In this document: one piece after another, positions 1-64,000 of the stretch
Layout: each line of letters opens with the position of its first letter
How positions within the stretch are numbered: position 1 is the stretch's first letter
Source: a virus
Lineage: Duplodnaviria; Caudoviricetes
Length of the DNA stretch: 64,000 nt
Virus record (IMG/VR): IMGVR_UViG_3300014031_000001
Coordinates: 54,653 to 118,652 of that record
Reading direction: 5' to 3' (one strand)
Position numbers and translations under genes: made by a program
Notes under the pieces: model-generated
The model's input: the letters and a program-made list of their open reading frames with translations, nothing else
Told to the model about the DNA's origin: nothing
Databases searched by the model: none

Positions 1-4
1 CAGA

Positions 5-934
5 TCAGATCGTGCCGCCGACGGGGATCGGGTTCGGAACGTCGAGCTCGATCTTGGCGATCGACTTGATGTTTCCGAAGCCTTCGGCGATGTACTCCCA
101 GCTCTTCCAGAGGACCAGGTCGGCCTCCTTCTTGATCCAGAACTTGATGTCGTTCAGGATGAAGAAGTTTCCGAGGTAGCTCGGCTCCGTATAGGCCCAG
201 ACTTCGCCTGGGGCCACGATGTCGTGCTTGTTGGTGACAACCAACTTACGCTTCAGGATCGTCTGGTACTTGTAGCCGTCGACCGTGATCTCGGACGCCA
301 GGGGCGAGCCGATTTCAGTGGCGGGCTGGATCAACCAGTCATCCCAGTCGACGGTGTTCATCAGCACGGTGCCGACGGACAGCTCATCGTAGTCGATCAT
401 CTTGAAGAGACTGTTGATCTCTTTACGGTCGATCGCCGTCGCCGCGGAAACGAGGCGCTTGCCCGTGATGGACACGGCCGCTTCCGAGTACTCGATGAAC
501 TTCTCGTCTTCGACGCGCTGGATGTCCTTGACCGAGTTCTCTTCGATGACCTTGGTGATCGCGTAGTCGTAGGCGAGGAGCTCGCCTTCGGACTTCACGA
601 ACTTCTCGGACTCGACCTTGAAGAACGGCAGGGCGTAGCGCTTGCCTTGCAGGTAGCGCTCGTCGGCTTCGGAAGCGAAGTTGACGGGCATCGCCTTCGA
701 GTTGTGCTCGATGTCGACGATCTTGATCAGGGTGTCGTGGTTCGTCGCGCGGGTCAATTCGGCCCGGGTGACGTTCTCCGGTGGAAGGACCCGCCGGGCA
801 AACCCGATTTCACGGATCTTGCTACGGACGAAGGAGGCGCCGGCGGCGGCGGTCTTCTGGAGACCTTCGGTCGTATCCAACCGCTCAATGAAGAGGTTGT
901 TGAACGTTTGCGCGTCCAAATCGTTGTTATGCAT
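5..934 (-). CDS. Major capsid protein (probable HK97 fold) with N-terminal K-T-A candidate processing site
   Basis: 309 aa. Last gene of a protease/scaffold/decoration cluster. 'GLQKTAAAG...KIREIGFARRVLPP' N-arm-like segment. Call rests on size and synteny. Confidence 0.75.
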   Translation of the reverse strand: MHNNDLDAQTFNNLFIERLDTTEGLQKTAAAGASFVRSKIREIGFARRVLPPENVTRAELTRATNHDTLIKIVDIEHNSKAMPVNFASEADERYLQGKRYALPFFKVESEKFVKSEGELLAYDYAITKVIEENSVKDIQRVEDEKFIEYSEAAVSITGKRLVSAATAIDRKEINSLFKMIDYDELSVGTVLMNTVDWDDWLIQPATEIGSPLASEITVDGYKYQTILKRKLVVTNKHDIVAPGEVWAYTEPSYLGNFFILNDIKFWIKKEADLVLWKSWEYIAEGFGNIKSIAKIELDVPNPIPVGGTI

Positions 935-1012
935 CTAGTGCATTCTCCTGCGATGTTTTTTATGTGGCTTTTAGAAACGGGGAGCGTCGAGCCTTGATCA
1001 GGTCACTGCGAC

Positions 1013-1492
1013 TTAGGCGTTGGCCATTTCGCAGATCAGGTAGCCGGTGCCGACGGTCTGGACGACCGCAACGCAGGCTTCGGCGCTGACGACGGGCGCA
1101 AGCCACGCCTGGCCAGTGCCGCCGGACTTCGCCGCCAGCTTCACGCCAGGCGTGTAGGATCCCGCAGGGTCGTACACGGTGGTCTTGAAGATGACGCCAG
1201 GTCCCATGATCAAAGTGACAGCGCCCGTCGCATGGACGTCGAAACGGTCCGTGCCACAAAACACCGGGTAGGAGTTACGAACGCCAGTCGCGCCGGGGCG
1301 CTGAACTTTGTCGTCCGAGTTGAGAACGGCCCACTCGCCCTTGAGGAGCGTCGTGGTGTTCAGGTCAACGAGCTTCTTGTCGACGCGGTGCATGCTTTCC
1401 AAGCCGCGAAGGACTTGGAACGCATCGTCGTCGAGGGTCAGATCGGCCGTGACCGGTGCGACCCGGGTAGGATCGATTGCATTGAGCGACAT
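1013..1492 (-). CDS. Capsid decoration/cement protein
   Basis: 159 aa, beta-rich, immediately upstream of the capsid gene. Confidence 0.55.
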   Translation of the reverse strand: MSLNAIDPTRVAPVTADLTLDDDAFQVLRGLESMHRVDKKLVDLNTTTLLKGEWAVLNSDDKVQRPGATGVRNSYPVFCGTDRFDVHATGAVTLIMGPGVIFKTTVYDPAGSYTPGVKLAAKSGGTGQAWLAPVVSAEACVAVVQTVGTGYLICEMANA

Positions 1493-1512
1493 CTCTTGCC
1501 TCCAGACAATGT

Positions 1513-2373
1513 TTAAACTTCATCCCCAAGGATAGCGGCCTGGAATTCTTCTGAGGCGTTAAGCGTGCGCGAGTCGAGTCTAGCTGCGACCTCACCAAGC
1601 TTCGTCGTACCACCTGTCAATTCCAGCGCCTTCTCGACAATCACAAGGTCTTGGTTGATCAGCGTTGCGAGTTTTTCCTCGAATTCGCCGAAAGAACGCG
1701 GCATCTCGCTTAGCCCCATCTCCACCTGGCGGTAGAGCAGTCGCGTAGCGTGAGCCCGCTTCCTGTGCCCCTTGTTCTCCGAGTGGAGATGAAGCATTGC
1801 AGAAGCAACTTTTTCGCGAAGCTGTCGATCGGCCATTCCGACCTCAGCAGACGCATCTTTTTCCATAGGGTTCTGTCCCCGAGTATGTCGGAAGTCCCGA
1901 ACCTTTTCTAAACCTTTTTCTAGACCATACCCGATAATAAACGGTTCGCTGACATCCCGCAATTTCGTAAGCGGTGCCAAGGCCGAAGCGCGTTCAACAT
2001 CTTTGTGGAGCTTGTCGCCCCAGGGGAGCTTCTCGGTCGTGCGAAAGAGCTTCTTGCCGACCAGCGGGATCTTCGAGAGAACGTGCCCCGCGCCGATGTC
2101 AGCCATCAGCGCCGGCTTGCTTACGTACTTCCACAGGGCGTCGTCGACCTTGCCCTTGCCGAGCAGCTTTTCGGCGGCCCAAATAGCAGGAGTTGCCAGC
2201 AGCGAGTCAGGCCCGCCGCTGTGGGTCGCCTGGTGCTTGTAGCCGGCCAGCGCCTTCATGTGGTCGGGGTCGCCGACCGCCTTGGCGAAAAACTTGGGCA
2301 CGTGCTCGGCGGCCTGCGCCACCTGGTGGCCAAGGCCCTTGAGTAGGGCGGTCTTGGAGGACTCTTTCTGCAC
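1513..2373 (-). CDS. Head scaffold/internal head protein with KxA motifs
   Basis: 286 aa with SKTA, EKDA, EKVA. Helical C-terminus. Lies in the head operon. Confidence 0.5.
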   Translation of the reverse strand: MQKESSKTALLKGLGHQVAQAAEHVPKFFAKAVGDPDHMKALAGYKHQATHSGGPDSLLATPAIWAAEKLLGKGKVDDALWKYVSKPALMADIGAGHVLSKIPLVGKKLFRTTEKLPWGDKLHKDVERASALAPLTKLRDVSEPFIIGYGLEKGLEKVRDFRHTRGQNPMEKDASAEVGMADRQLREKVASAMLHLHSENKGHRKRAHATRLLYRQVEMGLSEMPRSFGEFEEKLATLINQDLVIVEKALELTGGTTKLGEVAARLDSRTLNASEEFQAAILGDEV

Positions 2374-2382
2374 GATCCCTCG

Positions 2383-2931
2383 TTATTCGCCCGACTGGCC
2401 GCGGCGGTAGCCTTCGACAAAGCCCAAGGCGGCGCCTTCGCGGCGGCCCTCGTCTTTGCCCTTCTTCTTACCGCGCGAGTGCCCGACGGCACCTGCCGTC
2501 AGAAGGCCGGCGGCGCCGCCGGCGAGCCAGGGGGCAGCGCGCGCGAGGTTGGACTTCTGAGCGCCGGCCGTCTTGTCGAATTGGGCCTGGATCGCCTCGT
2601 CCGAATGCCCGGCGGCGCGCGCCTTCTCTTCAAACTGCGCCATCTTTACGAGCAGCGGCAGGTTGGCCAGCGTGTCGTTGATGGCCGTCGCCCAGGCGAC
2701 CTTCTCGCTTAGGGTCTCGAGGGCGTCGTCGCCGGCGGGGTCCGCCAAGTCGGGGGCTGCGACCTTCGCGGTGCCAAGAGGTGTACGAATCTGCTCGGCA
2801 AGCTTGAAGATGTCGTCATCGGCGAACTCGGGCTTCGCTCTTTGGGCCGCGGCCGTCTTGCTGTGGCCGCCGGCGCGCGTTTCCACAAGCAGGTCAGCTT
2901 CCGCGAGGAGCTGCTCCAGCGTCTGTGCCAT
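2383..2931 (-). CDS. Internal head protein (KxA repeats, C-terminal Gly/Ala hydrophobic segment)
   Basis: SKTA, FKLA, AKVA, EKVA, VKMA, DKTA, then 'WLAGGAAGLLTAGAVG' followed by basic residues. Confidence 0.55.
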   Translation of the reverse strand: MAQTLEQLLAEADLLVETRAGGHSKTAAAQRAKPEFADDDIFKLAEQIRTPLGTAKVAAPDLADPAGDDALETLSEKVAWATAINDTLANLPLLVKMAQFEEKARAAGHSDEAIQAQFDKTAGAQKSNLARAAPWLAGGAAGLLTAGAVGHSRGKKKGKDEGRREGAALGFVEGYRRGQSGE

Positions 2932-2949
2932 GTCGTCCTCGATGGTGGG

Positions 2950-2982
2950 GGAAGAAAGGCCGGGACCGCACGGTCCCGGCCA
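2950..2982 (-). terminator. Probable intrinsic terminator hairpin
   Basis: ggccgggaccg-ca-cggtcccggcc followed by TTTCTT on the minus strand. Confidence 0.5.
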
Positions 2983-2991
2983 GGCGAGAAC

Positions 2992-3732
2992 TTAGTCTTC
3001 TTTTTTGCCGAAGTAGCGGCTGGCACCGTAGCCAGCACCGCCGGCCGCGGCGACGCCGCCTGCGACGGGGGCCATCTTCTTGGCGCCCGAAGCCGCCAAG
3101 GCGAGCCGCGAGCCGCGGTCCATCTTGCCGACCATGTGCTCAGTGTTGCCGGTCACGGCGCGGCCGACTTCCTTGGCACCGGTGCCGGCCCTCGAGACCG
3201 CGCCGCGAACGGCGTCGCCGGCGCGCTGCGCGCCCTGGCGGGTTGCCGCGAACGCATCAGCGCCGTGCGCCTTCACCCGGTTTTTCGCTTGGCCGAGGGC
3301 GTTGCGGAAAACCTTGAGGGCCGAGTCGGCGCCAGCCGCCGCGACCTTCTGCTCGAGGTAGGGGTAGAGGTAGTGAAGCTGGTCGCCATGCTCCGAGGCG
3401 CCCTTCTCCATCAGGGAGTCGAGCGTGCCGCGCGCGATGAGCTTGCCGAGCTCGGAGGCGCTTTTTTCGGACTCGGGGTCCATCTTGCCTTCGTGCTCTT
3501 CTTTTTCTTCGTGCTCTTCCTTGTCCTTGGCGGCGAAGGGGTTTTCCTTCTTCTCGTCTTCGGAGGCGGTCTTGTTGAGCTGGTCGACGATCGCCGTGGC
3601 GATGACGTCGTAGCCCTGCTGGTACATTTCGTTGGCAAGGGCAACGCGCTCGGCAGCAATTTTTTCCACATCATCGCCGAAGTTCGTCTTAACGAGACGT
3701 TGATCTTCGGGCGACAGGTCTTGAAAACGCAT
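2992..3732 (-). CDS. Internal head protein (KxA repeats, C-terminal Gly/Ala hydrophobic segment)
   Basis: EKIA, NKTA, EKSA, EKGA, QKVA. Ends 'APVAGGVAAAGGAGYGASRYFGKKED'. Confidence 0.55.
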   Translation of the reverse strand: MRFQDLSPEDQRLVKTNFGDDVEKIAAERVALANEMYQQGYDVIATAIVDQLNKTASEDEKKENPFAAKDKEEHEEKEEHEGKMDPESEKSASELGKLIARGTLDSLMEKGASEHGDQLHYLYPYLEQKVAAAGADSALKVFRNALGQAKNRVKAHGADAFAATRQGAQRAGDAVRGAVSRAGTGAKEVGRAVTGNTEHMVGKMDRGSRLALAASGAKKMAPVAGGVAAAGGAGYGASRYFGKKED

Positions 3733-3796
3733 GACTATCTCCCAGGATAATTAGTGGTTCGTGACAGAGGCTCTCAGAGAAGCGGCACCGCGCAGC

Positions 3797-4363
3797 TTAC
3801 CTGGTAAGCTGGCTCAGGATCATGTGCTTACGGACCGCGGCGGCCGTCTTCTGGCTCGAGACCGGGGTCGACTCGTAGTGGCCGACGGTCCGGCTGTCGT
3901 TGAGCTTCTTCACTTCGTCCGTGTACTCGGGCGTCGTGTCGATGGCCTGGCCGCCTTGGCCGGCGTAGTTGCTCGGCTGGGACTGCTCAGGGCGCGTGTC
4001 GCTGTGAACGTTGCCCTTGCCCATCTTGGCGACGGGGCCGAGCACTTCGGAGGCGATCTTGTCCATCGCTTGATCGAAGTAGTAGCCGAAGTAGTCGTGG
4101 GCGCGGGCGCCTAGAGCTTCCTGGTAGCTCGCCACTTTGTCTTCTTCGGCGCTTTTTTCGGTGCCGAAGGTGTCGTCGCCGCCGAAGAACTCGCCGTAGA
4201 GCCCCTCCAGGCTGCCAGCGGTCTTTTCCGTACCGACGTCATCGGTCAGGCCGATTTCGGTCGCCAACGTCTCGAGCGCCGGATCATAGGTCTCCGTCTG
4301 GCTCGCCACTTTGGTTTCGCCGAGCAGGTCCATGTCATCCATCAATTCTTGCAACGTAGGCAT
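3797..4363 (-). CDS. Acidic scaffold-like head protein with KxA repeats
   Basis: 188 aa, acidic. TKVA, EKTA, EKSA, DKVA, DKIA, QKTA. Strong RBS (ggagggg). Confidence 0.55.
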   Translation of the reverse strand: MPTLQELMDDMDLLGETKVASQTETYDPALETLATEIGLTDDVGTEKTAGSLEGLYGEFFGGDDTFGTEKSAEEDKVASYQEALGARAHDYFGYYFDQAMDKIASEVLGPVAKMGKGNVHSDTRPEQSQPSNYAGQGGQAIDTTPEYTDEVKKLNDSRTVGHYESTPVSSQKTAAAVRKHMILSQLTR

Positions 4364-4387
4364 TCGTTCCCCTCCGAAAAGTTGAGT

Positions 4388-7300
4388 TTAGGCCTGCGGC
4401 ACACGCGGTGCCGACGGACCTTTGTTTCTTTCGACCAGCTTCTGACCTGCTGCGAGGACAGCCTGATCAAACAAACCACCGACAATCTTGCCGGGGAGTG
4501 CCGACGATCCGCGCGCGAAGGCCAGCGGCCACACGAGCGCCTGCGTCAACACGTCCTCGACCGCTGCCACCTTGGTCAGGGAGGAGGAGCTTGCCCACCG
4601 CTTGGCAAGGTCGACGCCTTTGCTGCCCATCGTGCGCAGCGCGGGGCCGACCTTCTGCAGGTGCGGGTGTGTTCCCTTCCCTCTCAAGTGCAGCATTGCA
4701 TCGGCAATCAGAGCACCGCTAACGACGTCGGGGTTCAAACGGAAAAACCGCTTGAGTTGGCCCTCTTCTTCGTTGGGGTTGAGCTCTCGATGCTTCTGCA
4801 ACATCCCTGAACCTACATAAGCCCCGACAGGGCCTATAATCAGCCGATTCATCAAAGGTGAGCTTGGAAACGCCACCTTATACATCGGCTTTTGCTTATG
4901 CTCTTCGATCCGGTCGTAGACGTCTTTGTTGGTGTCGGGGCTCTCGACGCCGGGCTGCGCGTACTGCCCTTTCGCCTTGTCGCCCACGATTTTATTGAAA
5001 ATAGCCGCAAGGCCGATGCCAAGCGCGGCCGCAAGCGGCGCGTGCTCTCCAACGACTTTATCGATACCGGACAGCGCCTCGCGCGGACCGCTCTTTGCTG
5101 CTGCGGCGTAAAGGCCAGCAGCAAGCATCATCATTGGCAATAGACCTATGGGTTTTCTTTCCCGTTCATTATTGTCCGCGGCGAGCTTTTCCTCAAGCGC
5201 CTTGGCGTTCGTGGCGTTGATGAATGTCGGCAGAGGCTGGCGCGCGCCGCCCTCTTTGATCAGAATAAAAAGCCGCTTGCCAAGCGGCGGGGCGAGGTAG
5301 CTGCGATCGGCCAGAAACGGCTGCAGCAGCGAGAAGATCGATGGGTCAAAGCGCCGGTAGTCCATACCGACAGCTTGCGTCTGTGCCAGCGTCGGCTCGT
5401 CGACCAGCCCGGGGTCAAAGCAGCAGCCCATCTGGTCGAGCTGATCGGCCAGGCCGGGGCGCCCCATCTTGCGCAGGACGATCCTCTGAAACTCTTGGGG
5501 TTTCAAAAGCATGCCGCTCAGGGCGGTCGTGGACAGCAGCTCCGGCAGAGGCGCGCGCGCCAGCTGGTCCAAGGTCTGGCGCGGCAGGGAGGGCTCGTAG
5601 GACTTCACCTCGCGGATGCCGTCGGCCAGATCCTTCAGCGCCTCCTGGCTGAAAGGCGGCTCGTCGGCCGGGATCTCTTTTTCGATCGTCGCGGCCTTGT
5701 CGGCCACCGCCATCTTCTCGGCCAAAAGCGCGGAACTCGGCACGATGACGCCCCCGGGGGTCGAGGTGTGCGCCACCTTCATCAAAGTCTTGGCGATGCG
5801 GTCGGCGCCGATGAAGACGATGCTGATATCGTGAAAGCGCGGGAACGTGTTGAGGACGTAGACGACCTTGTTGTACTTCGGGTGCCAGCGGCCAAGGTAG
5901 TAGCGGGCGCACTCGCAGTACTGCTTTCTCGTCGGCGCTTTGTTGCCGCAGCAGTTACAGACGTCGTAGGGGACGCGGCAGTTGTGCAGCGCGACGCCGT
6001 TGACCACGTACGAGTCGCTGTCGTAGGTTTCCGACCTAATGGCGACGTTGTAGACCGGCTCGTCGCAGACCTCGGTGCTGATCGCCACGATGGGGGACCA
6101 AAGATGTCCGTCGTAGATAAAGCGGTGGTTTTTCACCATTTTATTGGGGCCAGCGAGCTTGCGCGTTTTAAACGAGTAGCCCTTGAGCGCCGGCGCGGTG
6201 TCGCGCCCGACCCAAATCTGGTACTCGACCGTGTCCTTAAAGACCGCGGTCGAGGGCTTGTGCAAGTTGACGTTCATGGACGAGATGCAGCCTAGGCGCA
6301 GCAGCACCATCTGCACCTGGCCAGCCAAGTGGCGGTTGCACGTCGAGAAGTAGACGGCGTCCTTGTAAACGCCCCCGTCGCCGTCACAGTAGGCGCCAAG
6401 CAGAATCTTCTGGGACTCAACGTCCCAGCGCATAGCGGTCGCCGACAGCCGTTTCGTGCCGGCACCCCGCCCGGCGTGAGTGTCCACGTAGCGCGCGAGC
6501 GCTTTGTCGTAGATGTTGATCCTGGCGGCGTTGGTACTGTTGGTGCGGGGCGTCCACTTGATGCTCACGTCGGGAAAGTACGACGCCAGCTTATCGAGCA
6601 GCTGGCCCTCCGCCGCATTGACGTTAAGCTCGATATAGCCATCGGCGGTGATGTGCCCTTCAGCCAGGTAAAGGCCGAGAAGGTACGCCATCCTAGGCTC
6701 GGGTACTTCGCTGATCCCTTGAATCACCGGGGTGGCCACGTAGTCGCCCAGCTCAAGCTCGGCCGCGGGCTTCCACACCTTGGCGTACTGCCGCGCTTCT
6801 TCTGGGCAGGCGACGCAGCCCTTTTTTTGGCCCCTGTTTGGCAGGCACAGGTTGATACGCCGGCTTTTGTTGTTCGGATTACCCGAGCACTCCGTCTCCT
6901 TGGCGGGGATGACAAGCCACGGGTGCTCTTCCGTCGTGGGCTCGAGCTCGGCACTGTGCATGCCTAACACGGTGACGTGGTACCACGTGCCCTTGTGGTG
7001 GTGGCTGTGGGGGTAGTCGACCTCAGAAATCCCACCGAGGCCGTTAACCACGCGGTCGCCAGGTTGCAGCTCGGACACAGCCCTCGACGTGAAGTCTTCC
7101 AGAAGCACCGGAGCGTCGGCGCGTAAGCAGCCCATCGACCAATCTGGATACTCGCCGTGCTCGATCTTTTTCACGACGTCGAGCGAGCCGGCGTTGTCCA
7201 AAAGGACGATCAGCTCGACCCGGTGATAGGTCGGGTTGTAGACGGCGAGCGCGACGGTGCCGAAGCTCGCGGTCGGGTCCTTGTTGACGTGGTGCTTGTA

Positions 7301-7591
7301 GATTTTGGCGTTGGTCTCGAACGTGCGAAAGCCGTACTGGGGGCCGTCAAAGGCCAGGCCCGCCTCGGTGAAGTAGTCGCCATTGACGTTGTGGCCCCAC
7401 CACTCTCCGGCGCCAAGTGCGGTGATCAGTAGCTGCGTCTTGCCCTTGATGGGCTTGGCGGCGTGGATGTAGGCGGCGATCGTCGGGTGATACTCGGCAG
7501 CCGTCTTCTCCAGAAAACGATGCTCGGCGTCGATCACGTAGGTGAAGACGCCGCGGTCGGTCTTGCCGGGGAAAAGAAGGAGCTTATCCAT
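4388..7591 (-). CDS. Putative prohead maturation protease with intein and long C-terminal extension
   Basis: Spliced extein reads 'YKHHVN...DWSMG|CRVPYDVCNCCG...YCEC', a His...SMG serine-protease-like motif plus a Cys cluster. Located upstream of scaffold/capsid genes. Confidence 0.65.
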   Translation of the reverse strand: MDKLLLFPGKTDRGVFTYVIDAEHRFLEKTAAEYHPTIAAYIHAAKPIKGKTQLLITALGAGEWWGHNVNGDYFTEAGLAFDGPQYGFRTFETNAKIYKHHVNKDPTASFGTVALAVYNPTYHRVELIVLLDNAGSLDVVKKIEHGEYPDWSMGCLRADAPVLLEDFTSRAVSELQPGDRVVNGLGGISEVDYPHSHHHKGTWYHVTVLGMHSAELEPTTEEHPWLVIPAKETECSGNPNNKSRRINLCLPNRGQKKGCVACPEEARQYAKVWKPAAELELGDYVATPVIQGISEVPEPRMAYLLGLYLAEGHITADGYIELNVNAAEGQLLDKLASYFPDVSIKWTPRTNSTNAARINIYDKALARYVDTHAGRGAGTKRLSATAMRWDVESQKILLGAYCDGDGGVYKDAVYFSTCNRHLAGQVQMVLLRLGCISSMNVNLHKPSTAVFKDTVEYQIWVGRDTAPALKGYSFKTRKLAGPNKMVKNHRFIYDGHLWSPIVAISTEVCDEPVYNVAIRSETYDSDSYVVNGVALHNCRVPYDVCNCCGNKAPTRKQYCECARYYLGRWHPKYNKVVYVLNTFPRFHDISIVFIGADRIAKTLMKVAHTSTPGGVIVPSSALLAEKMAVADKAATIEKEIPADEPPFSQEALKDLADGIREVKSYEPSLPRQTLDQLARAPLPELLSTTALSGMLLKPQEFQRIVLRKMGRPGLADQLDQMGCCFDPGLVDEPTLAQTQAVGMDYRRFDPSIFSLLQPFLADRSYLAPPLGKRLFILIKEGGARQPLPTFINATNAKALEEKLAADNNERERKPIGLLPMMMLAAGLYAAAAKSGPREALSGIDKVVGEHAPLAAALGIGLAAIFNKIVGDKAKGQYAQPGVESPDTNKDVYDRIEEHKQKPMYKVAFPSSPLMNRLIIGPVGAYVGSGMLQKHRELNPNEEEGQLKRFFRLNPDVVSGALIADAMLHLRGKGTHPHLQKVGPALRTMGSKGVDLAKRWASSSSLTKVAAVEDVLTQALVWPLAFARGSSALPGKIVGGLFDQAVLAAGQKLVERNKGPSAPRVPQA
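5981..7129 (-). mobile_element. Intein (383 aa) with LAGLIDADG homing endonuclease in the protease
   Basis: Starts CLRADAPV, block B TEEHPW, LAGLIDADG motifs LLGLYLAEG and LLGAYCDGDG, ends VALHN, +1 Cys. Confidence 0.92.
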
Positions 7592-7604
7592 GCGTCTGTG
7601 CTCG

Positions 7605-8717
7605 TTACGGCCTAGGGTGGAGGCTCGGCATAATTTCGCGGTTGAACTGCTTCACGTTTTCCACGAGGTGGCCGCCAAGCCCCATGGAGGCGGCGCCCGA
7701 CGTGAAGCCTGCCATGAACGGCGACGGTCCGCCGGCCTGGCCGATGTTGCGCTCGATGTCGGTGAGGTCGCGCACGTCGGCCGTCTGGATGCCCATGTCG
7801 TAGGAGACGATCTTCTCCATGAAGGCGCGCGCCGCGTTGGGCTCGGTCGCCACGTGGGGGGCGAAGTGCACGAGGCTTTGGAAGGCCTGGAGTGCCTTGG
7901 CACGGTCGTTGTGCAGCGGCGACGTGTCGGGGTTGGCCATCTTCATGGCGGCCTCGAAGGTCTCCCGGTGGCGCTTCGCCATCGCCTCGGCGTTGCGGCC
8001 AGACATGGCGACGTTGAAGGCGCCGGCGCCGGCGGCGACCATCAGCGGGATGGCCGCGACGGTAAGGTGGGCGCCGAGCATGCGCTTGGTGGCGGCACCC
8101 ACCTGGGCGACGCTGGCGGCTTCCTTCACCATGGTGAGCGCGTCGGCGTACATCTCGCCTAGGCGGCAGGCGGCGGTGACGTTGACCACGGCCGACGCCA
8201 TCTTCTCACGGCCGAGGGCGGCCTTGAGCTTGGGGTCGGCGTAGCTCGCCTGCATCATCGCCAGCGACATGACGTCTTGGTCGGTAAAGCCGCCGTGCAG
8301 CTTCGCCTTCACCAGGCGCATCGAGAGGGCGCGATTGGCGGCGACCAGCGGGGCGAGCTCGGCCAGCTCGACAAAACGCGCCTGGGCCTTGTCCTTGTCC
8401 ATGGCGAAATCCGCGTGGCCAAGGATGTGATCGCGGTTTTCGGTGATGGCCTTCATGGTGCCGGTGACCAGCATCCGCTGCTTCACCTTGTCTTCGGCAT
8501 GCTCGAAGAGAGCGCCGGCGCCGAGGCCGGCAAAGCTACCCGCCAAGGAGCCGGCGGCGTTGCCGAAGAACTGCTCGCCCTTTGCCAGGAAGGCGTCGAC
8601 CTTTGCGGGGTCCATCGCCGTCTTCAAGATCTCGCCGCAGTCGGCGTAGATCTTGATCATGGCGCGCTCGCTGATGATGCCGTCAGCCGCCAACTTCTCG
8701 ACCCAGGAAATCTGCAT
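7605..8717 (-). CDS. Internal virion protein with KxA motifs and hydrophobic segments
   Basis: Start reassigned to ATG 8717 (RBS gaggagagg). Begins MQISWVEKLAA; also LKTA, EKMA, VKEA. Two Gly/Ala hydrophobic stretches. Confidence 0.55.
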   Translation of the reverse strand: MQISWVEKLAADGIISERAMIKIYADCGEILKTAMDPAKVDAFLAKGEQFFGNAAGSLAGSFAGLGAGALFEHAEDKVKQRMLVTGTMKAITENRDHILGHADFAMDKDKAQARFVELAELAPLVAANRALSMRLVKAKLHGGFTDQDVMSLAMMQASYADPKLKAALGREKMASAVVNVTAACRLGEMYADALTMVKEAASVAQVGAATKRMLGAHLTVAAIPLMVAAGAGAFNVAMSGRNAEAMAKRHRETFEAAMKMANPDTSPLHNDRAKALQAFQSLVHFAPHVATEPNAARAFMEKIVSYDMGIQTADVRDLTDIERNIGQAGGPSPFMAGFTSGAASMGLGGHLVENVKQFNREIMPSLHPRP

Positions 8718-8727
8718 CAGCCTCTCC

Positions 8728-8937
8728 TCAGAACGTCTGCATTGGCCGCGCGGCGCGGGCCATGTTGTAGTAGAGGCCCTTGTTTTCGGTACCAGCTTTG
8801 GCGCCCTTGGCGGCGGCGCCGAGCATGTCGGCGCCCGTGCCGATCGCACCGAGAGAGCCCACGACCTTGCCGAGGACGGTGCCGGCCGTGCCGAGCACGC
8901 CCGCCCTCTTTGAGAACCCCGCCCAAAATGGCGTCAT
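8728..8937 (-). CDS. Small protein with FWxGFxKxA leader
   Basis: MTPFWAGFSKRA then a Gly-zipper-like helix. Start overlaps the upstream stop codon (TGATG). Confidence 0.7.
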   Translation of the reverse strand: MTPFWAGFSKRAGVLGTAGTVLGKVVGSLGAIGTGADMLGAAAKGAKAGTENKGLYYNMARAARPMQTF

Positions 8938-9854
8938 CAGAGGGCCCGAATTTTCTGACCCATGATGTGCAGGCGGTCGTCGATCGTTTGGTAGCGCTCA
9001 CGGTGGAGATTCAAGGCGGCGCTGTAGCCGTGGTAGGTCTTGAGCGTGATGTAGAGCGGGTGCTCGCCGTTCACGACTTCGGCGGGCAGGAAGCCGCTGA
9101 TGAGCTCCTGGGGGGCCTTCTGGTCGGCGGTCTTCGTCAAGAAGAACTCGACCACCTGGTTGCCAAGCCGTGGCTCGACGAGGCCTTCCCCCTTGAGCAC
9201 GTGCGCTAGCTTGCCAAGCGCCGGGCGCGCCAGGTCGGCCATGCCGGCCGCCTTCGTCATGTGATAGACCGTGCCGAGAAGCGACGTGCGCTCGGGGCCG
9301 CTGCCGCCGGAGAGGACCACCTGGCGGGCCTCCTTGATGAAGGCGCGCTCGGCGGCCAGACAGGCCACCTCGGCCTTGTAGACGGCGTCGCCGGCGCGCT
9401 GCTTGTCGAAGGCGACCTTCTCGGAGCGCTGGCGCAGCTCGCGCTTGACGCCGGCCGTCTTGTCCATGAGTTCGGGCTCGACGCCGAACATCTCAAAGGG
9501 CGACGGGTTTTTGTCGCTGAAGACCGGGTCAGGCATCGCCATCGCGATCTTCTGCGAGCCGCCGTCGACCTGAAGGCCAGCGATCACCGCCGTGGCGTCA
9601 GCCAGTGGGAAGTGCGCGGCGTGGTACTTCGACTCGTCGTTGGCGTACTTGTGCTGGTGGATCAGCTTATTCGCTTCACCGGCCAACAGCTGCACTTGCT
9701 CGGGCGTCAGGTCTTCCGACTGCGCGATCTTGGTGAGGCTCGTCGTCGGCTCGGTCCCCTGCGTGAGGTAAGCGCTGGCGATCGATCCCGCCCACTCGCG
9801 GAAATGCTCCATAGAGAGCTTTTGCTCTGTGAAAGAGCTAGCGTCGAAAAACAT
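8937..9854 (-). CDS. Head-associated protein with KxA motifs
   Basis: TKIA, QKIA, DKTA, EKVA, TKAA, GKLA, TKTA. First gene of the head operon. Confidence 0.55.
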   Translation of the reverse strand: MFFDASSFTEQKLSMEHFREWAGSIASAYLTQGTEPTTSLTKIAQSEDLTPEQVQLLAGEANKLIHQHKYANDESKYHAAHFPLADATAVIAGLQVDGGSQKIAMAMPDPVFSDKNPSPFEMFGVEPELMDKTAGVKRELRQRSEKVAFDKQRAGDAVYKAEVACLAAERAFIKEARQVVLSGGSGPERTSLLGTVYHMTKAAGMADLARPALGKLAHVLKGEGLVEPRLGNQVVEFFLTKTADQKAPQELISGFLPAEVVNGEHPLYITLKTYHGYSAALNLHRERYQTIDDRLHIMGQKIRAL

Positions 9855-9980
9855 GCTGACGTTCCTCGAATGTCGGGTGATGTAGATTTGTCAAAGTATA
9901 GCCCCCCTTCATATAAGAGTCCAAGGATTTCAACCAACTTACGCCTCCCGCCGCTTGACTTTTCCGACTTCGCCAAACGC

Positions 9981-10008
9981 AAAAAGGCCGGCGAGGTGCC
10001 GGCCTTTC
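9981..10008. terminator. Hairpin, probable minus-strand terminator
   Basis: aaaaaggccggc-gaggt-gccggccttt. Confidence 0.5.
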
Positions 10009-10049
10009 GGGTGTTTGGTTTGACCCGTGATTAAATAGAAGGGCGCCGC

Positions 10050-10277
10050 CTACCCGGCGAGCGCCTTGGCGAAAGCCTGGCCGCCCCGGTGGGCCCACTT
10101 GGCGAGCACCCCGCGCAAAGAGGCCACGATGTGGGCGCAGAGCACCTGCTCGACTGTCGTTACGGCCGCCGCCGGGTCGGACGCGCCGTCGCGCAGCGCC
10201 CCCTCGAGCTTGCGCCGGGTCGTCGTCGAAAAGAGCGGTCCGTCGCGCTGTCCATCCATCTGCCGCACGTCACCCAT
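10050..10277 (-). CDS. Hypothetical protein
   Basis: ATG at 10277 with RBS aggagg; 75 aa. Confidence 0.45.
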   Translation of the reverse strand: MGDVRQMDGQRDGPLFSTTTRRKLEGALRDGASDPAAAVTTVEQVLCAHIVASLRGVLAKWAHRGGQAFAKALAG

Positions 10278-10501
10278 GGCCAACCTCCTGGCTGTGTAAT
10301 CCGACGTCACCATAGGAGCCGCGGCCCGCACGTGTCAACCGATCACCCCGGGGGCTGACATGTTCCAGTGCGAGATCTGCGAGGACCAGGTGTCAAAAGC
10401 AGGCACCCAGTGCACCTGTGGACATCTGACAATCGACCCGCAAAAACGAGTGACTGGGCTTTGTTTTCGACGAATCGCCGAAGCCGGACGGGCCGCAGGG
10501 T

Positions 10502-10509
10502 GGTATAAG
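10502..10509 (+). promoter_or_regulatory. GGTATAAG motif (candidate phage promoter)
   Basis: Exact octamer about 30 nt upstream of the HD nuclease start; one of 8 copies. Confidence 0.65.
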
Positions 10510-10540
10510 TCTTCCGCAATAAACACTGCGGAGGATCCTG

Positions 10541-11554
10541 ATGGGTTTGAAGGCGTTAGTCGCGGGGTCGACCGTGGAGGACCCCCTCGAAGTGCTCGTC
10601 CTAGGCGTGACCGAAGGCATCACAAAAAAGGGCGACCCCTACCTAAAACTGAACCTGCGGGACCTCACGGGGGAGCTTGAAGCTCGCCTGTGGAAGTACG
10701 ACAAAGTGTTGATGGGCTTCATCAAAGTAGGGGTCGTCCTGGCCATCACCGGGCGCGCCGACTCCTATATGGACCAGGTGCAGATGCACCTCGACTCGGT
10801 GACCCTGGTGGACAAAGACCCGATGGTGTTCGCCAAAATGACCCGATTTGACATCGACGTGATGTGGGGCTACGTCGGGGGCGTCATCACCGGCATGACC
10901 GAGCCGCTTACTAAGGCAGTGGCGCGCCAGATCATGACGGGTCACCAGAGCTTCATCGCCGCCTACAAGAAAGCCCCGGCCGCCAAGGCGGTCCACAACG
11001 CCTGGTATGGCGGTCTTTTAGAGCACGTCTACTCGCTGTGCCTTCTGGCGCGGCCGGTCATCGGCCACTACCAGCGCCACTACTGCGACCGCTTCAGCGC
11101 CGACAAGGTCTACTTCGGCCTGCTCCTCCACGACGCCGGCAAGATCATCGAGTACGACGCCAGCAACCCCGCCTTTCCCCTTACGGGCGAAGGCATTTTC
11201 GCCAACCACATGGTGCTCGGGCCGGCCTGGGCCTACGAGAAGGCCAACCTCTGGTGGGCCGAAAACAAGGACGTGATGCCGGTCGCCAAGTTTCGCCTCG
11301 AGCGCGCGCACCTCATGCACGTGCTCGCCGCCCACCACGGCCGCGTCGACTGGGGCAGCCCCGTCGTGCCGGCCTCTCTTGAGGCAATCCTAGTGCACCA
11401 CCTAGACAATTTGGACGCCAAGATGCTGCACGCCATGGACTATGTCGACGGGGCTGAAGGGCCGACGGCGGGCTTTAGCGAGAAGAGCTGGATCGAGCGT
11501 GCTTGCTACTATCAGTACCCAGACTGTAAAGTCGATAGTGGCAAAGACGGGTAG
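10541..11554 (+). CDS. YhaM/Cbf1-like OB-fold + HD-domain 3'-5' exonuclease
   Basis: 'TKKGDPYLKLNLRDLTGELEARLW' OB-fold, 'PAAKAVHNAWYGGLLEH', 'LLHDAGK', 'AHHG', 'EAILVHHLDNLDA'. Confidence 0.88.
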   Translation: MGLKALVAGSTVEDPLEVLVLGVTEGITKKGDPYLKLNLRDLTGELEARLWKYDKVLMGFIKVGVVLAITGRADSYMDQVQMHLDSVTLVDKDPMVFAKMTRFDIDVMWGYVGGVITGMTEPLTKAVARQIMTGHQSFIAAYKKAPAAKAVHNAWYGGLLEHVYSLCLLARPVIGHYQRHYCDRFSADKVYFGLLLHDAGKIIEYDASNPAFPLTGEGIFANHMVLGPAWAYEKANLWWAENKDVMPVAKFRLERAHLMHVLAAHHGRVDWGSPVVPASLEAILVHHLDNLDAKMLHAMDYVDGAEGPTAGFSEKSWIERACYYQYPDCKVDSGKDG

Positions 11555-11587
11555 ATCAACCTGGCACTGCCGGAAAAAGACGTGGAG

Positions 11588-11622
11588 GGCGCGGCCTAGG
11601 TCGCGCCTTTCGTTTTTTTTTC
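11588..11622 (+). terminator. Intrinsic terminator
   Basis: ggcgcggcc-ta-ggtcgcgcc followed by a long T tract. Confidence 0.65.
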
Positions 11623-11657
11623 TTGCGCGCTATAGTCTCTTTCCCCGGAGGAACACA

Positions 11658-12083
11658 ATGACGCGCCTGAACTTGCCGAAGATGAAAGTCCGCCGCCGCG
11701 GCTCGACCGTCTACTCGGAGGCTGTCGTCGACACGACGCCCCAGCTTCTCACCGACAAGATGCGCAGCTTCGAGGGGGCCTGCCTGCAGATACCGGCGAC
11801 GGTCCCGGCCCACGCCGCCCTCACCCTGCGCGCTCTGTTCGACTGCTTTACGAAGGCGGGCACCGTCCGCGAGGGCCTACTCGGTGACATCGTCTACGGC
11901 TTTGCCGCCGCCGGGCACACGCCGCTTGCGACCATGCAAGGTCTCTTTGCGCTCGAGACGGCCGGCTACCTGCGCTTTCAAGCCGCCGACGGCGCCTTCG
12001 TCCACCCCGAAAGCGACCAGATCGGCCGCGCCTGGGTGCGCTACCAGCCGAAACTCCACGCCCTGCTTTACGTAAAGGCCTGA
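11658..12083 (+). CDS. Hypothetical protein (possible winged helix)
   Basis: ATG 11658 with RBS ggagg; 141 aa. Confidence 0.55.
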   Translation: MTRLNLPKMKVRRRGSTVYSEAVVDTTPQLLTDKMRSFEGACLQIPATVPAHAALTLRALFDCFTKAGTVREGLLGDIVYGFAAAGHTPLATMQGLFALETAGYLRFQAADGAFVHPESDQIGRAWVRYQPKLHALLYVKA

Positions 12084-12086
12084 CCC

Positions 12087-12482
12087 ATGTCGACGCTCTA
12101 CACCCCCGATGGCTTCAAGGTCCCGCCCAAACGCGCCGCGCCGGTCAACAACATGGCCCAGGTTTTAGGTAAGCTCGAGCGCGTGATGGGCCTTCCCGTC
12201 GGCTCGCGTTTTCCTCAAAACGAAGTCGGCGCCGTGTCGCTTAAGCCCGAGGACTCGATGACGGTGGCGCTCACCTGCGCCCTGGCCCTCGAGAAGTCCG
12301 GGGTGCTTGACCGGGCCGTGGTGGCCGTCGAGCTCGAGGCGGCCCGTAACGATCTTGCGTCCGCTACCTCTGAGCTTCGGACGATGTCTGCCGAGCTCGC
12401 CATCGCCAAAGCCGAGGGCGCCTCGCTGCGCGAGAAGCTGGCCGAGGCCGCCCGCCAGGCGCGCGAGGCGGCGGCGCATTGA
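12087..12482 (+). CDS. Hypothetical protein with C-terminal coiled coil
   Basis: 131 aa, operonic spacing. Confidence 0.55.
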   Translation: MSTLYTPDGFKVPPKRAAPVNNMAQVLGKLERVMGLPVGSRFPQNEVGAVSLKPEDSMTVALTCALALEKSGVLDRAVVAVELEAARNDLASATSELRTMSAELAIAKAEGASLREKLAEAARQAREAAAH

Positions 12483-13423
12483 TCCGTGTCCTCCACCTTT
12501 CTGACACCCAGCTCTCCGGCAGCCCGGTTCGCATCGTCGACATGCTCAACCGCCACGCCGAGGGCGTCGAGGCCCGCCACATGGTCTGGCACCCGACGAT
12601 GGGCTACCGCTCGTTCAAGACCGACCTCGTGTCCAGCACCATGGCGGCCGACGAGGCCCAGTCGTGGCTCGCCTGGGCCGACATCATTCACTTCCACAAC
12701 CGCTGGCGTCGCCAAGAGATTTTCCAAAAGCACGGCCTCGAGGTCCCCAAGCGGCCGGCCGTCATCCAGGTGCACAGCCCCCGCCAGTCGGAGGACTTTC
12801 GCGACGAGGTCGCCTCGAAGCTGCCGCTCGCCATCATCGCCCAGTACCATGTGCGCCAGTGGCCGGAGCTTAGCTACATCGTACCGAACGTCGTCGACAT
12901 CTCCGACGAGCCATACGTCAGCCGCGTGCGGGTGCCTGGCAACTCACTGCCGACCGTCTCCTACGCGCCGAGCAACACCAACGCCATGGGCTGGGACAAC
13001 AAGGGCTACGGCGTCGTCGCACCGTTTCTAAAGCGCCTGCGCTTCAGCGGCGCCATCAACTTCCAGCTGCTCGTTGGTAAGCCCCACGACGAGGTCCTGG
13101 CGGCCAAGGCCGACGCCGACATCGGCATCGACGAAGTCGTCACCGGCAGCTACCACCTGAGCTCGCTCGAGTACCTGGCGTTTGGCATCCCGTGCATCGC
13201 CCACCTGGACGCGCTCACTGAAAAGGTCGTGAAGGTCCTGACCGGTGCGGCGACCTTGCCGTGGACGCCGGCCACGCGGGCGACCTTCACCGGCGTCGTC
13301 AGCGCCATCCTGCAGCAGCGCGACTGGGCTGCGCGCGGCCTCGAGGCCGCCTCGTGGATGGCCCGCTACTGGAGCCCCGAGACGCTTGCCCGCCACTACT
13401 GCGAGCTCTACGCGAAGCTCTAA
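12479..13423 (+). CDS. Glycosyltransferase (GT-B fold, GT4-like)
   Basis: 'WADIIHFHN', 'IVPNVVD', 'ADIGIDEVVTGSYHLSSLEYLAFGIPCI' nucleotide-sugar-binding motif. Confidence 0.75.
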   Translation: MIRVLHLSDTQLSGSPVRIVDMLNRHAEGVEARHMVWHPTMGYRSFKTDLVSSTMAADEAQSWLAWADIIHFHNRWRRQEIFQKHGLEVPKRPAVIQVHSPRQSEDFRDEVASKLPLAIIAQYHVRQWPELSYIVPNVVDISDEPYVSRVRVPGNSLPTVSYAPSNTNAMGWDNKGYGVVAPFLKRLRFSGAINFQLLVGKPHDEVLAAKADADIGIDEVVTGSYHLSSLEYLAFGIPCIAHLDALTEKVVKVLTGAATLPWTPATRATFTGVVSAILQQRDWAARGLEAASWMARYWSPETLARHYCELYAKL

Positions 13424-13432
13424 GCCCTTCTG

Positions 13433-13440
13433 GGTATAAG
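13433..13440 (+). promoter_or_regulatory. GGTATAAG motif
   Basis: Intergenic, about 40 nt upstream of small ORF 13480. Confidence 0.65.
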
Positions 13441-13479
13441 ACTGTTGGATAAAGTTGACAACCTATAGGGAGGTCCGAC

Positions 13480-13677
13480 GTGGAGCAGCCTGCCAGCATA
13501 CGCAAAGCTTTTCGTCTTGTGGAAAACTTCGACTACCGCGCGGACCTCGCCAAGAGGGAGGGCCTCGCGGCGGCCGTCACCTGTCTTGGCCTTCTCGTGG
13601 CGCTCGTCGGGGTGGCGAAGATCGTCAAGGCCCGACAGAAACCTAAACCGCGCGCCAAGCTGCGCGTCGTGGCTTAA
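13480..13677 (+). CDS. Small single-pass membrane protein
   Basis: GTG start with RBS gggagg; hydrophobic helix 'AAAVTCLGLLVALVGVA' then a basic tail. Confidence 0.6.
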   Translation: MEQPASIRKAFRLVENFDYRADLAKREGLAAAVTCLGLLVALVGVAKIVKARQKPKPRAKLRVVA

Positions 13678-13684
13678 CCAGGTA

Positions 13685-13712
13685 GCCCGGCCACAGGGCC
13701 GGGTTTCTTTTT
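13685..13712 (+). terminator. Intrinsic terminator
   Basis: gcccggcc-acag-ggccgggt followed by ttctttttt. Confidence 0.7.
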
Positions 13713-13722
13713 ACCAGTGCCT

Positions 13723-13730
13723 GGTATAAG
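13723..13730 (+). promoter_or_regulatory. GGTATAAG motif
   Basis: Directly after a terminator, about 38 nt upstream of the DNA polymerase ATG. Confidence 0.7.
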
Positions 13731-13767
13731 TAATTCGGTATGCACTACACACCGGAGGACGCAGCCC

Positions 13768-15627
13768 ATGAGCTGGAACTATATCACCACGCAAGGTGAA
13801 GTTGAGGCACTTCTGCCCCGACTCATGGAGAAGCCGTCCTGGGGGTTTGACACCGAAACGACCGGCCTTGATTCACACGTCGACAAGGTGCTGACGATTC
13901 AGCTCGGGCGCCCCGAAGAGCAGTTCATCATCGACGCGCGTAAGGTCGATGTCTCGCCGCTACGCCCCTTCTTCGAGTCATCGATCAAGAAGATCGCCCA
14001 CAATGGCAAGTTCGACTACAAGATGATGAAGGGCAGCTTCGGCATCGACGTCGAGAGCATCCGCTGCACCTATCTTGGCGAGAAGGCTCTGCACGTCGGG
14101 CGCCGCTTTGCCGGCTTTGATCTCGGCAGCATCATCCAAAACCGCCTCGGCATCACCGTCGACAAGGCCCTGCAAAAGTCCTTCATCGGCCACAAGGGCG
14201 AGTTCTCAAGAGAGCAGCTCGCGTACGCCGCGGCCGACGTCTCCCATCTTCTGCCGCTTTCCTTGAGCCAGTGCACCGAGATGATCGCCGACGGCATCGG
14301 CCCCACCTGGGTGCTCGAGTGCGAGGCCTTGCCGTGCTTTGGCGACATGGAGTTCGCCGGCGTCCTTCTAGACCAAGACCACTGGAAGGAGCTTATCGCC
14401 AGCAACGAAGCCGAGGCCGCGCGCCTGCGCCAAGAGATGGACGAGTACGCGCGTCACTTTTTCCCCGTCAATCTTTTCGGAGACGTCGAGATCAACTACG
14501 ACTCGCCGCCGCAGATCCTTTCGCTCCTACAGCGCATGGGGGTGCAGGTAAACGAGATGGATTTCAAAACGGGAAAGGGGTTTCAAAAGCTCGTCTACAA
14601 GACCGACGACAAGACGCTTAAAAAGGTAAAGGACACGCCTTTCATCAAGCTTCTGAAGGCCTATCGTGGATACCAAATTCGTATCAACACTTTTGGCTAC
14701 CCCTTCCTCAAAGCGGTCCACCCGGTAACGGGGCGCATCCACCCGTCGATTCGCCAGTACGGCACCGAGACCGGACGGCCCGCCGCCGCCAAGGACAAGG
14801 GCTCGGTCAACATGCTGAACATCCCGCGTGAAAACGCTTTCCGGAAAGGGTTTATTGCCCCTGACGACTACGTTGTCGAGACCGACGACTACAGCGGTTG
14901 CGAGCTGCGCATCCTCGCCGAACGCTCGCGCGACCCCGGCCTGATCGAGGCCTTCGCCAACGGCATCGACGTACACTGCTACGTCGCCAGCCGGCTCTTT
15001 GGCGTGGAAGTGACTAAAACAAATGAGAATAAAGGGCTGCGCACGCCGACCAAGCCGCTCAACTTCGGCATCGCCTACGGCATGGGCATCAGCTCCCTCT
15101 ACGAAAGAATCAACGCCGAGGGCTACCCCATCACGCTCGACGACACGGCGAAGCTCTACCGCCGCTACTGCGACGTCGAGTTCAAGGTGGCCGTCAACCA
15201 CCTGCGCGACACTGGCAAACTGGCCGTCGAGCAGGGCTACCTGGCCAACGCCAACGGGCGGCGGCGCTACTGGATGCCGCCTAACGCGCGCGATCGCGAC
15301 AAGTACCCCAACGGGGAGCGCGACCCGCGCTACCGCGGTGCCGTCGGCAAGCTCGAGCGCGAAGGCGGCAACTTCGACATCCAGTCGGTCAACGCCGACA
15401 TGACAAAGGCGGCGATGGCGTCGATCCGCGCCTACAAGAAAAAGCACAAGGTCCGCACCGAATTCGCCAACCAGGTCTACGACGAAATCGTGACCATGAC
15501 CCACAAGGGCGACACAGAGGCCTTCCACCCCATAAAGCAAAAACTGATGATCGAAGCCGCTGCGCGCTGGCTCAAGGTCGTGCCGATGGAGGTCGACGGG
15601 CACGTCGGCCCCGCCTGGCAAAAATAA
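13768..15627 (+). CDS. polA: Family A DNA polymerase (3'-5' exonuclease + polymerase, no 5' nuclease)
   Basis: Exo I DTETTG, Exo II HNGKFD, Exo III YAAADV; motif A DYSGCELRILA, motif B RTPTKPLNFGIAYG, motif C QVYDEI. ATG 13768 with RBS ggagg. Confidence 0.93.
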   Translation: MSWNYITTQGEVEALLPRLMEKPSWGFDTETTGLDSHVDKVLTIQLGRPEEQFIIDARKVDVSPLRPFFESSIKKIAHNGKFDYKMMKGSFGIDVESIRCTYLGEKALHVGRRFAGFDLGSIIQNRLGITVDKALQKSFIGHKGEFSREQLAYAAADVSHLLPLSLSQCTEMIADGIGPTWVLECEALPCFGDMEFAGVLLDQDHWKELIASNEAEAARLRQEMDEYARHFFPVNLFGDVEINYDSPPQILSLLQRMGVQVNEMDFKTGKGFQKLVYKTDDKTLKKVKDTPFIKLLKAYRGYQIRINTFGYPFLKAVHPVTGRIHPSIRQYGTETGRPAAAKDKGSVNMLNIPRENAFRKGFIAPDDYVVETDDYSGCELRILAERSRDPGLIEAFANGIDVHCYVASRLFGVEVTKTNENKGLRTPTKPLNFGIAYGMGISSLYERINAEGYPITLDDTAKLYRRYCDVEFKVAVNHLRDTGKLAVEQGYLANANGRRRYWMPPNARDRDKYPNGERDPRYRGAVGKLEREGGNFDIQSVNADMTKAAMASIRAYKKKHKVRTEFANQVYDEIVTMTHKGDTEAFHPIKQKLMIEAAARWLKVVPMEVDGHVGPAWQK

Positions 15628-15631
15628 GGAG

Positions 15632-15826
15632 GTGCCCGTGCCCCGCGAAACGCTCGCAGAGCAGCTCGCTCGCCTCGCCCAGCTTGCCCTCAAGGCGGAC
15701 CGCCAAGGCCAAATGGTCAGCGTCTTTGAGGTCGGCGAGATCGTGACCATCCGTTTTCAAAAACCCGACGCGCAGCCTGCGCGCAGGGTCCGCACATCTG
15801 GAGCCCGCGATGACAGCGCAGTTTGA
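15632..15826 (+). CDS. Hypothetical small protein
   Basis: Follows the polymerase, RBS taaggagg; true start may be the second GTG. Confidence 0.5.
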   Translation: MPVPRETLAEQLARLAQLALKADRQGQMVSVFEVGEIVTIRFQKPDAQPARRVRTSGARDDSAV

Positions 15827-16124
15827 GACGTCCGACCTCGAGACGAAGGTTCTTCATTTCGAGGACAAGGTCCAGGAGGTACGCCGGCGCCACGGCCGCC
15901 TCCACTACCTCGACAAGACCGGTATGCGCACGGCCGGTGACATCGAAACGGTCGTGCGGGCCTACTCGCCCAACGACAACCCGCGCAACTGTATGGTCGA
16001 CATCGTGACCGACTTCATGCACTTTTGCACCGCTGAGCAGGTGAGCTTCGAAAAGGTCCTTACGGCTGCCCGTAAAAACTACCTGCGGGAAGCAAAGCCC
16101 GGACTTGACTCGTTTTTGATTTAG
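15810..16124 (+). CDS. Hypothetical protein
   Basis: 104 aa, operonic. Confidence 0.55.
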   Translation: MTAQFETSDLETKVLHFEDKVQEVRRRHGRLHYLDKTGMRTAGDIETVVRAYSPNDNPRNCMVDIVTDFMHFCTAEQVSFEKVLTAARKNYLREAKPGLDSFLI

Positions 16125-16163
16125 CTAGAAATTGGTTGCTACCACTGCGAAGGAGAATTCAGC

Positions 16164-16553
16164 ATGGCAAAGAAGAGCAAGGCCACCCGCGGCCAACGTA
16201 AGACAGGCCGCCCCGCGGCGGTGAAGGCCGCCGCCCGCAAGGTCGCCAAGGTCGGCGGACGCGGCAAGCGCACCGTCGTCAGCCCCTTCACCGTGCCTGA
16301 GGGCTACGCCGGCACAAAGCTCAGCTTCCACAACGACGCGCCGTTTGTGGCGCTGTCGATCGAGACCTTCACCGTCGGCTCCGACGAGTGGCTTTCGGCG
16401 ACGGGCGGCGACGGCAGCCGTATTGTGGTGCGGCTCAACAGCGTTGCGCGGCTGGCATCGTTTCTTGGAAACGATCTGCTGTCGGACGATTTTGACGAGC
16501 TCGAGAAGGAGACGGAAGAAGACAAAGATCCGCACGCGGGTCTGCATGCCTAA
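16164..16553 (+). CDS. Hypothetical protein, basic N-terminus and acidic C-terminus
   Basis: RBS aaggag; 129 aa. Confidence 0.6.
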   Translation: MAKKSKATRGQRKTGRPAAVKAAARKVAKVGGRGKRTVVSPFTVPEGYAGTKLSFHNDAPFVALSIETFTVGSDEWLSATGGDGSRIVVRLNSVARLASFLGNDLLSDDFDELEKETEEDKDPHAGLHA

Positions 16554-16767
16554 GGCAGCACGCAGAAAGCGCAGCCCGACGCCGCGCCCTGGGCAGGTCT
16601 GGCAGGACAACGACCCGCGCTGCATGGGCGAGCGGCGGGTCGCCGTCGTTGAGCTGCACCCCAGCTATGCGTTGGTTCGCAACGTCCTGACGGGGCGCTG
16701 CACGAAGACGAGCCGCGAGCGCTTTGACGACCGCCGCAGCGGCTTCAGCTACGTCTCAAAACGCTAG
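16546..16767 (+). CDS. Hypothetical small SH3-like protein
   Basis: ATG overlapping the upstream gene end; 'PRPGQVWQDNDPR'. Confidence 0.5.
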   Translation: MPKAARRKRSPTPRPGQVWQDNDPRCMGERRVAVVELHPSYALVRNVLTGRCTKTSRERFDDRRSGFSYVSKR

Positions 16768-16774
16768 AATCCCA

Positions 16775-16782
16775 GGTATAAG
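16775..16782 (+). promoter_or_regulatory. GGTATAAG motif
   Basis: Intergenic, followed by a hairpin and ORF 16836. Confidence 0.6.
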
Positions 16783-16835
16783 TATCCTGCAGGCGCCGCT
16801 CACTTTCGAGCGGCGCCTTCTTTATTGGGGGCGCG

Positions 16836-17027
16836 ATGGTTCCAGACTTCCTTTTCTTGTGGCTCATCCACAGCCTCTTTTGGTTCGTGCTCAGCGTGCT
16901 GGCGGCCGTCCTACGCGGCGGCTATAACGCTATGCGTCCGCGCAGCGCCGTCGCCATGGCGCTGGCGTCGACAGCCCTTCAGACCCTATCGCTCGTCTAC
17001 ATCAGAATGCATTGGAGGCTCTTATGA
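16836..17027 (+). CDS. Small two-TM membrane protein
   Basis: Hydrophobic 63 aa; stop overlaps the next start (ATGA). Confidence 0.5.
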   Translation: MVPDFLFLWLIHSLFWFVLSVLAAVLRGGYNAMRPRSAVAMALASTALQTLSLVYIRMHWRLL

Positions 17028-17803
17028 CCGCCGTTTCTTATGACTTTCCCGTGGCCCTGGAACCGGTCTTCACCAGCAAGGGTAAAAGTATCGCCAACTC
17101 GCGCGCCGTTGTGCGCACCGACACGGGCGAGGCGTTGTCGGTCGTCAGCGACCGCTACAGCATCATCCGCCACGACACGGTGCTGAAGGCCGCCGATGCC
17201 TTCGTCAGCCACTTCGGCGCCCCCGAGGTGCGCCACCACCTGACCGGCAACGGCGCCAACCTGGTGGCCGAGTACTCGTTTAAAGACCAGCAGGCCGACG
17301 CCGGCGTCAACGACACGGTAGGGCTCGTCGTCTACATCCGCAACGCCTACCGGCCGGGCGTGTCCGCGCAGGTGCGCGTCGGCGCCCTCGTCTTGGCCTG
17401 CAAAAACGGCATGGTGATCCCGCGCACCGTCTTTAACCTGTCCGTGCGCCACACCGGTAACGTCCAAGACGTCCGCTTCCCCGAGCCTGACCAAGTCATG
17501 ACGGCCTTCCGCGAGCAGTCGGCCGGCTGGAGGACGCTGGGCAGGATCCAACTTTTAAAGGACACGGGTTACGACTTCCTTGCCGAGGGCGGCCCACTTA
17601 GAGACGCTCTGCCCGCCGCGACGGCCCGCGAGGCCTACGCTATGTGGCTCGACAACTACGACAAGGACCAGAACACCGCCTGGCACATGATGCAGCACAT
17701 CACCAACCTTGTGACGCATCGGCCAGGGAGGCTCTCTTACCTCGGGCAGCTTGCCCGCCTTGAGCGGGTCGTCGGCACGTTCAATAAACACTTCGTGGAC
17801 TGA
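17024..17803 (+). CDS. DUF932-like phage protein
   Basis: 'AVVRTDTGEALSVVSDRYSII' and 'LACKNGMV' motifs typical of the family. Confidence 0.7.
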   Translation: MTAVSYDFPVALEPVFTSKGKSIANSRAVVRTDTGEALSVVSDRYSIIRHDTVLKAADAFVSHFGAPEVRHHLTGNGANLVAEYSFKDQQADAGVNDTVGLVVYIRNAYRPGVSAQVRVGALVLACKNGMVIPRTVFNLSVRHTGNVQDVRFPEPDQVMTAFREQSAGWRTLGRIQLLKDTGYDFLAEGGPLRDALPAATAREAYAMWLDNYDKDQNTAWHMMQHITNLVTHRPGRLSYLGQLARLERVVGTFNKHFVD

Positions 17804-17811
17804 GGCTTTTC

Positions 17812-18462
17812 ATGCAACCAACCATGGCGCTGGCCCCCGCAGCGCCGGCGCCGGATCCGGCCTACATCATCGAAAACAGAAAGCGCCTCCTGGCACTCGA
17901 CTGCCGCGAGGCGCTTCGCTACGTGCGGGTGCTGAGCGGGGTGGCCTCGATCACCAACGGGCTCGTCCTTCTGCGCGCCCCTCTCGACATCCCCAACGGC
18001 CTCTACACCTACACCGACTCCAACCAGCTGCGGCCCGAGCGCGCTGGCTGGATGAGCTACCCCGACATCGAAGTCATGGCACCCCCTTTTGCCCGCATGC
18101 AGCCCTACTGCGAGATCCTAAACACCCCGGAAATGCCCACACTCGGCAGCATGATCCCTTGGGTGGAGCGCGCCCGCGAGCTCAACGGCACCATCGTTTT
18201 CGCAAAGGACGGGGCCTACTTTCAGCAGCACCCCGACTTCTGCTTCAACTTCCCCTTCAACGTGCGCGACGAGATCGTCGTGTCGGCGCACTATCTGCGG
18301 CTGGTTCTTGGCGAAATGTTGCGGTACGATCGCATTTATCTTTCCAGAGAAGAAAACCGCTTCGACAAGATCACACCCCTGGTGTTTGGCAAAAGCTGGG
18401 CCGAGTGCGCACTGCTCATGCCGCAAGACTCCGCCGGTTACGGACTAGGCACCAGGTGGTAA
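17812..18462 (+). CDS. Divergent sliding-clamp (beta-clamp)-like protein
   Basis: 'SYPDIEVMAP' resembles the DnaN YPxYxxVIP motif. The C-terminal 'VSAHYLRLVL...TPLVF...ALLMP' resembles the last DnaN domain. Confidence 0.4.
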   Translation: MQPTMALAPAAPAPDPAYIIENRKRLLALDCREALRYVRVLSGVASITNGLVLLRAPLDIPNGLYTYTDSNQLRPERAGWMSYPDIEVMAPPFARMQPYCEILNTPEMPTLGSMIPWVERARELNGTIVFAKDGAYFQQHPDFCFNFPFNVRDEIVVSAHYLRLVLGEMLRYDRIYLSREENRFDKITPLVFGKSWAECALLMPQDSAGYGLGTRW

Positions 18463-18495
18463 AAGAGGGCTGCCATCGACACTTCGTTCGACAAG

Positions 18496-19356
18496 ATGTT
18501 CTACCAGGAGGGTGAGCGCCTTGGCGGCGTCGACGAATCAGGGGTCAGCGACATCGCTGGCCCGCTGATCGCGGCCTGTGTAATTTTACCTCGCATCGAC
18601 ATGCAGCGAGACGACCTCAGGATCTTCAACGTCGACGACTGCAAGAAGATCCCTGAGAAGTACAGAAAGCAGCACGCCGAGGTTATCTTGCAGACGGCGA
18701 CGGCCTTCGGTATCGGCGAGGTGAGTCCCGCCGAGGTCGACTACCTCGGCAAGCCCAACGCCTCGCGGCTGGCGATGATGCGCTCGATCCTGGCGTGTAA
18801 GACTGTGGCACGCAGCAAGCCCATGCGCCCCGACTTCCTCATTGTCGATGGCGAGAACCCCGTCCAGGTGTCGATCCGCCAGCGCGTCGTTCAAGACGGC
18901 GACCAAAAGAGCCTTTGTGTGGCCGCCGCCAGCATCATCGCCAAGGTCTACCGCGACGACATCATGGCCGAGCTCCACAAGCGCTACCCCCAGTACGACT
19001 GGATCAGCAACAAGGGCTACCCCTGCGAAAACCACTTTCGCGGGATGGACCGGCACGGTATTCAGATTGGCATACACCGCATACGTTTTTGGCCCTTCAC
19101 GCCCTCGACGATGCGCGCCGAAGACGACCCCGGCGCTATCGTGCGCTGGGACAGGCGCCGCAAGAAGTGGCGCCAGGCGACGGAACAAACCCTCGGACAG
19201 GAACTAGGAGAGCAGCTTTGGACGTCAAAGCCTCCATTGTGGAAGCCCTCGGTCAGCTCCAAAGCCTCACCGCTCCAGGGAGTGACGACTACCAGGAGCT
19301 CGAGCGCCAAAAGGCCGCCATCCACGGAGAAACCGATGAGCGGAGGCTCTTTATGA
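18496..19356 (+). CDS. rnhB: Ribonuclease HII-like protein
   Basis: 'GVDESG...AGP', 'LIVDG', 'GDQKSLCVAAASIIAKVYRD', 'NKGY'. Confidence 0.88.
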   Translation: MFYQEGERLGGVDESGVSDIAGPLIAACVILPRIDMQRDDLRIFNVDDCKKIPEKYRKQHAEVILQTATAFGIGEVSPAEVDYLGKPNASRLAMMRSILACKTVARSKPMRPDFLIVDGENPVQVSIRQRVVQDGDQKSLCVAAASIIAKVYRDDIMAELHKRYPQYDWISNKGYPCENHFRGMDRHGIQIGIHRIRFWPFTPSTMRAEDDPGAIVRWDRRRKKWRQATEQTLGQELGEQLWTSKPPLWKPSVSSKASPLQGVTTTRSSSAKRPPSTEKPMSGGSL

Positions 19357-19532
19357 TGCACCAGACCTTGCGCGAGTTGACCAACGGCGCCATCACCGGC
19401 ACGGCCGAGGCGCCCTTTAAAGTCCGCCAGCCCGACGGCACGGTGCGCGAGTTCAAGCACCTAGGCGAGCTTCCCGCCGCCGAGACGCTTCCGCCGCGCA
19501 CGGGCAGCCAGCCGCGCCGGCGCCGCCGCTAG
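19218..19532 (+). CDS. Hypothetical protein
   Basis: TTG start with RBS aggag; overlaps the low-complexity tail of RNase HII. Confidence 0.5.
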   Translation: MDVKASIVEALGQLQSLTAPGSDDYQELERQKAAIHGETDERRLFMMHQTLRELTNGAITGTAEAPFKVRQPDGTVREFKHLGELPAAETLPPRTGSQPRRRRR

Positions 19533-19565
19533 CGGGCGCCCACCTGGTCGGGCTATAATCGCCCT

Positions 19566-19763
19566 ATGCCTGCACCTAAAAAAGCGCGCTGCCGTATCCC
19601 CCTACAGCGCGAGGGGATCTGGATCCCCGAGGACGCCGAGGTCCTTTGGACGCCGAGTACGTGCGGCGGCGGCCGCGTCGTTGTCACCTTCGATGACGTC
19701 GACCATGTCATGGCCGACGTTGAGTTTTGCATGCACTTTTACACCACCCACGAGGCCGCCTGA
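19566..19763 (+). CDS. Hypothetical small protein
   Basis: 65 aa. TATAAT lies about 6 nt upstream, so the mRNA may be leaderless. Confidence 0.4.
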   Translation: MPAPKKARCRIPLQREGIWIPEDAEVLWTPSTCGGGRVVVTFDDVDHVMADVEFCMHFYTTHEAA

Positions 19764-20037
19764 TGGCAGCGTCTTGGACCGGGTTTGAGAAGTCGGCGGG
19801 CCTGATCGGGTGTTTTTTTAGAAACGGCGTGAGCGCATCCAGCCCGTAAGCGTCCTCGAGGGCGGCGCGGTCGAGCGTCTCGCGCTCGTCGGGCGCGGCC
19901 GACAGCACGAAATCGCCGAGCTCTTGCGTCGTCCCTTTCGGGTACTTCTGCATGATCAGCGCCTTCAGATGCTTCTCGTTTCTCTCGGCCAAACGCCGGC
20001 GGCGCGTCGCCTCAAAGAGGTTGCGCACGGTCGCCAT
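19708..20037 (-). CDS. Hypothetical protein
   Basis: 109 aa with protein-like composition. Confidence 0.5.
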   Translation of the reverse strand: MATVRNLFEATRRRRLAERNEKHLKALIMQKYPKGTTQELGDFVLSAAPDERETLDRAALEDAYGLDALTPFLKKHPIRPADFSNPVQDAAIRRPRGWCKSACKTQRRP

Positions 20038-20407
20038 CAGCTCGATTTTCTCGTGAAACTCCGTCCTCGCAGTCCGTAGTTATAACTAGCGTGTTTCGCA
20101 AAAGATACACGCGACAAGACCATCTGCGGAGCATCAGGGATTGGGGGGCGGGACCGTATGGTTGTGCGATAGCACGTCAAAACTGGCTCAGGAAGGATGA
20201 GCGCGGCGTGGTCCCCGAGGCATCCAGGGGGACTTTCTAGCAAGGAGCGCGCCAATAAGAAAAGGCCCATATAGGGCCTAAAAAGTGCGCAAAGCAAGGG
20301 GCCGCCGGCGGATGCCGGGGTCTCCCTCAAAGAGGCAAGAGTGACGCTCAAATCACTGTTGAGCGGGCATCGTGGCCCCTTCGCAAAGTACTGTCAACGC
20401 GGGAAAG

Positions 20408-20480
20408 TCGGCACGTCTGGAGTCGAACCAGAGACCTCCGCCTTATCAGGGCGGCGCTCTACCAGCTGAGCTACGTGCGG
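20408..20480 (-). tRNA. tRNA-Ile(GAU); C2:C71 acceptor mismatch, no encoded CCA
   Basis: Reverse complement CCGCACG TA GCTC AGCTGGTA GAGC G CCGCC CTGATAA GGCGG AGGTC TCTGG TTCGACT CCAGA CGTGCCG A folds into a full cloverleaf. Confidence 0.9.
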
Positions 20481-20483
20481 GCA

Positions 20484-20765
20484 TCAAGCACTTTCCGGCA
20501 GACTGTGGGCGGACGCGTAGGCGGCCATCACGGCCAGCACGACGTCGATCTTGCTCTCCGCACCGGTCTTAGCAAAGATCCCCTTCAGGTGGTTGTTCAC
20601 CGTGTGGGGGCTCATCCCGACCTTCGCCGCGACGAGGTCGGTGCGCGTCGGGCCGACGCACAGCCGGCGGACGATGTCCGTCTGGCGCTTGGTGAGCTTG
20701 TGGCGACTGGCCACGAGCAGCACGGCCTCCTCATAGAAGCTGTCCATCGCTGCCTCGCATTTCAT
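20484..20765 (-). CDS. LuxR/GerE-family HTH regulator
   Basis: 'LTKRQTDIVRRL...VAAKVGMSPHTVNNHLKGIFAKTG'. Confidence 0.85.
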   Translation of the reverse strand: MKCEAAMDSFYEEAVLLVASRHKLTKRQTDIVRRLCVGPTRTDLVAAKVGMSPHTVNNHLKGIFAKTGAESKIDVVLAVMAAYASAHSLPESA

Positions 20766-21103
20766 CAGGCTGGTTTGACATGAGACTAGCTTAAGTAAGT
20801 CAGTTCGGGCAACCAGCAGCGAGGCGCAGACGCTTATCTATGCGATTAAAGCAGCACATTAACAACACAACGGTTGCCATAGAAATCATAAAAAGCTTCT
20901 ACGTCGCCGAAAACGAGACGTGGAAGCTCAAGGTGCGGTGGTGGGGCGTCTCGTCGCGCCGCGCGACCTGAATATCCAGCAGCGCATCACGGTGTCGAAG
21001 GCGGCGATGCAGGACTGGAAGCCTTACGTATGGCTGGAAGTTACGAGTCCGTAACCTGACCCGCCAGAGAGACGGCCGAGGGGCTGCCAACGGTCAAGGG
21101 GGC

Positions 21104-21270
21104 TGTGGACAAGCTGAGGATAACTTGGGGATGCGTGGCTGGCGGCAAGGCGAGATGGGTGACGACCGTGGCTGCCTGTCTTTCGGCCCCAGCACGAGCT
21201 TCTTTAGAAATGTCATGAAACTATAACACATATCAAGATATTGCATAGTTGATTATAAAATAGACATGTC
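21104..21270. promoter_or_regulatory. Tandem DnaA-box-like 9-mers followed by an AT-rich tract
   Basis: TGTGGACAA (21104), TGAGGATAA (21115), TGGGGATGC (21126) at 11-bp spacing; AT-rich 21200-21267. Confidence 0.45.
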
Positions 21271-21702
21271 GACGTTTTGTCGTTTCTTCGCCCTATCAAG
21301 GGCGACGTGTCGTTGTTTTACCGCATTGTCGATGTATCGCGTGGTCGGCTATGGTGCCGCCACACCGGGGAGACATCGCAACGCGGCGGGTGAGTGACCG
21401 AAGGCCACCGGGCCTTCGTGCGTCCGTACCGGCGCCCTGGGGGGATAAGCCTCCGGGGCGGTTTCTTTAAGTCAGCCTTATCGGTGACTTATAATGGCTA
21501 CCCGGTGGCGCTGTACCAGCGGTTGCTGATAGACTGTACACATTCAGCTCTGCGGCGACGGCCACCCGGTCTAGCCCAAAGCCCCCGCCGCCCGCTGCGA
21601 GCGCCCCGCGACGCTCGGAGAGCCGCTCCCCCGCCGGGAGCGGCTCTCTCGCTTCTAGGGCCCGTTTTGCCAGCCGAGGGGGCACTCCTGGGGGCGGCCG
21701 CC

Positions 21703-24700
21703 CTAGTACATCGGCCCGCCCTCGATCTGGGTGTAGCGCCGCGACTTGCCGTGGAAGATGTCGGCCGCGAGCTTGCAAAAGAGCAAGCTGTGGAAAAAGT
21801 CATCAGGGTCCGAGGGCCGGTGGTCAAATTTAATCTCCCGGCGGAACTCGTTGTACTCCGTGTAGATCGACAAAATGTCCTTGGCATACGGCTCGAACTC
21901 TGCCCACTTCGGAAAACCGACGTGGCCGTTTTTCATGTCGTAGAAGAGCTCCGACATGAAAAGGTTGCGGTGCAAGTGGTAGCGCGTGCCGAGCGCGTCC
22001 CACTTGATGCGGTTTTTCAGCTTGTGCAGATACTGAAACTGCATGACGCGCTTCGGACCAAGCTTGCGCACGAGCACGTTGTTGAGGCCCCAGCCGTGGC
22101 CGTAGTCGACCCCGAGCACACGCACGCCTAGTCCGGCCGAGATGCGGCAGATGTCGTTGACGACGTGCTCGGGGTCAACCTCGCGGCCGACGTACTTCTT
22201 CACGAGCACGGTGCGAAACTTCCGCTGCGTCTCGTAGTAGCCGAGCGTGAGCACCGTGTAGGAGGCGTTACGGATCTTGCCGCTCGGGCTCTTCTCTGAG
22301 CCGTCGTTGCCCTCGCCCCAGTCGACGCCCCCGATCAGCACGCGGCTGCGCGCGTCGGCCAGATAAGGCGTCAGGTTGTTGGGGTCCCAGAGGGCGTAGT
22401 CGCCGCAGATCCCCATCAGCGCCGCTCGGCTAATCGGCTTTGACGCGGCGTCGTAGGAAAGCCCAAGCACCTCATTGGCGAACTGCCCGAAGGGGTAGTG
22501 GTCTCTCTTCCAAAGCAGCCGCGACCACTGCGACATGGTCGAGATGATCCAGGGCACCATGAGCTGCGGGATGCGGTAGCCGGCGATGGCCTTGCCGCCC
22601 GACAGCGACATCCACTGGCCTTTCGTCACGTCAAGCGGGCGCACGCACTTGGAGCAGACGGGGCCGGGCGGCAGGCGCCCCGACTCGTACCACTGCGTCG
22701 GCCCGATCGTCGTCTCGTCGAGCATGTTCCAGTGGCCGCAGCCGCATGGGACGAGCCACTCGTTTTGCGTCGAGCTCTGCCAGTAGATCTCGATCGGGTT
22801 GTCGAGGCTCTTTGGCGTCCCCGCCATGATCTCGATGGCGTCAGGAAAGTGCGACGTGCACTCGCGGATGACCGGGATCTCCGAGATGAGCATGTCCTGG
22901 AACTCGTCGAGCGCCAGCACGCGCGCCGAGATCCCGCGCGCTCTGTCGGCGCTGCGAAAGGCCGAACGCAGGAAGATGAAGGCGCCGTTGGTGAAGCCCT
23001 TCTCGAAGACCTGGTTACTGACGCCGGAGTCCTGCAGGTACTTCATGATCAGCGGCGACTTCTCGATCGCCGGCTTCAGCTTCTCGGACGAAAACTGCCG
23101 CGTCTGCGTGTGCGACGGCGACACGTAGAGGCACTTGTTGAAGGGCTTGACGGCGCTGATGGCGACGAGGTTGTTTGCGAGGAATGTTGTGTTGTGGTTG
23201 AGGATGAAGTCCGCGACAAAGGTCTCGGTCTCGGTCTGGATGCCCCAGGTGGGCTGCATGCCGAGGTCTTCGATGGTGACTATCTCGTCCCAGATGACGT
23301 CGGACTCAAGAATCGCCGCCAACGCGCCGCTCTCAAGCTCGACGTTCATCGCTGCGACTTTTTCATAGGTCGGGCAGTAGCTGCGGTTCACCCGCAATCC
23401 GGCCGACTGAAAGCCGTTGCGCTGCCAGTAAGTGCCGCGATCTTTTCTGGCCTGCAGAATGAACTCGTGGATTTCTTTTGGGAGGGTGTCGAGGTTGCTG
23501 TTGGCACGGCACGTCGACAGGGTGAAGGGCTTACCTGGAATAGGACCGAGCTCGCGGTGGAAACACGCAACAGCACGCCGCGTGATGACGCGAATATTGT
23601 AGGCGAGGCGGCCGCCGTTGCTTAGTTTGTTTTCGCGCTGGACCGTGACCACCCCAAACTTGCGCAAGAGGAGCCGCACCTGCCGCGCCAGCACCGGGCT
23701 CGTCGTGCAGTAGACGAGGTCTACTTTGGAGCTCGAAACATTTTTGCAGTGGCCGTCGGTGGCCCATAGGCCACGAAGAAGATCCCGCGTCGTCTCTTTG
23801 TCCCAACCAAAGACCTCGGCCGGGAGGTGCTTCTCGCGGGCGCAGGTGTTGGCGATGCCGCGGTCGCGAAACCAGACGGCAAGTGGCCCCTTTAGGCTAA
23901 ACGCGTAGCGCTTCGTGCCCGACCGCTCGTCGATCCAGGTGCGCGAGGGGCGGTCACCGGCGAGCTCGAGCAGACGGTCGGCCCAGGCGTTGACCTCGTC
24001 GCCCTTTTGCGTGAACCCGAAACTACTGCCGCCCGCCTTGTGCCGGTAGTAGTGGCCATCGCCCACCAGCAGCCCGAGAAGGGCCGCCCAGGAGAGGCGC
24101 GCCGTGCCGAAGGTCCCGACCGTGCGCAGGGCGGCGACGCGGTCTCCAGGCACCAGCCTGCCCGCCTCAACCCAGCCATCAAAGCGACGCAGTGGGTGAT
24201 TGAGGGTCACCTCGAGCGTCGACCCAAGCCGCGTCCTTAGGCGCACGCATCGCCGCGGCCCGTTGTCCTCGGAGGCGACGACGGTGTCGACCGCCTGGTG
24301 GCCGGCCGCATCGATGGCGATGACAGTGTCGCCGACGGTCATCTGGTCGATGGGCTTTTCGGAGCCATCCGACAAGGTGCACTGGCTAGACGCGACTAAA
24401 CATTTTTCGACCTGCCTGGCCGTCTTCAAGAGGATGCGCTGATCGGAGCGGTCGTAGATCGGCTCGAGGTAGCGGCGCCCCGTGAAGTCGAACTTCTTGC
24501 CGTCGAGATGGATCAGGTTGTGGACGAAGGCCGACTTGCGCGCGCGGATCAGTTTGCGCACCGTGCCGTCGTCGTTGAAGAGCTCGTTGATGCGGGCGGC
24601 GTGAAGAGCCGACGGCAGCTGCAGATCCTTCTCGTCGGTGTAGTCGTCGGCGTCGCGACCCTCGAGCTCGGCGAGCTCGTCGGGATCTAAATGGTCAGTG

Positions 24701-24732
24701 ATGACCATGCTGTTCACATTAGAGTCAGTCAA
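21703..24732 (-). CDS. terL: Terminase large subunit with intein
   Basis: Spliced Walker A 'LKTARQVEK|TT', 'RARGISARVLALDEFQD' Walker B, 'AGTP' coupling motif, 'GVDWG' nuclease, 'PDDFFHS'. Confidence 0.9.
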   Translation of the reverse strand: MTDSNVNSMVITDHLDPDELAELEGRDADDYTDEKDLQLPSALHAARINELFNDDGTVRKLIRARKSAFVHNLIHLDGKKFDFTGRRYLEPIYDRSDQRILLKTARQVEKCLVASSQCTLSDGSEKPIDQMTVGDTVIAIDAAGHQAVDTVVASEDNGPRRCVRLRTRLGSTLEVTLNHPLRRFDGWVEAGRLVPGDRVAALRTVGTFGTARLSWAALLGLLVGDGHYYRHKAGGSSFGFTQKGDEVNAWADRLLELAGDRPSRTWIDERSGTKRYAFSLKGPLAVWFRDRGIANTCAREKHLPAEVFGWDKETTRDLLRGLWATDGHCKNVSSSKVDLVYCTTSPVLARQVRLLLRKFGVVTVQRENKLSNGGRLAYNIRVITRRAVACFHRELGPIPGKPFTLSTCRANSNLDTLPKEIHEFILQARKDRGTYWQRNGFQSAGLRVNRSYCPTYEKVAAMNVELESGALAAILESDVIWDEIVTIEDLGMQPTWGIQTETETFVADFILNHNTTFLANNLVAISAVKPFNKCLYVSPSHTQTRQFSSEKLKPAIEKSPLIMKYLQDSGVSNQVFEKGFTNGAFIFLRSAFRSADRARGISARVLALDEFQDMLISEIPVIRECTSHFPDAIEIMAGTPKSLDNPIEIYWQSSTQNEWLVPCGCGHWNMLDETTIGPTQWYESGRLPPGPVCSKCVRPLDVTKGQWMSLSGGKAIAGYRIPQLMVPWIISTMSQWSRLLWKRDHYPFGQFANEVLGLSYDAASKPISRAALMGICGDYALWDPNNLTPYLADARSRVLIGGVDWGEGNDGSEKSPSGKIRNASYTVLTLGYYETQRKFRTVLVKKYVGREVDPEHVVNDICRISAGLGVRVLGVDYGHGWGLNNVLVRKLGPKRVMQFQYLHKLKNRIKWDALGTRYHLHRNLFMSELFYDMKNGHVGFPKWAEFEPYAKDILSIYTEYNEFRREIKFDHRPSDPDDFFHSLLFCKLAADIFHGKSRRYTQIEGGPMY
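23191..24402 (-). mobile_element. Intein (404 aa) with LAGLIDADG endonuclease in the terminase P-loop
   Basis: Starts CLVASSQC, TLNHP block B, LLGLLVGDG and LLRGLWATDG, ends ILNHN, +1 Thr. Confidence 0.92.
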
Positions 24733-24736
24733 GGTT

Positions 24737-25211
24737 TGTCACCACTTCGACTGGTGACAAACGCAGGCGCGCAACATGGCAACACTGCTGACTTAATCAA
24801 GAAGTATACAGGGGCTGTCACCAAGAGGCGGTTTCGACCGGTGACAGCCAAACCCTTGCAGCCCAAGGGGTTGGCCGATTTGTCACCGATGTCACCGGTA
24901 TTTTCGCCCGTAAGAGAACTTCCTGGGGATGACATATGTGGGACGAGGCCCCTATGTGTACGTGTGAGTATCCTGTGTGAAATCCCACGGGAGGTCTTAT
25001 CCTGTATATACGTGGTGACACCGGTGACAAGGATGACAGTCTATATATAACCCCTTGTTTTTCTGAGCCTATTTTGGCCAAAATTTGTCACCACTTTTAC
25101 TTATCCCCAGGTGACAAGCGGTGACAGAAAACTTGTCCACAGACTTAGAAAGCTTGAAGCGCGGTCACGGCGCCCAGTTCAGAGCGATTGCGGTTAGCTA
25201 GGTTTGTCACC
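24737..25211. repeat. Array of 12 TGTCACC/GGTGACA heptamers in both orientations (iteron-like; candidate origin or pac site)
   Basis: Copies at 24737, 24753, 24816, 24840, 24881, 24890, 25014, 25023, 25086, 25110, 25120, 25205, plus two GATGACA variants, in a low-GC intergenic gap. Confidence 0.8.
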
Positions 25212-25221
25212 AGCAACTAAA

Positions 25222-26181
25222 TTATACAGGCGTCGCAGGGGCGTTTTGGGGGGTCTCAGGTTCGCCCTCCGGGCTGCCGGAAAAGCCCATCGCGTCCATG
25301 TCTTTGTCTTTAGATTTAGCTTCCTTAGCCTTGATCTCGGCCTGCAATCTGGCGAGCGTCTCACCGTCGGGTGTTGGGAAGTCCGTATCGACAAATTCGA
25401 ACTCCATTTGCAGCGCATTGCCAAAATCAGTGCTGTCGCCTGACCGATATTTTTCATACTTATCAGCTAGTTCCACGGTCAGTGTGATGAACCGGCGGGC
25501 CTCTTCGTTTGACTCTTTTGTAGACAGCGCGAGGTAGGTTTTCGCCTTCTGAAAAGTCTTGGACAGCAAGTGCTGCAACATGTCTGAGACGGAGACCTTC
25601 GCCGGAAGCTCGAGCTCCGTCTTGACGACGTCGATCCCCTCCGTGAGTGCCAAGAAGTAGAGATGCTGCTCGTGGGGCTCGAGCCAGGCGAGGTAGTTCT
25701 TCCAGTCCCCCCGGCTCATTCTAGCCGGGTTAAAAAAGAAGTTGCGGTAGAGGGCGACGTGCTCCTCCTTCAGCATCGAGGCAAACCGCGAGCGGATCGA
25801 GTTGAGCAGGTCGGCCGGCGGGACGCCCTTGATCAGCAGCGCGTTGATCACCAGCCGGATCTGAAGGTCCTGGTGGATGTCGTAGGTGAGCTTCACGACC
25901 GGGCGCTTTACCGGGTCGCGAAAGGCCTTCTCGTAGGCCCACAGCGCGTCGACCTCGAGGACCCGCATCCACTTCATAAAGTCGACGCTGTAGCTCTGGT
26001 TTTCGATCTGCGCGAGCACGCCCTTCGGCACGGTCGAGGAGACCTGGCGGTACTGCACGTCGAAGACCGCCTGGCGGACCTCAGGAAGGTTCAGGTCGGC
26101 CAGAGCCGCGTTGACGTCGCGCAGGTCGACCACGTTCTTGGTCGCCAAAAACCGTAGAAAAAGATCGTACGGTACAGCCAT
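25222..26181 (-). CDS. Hypothetical protein (candidate small terminase by position)
   Basis: 319 aa, helical, directly upstream of the repeat array and terL. Confidence 0.45.
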   Translation of the reverse strand: MAVPYDLFLRFLATKNVVDLRDVNAALADLNLPEVRQAVFDVQYRQVSSTVPKGVLAQIENQSYSVDFMKWMRVLEVDALWAYEKAFRDPVKRPVVKLTYDIHQDLQIRLVINALLIKGVPPADLLNSIRSRFASMLKEEHVALYRNFFFNPARMSRGDWKNYLAWLEPHEQHLYFLALTEGIDVVKTELELPAKVSVSDMLQHLLSKTFQKAKTYLALSTKESNEEARRFITLTVELADKYEKYRSGDSTDFGNALQMEFEFVDTDFPTPDGETLARLQAEIKAKEAKSKDKDMDAMGFSGSPEGEPETPQNAPATPV

Positions 26182-26190
26182 AAGCCTGCG

Positions 26191-26502
26191 TCACACGTGC
26201 GCCTTGCGGAAGAGCTGCTCCAGCAAGGTCTTGTTGCTTCCAACGAGGCGATCCACTTCACGTCCGTCTTTCAAAAGAAGGACCGTGGGCAGCGAAAACA
26301 CACTGTGCCGCGAGGGCTTCGCCGGGTCTTTTTCGAGGTTGATGACTTTTACTTTAACAGACGGGTACTTAAAAGACAGCTGTTTCACGCCGTCGCGCAT
26401 CCGCGTGCCGGCGTCGTCGGACGTCCAGTAGCAGATGATGACGTGCTTTTTAAAGGAGACGGGGGCGGCACTTTTGGCGAAGCCGTGCCAGAAGGGCTTC
26501 AA
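26191..26502 (-). CDS. Thioredoxin-fold protein lacking CxxC, with FWxGFxKxA leader
   Basis: TTG start overlapping the upstream TGA. MKPFWHGFAKSA; 'VKVINLEKDP...SVFSLPTVLLLKDGREVDRLVG'. Confidence 0.7.
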   Translation of the reverse strand: MKPFWHGFAKSAAPVSFKKHVIICYWTSDDAGTRMRDGVKQLSFKYPSVKVKVINLEKDPAKPSRHSVFSLPTVLLLKDGREVDRLVGSNKTLLEQLFRKAHV

Positions 26503-27014
26503 CCTAGGGGCTTCTTTCCCCGACGAGCCCTCCAAAAATCAATCCCGTCACTCTTCTGTTCGGCAGAAGGTTTGATCCGCGCGCCACTGTTTTCGAGGTG
26601 GGCATACATAGCCGTGGCCACGCCCTTTCTGCGAGCTGGTGCGCCCACGTCTACAGCGTGTGCTTCGAAAGCATGCGCACTGGGCTTGTAATGGAAGCCC
26701 GCCCGCCCGATCTCCGCCCCGTCGCGCGCTCTAGCCCGAATAACCCGTCCGCCGACGCCGGCCAACTCTTCACGTACGAAGAAATGTCCCGGGGCGCCTT
26801 TGAACGCGCGCCTTCCGTTGATTCGGTCGTTTAGGCTGAGCGCCGTAGACGAGTCTGGAAGCTTGGCTTTCAGGGAGACCTCTTTCACCATCTTATCGAA
26901 GAGGCCGGCTTTGACGTAGTCAGGGTCTGTCTTGCGCAGGAAGCGCTTCAGCGCGTTTGAGGCCAGCTTCTGCAGCTCGCCGCGCCTTTCAAACCCGGCC
27001 CAAAAGCTAGTCAC
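26499..27014 (-). CDS. GNAT-family acetyltransferase with FWxGF leader
   Basis: MTSFWAGFERRGELQKLA; acetyl-CoA motif A 'VDVGAPARRKGVATAMY'. Confidence 0.7.
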   Translation of the reverse strand: MTSFWAGFERRGELQKLASNALKRFLRKTDPDYVKAGLFDKMVKEVSLKAKLPDSSTALSLNDRINGRRAFKGAPGHFFVREELAGVGGRVIRARARDGAEIGRAGFHYKPSAHAFEAHAVDVGAPARRKGVATAMYAHLENSGARIKPSAEQKSDGIDFWRARRGKKPLG

Positions 27015-27025
27015 GCCGGCACCTC

Positions 27026-29020
27026 TTAGTTGATGCCCATCGTCTGCGTCGCGCGCAGCTTTTCCAGGCCATTCACGACTTCTACGAGCTTCGCCATGGC
27101 GCTCGTCGCGGCCTGCTCGGGGATCTCTTGGATGCCCAGGCGACTTGCGATGAGGCAGCTCGCCATGTGCGAGATGGCGCTTTTGAAGAGCGGAATCTTG
27201 CCGACGAACTTCTGGACGTTCTCGGGGTTGACGAAGTTGAGGCTGAGCAGCGCGTCGACCGTCTGGCTGTCGGCGAAGTAGCTCGCCTCCTTCACCAGGT
27301 CGGTGCGCAGCGCGGCCGCCGAGGCCAGCTTCAGGCGCGCCGCGGGGATCGCCGCGGCGATCTTCTCGCCCTTGAGCTGCACGTCTTTGAGGCCGTGGAT
27401 CTCAGCCGAGCCGGCGCGGTGCGCGTGTAGCAGCACCTCGGCGATCTTCTCCGTGCCGCAGCCGAGCGAGGCGAGGAGAAACTTCACCTGGTAGCGCTCA
27501 AGACAGGTGCGGTCCCAGCCGGCCTCGGCGGCGTACTTGTTGACGCCCCGCATGGCGTACTGGCTGAAGCCCGTTGGGATGAGCGTCACCGGCGTCGTCG
27601 TCAGCCGCGCGCCCGCCGTCTTCACGGCGTAGTCCTCGGCCGAGTTGGTGACCTGGTCGAAGCCCTCGAGGACCTGCCAGCGCATCTTGTGGGGGATGAT
27701 GTAGCCGCCTTCGACCTGGGCGATGCGGTGCAGCTCCAAGTCGGGGCTGATCTTCACCGAGAAGCTGGCGCCCAAGGCGTCCACGACTTTCATCTTCACC
27801 GTCTTGTCGGTGTCCTGGAGGATCGACTCGATCGTGACCGGCACGGTGGCGATGGCGTGCGTCTGGTCGGGCTGGAAGACGAAGGTTCCTGTCTGGCCCA
27901 CCGCCGGCATCGAGCCGCGAATCGCGAAGCGGTGGTTTTTCACCCGCACGCCGTAGATCTCGGCTTGGATCGTGCCCATGTTGCCGCAGACGAAGATCTT
28001 CAGGTCGACGGGCTTTTGGTTAAACGCGATGACGTGCGGGATGACGAGCCCTGTGTAGGCCACGCCGTTTTTGTTCTTGACGACGTAGTGGTCAAACTCG
28101 TCGCAGCTTTCGGCGACGTCGCGGTCGGGCTTCGCGAGGAAAATGCCGCCGTCGTCTTTCGGCACAGCCAGCAGCTTTTCACCGTTGCGGTCGACTTCGT
28201 TGATGTCGTCATTGACGTGGTCAGACACCGTCGAGAGAAAGTGGACGGCTTCCTGGCGCTTCATGGGCGAGAGGGCCGGCGAGAAGACGTTGTCGGCGTT
28301 TTGGAGAAGCGTGTATTTGTTGGGGCCGTCAAAGCGCAGCATCGAGATGTTGCGCGGGATCAAGGCGTCAGCCGAGCGACGAAACTCGTTCATGTTGACG
28401 GGCTGCAGGTTGGCGATCTTCTTGATGGCCTCGGCGTGGCCGTGCTTGTGAAAGCGCATGGCCGAGCTCGCGTCCTTTACGAGCTGGGCCTTGAACGCCG
28501 TGGCGTCGACCGACTCGCAGATCAAGTCCATCATGGGCCAGCTGGCCGACGCGTAGGCGTAGCGGCCCATGCTCGGCGGGTAGATGGCGCTCCACAGGTT
28601 ACTGTCTTCAAAGCGCGCGAGCCCACCGAAGCTTGGGAAGTCTTCAGTCTTGTCGAACACCTGGTTGGTCGAGAAGACCGACATAAAGTAGTCGGGCGTC
28701 AGCGGCAGGATCTTCTTCTCGGTGATCATGACGTCCAAGGGGTACATCATGAAATCCTTGATGATCACCGGGATGACGGCACTCTTGTCGGTCGAGTTGA
28801 GGACGATCGAGCCGGTGGCAGCGCCGTTCTCCGCGTCTTTCTTCATAAACTTGATCATCATGTTCAAGTTAGCGGCCACGGGCACGCGCTCTTTGAGCTT
28901 CTGCGTGATCTCTTCGGGCCAGCTATCGACGTCGCTGGAAAGCTGGTGCAGCGAAACGTCCTGCATCTCCGGCGTGTCGATAAAGAGATTCGTAGGAATC
29001 GATGCCAGCTTTTGCGTCAT
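27026..29020 (-). CDS. Large virion (probable head/core) protein with KxA motifs
   Basis: 664 aa. QKLA at the N-terminus; also KKIA, VKTA, EKIA twice, LKLA, VKEA. Confidence 0.55.
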   Translation of the reverse strand: MTQKLASIPTNLFIDTPEMQDVSLHQLSSDVDSWPEEITQKLKERVPVAANLNMMIKFMKKDAENGAATGSIVLNSTDKSAVIPVIIKDFMMYPLDVMITEKKILPLTPDYFMSVFSTNQVFDKTEDFPSFGGLARFEDSNLWSAIYPPSMGRYAYASASWPMMDLICESVDATAFKAQLVKDASSAMRFHKHGHAEAIKKIANLQPVNMNEFRRSADALIPRNISMLRFDGPNKYTLLQNADNVFSPALSPMKRQEAVHFLSTVSDHVNDDINEVDRNGEKLLAVPKDDGGIFLAKPDRDVAESCDEFDHYVVKNKNGVAYTGLVIPHVIAFNQKPVDLKIFVCGNMGTIQAEIYGVRVKNHRFAIRGSMPAVGQTGTFVFQPDQTHAIATVPVTIESILQDTDKTVKMKVVDALGASFSVKISPDLELHRIAQVEGGYIIPHKMRWQVLEGFDQVTNSAEDYAVKTAGARLTTTPVTLIPTGFSQYAMRGVNKYAAEAGWDRTCLERYQVKFLLASLGCGTEKIAEVLLHAHRAGSAEIHGLKDVQLKGEKIAAAIPAARLKLASAAALRTDLVKEASYFADSQTVDALLSLNFVNPENVQKFVGKIPLFKSAISHMASCLIASRLGIQEIPEQAATSAMAKLVEVVNGLEKLRATQTMGIN

Positions 29021-29174
29021 TGCAGCTTCTCCAGATTTACCTACGATGTTAGCGCACTAAGCTACGCGTCGCCAGCTCAACACACGGGGGCAGAGTTGAT
29101 TGCGTTTGGGGTCTGCCGCGGCGCGGAGTAAAATGGTTGGTTTTGTACGAGCATTCTAACACCGATTGGGGCCT

Positions 29175-29810
29175 CTACGAGAGCTTTCCACCGGTTGCGA
29201 CCCCTGAGGCAAGCGGGCCGCCGCCGGGTGGGCAGGTGCCCTTGACGTCGCCCGGCAGGTAGGTTGCCTCGCAAGCATCTGTGATGTGCTTCACGATCGC
29301 GCCACATTCGGCTTTGAGGGTAGCACTTACGCCCCCGCGCGAAGCACCGATCAGCGCGGCCAGCGCGTCGCCGTCGAGGCCCAACACCTGACCTTGTTTG
29401 CCCTGCGCCGCGGCAAGCGGCCCGGGCGAGCTGGACGAGCTCGTGGCAGACCCGGTGATCTTGCCAGGGGGGAACAAGACCTGGGCCGTGAGCATGTGTT
29501 TTACGAAGGCGGCGGCGTAGTCTTTCGTCTCTTTCGTCACGGACGGTGCGACGCCGTTGGCGACAAAACGGCCCGCCAGACTTGCCGCGACAAGCCCCGT
29601 CACCGTGCCGTTGGCGGCGGCGCCGGCGGCCAGCGGCGACCCGGCTGCCGTCGTTCCAGTGACGAGCGCGTGGGCGACCTTGCCGCCTTCTTTGATCTCG
29701 TCGACGATCGACTTCGTCAGGCCCTTAGCCTGCGGGGAGATCGCCGTGCTCGCCGGCTGACCGAGGGCCTTGTGGACGGCCTTCGCCATGTCGTCGGCCG
29801 ACATCGCCAT
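29175..29810 (-). CDS. Baseplate/spike-associated protein
   Basis: 211 aa, Ala/Gly-rich with an internal repeat; coupled to the spike gene. Confidence 0.4.
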   Translation of the reverse strand: MAMSADDMAKAVHKALGQPASTAISPQAKGLTKSIVDEIKEGGKVAHALVTGTTAAGSPLAAGAAANGTVTGLVAASLAGRFVANGVAPSVTKETKDYAAAFVKHMLTAQVLFPPGKITGSATSSSSSPGPLAAAQGKQGQVLGLDGDALAALIGASRGGVSATLKAECGAIVKHITDACEATYLPGDVKGTCPPGGGPLASGVATGGKLS

Positions 29811-31051
29811 TAGATTTTCCCTAGCGTGGCTTGGACGAGAACGATCAGCTGCTGCACGGTGAGCTGAGCATCGATGTAGGCCGACGGGTCGATCGGCGGG
29901 CTCGTCGGGTAGCCCATGTTGCCCATGTGGGTCATGGCCTGGATCGCCGTGAGCACGCCGTCAAACTTCTGGAGGAGCTTTAGGAGCGTGTCGACCAGGC
30001 CGCCGGCGGGTCCGCCAACTTCGACCTGGCCGGCGCCGATCACGATCTTGGCGGTCGTCGCGTCCAAGGTGATCTTGCCCTCGGGGGTCTGCGAGATGGT
30101 CGTCGACTGGTTGAAGCTCTTGACGTTGCCGTCGACGCCGGCGGTGATCTCGACCAGCGGGTTCTTGAAGGAAAAGTTCCCGAGCGCGTCGACCGCGACC
30201 GTGGCCCCCTGGTTTTCGAAGGTGAAGTCCCCGAGCGGCGACACGGTAAAGCTCGCCGTGGGGGTTGTGACGCTCGCGGCGCCCGTCGGTAGGACCTCGG
30301 TCACCACCTGGAAGCCGGCGAGGCCGACGGTCGCCGTGTGGCTGCCGTCGAGGTCGATCTCCTCAAGATAGGTCGCAATCGGCACCGTGAAGGGCGGAGC
30401 TCCGATGGAGGCGCCAACCTCGCGCCTAAAGACCGTTGTGCCCTCGACAGCGCCCTTTTGGTCGACCAAGGCCCCGGTCTTCAGGATGTCGGTGCGGAAC
30501 TCGCCCCGCCAGAGCGTTGCCCCGTCGGTGTCTTCCCAGGTGAGAAGGCCCCCGTCAGTCTGCATCGAGTAGTTGCGGCAGAGGTCACGGATCGAGCTTG
30601 TCGTCGGAAAGTAGACGCGCTTTAGGGTCTCGCTCGAGAAGACCTCGATGAGGCCATTGCTTTTGATGACGACGCGGTTGCCGCCGGCCGTGCGCAGGAT
30701 CTTGTCGCCTTCGCGCAGGACGACCGGGTCGTTGTCGCCGATCGTCTTACCTAACTTCGGGATCGGCCGGAAGGCACCAAGGACGAAGCCCTCGCCGTCG
30801 ATGATGGCGAGGACGACAAAGGAGCCGACGCGCGGGATCGCTGTCGACTCGTCGCCGTCGATGTGGAAGTCTGCGGCAAGCCACTGACAGCCGGCCATGT
30901 GTTGGTCGTCCATCTCCTTGCGGGGACTGAAAGTCTTCACGTCACACAGACGTTCGTTCGGGTCGACGCGCACGATGCGGCCGAACGTCAGCAGAAAATT
31001 GCGGTCCATACGCCGCGGATGCCGCCCCTCGAAGAGGCTGTAGTCGCCCAT
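29810..31051 (-). CDS. Baseplate central spike (gpV/gp5-like)
   Basis: N-terminal OB-fold 'GRIVRVD...PRVGSFVVLAIIDG', beta-strand repeats, C-terminal 'THMGNMGYPTSPP' tip motif. Confidence 0.65.
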   Translation of the reverse strand: MGDYSLFEGRHPRRMDRNFLLTFGRIVRVDPNERLCDVKTFSPRKEMDDQHMAGCQWLAADFHIDGDESTAIPRVGSFVVLAIIDGEGFVLGAFRPIPKLGKTIGDNDPVVLREGDKILRTAGGNRVVIKSNGLIEVFSSETLKRVYFPTTSSIRDLCRNYSMQTDGGLLTWEDTDGATLWRGEFRTDILKTGALVDQKGAVEGTTVFRREVGASIGAPPFTVPIATYLEEIDLDGSHTATVGLAGFQVVTEVLPTGAASVTTPTASFTVSPLGDFTFENQGATVAVDALGNFSFKNPLVEITAGVDGNVKSFNQSTTISQTPEGKITLDATTAKIVIGAGQVEVGGPAGGLVDTLLKLLQKFDGVLTAIQAMTHMGNMGYPTSPPIDPSAYIDAQLTVQQLIVLVQATLGKI

Positions 31052-31092
31052 TTATGCTGCTCCGAATTATACGGAAAGAGTAGCAAAGGGAC

Positions 31093-31100
31093 GGTATAAG
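31093..31100 (+). promoter_or_regulatory. GGTATAAG motif
   Basis: In a divergent intergenic region about 45 nt upstream of ssb. Confidence 0.7.
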
Positions 31101-31145
31101 CACAATGAAAGCCCTTTAGTAACAGCCACTTTTGGAGGACAGCAG

Positions 31146-31640
31146 ATGTCGTACAACCGCGTGACTTTGGTCGGCCACCTAGGCGCCGACCCGGAACTTC
31201 GCCACACTCCCGACGGCACCCCCGTCGCCACGATGAACGTCGCCACCAACGAACGCTGGGTCGGCAAGGACGGCCAGTCGCAAGAGGAGACGACCTGGCA
31301 CCGGGTCGTCGTCTGGCGCAAGACGGCGGAAAACTGCGCCAAGTATCTCGCCAAGGGCCGCCAGTGCCTCGTCGAAGGTCGCATCAAGAACACGCGGTGG
31401 ACGGACGATAAGGGCGTCGAGCGCTACGGCAGCGACATCGTCGCCACGACCGTGCAGTTTCTAGGCGGCGGCGAAGGCAAGGCGCGCGCGCCGCATCCGG
31501 CATCGGGCGACGCGCCGCCCGAAGGCAACCAGCGCTCGACGTCACCGTCGGCCTCGTCGTCACACTACGACCCGGGCTCTCCCGACAGCGCCTTCACGGG
31601 CAACAACAGCAACCCCGGACTCGACGATATTCCTTTTTGA
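31146..31640 (+). CDS. ssb: Single-stranded DNA-binding protein
   Basis: 'NRVTLVGHLGADPELR', 'TTWHRVVVW', C-terminal DDIPF. Confidence 0.97.
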   Translation: MSYNRVTLVGHLGADPELRHTPDGTPVATMNVATNERWVGKDGQSQEETTWHRVVVWRKTAENCAKYLAKGRQCLVEGRIKNTRWTDDKGVERYGSDIVATTVQFLGGGEGKARAPHPASGDAPPEGNQRSTSPSASSSHYDPGSPDSAFTGNNSNPGLDDIPF

Positions 31641-31855
31641 TACACCGTCTTACCGACGAATGCGCGACGCTCTTGTCGTCGCTCGCGGCGAGCTAGAGGT
31701 CGCGCGTGACGACTGCAAAACGGCACGCGCGACCTTGCCGCTTGGCGCGATGGCGCGCAAGAATCATTGACGAATGCAGTGCTCACAACTTGCAATTTCT
31801 CCAATGAACCTTATCATCGGTTGACTGCTGCCAAGCAGAGAGCAAGGGGGGTTCA

Positions 31856-32371
31856 TTGAATACTGCGGAGCTAAGTCAACGAATTGCAGAAAAAGCTGGC
31901 TTCACCCGTGTGCAAGCTAAGCGCGCCGTGGTCTCGGTCATTGCCGAGATCCAAAATGAGGTTCTTGCGGGCCACAAAGTGACGCTGTCGGGATTTGGCA
32001 CCTTCGAAAAGGTGACACGCCGCGCTCGCCAGGGCCGCAACCCCTACACCGGCGAACCCGTTGCAGTGCCAAAACGCGCAGTCGCGCGGTTTCGCCTAGG
32101 TAAGAATTTCAAGGACGCGCTGAACAGCCCAAGACACGGAGAAGACAAGTTGAAAAAGACCACCAAGAAGAAGACGAAAAAAGTGAAGGCCGCCGGCAAG
32201 GCGAAGGCCAAGCGCACCCCGGCGAAGACGGCGGTCGCCAAGCGGGCGCCGGCGAAGAAGGCAGCGTCGTCGATCAAGCCCGGCAGTAAGAAGGTCGCCC
32301 GCAAGGTCGCCAAGAAGAAGAAAGCGACGGGCCGCATCGGTCGCCCGCCGGCAAAAAAGAGCAAGAGCTAA
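31856..32371 (+). CDS. hup: HU family DNA-binding protein with Lys/Ala-rich H1-like tail
   Basis: 'GFGTFEKVTRRARQGRNPYTGE' HU signature, then about 75 aa of KKA/PAK repeats. Confidence 0.92.
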   Translation: MNTAELSQRIAEKAGFTRVQAKRAVVSVIAEIQNEVLAGHKVTLSGFGTFEKVTRRARQGRNPYTGEPVAVPKRAVARFRLGKNFKDALNSPRHGEDKLKKTTKKKTKKVKAAGKAKAKRTPAKTAVAKRAPAKKAASSIKPGSKKVARKVAKKKKATGRIGRPPAKKSKS

Positions 32372-32377
32372 AGCACG

Positions 32378-32409
32378 AAACCCCTTCTACCGAAGGGGTT
32401 TTTCTTTTA
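32378..32409 (+). terminator. Intrinsic terminator
   Basis: aaaccccttc-tacc-gaaggggttt followed by ttctttt. Confidence 0.75.
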
Positions 32410-32410
32410 C

Positions 32411-32794
32411 GTGAGAGCCGTCTATACTCAAGGCTTCCCTCCACCGCAAGGCCCCCAACGTATGCGCCCACCCCCGGTCAACGGCGTCCCGGCCGCAGCC
32501 CCCTCGGCTGTCGCGACCACGGTGTCGGTGGGCGCCGTCAACGACCTTGTGGCGACCGAGCAGGTCGTCCTCTGGACGCTCGTCGGCGGCGGCGTCCTCC
32601 TGGCCCTCACCTTGGTCGGCCTAGTCATCTATATGGCCGTGAAGCGCCGGGCGCTGTCGATGGCGGAGCACCTGGAGCAGGTCGAGCCGCGCTCGCGGGC
32701 GGCGCCCTCCAACGATGCCCCTATGACCCTTACGCAAGACGACCTTTTGAAGTCGAAAGTAGAGTCGAAAATCGAACCCGAGTGGTTTAAGTAA
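32411..32794 (+). CDS. Single-pass membrane protein
   Basis: TM segment 'VVLWTLVGGGVLLALTLVGLVIYMAV'; start uncertain. Confidence 0.55.
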   Translation: MRAVYTQGFPPPQGPQRMRPPPVNGVPAAAPSAVATTVSVGAVNDLVATEQVVLWTLVGGGVLLALTLVGLVIYMAVKRRALSMAEHLEQVEPRSRAAPSNDAPMTLTQDDLLKSKVESKIEPEWFK

Positions 32795-33055
32795 CTCCTG
32801 GGTGCGTGTGCGTGCTTCGGCGCGCCGAGCATCCGAAAGCTGAAGTAGAGCATGGAGCTGACGAGCGGCCAGCCTTCGGGCACCAAGTCGCCGATCTGGA
32901 ACATGCGCGGTCGCAAGTACCTCAAGACAGAGGGAAACAGGTGCTAGCCCTGTGCGGTCGGCCCGAGACGTCGGAGGTGGGGGTCGCGCCCCGCCTGCTT
33001 CAGCCCTTTTCCCTCCCCGCGCGGCCATCCCGCGAAGACCTAGCACGAGGCCCCC

Positions 33056-33334
33056 ATGACGAGCGCGCAGGTCCACATCGGGCAGTGGTTGGCCCTGGCG
33101 GCCATCGTCGCCGGCAGCAGCCTGATCAGCTTCCTTGTCGGGCGCCGCAGCGGCCGTGAGGACGAGCAGCTGCGTCTTTTCCCCCTCTACGGCGCCTACT
33201 GGGCCCTCTCGCGTCTTCTAGACGCCGAGCTGCGCCACGGCAAAGACAGCGTCGAGTACGGCACGGCCGTGCTCGCGGCGCGCGCCCTCGCCAACGAGAT
33301 CGCCACCAACACAAGCCTCCACCAAAACTACTAA
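33056..33334 (+). CDS. Small membrane protein
   Basis: N-terminal TM helix, RBS gagg. Confidence 0.5.
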   Translation: MTSAQVHIGQWLALAAIVAGSSLISFLVGRRSGREDEQLRLFPLYGAYWALSRLLDAELRHGKDSVEYGTAVLAARALANEIATNTSLHQNY

Positions 33335-33452
33335 AAGCCGTACCAACAAGGCCCCTTGCGCCGGCGCGAAAGTCTTCGTCAAGTTGCCGCCGGCGGCCGA
33401 CGAAAGCTCTATGGCGGGACGTCGGTAAGCGCGCTACGGTTGGGGGGCCGAT

Positions 33453-33920
33453 ATGGGAGACTTGTTTGTGGTGACCTTCCTCCCCGCGATGATGGCCTTG
33501 GCGGCAGCCGCCAATGAGCCGGCGTGTGTGCCGAACGCCGCGACCTTCTGCGCCGTGCGCTACGTCGACTGCGCCGCGCCAGGCGTCGTCGAATTCATGT
33601 CACCGTCGGGGCGCCTAAAGCCCATCGTCGTCCACATCGCCGGCCTACGTGTGCCGCGGCTTGAGACGAGAGACGCGTGCGAGCACGAGGCGGCCGTACG
33701 CGCTCGCGACATCGCGCACCGCTGGCTACAGGCCGTAAGTCGCGTCGACCTGCGTCGCTGCAGGAAGACCCCCGACCGCTTCCTGACGTGCGACGTCGAG
33801 GTTGACGGCGAGTCGCTTGCGGCGATCTTGCTGAAAGACGGCAGCGTCGTTGACGCCTACACGGCGCCGAAGAAGCCCGACTGGTGCGCCTTTTTGAAGC
33901 GGCTCGACGATCTTCCTTGA
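33453..33920 (+). CDS. Secreted thermonuclease (SNase)-fold protein, catalytic motifs degenerate
   Basis: Signal-peptide-like N-terminus; 'VHIAGLRVPRL...CEHEAAVRARD...DVEVDGESLAAILLKDG'. Confidence 0.65.
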   Translation: MGDLFVVTFLPAMMALAAAANEPACVPNAATFCAVRYVDCAAPGVVEFMSPSGRLKPIVVHIAGLRVPRLETRDACEHEAAVRARDIAHRWLQAVSRVDLRRCRKTPDRFLTCDVEVDGESLAAILLKDGSVVDAYTAPKKPDWCAFLKRLDDLP

Positions 33921-34054
33921 CACCTTTGATCTTGCCGTTTAGGCAGTTCACCGCCACAATACACCCCAGAGTTTACCTACACTGGCAGCGGTTCCTTGGC
34001 TTGGCGTGCAGTCGCGCGCCGGGCCGCCGGTGTGTTTTGCCCGCGGAGACCTGA

Positions 34055-34312
34055 ATGAGTCGGAAGTTATTTGTGGCGAAGCTCCCCTACGACATGACGG
34101 AAGCGGAGCTGCGCACGACGTTCGAGTCGTTCGGCACCTTGAAGTCGGTGCGCGTCATCATGGACCGCGACACCAAGACCTCCAAGGGCTTCGGCTTCGT
34201 CGAGTTCGAAAGCGACATCGATGCCGCGCGCGCCATTACGGCGCTCGACGGCGCGCAGGCGGGCAGCATGAAGCTCGTTGTGAAGCCTGCCGAAGAGCGC
34301 GGCGCCCGCTAG
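34055..34312 (+). CDS. RRM-domain RNA-binding protein
   Basis: RNP2 'LFVAKL' and RNP1 'KGFGFVEF'. Confidence 0.93.
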   Translation: MSRKLFVAKLPYDMTEAELRTTFESFGTLKSVRVIMDRDTKTSKGFGFVEFESDIDAARAITALDGAQAGSMKLVVKPAEERGAR

Positions 34313-34326
34313 AAAACGGAGGGCCG

Positions 34327-34524
34327 GTGTCGGAAGCTTTAGCCCCCCTTGTCATCTGGCTGAGCTCGGTCTTCTCTGGCGCCGCCCTGGGCTTCATCGT
34401 GGGCGGCAGCTTTATGAAGTGGTGGCTGCGCCGGCGCGCCCGTGACTCAGGGTTTGTGCCCTACGACGCCCAGCTCTTTGACGCCCACGACCGGCCACGA
34501 AAACGTCGGTGGCCCTGGGTATAA
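34327..34524 (+). CDS. Small membrane protein
   Basis: GTG with RBS ggaggg; TM helix followed by RRR. Confidence 0.5.
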   Translation: MSEALAPLVIWLSSVFSGAALGFIVGGSFMKWWLRRRARDSGFVPYDAQLFDAHDRPRKRRWPWV

Positions 34525-34525
34525 G
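34518..34525 (+). promoter_or_regulatory. GGTATAAG motif
   Basis: Overlaps the stop codon of the preceding ORF; precedes a structured non-coding tract. Confidence 0.5.
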
Positions 34526-34530
34526 AGGGT

Positions 34531-34661
34531 TGAGGCAGTGAGCTGTAGGATTTCCAGCGGGGGTCTAAAGAGTTCGCTGATTGTGCGCCTGCGGGCTGAG
34601 AGCCCCCTCGACTGGAGGGTTTGCGATGAATGATCTAGCCGATGTTGAATGTTCTGCCTCG
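34531..34661 (+). ncRNA. Candidate rod-shaped ncRNA
   Basis: Nested helices GAGGCAG/CTGCCTC, TGTAGGATTTCCAG/CTGGAGGGTTTGCG, GGGGGTCT/AGAGCCCCC, AGTTCGC/GCGGGCT, with many G-U pairs. Confidence 0.55.
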
Positions 34662-34684
34662 AGAGAGTCGAAAAACACACACGC

Positions 34685-34731
34685 AAAAAAGCCCCGAGAG
34701 GGGCTAGGCCGCTAAGGCGGTCTCTTTTTTT
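34685..34731. terminator. Paired hairpins terminating convergent transcripts
   Basis: aaaaaagccc-cgaga-gggct, then aggccgc-taag-gcggtct followed by a T tract. Confidence 0.6.
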
Positions 34732-35377
34732 AGCTACGGAGCGTGCGCGCCGTGAGCCGGTTGAGCGCCGCCGAGGCCTGCTTGCCGAGCTCCATGTTGC
34801 CGGCTCCCGGGCTCGCCACCGCCGTTGGCGGTGGCGCTAGGCCAGCCGAAGGCGGCGCGCCGGCGGCAGGACCCGCAGGACCCGTCGACATCGTCTCGGC
34901 GGTCTGCGGCGCCATGGCCGGCTCGATGATGGTCTTCTTCTCGATGATGGTCTTGCGTTGGCCGCCAGCGCCAGCGGCCGGCGGAGGCATGAGCCCGGCC
35001 GAGGGGGCCGCGCCTTCTTGCGCCGCGGCGGCCGCTTCGGCCTGGGCGCCCTGGGCCTCCATGTTGGCCTGGAAGCCGTCGGGCGACTCGCTTGGCAAAG
35101 GGATCCCTTGGGCCATGGCGTTGGCGTCGTCCAAGACGGGGTTGCCCTGGGAGGTCGTGTCGCCGTCGGCGCTTGGCTGGGGCTGGCCGATGTCGCCGCC
35201 CTGCTCTTGCACCTGCGCGCGCATCGCCTCCTCGGCCTGTGCCTGCGGCGACTGGGTCACCTTACGGCCGGCGCCGGGCCCCATCAGGCTGTCCTGCATC
35301 GACGGCGTCTTCGCCGGCTCGGCGCCCTGCAGGTTGGCCCGGTCGTTGGCGGTCTTGTCGAAAAGGAACTTGCGCAC
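34730..35377 (-). CDS. Low-complexity Ala/Pro/Gln-rich virion protein with F..KTA leader
   Basis: GTG start with RBS ggggag; MRKFLFDKTA. Confidence 0.6.
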   Translation of the reverse strand: MRKFLFDKTANDRANLQGAEPAKTPSMQDSLMGPGAGRKVTQSPQAQAEEAMRAQVQEQGGDIGQPQPSADGDTTSQGNPVLDDANAMAQGIPLPSESPDGFQANMEAQGAQAEAAAAAQEGAAPSAGLMPPPAAGAGGQRKTIIEKKTIIEPAMAPQTAETMSTGPAGPAAGAPPSAGLAPPPTAVASPGAGNMELGKQASAALNRLTARTLRS

Positions 35378-35403
35378 GGCGTCTCTCCCCTAGCGGTGGA
35401 TGG

Positions 35404-38400
35404 TCAATATTTTCCGTCCTTGCCCTGTCCGAAGGTGGCTCCGTGTGCGAAGGCAGGGATCGGGTGCGTTCCGGCAAGGTCAGTTTTCCAGCCTTGTGCC
35501 GCGCCCTCGGTGATCGCCTTCGACAGGTTCTGGAAGCCCAAAGCCGCCATCCAGTTTTGCCGCATGAGCGGCACCGAGCCCATGCCCTTCATCAAGGGGG
35601 CATGCTTCAGCGGCTCGCGCCGGACCGAGATCTCTGCGTGTCCGTGCGATTTTAGAACTTTTGCGTCGCGCGCGTCCACCACGTGGCCCTTCTTCAAGTC
35701 CTCATAGTCGGCGTCGAGCTCGTAGCCGATGGCGTCTTCCGGCTTGGCCGTGAAGCCGAGGTTGGCGTTGTAGTGGTTGGCGACCGTGTAGCCGATGACG
35801 TCGCCCGGCAGGTGCGGGCTGTCCTTGGGGCTGTTGAGCACCTGGGTGAAGTTGCCGAGGCTGCGGACGACCGTCTCGAACATCTTGCGCTCGATGCGGA
35901 TGCCCTGGTCCTTGTAGGTCTTGTGGAGCTCGTCGACCAGGTACTCCTGGGCCGGGCGCATGCCCTTGAGCTTCACGAGGTCTTGGGGCTTCACGGCGCC
36001 GTCGGAAAGGACGTCGCCCTTGGTCACCTCGTCGCCGACCTTGACGGTGAGCTTGCGGCCGACGGGTACGTAGATTTTGTGGCTGCCGACGAAGACGTTG
36101 TGGCCGCCGCCGATGCCCTTATCGATGCGCTCCACCTTGCCGCCGACGGGCGTCAGGGGGGCGGCCCCTGGCAGGTCACCCGGCATCTTCAGAAGCTGGC
36201 CGATGCGCGCGTAGCCGCCAACGTCGGTGCCGGTGCCCGCAGCGCCCCCCGTGTGGAAGGTGCGCATGATCATCTGGACGAGCGGCTCCGAGATGGTCTG
36301 GCTCGCCTTGGCGCCAATGTTATCCCCGATGGCAGGCGCACCCCCGTGCTCATCGTGTCCAAAGCACTTGGCGCAAGTTCCTCGGGGCTGAAGGCATGTG
36401 AGAGGGGAGCGAACCTCGATTTTAGAAACGCCCCTCTTTTGAAGCGCACTGACCAGCTGCTGGTCGACAGGGGTATTACGCGCGACGCCGTCTTGATCGT
36501 GGGCCAGGTAGCGCCCCACTGCATCAGGACTGGAAATGCCGAGGGTAATACCCGCTTTAACGCCACAGTCCACCGCCGTGATGACGTTGTCTAGCGTGGT
36601 GGCCGAAATCGATTTCGAGAAGGCCCCGGGCTCACTTGTTTGGATGGCTCTGTCCATCATACCACGGCGCGCACCGTACATACTTGTCCAGTAGTCGCCG
36701 ATATTTAGCCCTTCTGAATAGGACTTTTTGATGGCGCGCGGGACGATCTTGCCGCGTGCGTCGGAGACGAAAAGCGGGGTCGCCATGATCTGGCGCAGCT
36801 GGGTCGGCTCGCCGCGGCCGCCGCCTTCGACCATGTCGAAAAGCGAGTTGCCCGTGCCGCGAAGCTTCGTCGCGAGCATGCGGTCCAAAAGCCCGACGGC
36901 GTCCTTGTTGATCTTGGTGAGGTCGGCCTCGGTCTTGGCCTTGGCGAGCTCCTTGTCGACGTGCGTCGTGATGAGGTCGCGGCTTTTGCTAAAGTCGTGC
37001 AAGTCGTCGAGCCCGAGCGAAAAGCCCTTCTCGTAGGAGTGCGTCTCGCCGGCGCTCTTGAGGGCCTGGAGGACTTTGGCGAAGTCGCCTGACGGCAGCT
37101 CTTTGGCCATACGGTTAAGCATGGCAGCCGTACCTTTTTTGTCGAGGACGGCGGTGACCTTGTACTTTTCGCCGACGATAGCGTCGAGCTTGGCGCGCCC
37201 TGCGGGGGTCTGCGACAGGTAGAAGATCCCCGTCTGCGCTTCCCAGGCGGGCGCCATCATCAGAGCGCCGCTGCCAGGCTGGAAGAGGTTGCGCGACGGC
37301 AGCATGCCCTCGGCTTCCTTGTTGGCCTCGTTGCTGATCGGCACGTGCACCGTCATGGTGTTATGCGTCAACAGTCCGTTCTGGATGCAGAAGATCTCGC
37401 CATCCGGCACGGTGAAGTCGAACATTACCTCGTGCCGTGGAACTTCAGTGATCGACGTCACCTCCTCCCAGAGCAGATCTTCGTTCAGGACGAGCTGAGC
37501 CCACTTCTCGAAAAGTCCTGAAGCCAACATGCCGTACGTGTGGAGAATATCTTTAGCGATGTGTCTCGAGATGAAGTGCGTTTTTTTCTTGAAGTGGTCA
37601 TGTAGATTGACTCTGCGTCCAGGAACCGCCTCTCGCCAGGCTGCAATCTTCGCGCGCAGCTCCTTGTTCGGGACCCGGAGCTCCTTCCCGATTTCTGCTA
37701 TTTCGTCAAACAGCGCAGCGCTGAAAGGAACGATGTCGTAGAGATTTTTACGTCGGCGCCCCGCTTTGACTTCGCAGGCTGTCTTCAGAAGCTCGGATTT
37801 ACGCCCCTCTTTCAGGGCCAGTCTGTGCATATCGTCTTTGACAACGCGCACTATTGCGAAGTCGCGGCAGCCCTTGTGCTCGCTGTCGCGGATATAGGCG
37901 CCTATCCCGACGCTAGCCATGATGAAGCGAAGCGCCTCAAGAAAGGGGCGGTTCTTCATCTCAATGCGGGCGAGCCAGTTGCCGAGCGCATCCTTGCCGA
38001 TGCTGCCTTCTGCCTGAAAGAGGCCCTGCACATAGGCAAGCCGTACGCTGTCGGGGCTTGAGACGATGCAGTCGGGAACTCGCTTGTCCTCGCACCGTGC
38101 CCCGCACTCGTCTGCGAACCAGGCAGCGATCGTTTTGTTGTAGATGCGGGCAATACAGCCGGCATGCTTGGCCGTGCTCTGTCGTTTTGTGTCCGAGTTG
38201 AAGACTGCCTTGATTGTCCGACAGCTCCGGTCGAGGAGGGCGCGCTCGGTATCGCAGATAGTGACGGTGTTGTCTGCGCTACACCCATCGCCAGCATAGT
38301 GGCCCAGGAGCCAAGCGAAATCTTCATCTACGACGTGCGACTTTTCCCCGATTTTTACGCTCTGTATGTCCTGCCCGAGCCTCGGCCGTGCTTTTGGGAG

Positions 38401-41400
38401 CAAGACCCCCGCGGGCATAACTTCTGTTTTGACGCACTGAAGGTTGAACTTCTCGTCGATGTAGCTGAAGTTGTGGTGCTCGGTAGCGACGACGCGCGTG
38501 CCGGTGTGCGTCTCGAGCTGGTAGCACGGCCCGTGCGATGTATGCACGGTAAGTCTGCGCACGTCGGCCCAGATGGGGGTGCTGTTGACCATAGAGATCG
38601 TCTGCAGGCGGCCTGGCGAGAGTTCGTAAATAGCTGTGTAGCCCCCGGCGTCTGCCACCATGTCCTCCACGCTCTTGCCGACAAGGAGGGGGAATAGCTC
38701 CCCCGCGCGGAGACTTAGGTACACCCACTGTCCGTCGTCTGTCAACAGGCGAGTGTGGCACAACGTGCTGATATCGCAGCTGTCTCCATTGAAGTCAGCG
38801 TTGAAGCCTTTGATTACCAACGGCGGAATCTTCAGCGCACGCCCCGTCGTGATCTTCGGCTTGAACGCCATGATCGAAAACTTGTGGAGCGACGGCGCGC
38901 GGTTTAGAAGGACGTGGCGGTCTTTCATGACGCGGTCAAGCGCCGTGCGTGCGAGCTTCGTGCGCCCCTTCACCTCTTCGGTGGCGGCCAGCGGGCTTTT
39001 GCCGTGGCCCTTCAGCTCGCGGATGACGAACGGCTCGAAGAGCTTCCAGGCCATCTCTTCGGGCATCGCCATCTCGTCGATGCCAAGGTCAGGCTCGGGG
39101 ATGATCGTGCCGCGGCCGACAAGATCCTGCTTTTTGGAGAGCAGCTTCGAGATGAAGTAGCCCTCTTTCGGCTGCCCACCGTCGGCGCCGCCCTTGATGG
39201 CGGCGATGAAGCCGTCACGCGTGCGACCCTTGACGTTGAGGTTCGTGAGCCCCGAGACGGCCGACACGTGGTCGTAGAGCTCCTTGCGGATGTCGGCCTT
39301 CTCGGTCTCCGGCAAGAGCTTGGCGCCCGGCAGCTGGGCCACGTAGTTGACGACGCCCGTGTTGTGGTAGAGGACGTTGATGTCGCTCGTCGTGACGTTG
39401 CCGTCGGGCAGCGGGTAGAGCGGGCGAAACTGCGGCGGGATCACCGGCAGCTTCCTGCGGATGTAGGCGTCTTCCGGGCGCAGGTTGAGCCGCACCAGGT
39501 TCTTTAGGATCTTCAACTTCTTGTTGATGTCGTCGAGCTTGTCGGCGCGCACCGTCTTGGCTTTTTCCTCGAGACGCGTGATGGCGCCCGCGACGTCGAC
39601 GCCCTTCAGGATCGACTCGATCGCCTCGCCCGAGGTGAGGCCCACGCCCGTCTCGTTGAAGGTCTTGGTCTTGGGGTCCAAGAAGAGCTTGCCCGCCATG
39701 ATCTTGTCGTAGCGGCTGCCGAGGTCGGTGATCTTCTTGACGGCGTCTTCGAAGACGGGGTTCACGACGGCGTGCGCCAGGTCCAGGTGGGACCACTTGT
39801 CGCCCTGGAAGCCGCCGAGCTTTTGGTGATCGAAGAAGCCACCCTTGACCGGCACGAAGTCTTTGGCGCGGAAAAACTGCGGGTCCTTGATCGCCATGAC
39901 CGAGATCTTCTCGACGTGCTTATCAGTGAGCGGCCCGAGCGTCAGCTCCGTGCCGTTCTTCTCGACGTCGACGCCCGCAGCCTTCAGGTAGTTCAGAAAC
40001 TTGGTGTAGGCGAACGTCTGGCGCGGCGCCGGCACCGGGTCGCCGACCTTGAGGGCCCGCCAGAACTCCTCGTTCTGGTCGCTCTTGTAGGTGGCCATCT
40101 CGCGCAGGTTGTGGCGCGCGCCGTGGGCCAGCATGGCGTTCATCGTGAGCACGTCGAGGGCCTTGGCCCCCTCGGCGCCGCCGGCCTTCAGCGGCTGGTG
40201 GTTGCCGTCGTAGGGGTGGCCGCTGCCGCCCTGGCGCACCGAGTAGTTGTGGGTGCCCTGCTTGTAGAGCTTCAGGATGTAGGGGTTGCCGACGTGGACC
40301 TTGCCGAGGCTCTTGCCCGTCGCGGCGTCGAAGAGCTCCTCTTTGTCGAGAACCCCCGACTTCTTGAGCTTCTGGCGCGTCGTGTCGAGGTAGTTCTCGC
40401 CTGAGAAGTTGTCGACGACGTGGGGCTTGCCGTCCTTCAGCGCGGCCTTGCCGGCGGCCGACTCGTAGATCTGGCCGATGTTGATCCGGCTGATGACGCC
40501 GTGGGGGTTCAGCAACATATGGACGGGGTTGCCCGCCTTGTCCTTCGGCGCCTCGCTGTCGGGGATGATCTTGGTGATGATCCCCTTGTTGCCGTTGCGG
40601 CCCGCGATCTTGTCGCCGATGCGCGCGCGTTCTTCGGTCTTCACGTAGACCAGGATCTTGTCTTTGCGCTTTTGGACGTCCATGACGTAGCCGGTGTCTT
40701 CGTAGTGCCAGTAGACGGAGACGTCGCGGGGCCTTTCCGACAGGGCCTTGTTGATGACGGCGATGACCTGGCTTGGCGGGCGCTGCTTGAGCGCCGCGAC
40801 GAGGATCGTGCCCTGCGTGACCTTCGAGCCCTTCTTGATGACGCCGTCTTCGTCCAAAAGCTGGGCGTTCGCCGGGGTCAGCTGGCTCGGGTAGGTGGCG
40901 CGAAACTTCGCCAGGTTGAGCTGGATCGTGACGTCGCGGTCGATCGCTTCCTTGTGGACGTGCTCGCTTGTGAGCTGGTCGGCCCCCGAGTTGGTGATGA
41001 CGACGCCGTCTTCGAAGTTGAGGCCCTTGTAGGGCAGGTAGGCGACGCGCATGTTGGTGCCGAGCGCGAGCGTGCCGTTTTTGCTGAAGTTGCTATCGGC
41101 GAGCAGGTCGCCCTTGGCCACCTTGTCGCCGACTTTGACCTTCACCTCGTGGTTGAGAAAACTTTTCCGGTTGAGCGTGAAGTTGTTGTATAGGTTCACC
41201 TGCTTGTCGCCTGACGGTGTCGCCAGCACGAGAAAGTCGGGGGTCACCTTTTTTACCGTGCCGCTGTCGGGCGCCATCGCCGCGACCGAGCCGCCGATCA
41301 CCTCCTCCATCGAAGCCCCGGGGGTCGCGCCGACTTGGACGAGAGGCGCCTCGCGATGCTTCAGGCTGATCGCCTGCTCCATCTGCTTGGCGGCCATCAT

Positions 41401-42858
41401 CGCCCGGTTGCCCTGGTTGGAGGCGAGAAAGGGGATGAGGTTGGTCGACCACGAGAAGAGCGCCGACGGCGCCGGTGTGAAAAAATCCACGTCCTTGCGC
41501 TTCACCCGGATCGTCTCGCCGCGGTGCATGGCGTCGATGACGTCGCCCTTTTGCCCAGGCAGCGCGACCTTCTTGTCCCAGGCGGCCCGCGCCGTCAGGA
41601 AGTGGTCTTTGCCGTCTTGGTCCTTCACCGCCATCTTCAGGTCTTTGCCGTCCTTGCGGACACCGATCGGCAGGTGCAGGTTGGCACCTATCTTTTTGCT
41701 TTCGGGAGTATGGATCGGATCAAGAAGACCATAGTGCGTCGGATGAATCTGACGCATCTCCGGCGTAATCGCGTGCTCAGAGCCAATGCCGCCGGCGCCC
41801 ATGATGGTCGTAGCGTAGGCACCAGTAAGCATCTCAAGAGGGTTGGTCTGCTCTGGTGTTGCCGACTTGTCGTCTTGGGTGAAAAAACTCTCGACGGTGG
41901 AGCTAAAAGACCCAGGGTTAAGAATCTGCGAAATCTTCGTTCGCTTGGGGTTGTTGAGGCCCCGCTGGATCTTATAGCCGAGAGACCGAGTATTTTTTTC
42001 AAGGCGTTCCCCGATAAAATCTTCCACCGAGTGGATGTCCTTGAACATCAAGGAATCGCGGTCCACGGGCTCTTTTTTACCCATGTGGACGTCGTGAAGA
42101 TTTTTCGAGGCGGCAAGCAGCATCGGCCCGTCGACCTTGTCGAAGGCCTTGCCGAGCACAAGCTCGGTCGTCTCTTCGCCGAGCTTCGTCTGCGAGAGGT
42201 AGTCTTTCAGCTGGCTGCCGGGCTTGACGCCAAAAGCTGCCGCGGCCTTGGCGATAGCGCGCGGGTCGTTGCTGCGGTTGGCGGCCTCGATGTCGGTGCC
42301 CCAGGTACGCGCGATAAGCCCGGGGCTGACGCCCAGGTAGGTGAGCACCGGGTAGAGCGGCACCTTGCCGGTGCCGCCGGCGATGTTGGTCATGTAGAAG
42401 ATGCCGGACTCTTCAGCGAACGTCAGGTCGAAGTTCTTGCCCTTCGCCAGGTTCACCTGGGTCTTGAGCTGGCCGTTCTGACGGCGCAGCGTGTAGACGC
42501 CGGGCTTAAGCCGCAGCTGATTGTGGACCTGGTACTCGTTGCCCTTGACGATGTAGCTCATGCGCGCCGTCAGTTTCGGTAGCGTGAAAAGCCGCACCTT
42601 CGTCGCGCGGTCCAGCACCGTGCTCGTGGCGTTGTCTTTTAAAGTGACGCTCGCGTAGACGTTGACGCCCCAGGTGCCCTCGTCATTTTTCGTCTTCGCC
42701 TGGTCGACGTAGTCGTGCGCGCTCGACGTGTCCTCGATAGTGACGCCGTCAAGGCTCAGCGTGCGCGTGCGGCCGACAACAGGGAAGACGCGGCCAATGG
42801 CCAGCGTCGCGGCCTTCTTGATGTCTTCGAACTGCTGGTCGATTCCGAAATTTCGCAT
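35404..42858 (-). CDS. DNA-directed RNA polymerase, fused beta-beta' single polypeptide, with intein
   Basis: Beta motifs: HTPESKKIG, NRAMMAAKQMEQA, GDKIAGRNGNKG, LNPHGVISRINIGQ. Beta' motifs in the same ORF: LPVIPPQFRP, LLNRAPSLH, NADFNGD|TM, bridge helix ARRGMMDRAIQTSEPG, trigger loop EPLVQMIMRTFHTGG. Confidence 0.95.
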   Translation of the reverse strand: MRNFGIDQQFEDIKKAATLAIGRVFPVVGRTRTLSLDGVTIEDTSSAHDYVDQAKTKNDEGTWGVNVYASVTLKDNATSTVLDRATKVRLFTLPKLTARMSYIVKGNEYQVHNQLRLKPGVYTLRRQNGQLKTQVNLAKGKNFDLTFAEESGIFYMTNIAGGTGKVPLYPVLTYLGVSPGLIARTWGTDIEAANRSNDPRAIAKAAAAFGVKPGSQLKDYLSQTKLGEETTELVLGKAFDKVDGPMLLAASKNLHDVHMGKKEPVDRDSLMFKDIHSVEDFIGERLEKNTRSLGYKIQRGLNNPKRTKISQILNPGSFSSTVESFFTQDDKSATPEQTNPLEMLTGAYATTIMGAGGIGSEHAITPEMRQIHPTHYGLLDPIHTPESKKIGANLHLPIGVRKDGKDLKMAVKDQDGKDHFLTARAAWDKKVALPGQKGDVIDAMHRGETIRVKRKDVDFFTPAPSALFSWSTNLIPFLASNQGNRAMMAAKQMEQAISLKHREAPLVQVGATPGASMEEVIGGSVAAMAPDSGTVKKVTPDFLVLATPSGDKQVNLYNNFTLNRKSFLNHEVKVKVGDKVAKGDLLADSNFSKNGTLALGTNMRVAYLPYKGLNFEDGVVITNSGADQLTSEHVHKEAIDRDVTIQLNLAKFRATYPSQLTPANAQLLDEDGVIKKGSKVTQGTILVAALKQRPPSQVIAVINKALSERPRDVSVYWHYEDTGYVMDVQKRKDKILVYVKTEERARIGDKIAGRNGNKGIITKIIPDSEAPKDKAGNPVHMLLNPHGVISRINIGQIYESAAGKAALKDGKPHVVDNFSGENYLDTTRQKLKKSGVLDKEELFDAATGKSLGKVHVGNPYILKLYKQGTHNYSVRQGGSGHPYDGNHQPLKAGGAEGAKALDVLTMNAMLAHGARHNLREMATYKSDQNEEFWRALKVGDPVPAPRQTFAYTKFLNYLKAAGVDVEKNGTELTLGPLTDKHVEKISVMAIKDPQFFRAKDFVPVKGGFFDHQKLGGFQGDKWSHLDLAHAVVNPVFEDAVKKITDLGSRYDKIMAGKLFLDPKTKTFNETGVGLTSGEAIESILKGVDVAGAITRLEEKAKTVRADKLDDINKKLKILKNLVRLNLRPEDAYIRRKLPVIPPQFRPLYPLPDGNVTTSDINVLYHNTGVVNYVAQLPGAKLLPETEKADIRKELYDHVSAVSGLTNLNVKGRTRDGFIAAIKGGADGGQPKEGYFISKLLSKKQDLVGRGTIIPEPDLGIDEMAMPEEMAWKLFEPFVIRELKGHGKSPLAATEEVKGRTKLARTALDRVMKDRHVLLNRAPSLHKFSIMAFKPKITTGRALKIPPLVIKGFNADFNGDSCDISTLCHTRLLTDDGQWVYLSLRAGELFPLLVGKSVEDMVADAGGYTAIYELSPGRLQTISMVNSTPIWADVRRLTVHTSHGPCYQLETHTGTRVVATEHHNFSYIDEKFNLQCVKTEVMPAGVLLPKARPRLGQDIQSVKIGEKSHVVDEDFAWLLGHYAGDGCSADNTVTICDTERALLDRSCRTIKAVFNSDTKRQSTAKHAGCIARIYNKTIAAWFADECGARCEDKRVPDCIVSSPDSVRLAYVQGLFQAEGSIGKDALGNWLARIEMKNRPFLEALRFIMASVGIGAYIRDSEHKGCRDFAIVRVVKDDMHRLALKEGRKSELLKTACEVKAGRRRKNLYDIVPFSAALFDEIAEIGKELRVPNKELRAKIAAWREAVPGRRVNLHDHFKKKTHFISRHIAKDILHTYGMLASGLFEKWAQLVLNEDLLWEEVTSITEVPRHEVMFDFTVPDGEIFCIQNGLLTHNTMTVHVPISNEANKEAEGMLPSRNLFQPGSGALMMAPAWEAQTGIFYLSQTPAGRAKLDAIVGEKYKVTAVLDKKGTAAMLNRMAKELPSGDFAKVLQALKSAGETHSYEKGFSLGLDDLHDFSKSRDLITTHVDKELAKAKTEADLTKINKDAVGLLDRMLATKLRGTGNSLFDMVEGGGRGEPTQLRQIMATPLFVSDARGKIVPRAIKKSYSEGLNIGDYWTSMYGARRGMMDRAIQTSEPGAFSKSISATTLDNVITAVDCGVKAGITLGISSPDAVGRYLAHDQDGVARNTPVDQQLVSALQKRGVSKIEVRSPLTCLQPRGTCAKCFGHDEHGGAPAIGDNIGAKASQTISEPLVQMIMRTFHTGGAAGTGTDVGGYARIGQLLKMPGDLPGAAPLTPVGGKVERIDKGIGGGHNVFVGSHKIYVPVGRKLTVKVGDEVTKGDVLSDGAVKPQDLVKLKGMRPAQEYLVDELHKTYKDQGIRIERKMFETVVRSLGNFTQVLNSPKDSPHLPGDVIGYTVANHYNANLGFTAKPEDAIGYELDADYEDLKKGHVVDARDAKVLKSHGHAEISVRREPLKHAPLMKGMGSVPLMRQNWMAALGFQNLSKAITEGAAQGWKTDLAGTHPIPAFAHGATFGQGKDGKY
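37360..38781 (-). mobile_element. Intein (474 aa) with LAGLIDADG endonuclease inserted directly after the RNAP catalytic motif
   Basis: Starts SCDISTLC (Ser1), TEHHNF block B, LLGHYAGDG and VQGLFQAEG, ends LLTHN, +1 Thr. Removal restores NADFNGD-TMTVHVP. Confidence 0.92.
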
Positions 42859-42864
42859 ACGCCG

Positions 42865-42872
42865 GGTATAAG
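42865..42872 (+). promoter_or_regulatory. GGTATAAG motif abutting the divergent RNAP start codon
   Basis: About 40 nt upstream of small ORF 42914. Confidence 0.65.
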
Positions 42873-42913
42873 CCTTGTGAGTAAGAACGCTAAACGTTCA
42901 CCGAGGAGGCTGC

Positions 42914-43069
42914 GTGATCGAACTAGAGGAAATCGCTTTGAAAATCATACTAACGCCTAACGACATTGTAGCACAACGAAAACCAGGGCTTGAGCAGGGA
43001 GGCGACGATCGTGGAGCAGCAAAACCAGGTGCCACCAAGCCGCGCGCAAAGTGCCGTCCAAGTCCGTAA
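42914..43069 (+). CDS. Small hypothetical protein (51 aa)
   Basis: GTG with strong RBS gaggagg; below the ORF-track length cutoff. Confidence 0.4.
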   Translation: MIELEEIALKIILTPNDIVAQRKPGLEQGGDDRGAAKPGATKPRAKCRPSP

Positions 43070-43364
43070 AATGGGGGCGCTGGCACAGGTATTTGGACAG
43101 TTTTGGACGGCGGCCTTTTGGCGCGAGTTCGTTGCCAAGATCGTGCAGACCCTGGTCGAAGCGTCGCTCATTGCGTTCGGTGAGGGGATCGTCGAGTACG
43201 TGCGCGTGAAGCGCGGCGTGACGGCGCCACGCTCAGTGGCAGGCGTTGCGGCATCGGCCTTCCACGGCGGGCCACCGCCCGGACCGTCCTACGGCAGCAA
43301 CTATGCGCCCGCGCACAACAGCTTTTCTACTGACCGCACGGCCTTTGGCTTTCCGTCGCGATGA
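43011..43364 (+). CDS. Hypothetical protein with amphipathic helices
   Basis: GTG with RBS gggagg; stop overlaps the next ATG. Confidence 0.55.
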   Translation: MEQQNQVPPSRAQSAVQVRKMGALAQVFGQFWTAAFWREFVAKIVQTLVEASLIAFGEGIVEYVRVKRGVTAPRSVAGVAASAFHGGPPPGPSYGSNYAPAHNSFSTDRTAFGFPSR

Positions 43365-43693
43365 CGGAGCTGGACAGCTATATCGCTTGTCCCAAGTTCG
43401 GGGGCTATAGGACGGCCCCCGCTTGCATCGTTCTCGACCGCTACCGCATCTGCCGTCGCAAGTGCACGAGCCTTGAGCGGTATCTTAAAGATCACCCCGA
43501 AGGGGCAAAGGAGGCGGAAGACGCCGCGAAGCACAAGAGCCCCGCACTGATAAAGGTGAGCCACCACGCCGGACAAAGTTTGCCGGACGCCGCGCTGCGC
43601 TGCAGCGTGTGCCTCTACCAGGCGCGAAGCGAGCGTGGCCTGAAGACGCATCTGACACGCAGTCACAAGAGAAAGACGATGCCCCGCATGTAG
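43361..43693 (+). CDS. Zinc-finger protein (N-terminal Cys cluster + C2H2 finger)
   Basis: 'CSVCLYQARSERGLKTHLTRSH'. Confidence 0.7.
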   Translation: MTELDSYIACPKFGGYRTAPACIVLDRYRICRRKCTSLERYLKDHPEGAKEAEDAAKHKSPALIKVSHHAGQSLPDAALRCSVCLYQARSERGLKTHLTRSHKRKTMPRM

Positions 43694-43714
43694 GCGGGGC
43701 ATCGTCTTTTTTTT
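43672..43714. terminator. Bidirectional intrinsic terminator
   Basis: aaagacgatgccccgc-atgtag-gcggggcatcgtcttt followed by a T tract. Confidence 0.8.
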
Positions 43715-43910
43715 AGCGCCCCATGGCCCGGCTAATAGACGCACTGATATTGCCGCCGAGGCTGCCGGTGTCGGCCGGCGCGGGCGGCGGCGGTGGGGGC
43801 GGAGCAGCCTTTGAGCCGCCACCGAAGGCGCCTGAGATGGCACTCGCTGCGGCCTGCTGGCCGCTGTCCCAGGCCCGCTTTTCAAAGCCTCTCCAAAACG
43901 GCGTCGTCAT
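43713..43910 (-). CDS. Small protein with FWxGFxKxA leader
   Basis: MTTPFWRGFEKRA; poly-Pro linker; ATGA overlap with the upstream gene. Confidence 0.7.
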   Translation of the reverse strand: MTTPFWRGFEKRAWDSGQQAAASAISGAFGGGSKAAPPPPPPPAPADTGSLGGNISASISRAMGR

Positions 43911-44266
43911 TCGAACCCCCTGCTCATCTGCGAGGGCGGCGGCGCGGCGTCTTGGCGCCCCGGCTCCTCGAGGCTGGTGATTTTATTGGCGCCGGCGGCC
44001 AGCGCGCCGGCGCCGAGCAGGCCGAAGCCGACGGCCTTTTTGGCACGAAAGCCGGGGCTCGCCGCCTCGTTGCGGTAGCGGTTGACCTGCTGCTTCACGC
44101 GCCCAAGCAATCCCGGGGCGTTGAAGGCGCCGGGGTTGCTGCGGCGTGCCGTAGCCAGCCGCTGCACGGCCGCGAGGCGGCGCAGGGGCGCGCGGATCCC
44201 CGCCATGACGTTGCCGGCGGCAAGCTTTTCGAGAAAGCCCTTCATAAAAGAGTCCGTTCTTCCCAT
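43907..44266 (-). CDS. Basic protein with FxxGFxxKxA leader and hydrophobic segment
   Basis: MGRTDSFMKGFLEKLAA...'AVGFGLLGAGALAAGA'. Confidence 0.65.
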   Translation of the reverse strand: MGRTDSFMKGFLEKLAAGNVMAGIRAPLRRLAAVQRLATARRSNPGAFNAPGLLGRVKQQVNRYRNEAASPGFRAKKAVGFGLLGAGALAAGANKITSLEEPGRQDAAPPPSQMSRGFE

Positions 44267-44454
44267 GTCACCACCAAGTAGATGAATTCCGTGGAGCCGA
44301 CGATCTGGCCTTCGTTGTAGTCGCGTTCGACTTTCTTTATCTGGCGCTCGGTGATGATCGTGCACAGCGGGTTGTTCAAGATCGCCTGGTAGTCGGCCAG
44401 GTTATTGTCGTCCAGCAGGTCGAAGCGCCCCACGTGGCGGCGGCTCTTGTACAT
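44242..44454 (-). CDS. Hypothetical small protein
   Basis: 70 aa, coupled to the portal stop codon. Confidence 0.6.
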   Translation of the reverse strand: MYKSRRHVGRFDLLDDNNLADYQAILNNPLCTIITERQIKKVERDYNEGQIVGSTEFIYLVVTWEERTLL

Positions 44455-47400
44455 CAGCTGGCCCCGGTCATGGGCCGCGCGCCGACCATCTCCATGCGCT
44501 GGGCGCCGACGCGCCCCTGCGGCATGGCGTCCATGTTGGGGGCCGTACTGACGCCGCCGCTGCCCCCCATCTCGGCCATCTTCATCTTATAGAGCCGCTC
44601 GAGCTGCTGGCCGACGTCGGGCATCTTCACCTTGATGTCGGTGATCGTGAGGTTGGCCTGGCCAGGGTCCATCTTGATCAGCTGGCTCGTCCAGCGCTCA
44701 AGCCGCTGCTGGACCATGTCGGGCTGGGGCGGGCCCTTGCCGCCCGCCGCGGGGGCGCCAGGGGCGGGCGGGCCGCCGGCGCCGCCCTGGGCGGCCTGCT
44801 GGACGTTGCCAGGCATCCCGCCCGGGTCCTGGCCTTGGCCGCCACCGGGGGCGCCGGCGTCAGGGGTCGCGCCTGGGAGGGGCTGGCCGTCAGGGCCGAC
44901 CTGGCCCTGCTGGAACATCTCGGGGGTCGCCTCGCCCTTGGCGATCATCTGCTGCATCTTCTTTTGGGCGGAGATCTGCGCCTTCTGCGCGAGCTCCTGG
45001 ACTTTCGACTGGTAGTTGAACTGCACGAGCGAGGCCTCGCCCTGGGCCTTGGCGGCGCCCTTCGTCTGCAGGTCGGAGATGTAGTTTTGGATGAAGAGCT
45101 CTTCGATCTTTTTCTTGGTCTCCTGCTCGTAGTCGAAGCCAAGCTCCGTGAGCATCGTGTGGTCCGAGAGCTTGCCGGAGGCGTTGAGGCCGACGACCTG
45201 CTGGTTCCTCTGGACGTCGTCGGCCATCCGGAAGTCGGCAAAGCGCACGCGCTTCACGTCAGGGATGTCGAGCCACACGCGGATCTTTTCTTTGATCCAA
45301 AAGACCAGGTCTAGAAGCTGGCTGCGGTTTTGGATGAAGTCGTTTTCCAAGGTACGCAGCGAGATCGAGGACCCCGTGTTGTGCGAGATGATCCCGTTGG
45401 CAACGTAGCTGTGGGTGTTGAAGACCGTGAGGTCGCACATCTCGACTTCTTCGTCAGAGAAGGTGACCTCCTCGATCTGATCCCACCAGTGGTCGGCCTT
45501 CTTGGCCTCCGCGACCCGGTCGTAAAGTACAGGGTCTAGGGCCTTGACGCCCTCCCAGTTCACAAGCTCGTAGTTGTTGTCTGTCAGCTCCCAGGTCGTC
45601 TGACCGAGGGCAGCGCGCTTTTGCGTGCCGTAGTTTTCTAGGAAGGCTTCCAGCGCGGGCTTCGTGATGAGCCAGCTCGGGTAGCGCCCGTCGTTTCGAG
45701 CTTCCTTCTCGGCGACGAGCTTGCCCTTACGGATGTAGAGGATGACGCTAGAGACGTCTCGGTCCAGGATGTCGGCGACTTCCGCAGTCGTGTAGAGGTC
45801 TTTTTGCAGGTCGTGCTGGCGATGCTCTTTGATCCATGCGCCGAAGCCGTTTTGCAGCTTGCGTAGGGCCTTCAGGTTGTCCATGACGTAGGGGATCTTG
45901 TTGGCTTCGCAGCGAAAGCCTTGACGATCCGCGACTTCACGGTAAAGCCGGTTTTTACGCTCTGTGGTAAAGCCGATCTCCTTCATGAAGAGGCTGACGT
46001 ACTCGGAGCGAATTTGCAGCGAGTGGGTGTTGTTGTTCAGGCCGCTGAAGCTTTCAGCGCACTCGCCGGTGTAGGGCGGGTAGCGCGTCGACAAGATGCC
46101 GAAGTTCATCAAGAGGAGCTGGACTTCCTCGATCAGCCGCTCGGACACCGAGTTGTAGTGGATCGTCTGTTTTTTATCGCGGTCGACGATGCACCCGTCA
46201 CCGCTAAAAAGCGCGCTGAGGAACGCGGCGACGGACGCCTTGGTGCCTTCGCGGATGAGGCGCGGCACGCGCTTGGTATGGGAGTAGTGCTGCATGTCGA
46301 GCGTCTTGAGCTCAGCCGTGACGGCGGAGTCGCGGCACTGGACCTGCGCGTAGGGGTGGTTGCCGCCGCTCTCCGAGAAGTCGCGCCACTGCAGCGCGGG
46401 CCGCTTGCCGAAAGTCCCCTCAAAGCAGTCGAGGTAGTCCTCAAGAATTGCCTTGTCGGTGTTACCGAAGTCGGTACATTTTTCAGTGACCGAGCCCTCT
46501 GCCACGAGGTAGCCGAGCAGTCGGCACAGATTCGGGTTTACAGCCCGGTCGCCCCAGAGGCCAGTCTGCTTTTTGAGCGCGACGTACTCGCCCGGCTTGA
46601 AGTTCTGCAGCGCCTTCCAGCCCATTTCAACTTCGCCGTCGATGGTCCAAACTTTGTGGACCGGTGAGCCGGTCAGCGTCAGACCCGAGCGCATCTTGAT
46701 CTTGACCTGCTTGCGCTTCGCGGTGTGGTGCGTCAGCGCAACACGCTCCACGCCATCCTTCGTCAAGACAGAAAAATCAGCCTCCGCGATTCCGGGCTCT
46801 TCCGGGCAGAGTTCCTCGAGGCGAAGAAGGCCCTTCGATGTCATGCAAAGCGTTGATTTTATTGAGCAAAAGTTCAAACCGCCGAAAAGAAATTCTTGTG
46901 GAATTCCCATTCCCCCAACAATCGTTTGCGTCAGGTAGTTGAGCTCGGGGGACAGCAGCAGCGCCTTGCCGTCACCGCCGATGCGGCCAAAGCCCACCGG
47001 AATCGGGATGACCGCCTTGAAGTTGGGGTCGGCCCGGTGGCGCGTGATGATGTCTTCGATCTTGACCTTCCAGTCGGCCAGGTCGGTGTGGATGTAGGGG
47101 TCCTGCTGCGCGTTCGGCATCGGGTAGATGATGTCGAAGGGGACGATGTGCTCAAGTGCGATCGCCTCCTGGGCGCGGCGCAGCGTGTAGAAGTAGAACA
47201 TGTCTTTTAGCACGTGGATGATCGTCGGCTTGCCCCAGCCCTGGTCTTGCTCGGCCAAGGTCGGGTTCTTCAGGTGCTTGATCGCGCGGTCGTCGAGGCG
47301 AATGAGTCGGCGCTTTTTGAGCGCATCCAGGACGACCAGCGGGATGTCTTCCAGCACGTCCTTGTCGCCGCGCTGGATCATCGAGCGCAGCTTACCAGGC

Positions 47401-48023
47401 ACCGAGTACATGTAAATGTAGCGGCCCGTGTAGTCATTGAACTTGATGTGGATGTTCTCGGGGTTCCAGCGAATCAAGCGGATCGACTTGCGGTCTTTGT
47501 AGGGCACGTCTTTGACGTCGACGGCGCCGCGCTTATTGCACTCGGCGCAGACGCCCGTGAAATGGTAGTCGCCGCCGTTGAAGCTCCAGTCCCACTGACG
47601 AATAGGCTGGCGGTACTTGCAGCCCTGGCAGATCAGAAAGCGCGTGAACGGCAGGTGGATCGAGACGAAGGCGTTGCCGTAGACGTGGTAGTCGAGGTTC
47701 ACCTCCATCAAGCGGTCTTTGAGCTTGAGCTCGTCGACCAAGATGGTGCGCCAGACGTCGCGCACGCTGTCGAGCTCGTCTTCGAAGATGAGGTCGGTGA
47801 TCGGGTAGCGACTGATCTTCTTGATCGAGCTGCCAATGAGTGGGCTGTTGTAGAAGTAGAACGTGCACCAGCGGAAGAGCTCTTTGATCGTCGGCGGCAT
47901 GTACTGCTGCGACAAATCGAAGAACTGGTTGGGATAGCGCGTCCCGCGGCCGCCGCCCCCAATCGAGATGTTGGGGTTGACGCTGCGTGTCTGCGACGAG
48001 CCGCTGATGTCAAGGTTGGTCAT
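44454..48023 (-). CDS. Portal protein with intein, Zn-ribbon insertion and Gln/Gly/Pro-rich tail
   Basis: 'EVNLDYHVYGNAFV', 'IRWNPENI', 'HLK...GWGKPTI', 'GMGIPQEFLFGG' are portal-like. CQGC...CAEC insertion. Confidence 0.75.
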   Translation of the reverse strand: MTNLDISGSSQTRSVNPNISIGGGGRGTRYPNQFFDLSQQYMPPTIKELFRWCTFYFYNSPLIGSSIKKISRYPITDLIFEDELDSVRDVWRTILVDELKLKDRLMEVNLDYHVYGNAFVSIHLPFTRFLICQGCKYRQPIRQWDWSFNGGDYHFTGVCAECNKRGAVDVKDVPYKDRKSIRLIRWNPENIHIKFNDYTGRYIYMYSVPGKLRSMIQRGDKDVLEDIPLVVLDALKKRRLIRLDDRAIKHLKNPTLAEQDQGWGKPTIIHVLKDMFYFYTLRRAQEAIALEHIVPFDIIYPMPNAQQDPYIHTDLADWKVKIEDIITRHRADPNFKAVIPIPVGFGRIGGDGKALLLSPELNYLTQTIVGGMGIPQEFLFGGLNFCSIKSTLCMTSKGLLRLEELCPEEPGIAEADFSVLTKDGVERVALTHHTAKRKQVKIKMRSGLTLTGSPVHKVWTIDGEVEMGWKALQNFKPGEYVALKKQTGLWGDRAVNPNLCRLLGYLVAEGSVTEKCTDFGNTDKAILEDYLDCFEGTFGKRPALQWRDFSESGGNHPYAQVQCRDSAVTAELKTLDMQHYSHTKRVPRLIREGTKASVAAFLSALFSGDGCIVDRDKKQTIHYNSVSERLIEEVQLLLMNFGILSTRYPPYTGECAESFSGLNNNTHSLQIRSEYVSLFMKEIGFTTERKNRLYREVADRQGFRCEANKIPYVMDNLKALRKLQNGFGAWIKEHRQHDLQKDLYTTAEVADILDRDVSSVILYIRKGKLVAEKEARNDGRYPSWLITKPALEAFLENYGTQKRAALGQTTWELTDNNYELVNWEGVKALDPVLYDRVAEAKKADHWWDQIEEVTFSDEEVEMCDLTVFNTHSYVANGIISHNTGSSISLRTLENDFIQNRSQLLDLVFWIKEKIRVWLDIPDVKRVRFADFRMADDVQRNQQVVGLNASGKLSDHTMLTELGFDYEQETKKKIEELFIQNYISDLQTKGAAKAQGEASLVQFNYQSKVQELAQKAQISAQKKMQQMIAKGEATPEMFQQGQVGPDGQPLPGATPDAGAPGGGQGQDPGGMPGNVQQAAQGGAGGPPAPGAPAAGGKGPPQPDMVQQRLERWTSQLIKMDPGQANLTITDIKVKMPDVGQQLERLYKMKMAEMGGSGGVSTAPNMDAMPQGRVGAQRMEMVGARPMTGAS
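45378..46868 (-). mobile_element. Intein (497 aa) with LAGLIDADG endonuclease and an extra HTH domain
   Basis: Starts CSIKSTLC, SPVHKV block B, LLGYLVAEG and LSALFSGDG, ends IISHN, +1 Thr. Confidence 0.9.
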
Positions 48024-48859
48024 TTAAAGTCCACGGGCAGTCGGTAGTCGGTGCTGGTCCCGAGATCGGTGATGAAGACGTACGCCTGGGCCGGCACCTC
48101 GACGTTGGCGCTGTAGCTAATCGCCGGGATCTCAAGAAGCACCTGCGCGCCTTGAAGCAGCGCAATGCTGAAGCGGCCGTCTTCTCTCGTTCGGGTCGCG
48201 ATGGGCGTCAACGTAACATGGGCCCCCGTGGCTGGCGACAACGGCGCGTTCTGGAGCGTGGCGGTCACCTCGCAGTCCGGCACCCGCACGCCCTGGAGGT
48301 CTGCGACGATGCCTTCGATGACGCAGATTTTTCCGGTGGTCGACGTCGCCTGCAGGTAAGCCGTCTTGTAGCTCTCTTCGCCTAGCGCGCCCACCGTGGT
48401 GACGGCGTACCAGTCTTCGGCCACGCCGTCGGGGTCGTCGAAGGTGACGACGAGCGCGGGGTCGTCGAGGGCGTCGACTTCGACAAGGAGTGCGTCTTCA
48501 CTTTTTTCGGTGATGACACGGGCGGTGAGCCCAAGCAGGGAAAGCGCCGTGCCGCCTAGGATCTCGACCTTGCCCGGGGCCTCGCGCAGCACCGAGCGCA
48601 GAACGAACGTCGTCGCGTCGACAGTCGCGTTATAGGCGCGACCTCCGACGAGCACGGCGTTGATCTGGCTCACGGCGTCGTCGGGACCGGAGTCAAAGGT
48701 GACGGTCTGGGAGGCGGTGTCGTTCAGCCGCAGGGTGAGCGTTCTGCCGGCAAGGGTCGCGGGCGCCACCAGGGGCGCCACAAAGCCGACGAGGCTTCGG
48801 TACACCCGGTACGTACGGACGGCCGCCTGTGGGAAGGGCGCCCACCTCAGGAAGTTCAT
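48020..48859 (-). CDS. Virion structural protein with Ig-like/beta-sandwich domains
   Basis: FN3-like 'YRVYRS...WYAVTTV' and a C-terminal 'TREDGRFSIAL' domain shared with ORF 58691. Confidence 0.5.
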   Translation of the reverse strand: MNFLRWAPFPQAAVRTYRVYRSLVGFVAPLVAPATLAGRTLTLRLNDTASQTVTFDSGPDDAVSQINAVLVGGRAYNATVDATTFVLRSVLREAPGKVEILGGTALSLLGLTARVITEKSEDALLVEVDALDDPALVVTFDDPDGVAEDWYAVTTVGALGEESYKTAYLQATSTTGKICVIEGIVADLQGVRVPDCEVTATLQNAPLSPATGAHVTLTPIATRTREDGRFSIALLQGAQVLLEIPAISYSANVEVPAQAYVFITDLGTSTDYRLPVDFK

Positions 48860-48951
48860 CCCGTTCTCCGGTAAGGGTCAGAAATGGCTGCGGATCATGG
48901 GAAAAGGATAGCACGGAAGAAATGACCCCTCCAGCCATAAGGCCGGCGGGG

Positions 48952-49173
48952 CTAGCCGTCCGCGTCGCCGATGACCGTCAGAAAGAGCAGCAGGTCGCGG
49001 GGCGCTTCGACAAAAAAGCCGAGCGGCGCCGGCACGAGACAGCCTTGGACGTCGAAGCCGATGGCGGGTGCCGAGACGTACATGACGTCGAAAGATTCAA
49101 GCTGGGCCACGACTTTTCCGCGGCCGTCGGGCAGGAAGAGGGGGATGGAGCCGCTGGAGAAAATGCGCATCAA
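48952..49173 (-). CDS. Hypothetical small protein
   Basis: 73 aa, coupled to the upstream ORF. Confidence 0.4.
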   Translation of the reverse strand: MMRIFSSGSIPLFLPDGRGKVVAQLESFDVMYVSAPAIGFDVQGCLVPAPLGFFVEAPRDLLLFLTVIGDADG

Positions 49174-49427
49174 AACACCGTCTTGGCAACACCGGTATTG
49201 CGGTCAAGGAGGGTGCGAGCGCGGCGCAGGTTGGGCGTCATGTCGGGGAAGAGCTCGGCGGCGGCGACGTTCATCGCCGCCAGCACGGCGCGCAGCCGCA
49301 GCGTCTCGATCTTCAGCTGGCCGAGCTCCGTGCCGCCGGCGTCTTTGAACGTGACGGTGGTGAGCCCCGAGCTTGCGTCGGAATCGTAGACTAGTTGGAC
49401 TGTGTTTTGACCCGACAGGTCGATCAT
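49170..49427 (-). CDS. Hypothetical small protein
   Basis: ATG 1 nt after the upstream stop; 85 aa. Confidence 0.5.
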   Translation of the reverse strand: MIDLSGQNTVQLVYDSDASSGLTTVTFKDAGGTELGQLKIETLRLRAVLAAMNVAAAELFPDMTPNLRRARTLLDRNTGVAKTVF

Positions 49428-49428
49428 T

Positions 49429-50040
49429 TTAGCCCACCGTGAAGAAGCTCTGGAACGATCTGCGGTCGGCGCCACCTACGCTGATCGTGATCATAATGTA
49501 GTAGTTTTTGTCGGCCAGCCCCGTAAAGGTGGCGTTCGTGAAGAGGTAGACCCCGTCCGAGTTGGGCGCCGCCTGCGTCGCCTGATAGATCTCGTGCCCC
49601 GTGCCGTCCTTCACCGAGACGCGGCAGTTGCTCGTGTCGGTGATGACAAGGCCGTTGTGCTCGCCCCAGGCGATGATCTCTTGCGCCTTCGTCTGCTGGT
49701 TGAAGGCCGTCGAGGCCTTGTTCTCGTAGCGCTCGTGGCCGCCGGGCGAGAAGAGAAAGAGCTCGGAGGCGTGCGGGTAGTAGGCGTCTTCTTCGGCGAA
49801 GGTCGGGTCGGTGTAGACGACAAAGGTGGCGTGCACCGTACCGGGCTGCGACTGCGTGAAGGTCGCAAGGTAGGCGCCGCGCCCGGCGTGGGACAGTGTG
49901 ACCTCGCCGAGGTCGCTCTGGTCTTCCACCCGTATAAGGTACGCCTTCACGCCCTTGGTGCCGTCACTCTCGAAAAGAGTGACCTCCAAAGGCGCGCGGC
50001 TTCCGGTGTCAACGTCGATCGCCATGCACGCCCGACTCAT
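49429..50040 (-). CDS. Beta-rich structural protein
   Basis: 203 aa with two Ig-like repeats. Confidence 0.5.
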   Translation of the reverse strand: MSRACMAIDVDTGSRAPLEVTLFESDGTKGVKAYLIRVEDQSDLGEVTLSHAGRGAYLATFTQSQPGTVHATFVVYTDPTFAEEDAYYPHASELFLFSPGGHERYENKASTAFNQQTKAQEIIAWGEHNGLVITDTSNCRVSVKDGTGHEIYQATQAAPNSDGVYLFTNATFTGLADKNYYIMITISVGGADRRSFQSFFTVG

Positions 50041-50148
50041 GCTCTATTTTATTGGCATTTCAGTGGCTTATAAATTAACACGCTTCCGGCTGGCCTCTAA
50101 CCCGAAAAAAGGGACCGCCTGAAGTTTCCGCTTTGAGCAGCAATTTCA

Positions 50149-50805
50149 TCAAGCGACCTGGACTTCCAGCTGCGTCGTACCGTTGAAGGCGAGGTAGGGA
50201 ATGCCGCCAGCGTCGCGGCCGGCCGACATCTGGCGGCTGTCCCAGCCGAAAAGCCACTTGTCCTTAGCCTTTTCGAAGTCGTCACCGACGACCGTGTCGA
50301 CGCCCATCGTCTGGCGCAGCTTCCACGGCGACGCGCGCCCCGTGGCTTCCTGGTAGGCGGCGTACGTCAGCTCGAAGCAGTAGAAGGCTTTGTTGTCCGA
50401 CCGGAAGTCGTAGTCGTAGGGCGTGCCGAGCTGGCGCGTCGCCCAGGCTACGGCCGCCAGGCGCTGCGCCGTCGTTGCAAAAAGCGGCGAGCAGACCGAC
50501 ATGACATCCTTGGTCATCATAAAGCTTACGAGGTCCGTCTTGACGACGCCGGCGCCGACCGCTTCGATTACCCAACCGTCGCCGACGTAGATGGCCCCGT
50601 GCGACCAAAAGCCCGGAATCAGCATCGTCGTCATCTCGCCCTCGGTGCGCGTCAAGAGCACCTGGCCGGGGACGAGCTTCGTCTTCAGGTCCATGTAGTG
50701 CATGCCCGAGATCCCCTTGTGGGAAAAGGGCGCGTGCACCTTACCGAGGTCTTTGGTCACCGGCATGGCCCAGGTCAGAAGCTTGCGGCGGATAACGTCG
50801 AGCAT
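50149..50805 (-). CDS. Permuted papain-like (YiiX/YaeF, C92) amidase
   Basis: His precedes Cys: 'FWSHGAIY...VIEA', 'GTPYDYDF...FYCFEL'. Confidence 0.85.
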   Translation of the reverse strand: MLDVIRRKLLTWAMPVTKDLGKVHAPFSHKGISGMHYMDLKTKLVPGQVLLTRTEGEMTTMLIPGFWSHGAIYVGDGWVIEAVGAGVVKTDLVSFMMTKDVMSVCSPLFATTAQRLAAVAWATRQLGTPYDYDFRSDNKAFYCFELTYAAYQEATGRASPWKLRQTMGVDTVVGDDFEKAKDKWLFGWDSRQMSAGRDAGGIPYLAFNGTTQLEVQVA

Positions 50806-50831
50806 GGGGGCTCTCTCCGTAAGGCGAGGGT

Positions 50832-51158
50832 TTAGACTTCTGGCAGATCGACCGTCTGGCCGACGAGCTCGTGGGTACAGTCGCCGAGAAACTGGATCTT
50901 GCCGTCGGTCACGAACGAGTGGCAGACGATATCTAGACCGGGGTATTTCCCGTCGGGGCCGACCTTGGCAGTCCCGTCGGAGACACTCTTAAAGTCGTCG
51001 TAGCGAAACCATTTTACGAGCATCGACGCGCGGAAGGTGGGCTTCGCGAAGTCGCCGTTGAAGGTCCAGCGGCTGTCGAACTTGTGGGCGAACTTGCAGG
51101 CGGGGCAGTGGATGAGGTAGGACCCAGGTTCGTCTGTGTAGCCCATCACGATCGCCAC
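50832..51158 (-). CDS. DUF6527-like Cys/His metal-binding protein
   Basis: 'HCPACKFAH...WTFNGD..KPTF..S...CHSFVTDGKIQFLGDCTH'. Confidence 0.65.
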   Translation of the reverse strand: MAIVMGYTDEPGSYLIHCPACKFAHKFDSRWTFNGDFAKPTFRASMLVKWFRYDDFKSVSDGTAKVGPDGKYPGLDIVCHSFVTDGKIQFLGDCTHELVGQTVDLPEV

Positions 51159-51179
51159 GGGGACCCCCTTAGGTGAAAT

Positions 51180-51332
51180 CTAGACGCCGAGCCCGGCGTG
51201 CAAGGCGTCGATCGCTTTTTTCAGATCGTCTTCTGTCTGCGGCGGAGCGATGAGCTTTTGCCCGTGCGGGAAGGTCAGCTTCCAGCCGCCCGAGCGCGGA
51301 TCCAGTTCGTAGGTGAAGCCTTGGTACTGCAT
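51180..51332 (-). CDS. Small hypothetical protein (50 aa)
   Basis: MQYQGFTYELDPRSGGWKLTFPHG...; fills the gap between flanking genes. Confidence 0.45.
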   Translation of the reverse strand: MQYQGFTYELDPRSGGWKLTFPHGQKLIAPPQTEDDLKKAIDALHAGLGV

Positions 51333-51334
51333 CG

Positions 51335-52201
51335 TTAGGCCCTGTACTGCTTATAGATAATCTGCACGCCGATCTTAGCCGCGAGGGCGTGCTTGATCAG
51401 CATTCGAACCTTCGAGGTGTGGTAGGTGGCGCTGTAAACCATGCTTTTTACGCCATGGCCGTCAACGTCGAAGAGCGAGTTGTTGGCGAAGAAGGCGAGG
51501 TTCCAGCCGCCGTTGCAAAACGGCACCGAGCCGCCGAGGTTGGCCGGAATGTCTGGGGCGATGATAGTCCACATGTAGGCGTGCTCGGGCAACACCGGCA
51601 CGTTCACCATCTGGATGTAGGCGCCGAGGATGTCGTAGTCGTAGACCGGCTCCCAGTCCATCATGGTCTCGACGCAGTTGGCGTCGAGGCGAGTCTGAAA
51701 GTTCGCGTCGGTCTCGCTGTTGGCCACGTCTTGAACGAGCAGTGTGCCGCTGGCGTCGTAGAACTTTAGCGCGCCATCGCCAAGGTCATCGCCGCCAAGG
51801 ATGGTGTGGTTGTCGGACTTGCGGTTGTAGAGGCTATTGGCGACTCCGGTCCAGTAGTCGAGACTGCGCGGCTCAAAGTGCCAGCCGGTCTTGGTCGTCT
51901 TCGTGCGCACCAGAGCCGACCCGTCGGCGTCTTTTGGATCGCTGGTGGCCACGAGCAGTGCTGACGGCGGCAAGGCAGCACCGGTGTGCGCGACAACAAG
52001 GGCGTCGAGCACTGCCGTCTGGCAGGTGACCGAGGCGACCGCCGTGCCGTCGTCGGGGAGGGCATCGCGAAAAACGATGCTCAGGCTCGTGCCGGACACC
52101 GTGATGTGGTCCAAGACGATCGTGATGACGCTCTGCTGGATCTCCAGCGTCAAGCGCTCGATAGAGACCGGGGACTTGGTGTAGCTGTAGGTCGTCATCA
52201 T
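51335..52201 (-). CDS. Probable virion structural protein
   Basis: 288 aa, coupled to ORF 52198. Confidence 0.45.
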   Translation of the reverse strand: MMTTYSYTKSPVSIERLTLEIQQSVITIVLDHITVSGTSLSIVFRDALPDDGTAVASVTCQTAVLDALVVAHTGAALPPSALLVATSDPKDADGSALVRTKTTKTGWHFEPRSLDYWTGVANSLYNRKSDNHTILGGDDLGDGALKFYDASGTLLVQDVANSETDANFQTRLDANCVETMMDWEPVYDYDILGAYIQMVNVPVLPEHAYMWTIIAPDIPANLGGSVPFCNGGWNLAFFANNSLFDVDGHGVKSMVYSATYHTSKVRMLIKHALAAKIGVQIIYKQYRA

Positions 52202-52737
52202 CCGTGGAGCCTCGCGAGAACCATGGTTCGGTCGTTGATGGTAAGAGAGCCGCCGGAGATGCTGACACGCAGGTCAACCGCCTGGGTACCATTGACCGTA
52301 ATGATGTCTAACAGCTGGATGATGTCGGCGTTGTTCGACACCGCCGACTTCTTAGTACGCGATGCCCTGGCGATGATTGTGCCGGCTAAATAGATGTTGA
52401 AGCTGGCCGTCACAACGCTGCTCGAGATGTCGACGCTAAAGTTCATCAGCACGAGGTAGGTGCCACTCGGTGGCGTGTAGGTAAAGCCCGTAACCAACGT
52501 GTCCGACGCCGCACTGGTAGAGAACGGGGTGAGTGACGACACCATGAAGTTGGGGCACCCAGCACGCGTGCTGGCGGCCACCTCCTTGATGGCGTCGCCG
52601 ACCAGCACGGACGCAAGCCCGGTGCCGGCCGGGTCGAAAACAGCGTCGTTGGCCTGGAGCACGTGCTCCTGCACCTCGGCGGCGTCGCCCTCGATAAGGA
52701 CTTTCAGGCCAGGCATGGCGCCCCCAGGAGATGTCAA
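52198..52737 (-). CDS. Fibre-tip-like (C1q/BclA-C-like) beta-sandwich protein
   Basis: 'TPPSGTYLVLMNFS...VNGTQAVDLR' jelly-roll pattern. Confidence 0.45.
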   Translation of the reverse strand: MTSPGGAMPGLKVLIEGDAAEVQEHVLQANDAVFDPAGTGLASVLVGDAIKEVAASTRAGCPNFMVSSLTPFSTSAASDTLVTGFTYTPPSGTYLVLMNFSVDISSSVVTASFNIYLAGTIIARASRTKKSAVSNNADIIQLLDIITVNGTQAVDLRVSISGGSLTINDRTMVLARLHG

Positions 52738-52832
52738 AATACTTTGTCTTGGCTACATATTACCAGCGACCACGGACTCCTCCTAGACCCCCCGCAGCGT
52801 CTGGATCGACGTGGAGATAGTTCGTGAGTTGG

Positions 52833-52871
52833 AAAAAAGAGAGCCGCCCCCTCCCCGCGAGGGGGCGGCTC
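52833..52871 (-). terminator. Intrinsic terminator
   Basis: gagccgccccct...agggggcggctc with a T tract on the minus strand. Confidence 0.65.
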
Positions 52872-52887
52872 AGGACGGTACGGTGAC

Positions 52888-55185
52888 TTAGGCGTTGACC
52901 TTGATCAGGTTCGTCTGGACGTGGATCTTGCCGGCAGCGCCAGCCTTGGCCACGATGCCGACCTGCCAAACGCGGGCGCCGGAGGCGGTGGGCATGTCGC
53001 CCGAGATCGCCGAGCCGCTCCAGTAGAGGCGGTCACCGACGGCCACGGCCGAGGCGCCCTTCATGACGGCCGAGAGGTCCATGGAGACCTTGCTGTCGTC
53101 GGCCATGACTTGGATCTGGCCCGCGTGGCCGGGGACCGCGTAGGCACCGGTGATGCCAACGGCGTAGTAGGACTGCGCCAGGTCCGAAAGCGTCGCGACG
53201 GTGTCGTCGGCGCTCAGGTAGACGAGCACGTTGGCCGCTTGCTCGGCAACGGCCGAGGGCGTGTAGTAGGTGCCCGCGGCTTCCGGCGCGGTCCAGGCGA
53301 GGCCGCCCGAGCCGTTGTTCGAGAGGAAGGTGCCAGCGCCGCCTTGCGCCAGGGGCAAGGTCATGTTGTAGGGCGTGACGCCCGATGCGGCCGACGAAAG
53401 CCCGATTTGCTGGTTCGCAGCGTTTTCCAAAACGATGTGCCGGCCCGTGCCGCTAACGAAAGCGACGAAGGCCTGGCCACCCGTACCGTCGGACTCAGCG
53501 TAGACGCCGGTACCGGTGCCGTTGGTGCCGCCGAAGATAGCCATTTGGCCGTTGGTGGCCGGATTGATATAGGACGAGAGGCCGTTCGAGCCGTCGTCGT
53601 TAATGGAGGCGTCGAGAATGAAGTTGAAACTCAAAAGCTCGGCTGTGTTCAGCACCAGGCCGCTAGTGCGCGACAGGTGGACGGGGGCGCCAGCTGCGAG
53701 AATGTCGATGGTCGCGCCGGCGTCGTAGGCGTTCTGCATCGTCACGAAGTCGTAGACGAGCTGGCCGCCTCCATCCGCCGCCTTGAGCGACATGCCGGCC
53801 GTGCCGACGGCGCTTGGCAAGGTCATGGTGTAGTCGGCGGCCAGGGCGCTCGGCGACTTCACGTGCACGCCGTGGGTGCCGGCCGTGTTGAAGAGCTGGA
53901 GCTCACCGGCGGCGTCGATCCGGACATTGCCGACGACGTGGACCGCTTCCGAGGGGGAGAAGGTGCCGACGCCAAGCTTTTTCGTACCGATGATGACGTT
54001 GGCCGAGGCGTCGACGCGAAGGCCTTCGCCCGCGGGGACCTTGATGATCGTGCTGGCGTTGCCCTGGTTGTCGATCGAGAAGTCTTGAGCGTTGCCGGTG
54101 AAGCTGACGCCGTACTGGTTGATGCCGACTGCATGTAGCCCGTCAAAGGCTTCGAACAAGGCGAGGTTGGCGTTCTGGGTCGAGAAGCCGCGCACGCGCA
54201 GCTGACCGACGTCTTCCGTACCGATGAGGTCGATCGCCGAGCCTGGGCTGGCCGTGCCGACGCCGAGACGGGCGACGTCAACCACTCGCTTGCTGTTGGC
54301 GTTGAGCGTCGCGAACAGCATGTGGCCGAAGGAGAGGCCGTTGGTCGGGTCGACGACGAGGCCCGAGTTGCCAGCGCCGTAGGCGACGCCGTCAAGCTTC
54401 AGCCTGAGATGCTGAATGCCGTTGGCCGTGTCGGAATCGAGGCCGCCGATCGGGACGAACTCGGAGATCTTGTAGTAAGGCGTCCAGAGCATCGCTTCCG
54501 TACCGACGGTGATGATGCCGTCGGCGTTGGCGTCATTGCCCGTGAGGACGAACTGCTCGTTGAAGTAGATGCCGCCTTCTTCGACAAAGACGATGACGCC
54601 CGGCTTCACTACGTGGGGCGCCGTGCCGTCCATGTCAGACGAGCGGGCCAGGCTGTAGTTGCCGCCCGTCATCGTGACGTCGTAGACGCCGTTTTCCGTC
54701 GTATCAGTTTGCGTCCAGAGAAGGACGCGCTCGCCGGCGGTCATCGTGCGGCTGTCGGCAACCAGGGCACCGGTGCCAGAAAGAGCCGTCTGGCCGGTGG
54801 TCGCGGCCTTCGCCGACTTGCGCGGGAAGAGGCCGGAGTTGGCGTAGGCGACCCGGCTGTCCGTGTAGGTCTCGGCCGAGGCCAAGGTCGCTGCGTCGCC
54901 GTTGGTGCGGAGGAGGGCTTCTGCCGCCAAGAAAGTCGCATCGATCAGGCCGTCGGAGCCCGTGATGACGAATTTGGCGGCGTCGGCGACGCCGGCCGTC
55001 GTGTTGATCGCGTTGACGACCTTGCCGAGCAAGGTGTCCGTCAGCGTGAAGTTTTCCGTTTTGAACGACTGCGCCTGGAGGGGCGAGCCGTCCGCAGCTT
55101 CGGTGATATCACCGGTGAGAGCGTCGACGAAGATGAGGCGCTGCGCCGTAGCTCCGACGATGGCCGATGTTTTGATGAGCGCCAT
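52888..55185 (-). CDS. Tail/head fibre protein
   Basis: 765 aa. 'RVLLWTQTDTTENGVY...ARSSD' fibre module, repeated 'LGVGTxSP' and 'YTMTLP...G' modules. Confidence 0.65.
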   Translation of the reverse strand: MALIKTSAIVGATAQRLIFVDALTGDITEAADGSPLQAQSFKTENFTLTDTLLGKVVNAINTTAGVADAAKFVITGSDGLIDATFLAAEALLRTNGDAATLASAETYTDSRVAYANSGLFPRKSAKAATTGQTALSGTGALVADSRTMTAGERVLLWTQTDTTENGVYDVTMTGGNYSLARSSDMDGTAPHVVKPGVIVFVEEGGIYFNEQFVLTGNDANADGIITVGTEAMLWTPYYKISEFVPIGGLDSDTANGIQHLRLKLDGVAYGAGNSGLVVDPTNGLSFGHMLFATLNANSKRVVDVARLGVGTASPGSAIDLIGTEDVGQLRVRGFSTQNANLALFEAFDGLHAVGINQYGVSFTGNAQDFSIDNQGNASTIIKVPAGEGLRVDASANVIIGTKKLGVGTFSPSEAVHVVGNVRIDAAGELQLFNTAGTHGVHVKSPSALAADYTMTLPSAVGTAGMSLKAADGGGQLVYDFVTMQNAYDAGATIDILAAGAPVHLSRTSGLVLNTAELLSFNFILDASINDDGSNGLSSYINPATNGQMAIFGGTNGTGTGVYAESDGTGGQAFVAFVSGTGRHIVLENAANQQIGLSSAASGVTPYNMTLPLAQGGAGTFLSNNGSGGLAWTAPEAAGTYYTPSAVAEQAANVLVYLSADDTVATLSDLAQSYYAVGITGAYAVPGHAGQIQVMADDSKVSMDLSAVMKGASAVAVGDRLYWSGSAISGDMPTASGARVWQVGIVAKAGAAGKIHVQTNLIKVNA

Positions 55186-55461
55186 CTAGGGGACTCCAGA
55201 GATAAAGGTTTAGCCACTACCCGCCTTGGGCAGTGACCGCGCACTGGGAAGACTCCGGCGGCCAGGCTTCGTGCCGGGGGCGCAAAGGGTGCATTTCGGT
55301 CTACATATCGGCATGCCGGCCACAAACTGAACGGGCGGACAGGCGCTTTGATCGGCAGGCTGGGGCTGTGTTTAAACGAAAAGAAGAACGTGGCGGAAAG
55401 ACGGGGGGCTAGCAGGGAGGGCGGGCGCAAAAGAAGCGGGCCCGAGGGGGGCCCGCGGCGG

Positions 55462-55908
55462 TCACTTTACGATTTCGAGCGTGTCTGGGTTGAAGCTGAA
55501 GGCCTGCCCCTCGAGGCCGTAGCGGGCACTCAGAGTCGCCATGTCCGCGACGATCTGTGACCGGTGGGCGGCCTCGTCCTGGGTAAGGCGGGCGACGGTG
55601 GCCTTGCTGGCCGCCATGTCTGCGCTAACCTTCTGGAGTTGCTCGCGCATCTGAAGCTGTAGGACCTGCGCATCGCGCTCGAGCATGCGCCCACGCAGCT
55701 CGGCCGCCTCGCGTTGGGCCGCCAGCTGCTGCGCTTTCGTGTGGGCCAGCTGGATCTTCAGATGGTCCGTCTCGGAGAGAGCCGTCGGATAGACGGGGGC
55801 CTCGCACGAAGGCGCCGTGTCCGCGGCCGGCGCTTCGGGCTGCTCCGCGGTCTCGGGCTTTCTTTTCTTCGAGAGGGCCTCACGGCCACGCGCGCTTTTG
55901 GCTTCCAT
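55462..55908 (-). CDS. Coiled-coil protein
   Basis: 148 aa, heptad-rich, RBS aaggag. Confidence 0.55.
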   Translation of the reverse strand: MEAKSARGREALSKKRKPETAEQPEAPAADTAPSCEAPVYPTALSETDHLKIQLAHTKAQQLAAQREAAELRGRMLERDAQVLQLQMREQLQKVSADMAASKATVARLTQDEAAHRSQIVADMATLSARYGLEGQAFSFNPDTLEIVK

Positions 55909-55927
55909 GAGAGACGCTCCTTCTTGG

Positions 55928-56176
55928 TTAATCAGCGCTGGGGGCGCGGTTTACGGGTAAGGGCGCGCCCTTACCCTTATAGGTGACGCCCGAGACGCAG
56001 GCGTAGTCGAGCGCGTGTCCGGTGCCGCACTGGTGCATAGCCATGCCGCACGCCTCCTGGACGTACTCGAGGCACTCAACAGGCTCGCCGCCTGGCAAAA
56101 GAAGCTCTTCAGGCTGCGAGATCTGTGCGACGCAGCCTAGGGCGAGCGCCGGCAGCAATAAGACAATGCGCTTCAT
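55928..56176 (-). CDS. Small Cys-rich lipoprotein
   Basis: Lipobox LALG-C; C-x7-CG-x5-CG-x8-C pattern shared with ORF 62490. Confidence 0.65.
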   Translation of the reverse strand: MKRIVLLLPALALGCVAQISQPEELLLPGGEPVECLEYVQEACGMAMHQCGTGHALDYACVSGVTYKGKGAPLPVNRAPSAD

Positions 56177-56193
56177 CGGTAGCTACCTTGTGA

Positions 56194-56571
56194 TTACGAG
56201 GCTTTGATTTTCAGCTCGCCGACCCGCACGATAAGCTCGCCGGTGTCGGCGCCGAGGCCCACCTTCAAGATGAAACCCGCCGTCGGCGGCAGCTCCGCGC
56301 CATAGCCGTCAGCCTGAAGAAAGTACGGTGCTCCCGGAGTGATCCCCGTGAGCCCCGGAAGTTTTCCATCGGTTAGGACTAAGATTCTAGCACCGGAAGC
56401 GGCCGCTCTAAAAGCCGCTCCGATTACGTGCCGCGTCGCGTGCTCCGACGAGCGCGCGATGGCGACCGTCCGCGGTCCGGACACATAAAGGTACTGGCCT
56501 TTTTCGACGGCCTCGCCGGCCGTGTAGGGGATGATCGTGCCGAGCCCGTAGCGCGGGGCGATGCTAGGCAT
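56194..56571 (-). CDS. Capsid cement/fibre-anchor-like protein
   Basis: 'AGEAVEKGQYLYVSG...PGAPYFL' resembles the C-terminal domain of the 765-aa fibre. Confidence 0.5.
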   Translation of the reverse strand: MPSIAPRYGLGTIIPYTAGEAVEKGQYLYVSGPRTVAIARSSEHATRHVIGAAFRAAASGARILVLTDGKLPGLTGITPGAPYFLQADGYGAELPPTAGFILKVGLGADTGELIVRVGELKIKAS

Positions 56572-57346
56572 TTTTGATGTACTCCCGGACCTCGCTCAGG
56601 CGCGCGATCTGGATGGCCAATGCCTCGTCGCCCGGGGGCGCGCTCTTGGGCCAGCAGCGCTCAACCCGAGCGAGAAGCGCCATGTTGTTGCCAAGCTTGT
56701 TCAAAAACCCCTGACAGGCCGGTGGAAACATCGGCGCCGGCAGGTAGACGACGCCGCCGGTCATGGCACAGGCGGCGATGTAGGCGGCCACCTCGGGCTC
56801 GTAGCCCTGACGCGGTCGCACCGTCGCCAGCACCTTTAGCGCCAAGGCGACGTCGTGCAGCTCGTGGGGCTGCAGCTGGTCGAAGTCGACGACGCTAAAG
56901 TTGAACGCGTGGGCCACTTTTTCGAAGACATGCCAGTGCTCAAAAGGAGCGTTGGTCTTTACGGTGACCTGAAGCGCCCCGAGCACGTTGGCCACCTGGG
57001 GCGTCACGTCGATGTCGTGGTCAGCGTGCAACGTTGCCGCCAGCGTCTCCGGCTCCCAGTCCCACCAGGCCTGCCCGTGGTCGCGGTTAAGCAGCTCGAA
57101 GAGGGCCAAGACGGAAAGCCCAGCATGCTTTTCCGGCTCTGCCATGAGGCCCCTGACGGCGGCGCCGACGATCTGCTTGGCGATGTAGCGGGGCGCCGTC
57201 GCCGCGCTAGACAGGTTCTTCACGGCCTTGACGGCGCGACCGATCGTCTGCGCCGTCTCGACCGGATTCACCGGCTCTTCGGGTTGTACTCCTTCGCCTG
57301 CCATCTTCTGCAGGAACTCGAAGGAGGCATCGTCAATACGTGTCAT
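56564..57346 (-). CDS. Virion protein with F..FxxKxA leader variant
   Basis: Start reassigned to ATG 57346: MTRIDDASFEFLQKMA; internal EKHA. Confidence 0.55.
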   Translation of the reverse strand: MTRIDDASFEFLQKMAGEGVQPEEPVNPVETAQTIGRAVKAVKNLSSAATAPRYIAKQIVGAAVRGLMAEPEKHAGLSVLALFELLNRDHGQAWWDWEPETLAATLHADHDIDVTPQVANVLGALQVTVKTNAPFEHWHVFEKVAHAFNFSVVDFDQLQPHELHDVALALKVLATVRPRQGYEPEVAAYIAACAMTGGVVYLPAPMFPPACQGFLNKLGNNMALLARVERCWPKSAPPGDEALAIQIARLSEVREYIKNA

Positions 57347-58415
57347 CCGCGAAGCCAACCATAATTTCTTTGGCGTCCATGGGGAGCGAGTCGAAGATGG
57401 CGACTGGGTCTTTCTGGAGGCACTGTAGCATCGAGGAGCCGAAGTACTCTTTGATCTTGTCGGCCTTGGCGCCGACAAGCTTCGCAAGCGCCTCGGGGTT
57501 TAGCGTCTTGCCGGCGACCTTTGCGCGCCAGCCGGCGTACTGGTCGGGCTCGAGTGCGAACGTCGCGACGAAGGGGTTGGTCAGGTAGCCGTCGTAGTAG
57601 CGGTCGAGCTTGGCCTTCTTGTCAAAGGCGTAGAGCAGCTGGGCGAACTCGGCCGGCACGAGCTCTTTTTTGAGGCTGCCGATCTTCTCGAGCGCGGCGT
57701 TGAGCCGCGGGTCGGCCACCTCGAGAAGGGACGCCCGCGCGCGGATGTGGGCGTCGACCTGGGGGCTGTAGTGGTCGCTCGCGTACTTGGCGACGGTGCC
57801 CTTCTGGGGGCCCATGCCGAGCTCGTGCGCCCGCCGCTGGATCGCCGCGGCGTACTTAAAGCGCCCGTCAGCCGGCATCTTGCTGTGCTGCTGGTCGAAG
57901 TACTGGCAGGCGATCTTCACATGGCCAGGCGTCGAAAACGCGTACTGAGCGAACGTGTAGTTGTCGCCGATCTTCTCGGCCTCGGCAAACTCGGAAAGGT
58001 TCACCGTCTTCACCGAGGCCTTCTTCTGCAGGGCGCCGTCTTCTTCGAAGTAGACGTTGGACGAGGCCTCTTTGGCGAGCCCCGTCACCGAGGTCTTGGG
58101 CGCGATGCCGAAGCGATCGCAGGCCTGCTTGATGTTATAGGCGGCGACCGACGCGGCCTTTTCCGGCAGGCGGTTGTGGAACATGTCGAAGTACTCGTTG
58201 GAGAGCCACGTGTTGTCGGGGCTGTCGACCGGGTACTTGTTGAGCTTATGGGCCTTCTTCGTGATGACCGACAGCGCGAAGTCGGTGTCACAGAGGGCAG
58301 TTTTTTCGGCGTCGCTCATCACGTAGACCGACGGGTTGGCACGGGCCAATTTCTTGATCCCGACCTTACCGACATCGTCGTAGGCGTCGATCACTTGGTT
58401 CGCAAGCCGAAGCAT
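57333..58415 (-). CDS. Virion head protein with KxA motifs
   Basis: 360 aa. KKLA, EKTA, EKAA, AKEA, QKKA, AKYA. RBS aggagagg. Confidence 0.55.
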   Translation of the reverse strand: MLRLANQVIDAYDDVGKVGIKKLARANPSVYVMSDAEKTALCDTDFALSVITKKAHKLNKYPVDSPDNTWLSNEYFDMFHNRLPEKAASVAAYNIKQACDRFGIAPKTSVTGLAKEASSNVYFEEDGALQKKASVKTVNLSEFAEAEKIGDNYTFAQYAFSTPGHVKIACQYFDQQHSKMPADGRFKYAAAIQRRAHELGMGPQKGTVAKYASDHYSPQVDAHIRARASLLEVADPRLNAALEKIGSLKKELVPAEFAQLLYAFDKKAKLDRYYDGYLTNPFVATFALEPDQYAGWRAKVAGKTLNPEALAKLVGAKADKIKEYFGSSMLQCLQKDPVAIFDSLPMDAKEIMVGFADDTY

Positions 58416-58431
58416 TTGCCTCTCCTAAGTG

Positions 58432-58439
58432 GGTATAAG
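58432..58439 (+). promoter_or_regulatory. GGTATAAG motif
   Basis: About 46 nt upstream of small ORF 58486. Confidence 0.65.
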
Positions 58440-58485
58440 AGTGTCGTAGTGCTGTAAATTTACCACAACTTTCAACGGACTACCT

Positions 58486-58659
58486 ATGCTACCTTCCGCC
58501 ACCAAGCCGCTCGCCGTCGCCTCGAATGAATTGACCCCGTTTCAAAAGCGGCTCTTCCGTTTCCTCGGTAGCCTCGTTGACGTTGCCGCCAAGACGGCCG
58601 TGGCGACGGCTTCAGCGATCATCGTTCGCCGGCTCATGGCTCCGCGCCAAGAGGGCTGA
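58486..58659 (+). CDS. Small amphipathic protein (57 aa)
   Basis: MLPSATKPLAVASNELTPFQKRLFRFLGSLVDVAAKTAVATASAIIVRRLMAPRQEG, bracketed by the promoter motif and a terminator. Confidence 0.6.
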   Translation: MLPSATKPLAVASNELTPFQKRLFRFLGSLVDVAAKTAVATASAIIVRRLMAPRQEG

Positions 58660-58664
58660 CGAAC

Positions 58665-58692
58665 GAAAAAGGGCCTCGTGCCCTTTTTCTTT
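58665..58692. terminator. Bidirectional intrinsic terminator
   Basis: gaaaaagggc-ctcgt-gccctttttc followed by ttt. Confidence 0.75.
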
Positions 58693-59290
58693 ACGTACCG
58701 GGCGTTACAAGAAGGTCTTTGAGCAAGGCGGTTTCTTGGTGCGGCACGGCGATCTGCTGCTTCACCGAGCAGCCTGTCACCTCAATGATGACGGTGGCGC
58801 CGTAGACGAGTTCCAGCATGAAGTTGCCGGCGTAGTCGGGCGTCGTCGTGACAAGCCGGTTCGTAAGAAAGCTGCTGCCGGAGTATTGGAGACCAGGCAC
58901 CTTGCGGACGATGATGGTGACCTGCGAGGCGTTGTCGGGAAAGCCGTCGATGTCGCGCACGTTGCCCGAGATAACGCAAACGTCGCCCAGCGCCGAGACG
59001 TAGGGCGGCACGGGGACGACGTCGAAGCGCGCCCGCAGCGGGTCAATGCCTGCTCCCGTAATCTCGTAGTAGACCTCGCCCAGCGCCTCCGTGACGGCGA
59101 CGGGCCAGCCGGCGGAGTAGAGCCCGAGGCCTAGCCCGACAAAGCGCGTCAGTGCCACCACGCTGACGAGGTCGGTGCCCGGGAGCACCGCCCGCACAGT
59201 GACTTCGACGGCAAGTAGCCCATTCACCGGGGTGCCGTCGAGCGTCATTCGAAGCGTGGTGTCCCACGCGCGTCCTTGGAGGGCACTCAT
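58691..59290 (-). CDS. Beta-sandwich virion protein, paralogous to the C-terminus of ORF 48020
   Basis: 'CVISGNVRDIDG...TPDYAGNFMLELVYGATVIIEV' versus 'CVIEGIVADLQG...TREDGRFSIALLQGAQVLLEI'. Confidence 0.55.
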   Translation of the reverse strand: MSALQGRAWDTTLRMTLDGTPVNGLLAVEVTVRAVLPGTDLVSVVALTRFVGLGLGLYSAGWPVAVTEALGEVYYEITGAGIDPLRARFDVVPVPPYVSALGDVCVISGNVRDIDGFPDNASQVTIIVRKVPGLQYSGSSFLTNRLVTTTPDYAGNFMLELVYGATVIIEVTGCSVKQQIAVPHQETALLKDLLVTPGT

Positions 59291-59736
59291 TAGATGATGT
59301 CCTCGCCCGCAAGGCGGACCTTGAAGCCGGCTTTGCCGACTCCCGTCACCTTCAGGTACTCGCCGGGAGACAGCGGGAAGGGGGCCGCCGATACCGTCGA
59401 GCGCGTCAGAAGCGCACCGGGCGTGGCCGGGTCCACGACGACGATCGTAACCGTGCCGGCGCCGACGTCCATGGCTTCCACGACGAGGCTGGCCTTGGCG
59501 TTGCCAACGAGCGTGAAGAGCCCGCCGGCACTGAGCGCCGTGAAGCGCGCCAGCCCCGCGGTGACAACCGGATCGGTCGAAGCCTCGTCGGTGGCAAGCG
59601 TGCGCGGCGCGACGCCCGTCAGCATGCCCGTGTCCATCTCGTGGTAGACCCAGCAGGGCTTCAGACCGACGACGCTGTAGCGGGATCGCCCTGGTAGAAA
59701 GGGTACGTTGCCGTCTCGTTTCGCTTGCAACACCAT
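59290..59736 (-). CDS. Hypothetical structural protein
   Basis: 148 aa, operonic. Confidence 0.5.
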   Translation of the reverse strand: MVLQAKRDGNVPFLPGRSRYSVVGLKPCWVYHEMDTGMLTGVAPRTLATDEASTDPVVTAGLARFTALSAGGLFTLVGNAKASLVVEAMDVGAGTVTIVVVDPATPGALLTRSTVSAAPFPLSPGEYLKVTGVGKAGFKVRLAGEDII

Positions 59737-59739
59737 GCT

Positions 59740-60015
59740 CTACTTCTCCTTCAGCATCTGTTCAATTTCGTTTTCAGCGGCCGCCTGGGCCTTCTCAGCG
59801 ACGACATTCTCAGCAGCGTTGGCAGTCTGGCGCTCGATGCGCTCGTCCTCGTTGGCGGCCGCGACGACCGCATCCGTGCGCAAAAGCGAACGGGCCACAA
59901 GTCCAGCGGCGACGATAACGGCGACGGCAAGGCTAGCGAAGCCTCCCCAGCCGCCGGAGGTCGCCGACATGACGAGGTCGTGGAAGGTGTCCCAGCTTAG
60001 TTCAGGCACGACCAC
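59740..60015 (-). CDS. Small membrane protein with coiled-coil tail
   Basis: GTG with RBS aggagg; TM segment 'FASLAVAVIVAAGLVA'. Confidence 0.5.
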   Translation of the reverse strand: MVVPELSWDTFHDLVMSATSGGWGGFASLAVAVIVAAGLVARSLLRTDAVVAAANEDERIERQTANAAENVVAEKAQAAAENEIEQMLKEK

Positions 60016-60941
60016 GCTTGCCCCTCCTTTGTCCAGGAGCAAACGACGCTACGCCCCTTTACGGTAAGAAGCCTCAGCGTGTGGTCGGCGTCCTTCGTGA
60101 ACGGGAACTCGGCCTTGTAGTCGACGACGTACTGGTCGTCCATCATGATGATGGAAACCGCCTTGTCGCTGGCGACACGTAGCTCGTCTTTGACGACCTC
60201 GAGCACGGGCTCGGGCAGGGGCGCAAACCCCTTGTCGTAGCCCCAGACGAGCCACGACAGCCGCTCGACCTGGCCGTCTTGCTTCGAGGCACCCTCGAAG
60301 CTACAGGCCTGGGTGCCGATCTCCTTGACGAGCTCGGAGAGCTGGAGCGACAAGACGCCGCCGGCGGCCGGGCGGCTTTCGTCGAACATGGTGCTGCAGC
60401 CACGCACGAAGACGCGCGACGGCGCCTCGGCGAGCGACGGGATACGCAGCTCGGCGTCGGTGCCGGCGCGCACCTTCTCGGCGACGCCGTACCAGCGGCC
60501 CTCGAGCGGCACGACCTTGATGAGCAGCTGGCCTTTGAAGTCCGACACGTGCAGCGCCGACTCGCGCTCCTTGGGCCAGCGCGGAAAGACGGAGATGTCG
60601 ACAACGCAGCTCTCGCGCGCCTTGCCGGCGATCGTGATCGGCATGAGGGCGCTCGCCGCGTACTCGTAGGTTGCCCCGAGGTGGCAGCGCGCGCTGTCGA
60701 CGCGGATGGTGCCCTCGAGGTAGCCCTGGACGGCAAAGCCGAGGTCGCTGTAGGGCGAGCCTTCGCGCAAGACGACGACCCCGAGGCCGACGTGGGTGGC
60801 GCCGTCGGCGCGAAACTCCGCCGTCGGGTAGTGGGACTCGGTCGCCGCCGGGCTTGGGTCTGGGCGTAGCAGGTGCGCGCATCCCGCCGTCACCAGCAGC
60901 GACGCAAGCGGTATCGTCCGGCCAAGCCAGGGCTTGCTCAC
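59997..60941 (-). CDS. Lipoprotein
   Basis: Lipobox 'LLVTAG-C'; 314 aa, beta-rich with paired Cys. Confidence 0.6.
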   Translation of the reverse strand: MSKPWLGRTIPLASLLVTAGCAHLLRPDPSPAATESHYPTAEFRADGATHVGLGVVVLREGSPYSDLGFAVQGYLEGTIRVDSARCHLGATYEYAASALMPITIAGKARESCVVDISVFPRWPKERESALHVSDFKGQLLIKVVPLEGRWYGVAEKVRAGTDAELRIPSLAEAPSRVFVRGCSTMFDESRPAAGGVLSLQLSELVKEIGTQACSFEGASKQDGQVERLSWLVWGYDKGFAPLPEPVLEVVKDELRVASDKAVSIIMMDDQYVVDYKAEFPFTKDADHTLRLLTVKGRSVVCSWTKEGQAWSCLN

Positions 60942-61008
60942 GAGGGCTCCTCACGCAGGGGTATCAATTCCTCATATTTTAGACAGGTTTTACGCCCTTG
61001 TCCTGGAT

Positions 61009-61266
61009 TCAAATGATAGGCCATTTAGCCTTGGGGCAGTCAGCCTGGGTCAGCATGCTTTTGGCACGCACAAAGCAGCCGCAAGCCCGGCACACGCCGC
61101 GGTGGCGGTCGAGCTCGTCGCAGGTGGCGCAGACCTTCAGGCGCTCTTCAGAGCGACTAGCCGACAGGAAGGTCCAATTCACGACGGATTTTTTAACGAT
61201 CTGGCCCATGTCGCCGGCCAACTGGCGGGCTAGCTTGTGGGCGGCGGCGCAACCTTTACAGCTCAT
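61009..61266 (-). CDS. Cys-rich DUF6171-like protein
   Basis: 'ERLKVCATC...CRACGCFVRAK...CPKAKW'. Confidence 0.6.
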   Translation of the reverse strand: MSCKGCAAAHKLARQLAGDMGQIVKKSVVNWTFLSASRSEERLKVCATCDELDRHRGVCRACGCFVRAKSMLTQADCPKAKWPII

Positions 61267-61362
61267 GGTTTCTTCCAAAAAACAAGCCGGGCCCTCGAAG
61301 AGAGCCCGGCATATGGAAAAGATCGCGCCCTCGACCAGAGGGCGGACCGTGCAGACGGCGGC

Positions 61363-61779
61363 TTACTTCGTCTTTGGCAGTAGAGACAGTTTGGGCTGGT
61401 AGCGCACGCTGGCCGGGATGTTTCCGACGTTGAATAGGCCAATGGCCCAGGCCACGTACGAGGTGAGTTTACCGATGCCCTTGATCAGTTGCGACTCGGA
61501 GCTGTCTTCAATTTTACCCCCGGTCACGCCCAGGAACCAGGAGATGGGCTTCAGGGCGGCCATGGCCAGGGCGACCAGGCCCATGATGCGGTCGACGTTG
61601 GCCAGCACGGCGTCGGAGACGTTGACACAGACGGGGTTGAGGCCGCCGATTCCCAGAAGAGCCCCCGGCACTTGCACGGCCGTCGTTGGGTCGGCGGCGA
61701 CCTGGCCGATGGCGATGTTTGCCGCCAAAGCCGCGACGGCCGCGACCACCGCGACGCCCAGCGTCCTAGATACTTTCAT
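61363..61779 (-). CDS. Membrane protein (holin-like candidate)
   Basis: Signal/TM N-terminus plus two further hydrophobic segments. Confidence 0.5.
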   Translation of the reverse strand: MKVSRTLGVAVVAAVAALAANIAIGQVAADPTTAVQVPGALLGIGGLNPVCVNVSDAVLANVDRIMGLVALAMAALKPISWFLGVTGGKIEDSSESQLIKGIGKLTSYVAWAIGLFNVGNIPASVRYQPKLSLLPKTK

Positions 61780-61822
61780 GTTGCCCTCCAAAGCGTTGTT
61801 GTTCCACAGACTTGTCGTCTCT

Positions 61823-62365
61823 TCAGACCACCGGAGGCTTATCGGTCTGCGGGTGGCTATGGGTAACGGAAGAAAGGCTTTGCGCCATCAAATCGACCTT
61901 ATCCGACACTGATTTCATCGCTGCGATCGAGCTTGTGATGAGCTGCATATGCTCGCCGACGCGACCTTCCAACTTGTGGATCTCGCGCGTCGCCGTCTGC
62001 GAGATGTTGTTGGTGACGTCGAGCGTCGCCTTCAGCTCTCCGAGCGTGCGCGTCGTTGTCAGCTCGACCTGGTGCATGCGGTCTTTGAGCCGCCCGTAGC
62101 TTTGGACGACCTCGCCTCGGAACTTCATAAACTGCTGGGCCAGCTCGCGCACCTCATCACGCGTCTCGTTACGGAACTCCTTGAGATCGACCTTGGCGTC
62201 GCTGCCGGCACTGCGAGCGCTAGCGGCGGCGGCGTCGATGCGCTTGCGGCCGTCTTCGTAGAAGGTCTTGATGAAGTAGACGAGGCAGCCCGAAATGATC
62301 GTGCCCACCATGCCGAGCAGGGTGAAAAGGGCCTTCTGGGCAAGGGCTTCTTCGAGCGCACCCAC
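61823..62365 (-). CDS. Membrane-anchored coiled-coil protein
   Basis: TM segment 'LFTLLGMVGTIISGCLVYFI' then a long heptad region; start uncertain. Confidence 0.55.
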   Translation of the reverse strand: MGALEEALAQKALFTLLGMVGTIISGCLVYFIKTFYEDGRKRIDAAAASARSAGSDAKVDLKEFRNETRDEVRELAQQFMKFRGEVVQSYGRLKDRMHQVELTTTRTLGELKATLDVTNNISQTATREIHKLEGRVGEHMQLITSSIAAMKSVSDKVDLMAQSLSSVTHSHPQTDKPPVV

Positions 62366-62489
62366 CGACCACCCCACAAAAATACACGGGCCCCCCGAAG
62401 AGAGCCCGTGCGCCACTGAAGTGTCACCCAAACCGCACATGCACTTGCGTCTTCAAGTACCAGGTGATTCGGCGTTCGGGCGCGAGACT

Positions 62490-62741
62490 TTAGTCGGGAT
62501 CGACGACACCGATGTAGGCGGATGACTTTATGCAGCTATATTCGAGGTCTTCACTGTCGCCGCAGCCAAACAGGTGCAGACCGCAGCCGGTCACCTTGAC
62601 CCCGGTACAGCGGATTTCGCGGCCGTTGTCGAGCCGGTAGACCTGCGGCAGGGTGTCGTCCGAGACGCAGCTGTAGAGCAGCAGCCCGGCGGCCCCGACA
62701 AAGTAGAGGATGTAGCCAGCATCGGCGATGCGCCCTAGCAT
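62490..62741 (-). CDS. Small Cys-rich membrane protein or lipoprotein
   Basis: 'LLLYS-C'; same Cys spacing as ORF 55928. Confidence 0.6.
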   Translation of the reverse strand: MLGRIADAGYILYFVGAAGLLLYSCVSDDTLPQVYRLDNGREIRCTGVKVTGCGLHLFGCGDSEDLEYSCIKSSAYIGVVDPD

Positions 62742-63733
62742 TACAGGGCGCAGCAGATGGCGTAGGCGGAGACGCCGGCATTGGTGGCGTTACAGTTGTA
62801 GGTCGTGAGGTTGCTTGGAAAGCCCCCAGTTATGGCGCTGGAGGCGTTGCACCCGCCGAACACGACCTCGCCGGCGTTGCAGCTGATGCTCACAAAGTTG
62901 TTGCTGCCCGAGCTGGCCACGGAGGTGGCGACACGGCAGCTGTGGAGCGTGTTGCCACTGCCGGCTGCGCCGTTGTTGGTGATGCCGCCGCCCACCGTCA
63001 ACGCCCCCGCTCCGATGTTGACGGCGCCGGCGGTCGACACAGTGACGAGGTTTGTGTCCAAAATACCTTTGGTCGCGTTGGCCGCCGTCGAGGCCTTGCC
63101 GATGACGAGGCTGCCGGAGACGTTCTGGCCGATGCCCATCGCCAAGGAGGCGCTCGAGGTCCCCATGAGCACCGTCGCCCGCGACGACGCCGACGCCGAC
63201 GGATAGTTAGGATTGTAGAGGAAGGGCAGGTAGGTGCTGTCGGCCGCCGCGGTCGCGGCGCTGGCAAGCGTAAAGACCGAGGCGGTGGTCGTCCCGTCCC
63301 ACTGCAAGAGCTTACCGACCAGGGTCAGGGGGGCCGACAGCTTCATGTCGGTGGCGCCGTAGGTCGCCACGGTACCGAGGTCGGTTGTGGCCACGGTCGT
63401 CGTGGCGCCGAGGTTGGAGATGGTGAAGGCCTTGGGCGTGGCCCCGTTGAAGCCCCGCACGACGGCGACACCGGTGCCGAGCGCGCCGGGCGCGACGTCG
63501 AGCGTCGTCGGCGCCGAGGCGGGTCCGTTTAAGATGAGGCCGCTACCTTTGACGTTGCTCGCGCCGGCGGTCGTGCCGGAGCCCAAGGTGACGGTGCCGC
63601 TGGTGTCGGCGTGCATGGTCGGTGTCAGGTTGGTGCCAGTATACCAGTCAAACGAGTCGGGGCTCGTGATGACGTAGCCCGAGACGACGAGCGCGGCGAG
63701 GAGAATGCTGGCGAGGGCAAAGCTCTTTTTCAC
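62741..63733 (-). CDS. Signal-peptide-bearing fibre-like protein with C-terminal 'AICCAL' domain
   Basis: MKKSFALASILLAALVVSG; Thr/Gly/Ala-rich body; ends 'SC..GEVVFGGC...VSAYAICCAL'. Confidence 0.55.
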   Translation of the reverse strand: MKKSFALASILLAALVVSGYVITSPDSFDWYTGTNLTPTMHADTSGTVTLGSGTTAGASNVKGSGLILNGPASAPTTLDVAPGALGTGVAVVRGFNGATPKAFTISNLGATTTVATTDLGTVATYGATDMKLSAPLTLVGKLLQWDGTTTASVFTLASAATAAADSTYLPFLYNPNYPSASASSRATVLMGTSSASLAMGIGQNVSGSLVIGKASTAANATKGILDTNLVTVSTAGAVNIGAGALTVGGGITNNGAAGSGNTLHSCRVATSVASSGSNNFVSISCNAGEVVFGGCNASSAITGGFPSNLTTYNCNATNAGVSAYAICCAL

Positions 63734-63760
63734 GAAGGACTCCTTGAGGGGCCAGGGGGC

Positions 63761-64000
63761 TTATAGGGCGCAGCACATGGCGAAGACGGTCAAGACGGCG
63801 GCCGTGCTGCCCGTGTCGCAGGTCCACGTCGTTGCCGGGTTGCCGTTGGGGTAGCCCGTGACGACGATCGTCGCCACGCTTGGGTGGCAGGCCCCCGCCG
63901 CCGCGTAGGGCAGCCCCGTCGAGCCGGTGTCGGTGCCGCAGGTGAAGGTGCCCGTCGTCACAGAAAAGAGCGTCTTACTCACCCAGGCGCAGCCGTGGAA
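63761..64000 (-). CDS. Partial gene (5' end probably outside window) with paralogous 'AMCCAL' C-terminal domain
   Basis: 'TGYPNGNPATTWTC...LTVFAMCCAL' matches the end of ORF 62741; the frame stays open to the window edge. Confidence 0.55.
   Translation of the reverse strand, partial: FHGCAWVSKTLFSVTTGTFTCGTDTGSTGLPYAAAGACHPSVATIVVTGYPNGNPATTWTCDTGSTAAVLTVFAMCCAL

Follow-up and report, generated by a model that had tools for sequence, protein, structure and literature searches.

In an uncultured soil phage and in related phages, dozens of unrelated proteins, small proteins as well as enzymes, share a nine-residue peptide composed of FWxGF and E-K-x-A. Judging from sequence patterns, we consider FWxGF-EKxA to be a cleavable head-targeting tag, with a probability of roughly 0.55; the tag would load attached proteins into the phage head and would then be cleaved off, and the cargo would be injected. 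The window analysed here comprises 64,000 nucleotides of the 118.6-kb phage genome, and tag counts are genome-wide, reaching beyond the window. Among sequencing runs, the sequence was present only in its source soil metagenome, no RNA runs containing it were listed, a nucleotide search of GenBank phages gave no match and a literature search on the motif returned nothing relevant.

Five minus-strand open reading frames (ORFs) with a common leader had been singled out in a preliminary description, and all five exist at the reported starts with the reported N-termini. Translation begins at ATG for three of them (8937, 43910 and 44266), at TTG for 26502 and at GTG for 27014, the GTG being preceded by a Shine-Dalgarno-like sequence. 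Three of the five overlap the stop codon of the upstream gene, which suggests translational coupling. The weaker variants listed with them (starts at 35377, 57346 and 8717) likewise exist as ORFs, having mainly the K-x-A end in common. The tagged and tag-like ORFs of the window are:

8728..8937, minus strand: 69-aa tagged protein, Gly/Ala-rich small basic body after an N-terminal FWxGF-xKxA (24 bits)
26191..26502, minus strand: 103-aa tagged protein, thioredoxin-fold body (PDB thioredoxins, E 5.7e-8, aligned from residue 18)
26499..27014, minus strand: 171-aa tagged protein, possibly GNAT (Acetyltransf_1, E 0.019, under the curated cut-off)
43713..43910, minus strand: 65-aa tagged protein, Pro/Gly/Ala-rich body (25.6 bits)
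43907..44266, minus strand: 119-aa protein, degenerate tag FMxGF-L-E-K-L-A, basic body
7605..8717, minus strand: 370-aa conserved head-module protein, tag-like N-terminus (aromatics, then E-K-L-A)
34730..35377, minus strand: 215-aa protein, weak tag variant, mainly the K-T-A end
56564..57346, minus strand: 260-aa protein, weak variant ending Q-K-M-A-G at residue 13
19763..19852, plus strand: 29-codon ORF starting with the tag variant SWxGF-E-K-S-A

The bodies behind the leaders had been described as unrelated, with a thioredoxin fold and a GNAT enzyme among them. The thioredoxin fold holds, with tagged orthologues in relatives L030 and L033, and it has no Cys pair at the expected CGPC position, CxxC being absent; the GNAT assignment is a sub-threshold match, and the 171-aa protein had no match in the PDB. 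No homologue of the 69-aa protein was found among the relatives. The N-terminal peptide of the 370-aa protein is kept in four relatives, and a conserved P-F-[FM]-x-G-F lies near its C-terminus.

Chance does not account for the number of tags. Six-frame translation of the 118.6-kb genome contains 11 FWxGF sites, as compared to about 0.04 expected from genome composition and none in 30 shuffles; nine of the sites are N-terminal and two C-terminal, and additional degenerate copies are present. A matrix trained solely on the relatives retrieved 10 matches of at least 16 bits in the studied genome, all adjoining a start codon, whereas 10 shuffles yielded 0–2 matches at a lower, 6-bit cut-off. Outside the window, the same genome carries seven further tagged genes, of which six are minus-strand genes located upstream and the seventh is a plus-strand gene. 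The tag is nearly confined to the strand of the structural genes, was not found within large proteins, and marks genes located inside the head and tail operons. The motif had been expected to be restricted to the N-termini of late genes; two copies are C-terminal, and one tagged plus-strand gene sits amid replication genes, a location that counts against head loading. Because the copies use differing synonymous codons, selection acts on the tag at the protein level, and this variation rules out a DNA repeat or a regulatory element.

The tag is clade-wide and clade-specific. Relatives in IMG/VR with capsid proteins 80–85% identical carry 7–14 copies each, and in five complete relatives the 7–14 tags apiece lie nearly all on one strand, compared to 0–2 for a control pattern. 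Altogether, the tag is present in 44 IMG/VR stretches, and the approximately 100 distinct tagged proteins of the clade fall into 63 unrelated body families, with W, G, F, E, K and A as the invariant tag residues. Across 596 Gb of prokaryote genomes the motif occurred at chance level only. A host or prophage origin was rejected, the 34 genome matches being at chance level, out of frame or not N-terminal. The tagged cargo has a median length of 92 aa and is net positive in 78% of cases, as compared to 42% of the small proteins in the studied genome; in size and charge it resembles the internal proteins of T4. An ESM Atlas search with two of the proteins returned unnamed viral clusters only.

The mobility of the tag is best illustrated by a 175-aa NUDIX protein from outside the window (L002:1377-1904; Pfam NUDIX E 4.5e-16, above the cut-off), whose Nudix box, G-x5-E-x7-R-E-U-x-E-E-x-G-U, is intact in the ortholog alignment. 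Its orthologues carry the tag at the N-terminus, at the C-terminus or between domains, with at least one copy kept in seven of seven. In an AlphaFold2 model, the core has pLDDT values of 82–96 while both tags remain below 50, and the tags are therefore flexible appendages according to this model.

The tag consists of two parts, the aromatic core FWxGF and the K-x-A unit, and the position of the second follows the body. It lies between core and body, that is, downstream of the core in 79 of 88 N-terminal tags and upstream of it in eight of nine C-terminal tags (Fisher p 3e-4 and 2e-7), and in C-terminal tags it degenerates on the outer side, away from the body. The unit is also a code of its own: [EDQT]-K-x-A-[ASG] occurs 20 times in head-module proteins (1.9 expected), 34 times in late proteins (6.8 expected) and twice in early proteins (3.9 expected), and the reversed motif shows no enrichment, making it head-specific and direction-specific (z about 13). 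The relatives show the same head enrichment, with no sites in tail proteins. Many of the sites have no adjoining FWxGF; they cluster toward N-termini and are invariant within otherwise variable proteins. Such a distribution, with many sites in head proteins, none in tail proteins and no excess in early proteins, fits the signature of a head-maturation protease site. The earlier reading of a modular address tag ending in K-x-A is supported in part, given that the tag is portable among unrelated bodies and its K-x-A end is head-specific; the comparison with T4 drawn at the time is one of analogy, not homology. Further relevant genes of the window are:

5..934, minus strand: major capsid protein, conserved Q-K-T-A-A at residues 26-30
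1513..2373, minus strand: 286-aa helical scaffold-like protein
2383..4363, minus strand: three acidic head-core proteins (182, 246 and 188 aa), 6 K-x-A sites each
4388..7591, minus strand: 1067-aa candidate head-maturation protease with intein
44454..48023, minus strand: portal protein, 1189 aa with intein (30% identity to the Arash gp204 portal, E 2e-60)

The K-x-A sites of the three acidic core proteins are invariant among orthologues, and the orthologues of the 286-aa protein start with a degenerate tag, E-K-x-A followed by F-[LF]-x-G-F.

A weak candidate for the corresponding protease is the 1067-aa protein, which would have an HK97-family-like serine protease domain at its N-terminus, interrupted by the intein, and a long C-terminal part. 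When aligned by hhalign with 135 diverse S78 proteins, it gave a weak match over 69 columns (P 0.0044) and an N-terminal motif match (P 0.0025), and the order of the two matches agrees between the proteins; with reversed controls, P was 0.11 and 0.36. Its invariant Ser152 aligns with Ser114 of HK97 gp4 and Ser140 of T4 gp21, the intein is inserted two residues after this serine, and H100, H101 and H123 are the options for a catalytic histidine. Invariant K-x-A sites flank the putative protease domain on both sides. The Pfam S78 model did not match the 1067-aa protein, a profile search of the PDB with its family found nothing, and six-frame searches of five clade genomes with models of S77 (Peptidase_S77, the gp21 family), S78, ClpP and S49 were empty. 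About 60 late proteins were likewise compared with Pfam and PHROGs, and no protease emerged. Other assignments were rejected: the 1067-aa protein is not the portal, which is encoded at 44454-48023; the 286-aa protein upstream of the capsid gene is helical and scaffold-like in its AlphaFold2 model, with no match in the PDB by Foldseek or by sequence-profile search; and the 246-, 182-, 188-, 159-, 305- and 370-aa proteins are without a conserved Ser/His pattern.

As a cleavable head-targeting tag, FWxGF-EKxA would work in two steps. The FWxGF core would serve as a short disordered docking peptide that, during prohead assembly, binds a common partner inside the head, either the scaffold/core proteins or the inner surface of the shell formed by the capsid protein, and thereby carries any attached protein into the prohead. 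The K-x-A unit would be the cutting site of the head-maturation protease, which would cut after the Ala, trim the capsid protein and itself, and degrade the acidic core proteins. Once assembly is complete, the tag would be removed, and the mostly small basic cargo would stay in the head with the DNA and probably be delivered into the host.

Such a mechanism would be a variant of the capsid-targeting principle of T4 and P1, by analogy. Passages of PMC5694885 and PMC9024508 that cite Mullaney & Black (1996) describe a capsid targeting sequence (CTS) on T4 internal proteins that is removed by the prohead protease gp21; the T4 propeptides have 10–20 residues. Like the CTS, the tag is a short N-terminal peptide on unrelated small basic proteins, here putatively of the head, and ends at a motif that, at sequence level, also marks capsid, scaffold and core proteins. 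The two differ in their unrelated sequences, in the cut, which is predicted after Ala (K-x-A) here and falls after Glu in T4, and in the protease, no S77-type enzyme being detected here and an S78-like candidate taking its place. They also differ in scale, since each genome tags about 12 proteins and the clade as a whole at least 63 body families, compared to three internal proteins in T4, and in that the tag is also found C-terminally and between domains. P1 DarB, a large helicase-type anti-restriction enzyme, has an N-terminal 30-residue capsid-targeting signal that also takes a reporter into the head (PMC9024508), and a tagged SNF2-type helicase exists in the studied lineage; the P1 signal, however, is no sharply conserved motif common to a large set of proteins, and a protease code beside it has not been described. 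In phiKZ-like giant phages such as SPN3US (gp245), an A/S/G-x-E cleavage code and propeptides are known (PMC5694885, PMC10052503). In these phages a single short motif serves for the processing of many head and ejection proteins and the protease is self-cleaving, both of which are proposed here as well, and a virion RNA polymerase is present, as in the studied lineage, whereas the motif and the pre-cut residue are different and the long propeptides have no shared address peptide.

The virion of the cultured relative Arash offers indirect evidence that tagged proteins may be present in virions. The tagged helicase family is homologous to Arash gp217 (38% identity, E 1e-101), an abundant protein of purified virions identified by 38 unique peptides, on a list of 116 virion proteins in which, according to its authors, contaminants are possible (PMC10585845). 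FWxGF is absent from Arash. The tagged SNF2-type helicase has a weak PHROG match (E 4e-5) to a DarB-like antirestriction family.

Encapsulins, shells of the HK97 fold, load cargo by means of short, Gly-containing, disordered terminal peptides that are not cleaved. Their peptides, like the tag, function from the N- or the C-terminus on unrelated cargo; their sequence is different and they stay uncleaved, whereas here a K-x-A unit separates tag from body, and the studied element is a tailed phage encoding terminase, portal and sheath. By this example, the whole FWxGF-EKxA could be a permanent docking peptide that binds a virion component uncleaved, with K-x-A as part of the binding helix or as a spacer. 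Function from either terminus and the empty protease searches of the five clade genomes would agree with this, as would the complete peptide coverage (100%) of several Arash head proteins with K-x-A sites, which is neither proof of an uncut state nor support for cleavage. We nevertheless consider permanent docking unlikely, as it leaves unexplained why K-x-A is always turned toward the body and degenerates on the far side of C-terminal tags, and why bare K-x-A sites accumulate 10-fold in the acidic core proteins and bracket the candidate protease domain.

The adjacency of core and K-x-A unit, together with the enzymatic nature of several bodies, would also suit a processing or latency propeptide, in which FWxGF extends the protease recognition element or keeps the protein inactive, and head entry occurs by other means or not at all. 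The majority of bodies, however, are small and non-enzymatic, and many K-x-A sites have no FWxGF alongside. Moreover, since a head protease is normally active only inside proheads, its substrates must reach the prohead anyway, and we regard this explanation as quite improbable.

A short linear motif for a non-virion target, whether in the host (such as the membrane or a hub protein) or in the phage (such as its RNA polymerase or replication machinery), could gather accessory proteins at one site. One tagged gene does lie within the replication module, the aromatic core could insert at a membrane interface, and some bodies are Gly-zipper-like or hydrophobic (25% weakly hydrophobic); yet a membrane-spanning-like segment is found in only 6% of bodies, the invariant W, G, F, E, K and A indicate a specific protein pocket, the second half of the tag is a motif found only in head proteins, and the tagged genes reside inside head and tail operons, rendering such a target very unlikely. 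A RiPP-style leader for a modifying enzyme is hardly credible, with no radical-SAM gene in the studied genome, no modifying enzyme found adjoining the tagged genes, and tags also on large folded enzymes and at C-termini.

Should FWxGF-EKxA indeed be a cleavable head-targeting tag, a motif of nine residues would suffice to predict the virion cargo of a whole uncultured phage lineage. Annotation usually misses injected proteins, and the tagged set would provide a list of candidates for early-acting or counter-defence functions. The head-loading principle of T4 would be extended to a larger modular scale, to either terminus and to a protease specificity after Ala, and tag plus site would make a compact handle by which foreign proteins could be packaged in phage heads. 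With somewhat less than even odds, we further propose that a lineage of soil and freshwater phages uses a position-independent nine-residue label flanked by protease sites, along with an Ala-cutting head protease, to load at least 60 fast-changing families into the virion, among them NUDIX, SNF2 helicase, thioredoxin-fold and many small basic proteins. The 29-codon tagged ORF (19763..19852), located on the plus strand among replication genes, may represent a micro-protein or a remnant.

The preliminary description had named five minus-strand ORFs (starts at 8937, 26502, 27014, 43910 and 44266) that open with nearly the same peptide, and all five N-termini proved to be as given. The observation of a tag, an FWxGF aromatic core accompanied by an E-K-x-A unit, is confirmed and extended by our data. 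In a six-frame scan of the whole genome we found 11 FWxGF sites, compared to none in 30 shuffles and ~0.04 expected from amino-acid composition. The tag was predicted to be restricted to the N-termini of late genes, which holds for most copies. Nine of the 11 sites lie no more than a few residues from a start codon, but two are C-terminal, 9 and 13 residues ahead of the stop codon, in a NUDIX hydrolase and a 98-aa protein that are both tagged N-terminally as well. Likewise, nine sites reside on the minus strand among head and tail genes, whereas two, marking both ends of the 98-aa protein, are in the plus-strand replication module. The host of these copies is a contractile-tailed phage, recorded as a single contig of 118,652 bp from a soil metagenome assembly (62% G+C, CheckV completeness 81%), of which the window is the right-hand 64 kb. 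Its nearest cultured relative, the Salmonella phage Arash, is distant, with a capsid protein identity of 32%.

Features in and beside the window
Just upstream of the window: tail sheath
5-934: capsid protein
19763-19852, plus strand: mini-ORF of 29 codons, a match to the tag matrix, with a tag variant in which SW replaces FW (S for the first F)
21703-24717: large terminase with intein
35404-42858, minus strand: 2484-aa protein whose C-terminal 600 residues resemble the Arash virion RNA polymerase beta-prime subunit (27% identity, E 5e-65)
44454-48023: portal with intein
50149-50805, minus strand: C92-family permuted papain-like amidase (E 3.8e-19), in the tail/baseplate region
55928-63733, minus strand: run of small proteins (82, 314, 138, 180, 83 and 330 aa) with signal-peptide, lipoprotein-like or membrane-spanning N-termini

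Looser variants, with FL, FM or FF replacing FW, added four sites, three of them N-terminal and the fourth a conserved site near the C-terminus of a 370-aa protein (7605-8717). Because the codons of F, G, K and A vary from copy to copy, conservation is at the level of protein, not DNA. A scoring matrix trained on relatives alone and then run on this genome yielded ten matches of at least 16 bits, all adjoining start codons and none inside large proteins, while ten shuffles gave 0-2 matches even at a lower cut-off of 6 bits. The mini-ORF at 19763-19852 might encode a micro-protein or be left over from a tagged gene that was lost.

The capsid protein retrieved 17 IMG/VR loci, 16 at 79-85% identity and one at 48%, and tags were present in nearly all of the longer ones. 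Among 2.9 million viral contigs, a degenerate DNA pattern of the full tag matched 44 stretches, and contigs with several matches were frequent, whereas 596 Gb of prokaryote genomes returned only 34 single matches, roughly the chance number and none in an N-terminal context. Five relatives rated complete (82-167 kb) carry 7-14 FWxGF each, nearly all on one strand, as compared to 0-2 for the reversed control pattern. On these sequence counts, the motif is a property of a single uncultured phage clade, and no relevant paper on it came up in a literature search. The relative at 48% identity (L018:4678-8473) is without FWxGF, and its small ORFs in the same slots start with a longer related peptide, composed of hydrophobic-x-G-F, about five residues and K-x-A/S. 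This suggests a lineage-specific version of the tag, a pattern that fits a packaged role and would be expected if tag and receptor co-evolve. As a separate observation, CheckV rates G001-G005, relatives of 82 to 167 kb, as 100% complete; with capsid proteins 80-84% identical to that of this genome, either their completeness is misjudged, or phages of very different genome size share one capsid protein.

We dissected the tag using 80 distinct N-terminal copies; their F, W, G and F do not vary, since the search pattern required these residues. The positions that follow are occupied by E (56/80), K (77/80), R/Q/K (67/80) and A (71/80), then mostly by A, S or G, and the start Met stands three residues ahead of the first F in 49 copies. 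In copies at C-termini or between domains, E-K-x-A comes before the core instead. K-x-A lies downstream in 79 and upstream in only 6 of 88 N-terminal tags, as opposed to upstream in 8 and downstream in only 3 of nine C-terminal ones (Fisher p 3e-4 and 2e-7); for 12 copies without a nearby start codon, it is found upstream in 8 and downstream in 9. The tag is therefore bipartite, with an aromatic core that is always separated from the protein body by a K-x-A unit.

That the tag sits on otherwise unrelated bodies was borne out, as ~100 distinct tagged proteins, stripped of the tag, fell into 63 families by BLAST. The proposed thioredoxin fold was recovered, but without CxxC, and the GNAT assignment is possible though weakly supported. 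Among the other families are SNF2-type helicases, a NUDIX hydrolase whose Nudix box is intact, and numerous small proteins. The median length of the tagged set is 92 aa and its mean charge +6.5; 78% of its members are net positive, compared to 42% of this genome's small proteins, and a membrane-spanning-like segment is seen in only 6% of the bodies. Across the clade, identity of core structural genes is 50-85%. For several small tagged genes, relatives have no homologue; such genes thus change rapidly, in slots flanked by conserved genes. Depending on the phage, the NUDIX family carries the tag N-terminally, C-terminally or between domains, and 7/7 orthologues keep at least one copy. In an AlphaFold2 model of the NUDIX protein, the core reaches pLDDT 82-96 and the two tags (residues 1-11 and 154-175) stay below 50, as would be expected for a linear motif that becomes structured only when bound to its partner. 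Over its NUDIX region, the protein also matches a PHROG annotated as portal protein (phrog_15528, E 2.5e-11), so NUDIX domains may be fused to portal proteins in other phages, which would fit a packaged role of the tagged protein. Separately, a domain of ~90 aa, marked by conserved E-H-T and D-H-L, was met repeatedly (L012:13531-14520, L039:3405-4211 and L054), both as a stand-alone tagged protein and fused between NUDIX and tag.

The K-x-A unit recurs in head proteins. Nine head-module proteins contain the motif [EDQT]-K-x-A-[ASG] 20 times versus 1.9 expected (z 12.9), all late proteins 34 times versus 6.8, and early proteins twice versus 3.9, while the reversed motif is not enriched and is absent from the head module. 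Head modules of five relatives exhibit the same enrichment (e.g. 18 vs 1.6 expected), and their sheath, tube and neck proteins contain no site. Sites near the N-terminus occur in the capsid protein (residue 26), the candidate protease described below (28), the SNF2 helicase (4), a 664-aa protein (3) and three core proteins. The small acidic core proteins carry up to six sites each; the 246-aa one has a mean column identity of 42% and only 17 invariant columns, which include the K and A of two sites. Among 25 Arash proteins examined, 12 of 13 sites are in head-module genes gp220-gp225 and one in gp228, with none in portal, helicase, polymerase or tail proteins. A short oriented motif that is confined to prohead proteins, lies near N-termini and is repeated in scaffold-like proteins conforms to what is established for the sites of T4 gp21 and the A/S/G-x-E sites of phiKZ-like phages (PMC5694885). 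By this analogy, we infer that K-x-A would be a cutting site.

Known prohead-protease families were detected neither in this genome nor in four complete relatives, and ~60 late proteins included no protease in Pfam or PHROGs. The 1067-aa protein encoded at 4388-7591 was rejected as portal, being a homologue of Arash gp222, a virion protein. Its intein-free relatives measure ~670 aa, and the family has at least 189 metagenome proteins, with the first 220 residues highly conserved and H100, H101 and S152-M-G invariant. In hhalign, S152 falls on the catalytic Ser of HK97 gp4 and T4 gp21. In a comparison with a profile built from 135 diverse HK97-family proteases, 69 columns spanning the Ser motif and a later conserved motif aligned (P 0.0044), as did a separate N-terminal motif (P 0.0025), with the two regions collinear in both proteins; the reversed controls gave P 0.11 and 0.36. 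The intein of this genome is inserted two residues past S152, and inteins favour positions of this kind. The domain is flanked by an invariant K-T-A (residues 29-31) and K-V-A (222-224), as would be expected if the enzyme trims itself. The Pfam model of the HK97-family protease did not match the 1067-aa protein. The data are suggestive of a candidate head-maturation protease, its catalytic His being ambiguous. An intein is also present in many metagenome homologues.

The one experimental link to virions comes from the helicases. In three relatives (L020, L042, L061), the tag directly precedes a helicase core that is 38% identical to Arash gp217 (E 1e-101); the same helicase in this genome has a degenerate tag at the corresponding position. 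LC-MS/MS of Arash virions identified 116 proteins, including gp217 with 38 unique peptides and RNA polymerase subunits, though carry-over of abundant enzymes is possible, as the authors point out (PMC10585845). The tagged helicase would thereby be tied to virions indirectly, through a homologue, the clade itself being uncultured. We put at roughly 0.55 the probability that the tag is a cleavable head-targeting tag; it would work like the T4 capsid targeting sequence, to which it is not homologous. The main rivals are that it serves as a docking peptide that stays uncleaved, that it is a processing propeptide rather than an address, or that it is a motif with its target outside the virion. A role as leader for a radical-SAM enzyme is not supported, because the genome has no gene for one.

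Turning to other parts of the genome, the 2484-aa protein at 35404-42858 is probably a single-chain virion RNA polymerase; its neighbours are tagged genes. The amidase at 50149-50805 is probably a virion-associated cell-wall hydrolase. The small-protein run at 55928-63733, none of whose proteins is tagged, may be a lysis or envelope-acting cassette. Inteins with LAGLIDADG endonuclease occupy three essential late genes, those of the candidate protease, terminase and portal. Finally, an SSB-like early protein at genome positions 32647-33066 (plus strand; L001:2647-3066, outside the window) adjoins the plus-strand tagged gene and holds one of only two head-type E-K-x-A-[ASG] sites among early proteins.

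Follow-up and report, generated by a model that had tools for sequence, protein, structure and literature searches.

The late promoters of phage T4 carry TATAAATA at -10, which is read by gp55 together with gp33 and the clamp, and T4 gp55, SPO1 gp28 and phiEco32 gp36 are all phage sigma-family factors that work on the host core. In promoters of the housekeeping sigma, a T at position -7 is near-invariant. The jumbo phages phiKZ and AR9 have multisubunit polymerases and promoters of their own (PMC7598289, PMC5312081, PMC9209446). In their case, the model is that early genes are transcribed by an enzyme packaged in the virion. In the Salmonella phage Arash, beta, beta' and the sigma factor Gp10 are among the most abundant proteins of purified virions, in a paper that does not use the word 'promoter' (PMC10585845).

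We analysed a 64,000-nt stretch of DNA (the window) from a large uncultivated phage in which an octamer, GGTATAAG, invites comparison with each of these systems. Like the T4 late promoters, it is an invariant 8-bp element of the -10 region, with no -35 hexamer and a putative phage sigma-family reader, and each distinguishes a single class of genes in a large phage. However, T4 relies on the host core and has no polymerase genes, whereas this phage has its own; gp55 comprises region 2 only, whereas the sigma found here spans regions 2-4; and the T4 class is late and structural, whereas the GGTATAAG class is replicative and non-structural, and the two sequences differ. phiEco32 gp36 and SPO1 gp28 resemble this sigma as sigma-70-family factors with a phage-only consensus centred on the -10 region, but neither phage has its own core polymerase and their consensus sequences are unrelated to GGTATAAG. 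Extended -10 sigma-70 promoters (TGnTATAAT) share its register, with G(-14) and TATAA at -12 to -8, and its predicted start 7 nt past the hexamer, with a pyrimidine and a purine at -1/+1; GGTATAAG departs from them in having G for T(-7) in every copy, G at -13, an optional T(-15) and no degeneracy.

phiKZ, AR9 and this phage have in common a beta/beta'-type polymerase and short phage-specific promoter motifs. The phiKZ/AR9 enzymes consist of 4-5 polypeptides, in two sets per phage, without a sigma-70-family subunit, whereas the present lineage, whose 145-190 kb genomes are below jumbo size, has one fused or two-part bacterial-like beta-beta' and a bona fide sigma-family gene; in this phage there is a single fused ORF, in one set. 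Virion packaging, part of the phiKZ/AR9 model, is here suggested by the Arash proteomics. Arash and this phage share the polymerase (~33% identity), portal, terminase, capsid and SNF2 genes, the sigma-like protein (Gp10 in Arash) and the octamer, but Arash encodes beta and beta' separately, whereas they are fused here.

Copies of the octamer and the units they head

Exact GGTATAAG occurs eight times in the window, always on the plus strand and at the eight coordinates listed in the sequence-only reading, compared with a mean of 0.26 and a maximum of 2 in 100 dinucleotide shuffles. The opposite-strand form, CTTATACC, is absent from the window (count zero), as the sequence-only reading had found by eye. 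The site-to-site degeneracy expected of host promoters was not seen, as all copies are exact and one-mismatch variants in the window are at chance level (10 besides the exact copies, versus 12.3 expected for all matches). A few intergenic near-cognates are present.

The genome-wide scan that the sequence-only reading had called for yielded 13 copies in the 118,652-bp contig, 12 on the plus strand and one on the minus strand, so that the strand bias is complete in the window (8/8) and has one exception contig-wide. The sole minus-strand occurrence (contig position 24654) shares its orientation with a minus-strand gene and is paired divergently with a plus-strand one at 24738. All 13 copies are intergenic, though intergenic DNA makes up roughly 13% of the contig, and 12 of them point the same way as the next gene; equally frequent intragenic or antisense copies, named beforehand as grounds for doubt, were not observed. 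GGTATAAG ranked top among oriented-upstream 8-mers in the contig, in relative G002 and in Arash (k-mer enrichment). The leftmost 23 kb of plus-strand genes on the contig have no exact copy. The copies have no flanking sequence in common, and a repeat-element origin was rejected on that ground. DNA similarity searches against known phages gave no match. The minus-strand copy, the exact -10 geometry with its Y-G start and a sigma-70-family gene outside the window were all absent from the sequence-only reading.

The genes headed by the octamer are replication and recombination genes and small genes. The box at 10502..10516 (predicted start G 10516) heads a gene for an OB-fold and HD-domain protein (10541-11554; terminator 11582-11613), and that at 13433..13447 (start G 13447, predicted) a 65-aa gene (13480-13677; terminator 13684-13705). 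Behind the box at 13723..13737 (predicted start G 13737), whose equivalent position is retained in relative G001, come the gene for a family A DNA polymerase (13768-15627) and further genes downstream. At 16775..16789 (predicted start G 16789), the box heads 16836-19356, encoding a DUF932 protein and RNase HII, and is directly followed by a terminator-like hairpin (16791-16818). The copy at 31093..31107 (predicted start G 31107), retained in position in relatives and divergent from a minus-strand gene (29810-31051), heads the SSB gene (31146-31640), then genes for HU-like and RRM proteins. Small genes (42914-43693; terminator 43692-43707) lie behind the box at 42865..42879 (predicted start G 42879), which is 6 nt from the start codon of the opposite-strand polymerase gene and is kept in 34/34 close relatives. 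The last box, at 58432..58446 (predicted start G 58446), heads a 57-aa gene (58486-58659) that runs antisense inside a minus-strand virion block. In these seven cases the octamer ends 31, 39, 37, 53, 45, 41 and 46 nt before the next start codon, within the range of about 30-55 nt reported earlier (31-53 nt as measured). Box units end at intrinsic terminators.

The remaining box begins a plus-strand unit of about 190 nt (34518..34723, predicted start G 34532) with no credible ORF ahead of its terminator. It ends at back-to-back terminators, 34690-34705 on the minus strand and 34706-34723 on the plus strand, and relatives show a similar ORF-less layout from box to terminator. The idea that the unit yields a non-coding RNA was rejected: Rfam gave no match, the fold z-score was -0.63, and the unit shares no consensus structure with its positional counterparts in relatives.

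The TATACT/TATAAT-like boxes reported before minus-strand units are also present. Boxes of the form TGnTAnnnT number 14 in oriented upstream regions, versus 2.7 expected from genome density, with 5 antisense. One example of this second, canonical-looking class is TGCTACAAT, an extended -10-like box at 42965..42973 on the minus strand, which precedes the start codon of the polymerase gene by 106 nt. K-mer enrichment found no second strong exact motif for the minus-strand units of the contig, only the degenerate TGnTAnnnT class; such a degenerate class, TGnTAnnnT or TAAAAT, exists beside the octamer in the same genomes.

Motif geometry and conservation in relatives

The extended motif is GGTATAAG-N5-Y-G. 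A pyrimidine and then a G occupy octamer positions +13/+14 in 8/8 window copies; the corresponding frequencies of T and G are 10/13 and 12/13 in the contig, and 57/72 and 54/72 among non-redundant family sites. The register matches that of a -10 box, with TATAAG at -12 to -7, a predicted start at G+1 and, as the sequence-only reading had remarked, a G where bacterial promoters need T(-7). Of the bases of a host housekeeping sigma-70 -10 element, A(-11) is present and T(-7) is not. G(-7) occurs in every copy (13/13 in this contig, 31/31 in Arash and 18/18 for the variant in phage D181). As T(-7) is near-invariant in promoters of the housekeeping sigma, G(-7) in 44/44 copies argues against a host sigma. 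G(-14) is also invariant, and T(-15) occurs in 2/13 contig copies and 18/31 Arash sites. The absence of a -35 box was borne out: upstream of GGTATAAG there is no -35 hexamer, only a weak A-rich patch 14-20 nt away, and no other promoter-like element common to the boxes was found. Conservation confined to 8 bp plus 2 bp does not fit a T7-type promoter, in which about 23 bp across the start are conserved; the single-subunit polymerase family PF00940 had no match in the contig, in a search whose control genomes could not register this family.

The Y-G at the expected start and the -10 geometry are kept in four lineages. In G002 the conserved downstream pair is T-A, one position closer, and start-site spacing is therefore not uniform. 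Two sites, at contig position 30449 and Arash 11588, have an ATG at +12 to +14 and fit a +14 start poorly; in Arash, the nearest ribosome-binding site begins exactly at the predicted +1.

In 34/34 related metagenome loci (GC 39-65%), GGTATAAG lies just upstream of the polymerase gene and antisense to it. Copies per strand number 7/0 in G001 (47% GC), where the DNA polymerase and SSB genes are each preceded by a copy, and 15/0, 10/1 and 10/1 in G002, G003 and G004, respectively (163-175 kb). In Arash the count is 30/1, versus 2/3 for the control, with 29/31 copies intergenic and co-oriented and a longer consensus, tGGTATAAGtaaagTGTAa. Vibrio phage D181 carries a variant, GTTATAAG (17/1 per strand), with the same downstream T-G/A and a T in place of the G at -13. 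Exact GGTATAAG is at control level in D181, Carin-5, RHph_TM21B and GN1. In the mapped genomes, the great majority of boxes share a strand with the non-structural genes. The octamer is conserved well beyond one phage, across presumably very different hosts. Since it is invariant, intergenic, gene-oriented and conserved despite a GC range of 39-65% and polymerase identities of about 32-60% among octamer-bearing relatives, both its interpretation as a promoter and the existence of a phage-encoded reader are strongly supported by these comparisons.

Candidate reader and core enzyme

On a longer assembly of this same phage (100.000% identical over 11,260 bp), a gene for a 242-aa sigma-70-family protein is flanked by baseplate genes and lies about 15 kb outside the window. 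The protein aligns with the sigma-like family of its relatives (hhalign 99.9%, E 2.8e-32) and scores 26.0 bits for Sigma70_r3 against a cut-off of 25.3. The profile of the relatives' sigma-like ORFs matches RpoS/SigA in PDB (7e-11) across regions 2-4, and the family's model matches sigma factors in holoenzyme structures. The 118.6-kb contig, which ends short of this gene, was accordingly negative for sigma in six-frame Pfam r2/r3/r4 searches, with Arash Gp10 and the family HMM, and by phmmer and hhalign on all called proteins. Two other genes were rejected as sigma candidates, namely a 215-aa gene after the polymerase (low-complexity, without a family match) and a 224-aa gene past the contig end (not sigma-like).

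A Sigma70_r3 ORF was found in Arash, D181, G002, G003, G004 and G006. In the co-occurrence scoring, which left out G005 and G006 as too incomplete, motif and sigma are both present in Arash, D181 (variant motif), G002, G003 and G004, and both absent from Carin-5, RHph_TM21B and GN1, all of which bear an RNA polymerase. The motif therefore tracks the sigma gene rather than the polymerase, and recognition is most likely by sigma and not by the polymerase core. Of the earlier proposal of a promoter for the phage RNA polymerase, the promoter and the phage-encoded reader are strongly supported, and direct recognition by the core most likely gives way to sigma.

The candidate core enzyme is a fused beta-beta' bacterial-type RNA polymerase of 2484 aa with an intein (35404..42858, minus strand), encoded on the virion-gene strand. 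Residues 159-464 of bacterial beta' align to its clamp-helix region without a deletion. The catalytic loop reads NADFNGD in place of NADFDGD, and polymerase activity is therefore not assured.

Phage-specific promoters that depend on a phage sigma-family factor are characterized by a short invariant element in the -10 region that is unlike the host consensus and heads one gene class, and the octamer shows these features. The explanation we favour, and consider somewhat better than evenly probable, is that GGTATAAG forms the -10 region of a promoter class peculiar to the phage, which serves the non-structural genes and is recognized by the phage sigma factor, probably working with the fused beta-beta'. 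As judged from the logos, such a promoter would have GG at -14/-13 and TATAAG at -12 to -7; five variable nucleotides would separate this hexamer from a pyrimidine at -1, followed by the G at +1, and the invariant G(-7) would set it apart from host promoters. Co-occurrence and homology point to the compact 242-aa factor, with regions 2-3-4, as the likely reader. The least certain step is the core, which may be the phage's own polymerase. By analogy with the Arash virions, this enzyme is probably packaged with sigma and injected, in which case the GGTATAAG units would form the first phage-polymerase-dependent class.

The same promoter and sigma could instead redirect the host core, as do T4 gp55, SPO1 gp28 and phiEco32 gp36, leaving the phage polymerase to read different promoters, such as the TAAAAT-like boxes found on the structural strand. 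Known phage sigma-family factors use the host core, and a phage core is therefore not required by the data; this sigma has a normal sigma-70-family fold (regions 2-4), the motif follows its gene and not that of the polymerase, and the NADFNGD loop is unusual. We nevertheless regard host-core use as unlikely, given that every sigma-bearing relative examined also encodes the polymerase, that the phage beta' has retained its clamp-helix segment, where sigma region 2 docks, that the motif is unchanged over presumably very different hosts (GC 39-65%), and that Arash virions are rich in beta, beta' and sigma (PMC10585845). Recognition by the polymerase itself or through a non-sigma subunit, as in phiKZ/AR9, with another role for the sigma-like protein, has precedent in sigma-less multisubunit phage polymerases (PMC7598289, PMC9209446), and the polymerase gene adjoins a conserved copy of the box. 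The geometry, however, matches a sigma-type -10 element exactly, G(-14) included, and RNAP-bearing phages without a sigma gene also lack the motif, making direct reading improbable.

An oriented site for a phage regulator at operon heads (an activator, antiterminator loading or an RNA processing signal) would account for the position and orientation of the boxes, and for the hairpin directly after the box at 16775. Against it, the boxes have no other shared promoter-like element alongside, often lie 3' of the previous unit's terminator and keep the -10 geometry and Y-G at the expected start in four lineages, and we consider it quite improbable. An ordinary extended -10 promoter read by the host housekeeping holoenzyme would fit TATAAG, which equals TATAAT at 5/6 positions, as well as G(-14) and the T(-15) of 18/31 Arash sites. 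This is hard to reconcile with the invariant G(-7) (13/13, 31/31, 18/18) where that sigma requires T, with the lack of degeneracy between sites, with an octamer identical over GC 39-65% and with a separate degenerate TGnTAnnnT or TAAAAT class in the same genomes, and it is very improbable.

Implications for the lineage

The lineage, with genomes of 120-190 kb, appears widespread, being represented in freshwater, sediment, digester and marine samples and by the cultured phages Arash and D181. Phage-specific promoters are already known, but a polymerase-plus-sigma system with its promoter appears undescribed in the literature searched, which covered the octamer, transcription in Arash, Kleczkowskaviridae and sigma-associated phage polymerases and yielded no publication on the promoter. 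As the octamer is kept across polymerases about one-third identical and a 26-point GC range, it should be a reliable marker for non-structural transcription units, applicable to annotating a large group of uncultivated phages. It also predicts exact start sites, and cultured pairs exist (Arash/Salmonella and D181/Vibrio).

It is tentatively possible, though somewhat short of probable, that this lineage carries a self-sufficient holoenzyme, beta-beta' with its own sigma, which is packaged in the virion, injected and starts infection from G-N-TATAAG independently of the host polymerase. If so, it would be the first sigma-dependent multisubunit polymerase encoded by a phage. Specificity seemingly rests on G versus T at -7 and on one neighbouring position (GG versus GT in D181); the -7 G would keep the holoenzyme orthogonal to host promoters, with the TAAAAT-like class serving the virion genes, and the result would be a compact orthogonal set of core, sigma and promoter. 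These phages would then have a new route to independence from host transcription, through a bacterial-like core enzyme that is paired with its own sigma and may arrive in the virion.

Placement and anatomy of the octamer

The octamer GGTATAAG, which a sequence-only reading had proposed as the promoter of the phage RNA polymerase, was confirmed at all eight positions claimed for it in the window, each time exact and on the plus strand, and no reverse-complement copy is present, as had been judged by eye. The estimate of less than one chance copy also held, with dinucleotide shuffles of the window averaging 0.26 copies (maximum 2); one-mismatch variants occur in the window at chance level. The genome-wide scan suggested in that reading covered the viral IMG/VR source contig (118,652 bp, 62.5% GC, CheckV completeness 81%, the window being its right-hand 64 kb) and gave 12 copies on the plus strand and one on the minus strand, none of them intragenic. 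Gene calling relied on codon usage, with the contig as its own training set; intergenic sequence makes up ~13% of the contig and holds 13/13 copies, 12 of which are oriented toward the next gene, the exception being the copy at window position 34518. No other 8-mer of the contig is as enriched in oriented upstream regions as GGTATAAG. The single minus-strand copy is paired divergently with a plus-strand copy, and the minus-strand gene toward which it points encodes a P22 Ant N-terminal domain.

Upstream of the aligned copies nothing is shared except a weak A-rich patch 14-20 nt before the octamer, and downstream come five variable bases, a pyrimidine and then a G in all eight window copies. 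At this conserved pair, T is found in 10/13 and G in 12/13 contig copies, and across 72 non-redundant family sites in 57 and 54, respectively. Taking the downstream G as +1 places the hexamer TATAAG at -12 to -7 and GG at -14/-13, the exact register of the bacterial -10/extended -10 element, with a pyrimidine(-1)/purine(+1) start. The octamer class differs from bacterial promoters in its -7 position, an invariant G; the housekeeping sigma does not accept G there. The left arm of the contig carries no exact copy in its first 23 kb. Three intergenic one-mismatch variants, all on the plus strand, were seen at contig positions 9546 and 15667 (GGTACAAG) and 73110 (window 18458; GGTAAAAG); they keep the T-G at +13/+14 from the octamer start, and may serve in the left arm as weaker members of this promoter class.

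Intrinsic terminators rated good end octamer-headed units at 11582-11613, 13684-13705, 32377-32402, 34706-34723 and 43692-43707. The genes headed in the window are non-structural, encoding an OB + HD protein, a family A DNA polymerase, a DUF932 protein and RNase HII, with SSB, HU and an RRM protein further among them; outside the window they encode a PD-(D/E)XK nuclease, a sliding clamp and a PIF1 helicase. Capsid, portal, terminase and RNA polymerase genes lie on the opposite strand. The plus-strand copy at 34518 heads the sole unit without an ORF among the 13 contig copies (34532-34723, ~190 nt), closed by a back-to-back terminator pair. Comparable ORF-less box-to-terminator units occur in five related loci (L018, L022, L025, L027 and L030), and neither a significant fold of this unit nor a structure conserved with its counterparts was found. 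At another site, a strong terminator-like hairpin (16791-16818, plus strand; 11 pairs followed by a T-rich tail) begins 2 nt past the predicted start of the promoter at 16775, and could be either an attenuator or the terminator of the upstream unit, sited past the next promoter.

The octamer in related phages and a second box class

Examining the related metagenome contig G001 (IMG/VR, 60 kb, 47% GC; polymerase 60% identical) revealed 7/0 octamers per strand, some of which precede the DNA polymerase and SSB genes or adjoin the polymerase start. Polymerase-alignment scans added 48 related loci, and in all 34 with a polymerase identity of 56% or more (GC 39-65%) an antisense octamer precedes the polymerase start by 6-47 nt. 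In most of these 34 it fills the 6-9 nt before the polymerase ATG. At the start of the polymerase gene in the window (42859-42872) no Shine-Dalgarno sequence is recognisable, and the opening codons of the gene (M-R-N-F-G) share sequence with the A-rich patch located upstream in the divergent promoter. Low-GC relatives share a recurrent antisense copy ~1416 nt inside the polymerase gene, which is simply Leu-Ile-Pro codons.

The strand bias is kept in the distant near-complete relatives G002 (15/0), G003 (10/1) and G004 (10/1), and in the cultured Salmonella phage Arash (181 kb; polymerase ~33% identical), where 30 octamers lie on the strand of the non-structural genes and one on the other, compared with 2/3 copies per strand for the reversed pattern. 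In Arash, 29/31 copies are intergenic and co-oriented, and the consensus is tGGTATAAGtaaagTGTAa, after which come a ribosome-binding site and ATG. The exact octamer is not enriched in Vibrio phage D181; the 8-mer that ranks first upstream of its genes is GTTATAAG, which differs by one base (17/1 per strand, 16 intergenic and co-oriented), keeps the N5-T-G/A tail and has a visible gTTnAAc element upstream. No octamer enrichment was detected in Carin-5, RHph_TM21B and Yersinia GN1 (polymerases 23-26% identical).

D181 (17/2) and Arash (11/4) carry a second class, cTAAAATA(TAg), on the structural strand, and its boxes frequently stand back-to-back with those of the octamer class. The exact word cTAAAATA is rare in the high-GC phage studied here, with only two co-oriented copies, on the minus strand at window ~50045 and ~60975. 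Degenerate TGnTAnnnT boxes precede its genes 14 times, as compared with 2.7 expected from genome density (5 antisense), in agreement with the TATACT/TATAAT-like boxes remarked on in the sequence-only reading; one of this type, TGCTACAAT, is found 106 nt upstream of the polymerase start.

A fused RNA polymerase and a sigma-like protein

The predicted polymerase is a single beta-beta' chain of 2484 aa (window 35404-42858, minus strand), with beta domains followed by beta' domains and interrupted by an intein. Its beta' part aligns to bacterial beta' residues 159-464 with no deletion, a stretch that includes the clamp-helix segment, which docks sigma region 2. The catalytic loop directly before the intein (38779-38802, minus strand) reads NADFNGD, the canonical NADFDGD being found in G001 and G002, and this is a caveat for the activity of the predicted enzyme. 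Intein or LAGLIDADG domains break four large virion-strand genes, all on the minus strand: those of a capsid-region protein (4388-7591), the terminase (21703-24732), the polymerase and the portal (44454-48023). Upstream of the terminase gene, a 504-bp gap (24718-25221) contains many GGTGACA/TGTCACC repeats in both orientations, which could be a packaging or regulator-binding array.

Six-frame searches found one sigma-like ORF each (235-299 aa) in Arash, D181, G002, G003, G004 and G006, and none in Carin-5, RHph_TM21B and GN1; the sigma gene thus co-occurs with the motif. The Arash protein, Gp10, matches Sigma70_r3 at 9e-9 and r2 weakly, and a profile of four sigma-like ORFs matches RpoS, SigA and RpoD structures at ~1e-10, spanning regions 2 to 4. 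An AlphaFold model (pLDDT 75.6) has matches, spanning 220-250 columns, to the sigma factors of holoenzyme structures.

No method used found a sigma-like gene in the 118,652-bp contig, and synteny with G003 predicted it beyond the right end. An exact-protein look-up identified a longer assembly of the same phage, ENA ERZ27248586 k119_169337 (L129; 162,857 bp), 100.000% identical to the window across an 11,260-bp overlap. It encodes a 242-aa sigma-like protein ~15 kb beyond the window (L129:3663-4391, plus strand in L129, the strand of the virion genes), flanked by large proteins and close to Baseplate_J and lysozyme genes, all three being missing from the 118.6-kb contig. The protein matches the sigma-like family (hhalign 99.9%, E 2.8e-32) and Sigma70_r3 (26.0 bits, cut-off 25.3). 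In the 19 kb of this assembly that were covered beyond the window there are no octamers. In Arash (OQ632216.1), the only plus-strand box (11588) lies directly before gp9-gp10, gp10 being the sigma gene, and a minus-strand box (90609) precedes an ORF of 287 aa whose Sigma70_r3 match is below threshold (E 0.098). Together these hint that sigma regulates itself or that there is a sigma cascade.

A candidate phage-specific transcription system

It is very likely that the octamer is a promoter element, given where it lies and how it is oriented, the terminators that bound its units, its -10 geometry and its deep conservation. Its reader is probably phage-encoded, judging by the invariant G at -7, the identity of the box across hosts of very different composition and its co-occurrence with a phage sigma gene. 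That the core enzyme is the phage's own polymerase is the weakest link and conditional on the rest; we lean slightly toward it because the genes are co-present, the clamp-helix segment is retained, and beta (Gp206), beta' (Gp216) and the 'RpoS-like' Gp10 rank among the most abundant proteins of purified Arash virions (PMC10585845). Two timings may follow: the class may be early, transcribed by an injected holoenzyme, or middle, once the host has transcribed the polymerase gene from its canonical-looking box.

The literature searched contained no paper on the octamer or on the transcription strategy of this lineage, and the word 'promoter' is absent from the Arash paper (PMC10585845). According to a review of jumbo phages, the phiKZ-type, RNAP-bearing (group 1) members that it covers have no sigma (PMC7824862). 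Promoters that are phage-specific and serve phage-encoded transcription machinery are an already known kind of element; what appears to be new is that a fused core of bacterial type is combined with a sigma-70-family factor of its own, a box confined to the -10 region with G at position -7, and probable delivery in the virion.

What the first reader, a model, noticed from the sequence alone, without database searches (positions are those of the whole stretch)
35404..42858. Single-chain fused beta-beta' RNA polymerase among virion genes
Seen: one ORF holds bacterial-type beta then beta' motifs, about 2010 aa after splicing, much shorter than cellular beta plus beta'. There is no N-terminal beta' Zn-finger and no alpha or sigma gene in the window. 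It lies downstream of the portal, between leader-bearing genes, and its N-terminus reads FEDIKKAA. Known: phiKZ-like phages split these subunits into several genes, and crAss-like phages package a highly divergent single-chain enzyme. Inference: a minimal, possibly alpha- and sigma-independent RNAP, likely packaged in the virion.
Basis: partly seen in the sequence, partly recalled or inferred. Interest (0 to 1): 0.75.

Follow-up and report, generated by a model that had tools for sequence, protein, structure and literature searches.

The report
Single-chain phage RNA polymerase with intein
A roughly 163-kb uncultured phage encodes its only RNA polymerase as one fused bacterial-type beta-beta' chain, interrupted by an intein at the catalytic loop; relatives carry this enzyme in the virion, but the phage also encodes a sigma-like factor just outside the window, so it is probably not sigma-independent.

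Summary
Observation confirmed. ORF 35404-42858 (-) encodes 2484 aa: a beta module, a beta' module, and a 474-aa Ser1/LAGLIDADG intein right after the catalytic loop. Splicing would leave 2010 aa (about 219 kDa). The beta' N-terminal Zn ribbon is absent. No alpha or sigma gene lies in the window, and the portal gene lies upstream.

The fusion is not an artefact. The identical protein is on 6 contigs, and hundreds of fused homologues of about 2007 aa exist on phage contigs up to 210 kb.

Interpretation partly supported.
- Packaging is plausible: in Salmonella phage Arash the orthologues were the most-detected proteins in virion mass spectrometry.
- No alpha homologue was found in this contig or in the four relatives searched.
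- Sigma-independence is not supported. A longer contig, 100% identical to the window, encodes a 242-aa sigma70-family protein about 15 kb beyond the window end. It is an orthologue of Arash gp10, which is also found in virions.

A conserved, strand-specific GGTATAAG element heads the opposite-strand replication genes in this phage, three uncultured relatives and Arash. It is the likely promoter.

Unexplained: the Mg-binding triad reads NADFNGD, and only with this intein lineage.

The scan noted a similar fused enzyme in another genome (e1-5359060). Verdict: new variant of a known kind.

The parts
35404..42858 (-). Whole RNAP precursor ORF: 2484 aa, about 272 kDa; stop codon at 35404-35406
   Evidence: the identical protein is on 6 contigs from at least 4 assemblies
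39949..42858 (-). Beta module, residues 1 to about 970. It carries the fork domain, the GLNFEDG motif (612-618) and the GDKIAGRNGNKG motif (748-759). The rifampicin pocket is substituted.
   Evidence: Pfam Rpb2_3 and Rpb2_6; match to T. thermophilus beta 87-1100; invariant columns in alignment A1; motifs read
38782..39948 (-). Beta' N-terminal module (N-extein end), residues about 971-1359. It holds clamp helices, switch 2 and the catalytic loop NADFNGD (1353-1359). It has no Cys, so no Zn ribbon.
   Evidence: The AlphaFold model of residues 880-1359 has pLDDT 89.5 and pTM 0.87. It superposes on bacterial beta' N-termini at query-normalised TM 0.70 and rmsd 3.0-3.7 A.
38788..38790 (-). AAT codon for Asn1357, which replaces the middle Asp of the Mg-binding triad
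   Evidence: Asn occurs in 8 of 8 distinct members with this intein lineage and in 0 of 146 other entries.
37360..38781 (-). Class-1 intein with a LAGLIDADG homing endonuclease, S1360-N1833 (474 aa). It has Ser1, a block-B TEHH motif, the C-terminal ...THN, and Thr as the +1 residue.
   Evidence: Pfam PF14890 and PF14528; boundaries fixed against intein-less homologues; sequence read
35407..37359 (-). C-extein, the beta' C-terminal module, T1834-Y2484. It holds the bridge helix, the second Zn site (C2098/2155/2162/2165) and the trigger loop MRTFHTGG without an SI3 insertion.
44454..48023 (-). Portal gene (1189 aa) upstream of the RNAP, itself carrying a LAGLIDADG intein
   Evidence: The Arash portal gp204 matches on both sides of a gap of about 1.5 kb. 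PHROG portal hit plus intein domains.
42865..42872 (+). GGTATAAG promoter-like element, 7 nt beyond the RNAP start codon and pointing away from it towards the + strand ORFs. Other exact + strand copies start at 10502, 13433, 13723, 16775, 31093, 34518 and 58432.
   Evidence: The same strand-biased enrichment is seen in relatives.

Best explanation
The ORF is the only RNA polymerase gene found in this contig, which comes from a virulent tailed phage of about 163 kb; each of the five fuller relatives searched also has a single copy. It encodes bacterial-type beta and beta' joined in one chain.

The chain is made as a 272-kDa precursor. A Ser1 / His-Asn / Thr+1 intein sits directly after the Mg-binding loop, so the enzyme cannot be active until protein splicing yields the 2010-aa, roughly 219-kDa core (inferred from the anatomy).

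The covalent beta-beta' link probably replaces the alpha-dimer assembly platform. No alpha homologue was found in this contig or in the four relatives searched.

Promoter recognition is most likely supplied by a phage-encoded 242-aa sigma70-family protein, whose gene lies about 15 kb beyond the window.

By analogy with Salmonella phage Arash, where the orthologous core and sigma are abundant in purified particles, the core and sigma are packaged in the head and injected with the DNA. There they would transcribe the opposite-strand replication genes (DNA polymerase, SSB, HU and others), each headed by a conserved -10-like GGTATAAG element.

Shown here: the gene anatomy, the fusion, the intein boundaries, the family, the sigma gene and the motif.
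Inferred: splicing, packaging in this particular phage, the pairing of sigma with the core, and recognition of the motif.
For: Anatomy.

The fusion is real and ancient.
- The identical protein is on 6 contigs.
- 758 homologues passed E<=1e-5; most of those listed are about 2007 aa and fused.
- 72 IMG/VR loci lie on contigs up to 210 kb.
- In the beta tree the family forms its own clade (SH-aLRT 99), separate from the sampled bacteria (99). Arash and Vibrio D69 are nested inside it.

Single RNAP copy per genome. No alpha homologue.

Sigma.
- L129:3663-4391 lies on a contig 100% identical to the window.
- It scores E 1e-105 against a profile built from 85 sigma-like proteins that share contigs with the RNAP.
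- The same profile hits Arash gp10 at E 9e-51.
- Foldseek on its model returns only sigma70-family chains, probability 1.0.

Packaging. In Arash virion mass spectrometry gp206 gave 3516 spectra (the top protein), gp216 gave 1210 and sigma gp10 gave 467 (PMC10585845). RNAP subunits and a sigma factor are also particle-associated in phage YerA41 (PMC7354516).

Promoter.
- GGTATAAG occurs 13 times in the 118-kb contig, 12 of them on the + strand upstream of genes.
- Forward/reverse counts in relatives are 0/10, 0/14, 1/10 and 1/30 (Arash), against 0-4 for the control pattern. The copies are always on the strand opposite the RNAP gene.

The junction model folds like a canonical beta' N-terminus.
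Against: - There is no proteomic, transcriptomic or biochemical data for this phage.
- The Arash 'virion' proteome lists 116 proteins, including ribonucleotide reductases and a primase. Its authors themselves allow for carry-over of abundant infection proteins.
- The catalytic triad reads D-N-D, which in E. coli would be expected to cripple Mg binding.
- The sigma-core interaction and recognition of GGTATAAG are untested.
- The beta' Zn ribbon, part of the normal clamp region, is missing.
- Vibrio phage D69 does not show the octamer enrichment.
- No motif was found for the strand that carries the RNAP and structural genes, so who transcribes the late genes is open.
Confidence: 0.68

Rival explanations
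1. One reading: a minimal RNAP that needs neither alpha nor sigma and recognises promoters by itself.
For: - No sigma or alpha homologue was found in the window or in the 118-kb contig.
- The beta' Zn ribbon is deleted.
- Phage multisubunit RNAPs of the phiKZ type lack alpha, omega and recognisable sigma (PMC7598289).
Against: - The same phage, on a longer contig 100% identical to the window, encodes a sigma70-family protein.
- Orthologues of that protein were found in the four fuller genomes checked for it (G001-G003 and Arash) and lie on the same contigs as the RNAP.
- The Arash orthologue is found in virions.
- The candidate promoter is a -10-like element of the kind that sigma region 2 reads.
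Confidence: 0.1
2. The NADFNGD enzyme is catalytically dead or nearly so. It serves as a structural or ejection protein, and the host RNAP transcribes the phage.
For: The middle Asp of the universally conserved triad is Asn. The triad binds the catalytic Mg ion (bioRxiv 10.1101/2024.06.20.599782).
Against: - Every other catalytic element is intact and invariant: the beta GDK..GNKG and NFEDG motifs, the bridge helix, the trigger loop and the second Zn site.
- The protein shows no decay over 2484 codons.
- Asn is confined to one intein lineage inside clades that otherwise have Asp.
- These phages carry only this one RNAP, plus a cognate sigma and a conserved phage-specific promoter motif.
Confidence: 0.1
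3. The enzyme is made only after infection, like the non-virion RNAPs of other phages, and is not packaged. Early genes are read by the host RNAP.
For: - There are no particle data for this phage.
- The Arash particle proteome contains many non-structural enzymes.
- A host-type extended -10 (TGCTACAAT, 42965-42973, - strand) lies about 110 nt upstream of the RNAP start (by eye).
Against: - Arash gp206 was the most-detected protein in the particles, above the major capsid protein.
- The gene sits next to the portal in Arash, Vibrio D69 and this phage.
- The sigma orthologue lies among structural and lysis-type genes in both phages.
- The rifampicin pocket is substituted at the main resistance positions.
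Confidence: 0.2
4. The fusion or the intein-bearing ORF is an assembly or frameshift artefact.
For: None found.
Against: - The identical 2484-aa product is on 6 contigs from ENA and JGI assemblies.
- Hundreds of fused homologues exist with and without inteins.
- The third-codon-position GC bias of coding sequence runs through the whole ORF.
Confidence: 0.01

Closest known systems
Salmonella phage Arash RNAP (gp206 + gp216, with sigma gp10); Vibrio phages D69, D148 and D181
   Same: - Orthologous: 33% and 27% identity, and nested inside the same clade in the beta tree.
- Beta is fused to the N-terminal, catalytic half of beta'.
- The gene follows the portal.
- Each genome has a single RNAP copy.
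- The sigma orthologue and the GGTATAAG motif are present in Arash.
- Detected in virions by mass spectrometry.
   Different: - In Arash and D69 the beta' part is split about 85 aa after the DYDGD loop into a second gene several kb away. Here the whole enzyme is one chain.
- Arash has no intein and an intact Asp triad.
- Arash also has a second sigma (gp196) that was not found in this phage's clade.
- The Arash paper calls gp206 simply 'subunit beta'.
YerA41 / Cobetia phage Carin-5 type phage RNAPs (sigma gene plus two large subunit genes)
   Same: - Compact bacterial-type subunits of 1083 and 927 aa, together about 2010 aa.
- A gene annotated as sigma factor lies next to the subunit genes in Carin-5, though Pfam did not confirm it.
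- RNAP subunits and a sigma factor are particle-associated in YerA41.
- Possible sister group in the beta tree (SH-aLRT 90, on a long branch).
   Different: - Two separate genes, with the beta-like gene second.
- Only about 25% identity.
- Not next to the portal.
phiKZ / AR9 virion and non-virion multisubunit RNAPs
   Same: - Phage-encoded two-barrel enzymes without alpha or omega.
- One set is packaged and injected (PMC7598289).
   Different: - There, beta and beta' are split into 4-5 polypeptides and each phage has two sets.
- They have no sigma70 homologue; the gp68/gp226-type factor is used instead.
- They are much more divergent from the bacterial enzymes.
- Here there is one fused chain, one copy and a sigma70-family partner.
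Natural rpoB-rpoC fusions of Helicobacter and Wolbachia (my own knowledge, not tested here)
   Same: Beta then beta' in one polypeptide, joined at the adjacent C- and N-termini.
   Different: Those are full-size cellular enzymes that still use alpha, omega and host sigmas. The phage family forms its own clade outside the sampled bacteria and is about 16% shorter than the smallest cellular pair seen.
crAss-like gp66, YonO and P23-45 tape-measure RNAPs (single-chain two-barrel enzymes)
   Same: A single polypeptide carries both barrels. The crAss-like and P23-45 enzymes are packaged in the virion (abstracts).
   Different: Those are so divergent that Pfam beta and beta' domains are not detected. 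This protein scores E 1e-51 to 1e-91 against bacterial beta and beta'.

Membership tests
Bacterial-type multisubunit RNAP catalytic core (beta/beta') | Beta domains with the catalytic Lys motif and the ED motif | tested here: met
   Rpb2_3 and Rpb2_6 score above Pfam cut-offs. GDKIAGRNGNKG and GLNFEDG are present and invariant in alignment A1.
Bacterial-type multisubunit RNAP catalytic core (beta/beta') | Beta' NADFDGD triad of three Asp residues | tested here: not met
   The loop reads NADFNGD: the first and third Asp are kept and the middle one is Asn. Intein-less relatives have the full triad.
Bacterial-type multisubunit RNAP catalytic core (beta/beta') | Bridge helix, trigger loop and second Zn site | tested here: met
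Bacterial-type multisubunit RNAP catalytic core (beta/beta') | Alpha dimer and omega partners | tested here: not met
   PF01193 finds nothing in this contig, three complete relatives or Arash, while all 14 control genomes match. Omega was not searched.
Bacterial-type multisubunit RNAP catalytic core (beta/beta') | Beta' N-terminal Zn ribbon | tested here: not met
   There is no Cys between residues 960 and 1110. The only Cys outside the intein are the four of the second Zn site.
Arash-like virion-associated phage RNAP | Orthology to gp206 and gp216, and position next to the portal | tested here: met
Arash-like virion-associated phage RNAP | A gp10-type sigma partner in the same genome | tested here: met
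   L129:3663-4391 on a contig identical to the window. The gene is outside the window.
Arash-like virion-associated phage RNAP | Presence in purified particles | not testable with these tools
   Known only for Arash.
phiKZ/AR9-type phage RNAPs | Subunits split into 4-5 genes, two sets per genome, no sigma70 homologue | tested here: not met
   One fused gene, one copy, and a sigma70-family partner.
Class-1 intein with LAGLIDADG homing endonuclease | Ser/Cys at position 1, block-B TxxH, C-terminal His-Asn, +1 Ser/Thr/Cys, two LAGLIDADG motifs, and intein-less alleles that define the site | tested here: met
   S1360, TEHH...THN|T1834, LLGHYAGDG and GLFQAEGS. Pfam PF14890 and PF14528. 116 intein-less entries read NADFDGD|T. 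Splicing itself was not tested.

The most novel reading that the evidence does not exclude
The Asp-to-Asn change in the catalytic triad is functionally tied to the intein. The enzyme would be made doubly latent: unspliced, and with an incomplete metal site. It would become fully active only after splicing and conversion of the Asn-Gly pair to Asp-Gly, by deamidation, which would act as a built-in timer for a packaged polymerase. Alternatively, a bacterial-type RNAP works naturally with a D-N-D metal site.
Probability: 0.1. Interest if true: 0.85.

Novelty: new variant of a known kind. Interest (0 to 1): 0.6.

Why it matters
This would be the simplest bacterial-type transcription machine known: one roughly 219-kDa chain plus one small sigma, with no alpha or omega homologue found and a short conserved promoter. 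It belongs to a large, environmentally widespread phage group that has cultured members (Arash, Vibrio phages).

It makes several questions directly testable in a two-protein system:
- how a bacterial-type core assembles without alpha;
- how sigma docks on a core that lacks the beta' Zn ribbon;
- how such a large enzyme is packaged and injected.

It could also serve as an orthogonal expression system. The intein at the active-site loop, with its linked Asp-to-Asn change, is a natural case of interplay between an intein and its host protein at a residue otherwise held to be invariant.

Tried and rejected
- I first read the Arash split as lying at the intein site. Alignment to an intein-less homologue showed it lies 50-100 aa further on, so I rejected that reading.
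- FEDIKKAA as a capsid-targeting leader: it does not fit the FWxGFxKxA pattern, and the N-terminus is conserved across the family.
- Sigma search inside the 118-kb contig with Pfam r2, r3 and r4, the Arash proteins and two HMMs: empty. The gene turned out to lie beyond the contig end.
- A longer, intein-bearing form of the sigma: none found.
- Searching the 162,857-bp contig directly: the record is not held. I reached the region by two contig look-ups instead.
- Family members in 185,579 species genomes: only one short MAG contig, probably mis-binned, so no prophage and no host clue.
- A second promoter motif for the RNAP/structural strand: none found by 7-mer enrichment.
- Literature searches for NADFNGD, and for an intein at NADFDGD: no papers in the library.
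- L107, from an unpublished genome (G023), was left out of the tree.
Full report
**What is there**

The window is the last 64 kb of a 118,652-bp IMG/VR phage contig that CheckV rates 81% complete. ORF 35404-42858 on the - strand is open for 2484 codons and keeps the strong third-codon-position GC bias of the other genes.

Pfam finds beta domains (Rpb2_3, Rpb2_6), then beta' domains (Rpb1_1, Rpb1_2), then an intein with a LAGLIDADG endonuclease, then Rpb1_5. Against solved structures:
- residues 60-966 match bacterial beta (E 1.6e-74);
- residues 1053-1360 and 1853-2358 match bacterial beta'.

Intein-less homologues read NADFDGD|TMTVHVP. The intein is therefore S1360-N1833, with Ser1, a block-B TEHH motif, C-terminal His-Asn and Thr at +1. 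The mature protein has 2010 aa and about 219 kDa. The smallest cellular pair among the structure hits is B. subtilis, 1193 + 1199 aa, so this enzyme is about 16% shorter.

The four Cys outside the intein are exactly the second beta' Zn site, so the N-terminal Zn ribbon is gone. The beta Lys and ED motifs, bridge helix and trigger loop are present and invariant across the family. An AlphaFold model of residues 880-1359, which spans the beta/beta' junction, is confident (pLDDT 89.5, pTM 0.87). It superposes on bacterial beta' N-termini at query-normalised TM 0.70.

In the alignment the rifampicin pocket is changed at the E. coli positions 513, 514, 516, 526, 529 and 531. The numbering is from my own knowledge. 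I therefore predict rifampicin insensitivity.

**Is the fusion real, and how common is it**

The identical protein lies on 6 contigs from ENA and JGI assemblies. A search of 5.8 billion proteins gave 758 homologues. Most of those listed are about 2007 aa and fused. Others, of 2360-3220 aa, carry one or more inteins.

IMG/VR holds 72 loci on contigs up to 210 kb, several rated complete. Only one short MAG contig turned up among 185,579 species genomes, so this is a family of virulent phages.

In a maximum-likelihood tree of the beta region:
- the family forms its own clade (SH-aLRT 99);
- the sampled bacteria form another (99). Sampling was thin: Pseudomonadota, Actinomycetota and one Staphylococcus;
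- Arash and Vibrio D69 are nested inside the family;
- the two-gene YerA41/Carin-5 enzymes are a possible sister group (90, on a long branch).

Each of the five fuller genomes searched has a single RNAP copy, and none of the genomes searched has an alpha homologue.

**Packaging**

No data exist for this phage. The gene follows the portal (44454-48023, which itself carries an intein) with a few small ORFs between them. The same portal-then-RNAP order is seen in Arash and D69.

In Arash particles gp206 was the most-detected protein (3516 spectra) and gp216 gave 1210 (PMC10585845). gp206 is beta plus the first half of beta'; gp216 is the rest of beta'. That proteome lists 116 proteins, including metabolic enzymes, so carry-over is possible, as its authors say. 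YerA41 particles also contain RNAP subunits and a sigma factor (PMC7354516). I rate packaging in this phage at about 0.65.

**Sigma**

Nothing sigma-like is in the 118-kb contig. Complete relatives, however, have an ORF with a Sigma70_r3 match. That ORF defines a family of 243-aa proteins, 50-89% identical to the query. Members lie on the same contigs as the RNAP; for example, contigs of 186,294 and 184,872 bp appear in both lists. A profile built from this family hits Arash gp10 at E 9e-51. gp10 had 24 unique peptides and 100% coverage in Arash particles.

Gene order in relative G001 placed the gene beyond the end of our contig. Two contig look-ups then reached it on ENA contig k119_169337 (162,857 bp), which is 100% identical to the window over 38.7 kb. 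L129:3663-4391 encodes 242 aa and scores E 1e-105 against the profile. Its model (pLDDT 81) finds only sigma70-family chains in the PDB at probability 1.0. Sigma-independence is therefore not supported.

**Promoter**

I confirm 8 exact copies in the window, all on the + strand. The whole contig has 13 copies, 12 of them on the + strand upstream of genes.

The + strand carries DNA polymerase, SSB, an HU-like protein and an RRM protein. Copies of the octamer precede several of them, including DNA polymerase and SSB.

The same octamer is strand-biased in relatives. Forward/reverse counts are:
- G001: 0/10;
- G002: 0/14;
- G003: 1/10;
- Arash: 1/30.

The control pattern gave 0-4 copies per strand. 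The enriched copies always lie on the strand opposite the RNAP gene. The RNAPs of these phages are only 33-61% identical, and their GC content ranges from 44% to 65%. This conservation argues that the phage's own polymerase and sigma read the element, not a host sigma. That step is an inference.

**The odd catalytic loop**

Asn1357 (codon AAT) replaces the middle Asp of the triad. Among 158 entries examined:
- Asn occurs in all 8 distinct proteins that carry one intein lineage, 39-71% identical to ours;
- it occurs in none of 146 other entries, including 30 with other inteins at the same site.

The two groups with Asn sit next to intein-less Asp sisters in the tree. The change therefore travels with the intein, or reverts when the intein is lost. 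The codon is AAT in every case, while neighbouring codons differ and even the Ser1 codon family differs.

Possible explanations are co-conversion during homing, a splicing requirement of this intein lineage, Asn-Gly deamidation after splicing, or a tolerated D-N-D site. None is tested.

**Verdict**

It is wrong about sigma.

The enzyme belongs with the Arash-type virion-associated RNAPs. Those were reported only as proteomic hits and were annotated as ordinary beta and beta'. I found no description of the full fusion, the intein at the active-site loop, the conserved sigma or the promoter octamer in the searches I ran.

The scan noted a similar enzyme in another genome (e1-5359060).

Noticed in passing
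window 44454-48023 (-) and 21703-24732 (-): The portal and the large terminase each carry a LAGLIDADG intein, so this phage has at least three inteins in essential late genes.
   Followed up: partly
relatives P0007-P0114, L014, L028, L034, L048, L058, L059, L074, L077: The NADFDGD|T site is an intein hot spot with at least four intein types. One type starts with Gln, Glu or Asn and ends in Ser-Asn (possibly class 3). Another ends in Asp instead of Asn.
   Followed up: partly
window 43713-43910 (-), 26191-26535 (-), about 8750-8937 (-); further copies upstream in the contig: About 12 small ORFs begin with an FWxGFxKxA motif, which earlier notes of the scan proposed as a capsid-targeting signal. 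The motif is real, but the RNAP does not carry it.
   Followed up: partly
window 34055-34312 (+): An 85-aa ORF with a Pfam RRM_1 hit (eukaryote-type RNA-recognition motif) lies just downstream of the RNAP on the opposite strand.
   Followed up: no
L127:4335-9356 (contig k119_169337, beyond the window): A 1673-aa protein with no Pfam hit, homologous to a 2138-aa protein of relative G001, lies between the sigma region and the window. It may be a large virion or ejection protein.
   Followed up: no
G010 contig C5 (48143-49627 and 69967-71292): A Hyphomicrobiales MAG holds two extra, very divergent beta-like ORFs on one contig. This is probably a phiKZ-like phage binned with the MAG.
   Followed up: no
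L002 (Arash) 9782-14359: Arash gp206, deposited as 'subunit beta', is beta fused to the catalytic N-terminal half of beta'. Arash also has one + strand GGTATAAG directly upstream of gp9 and the sigma gp10.
   Followed up: partly
window 42965-42973 (-): TGCTACAAT, a host-type extended -10 sequence, lies about 110 nt upstream of the RNAP start codon. It was seen by eye only.
   Followed up: no
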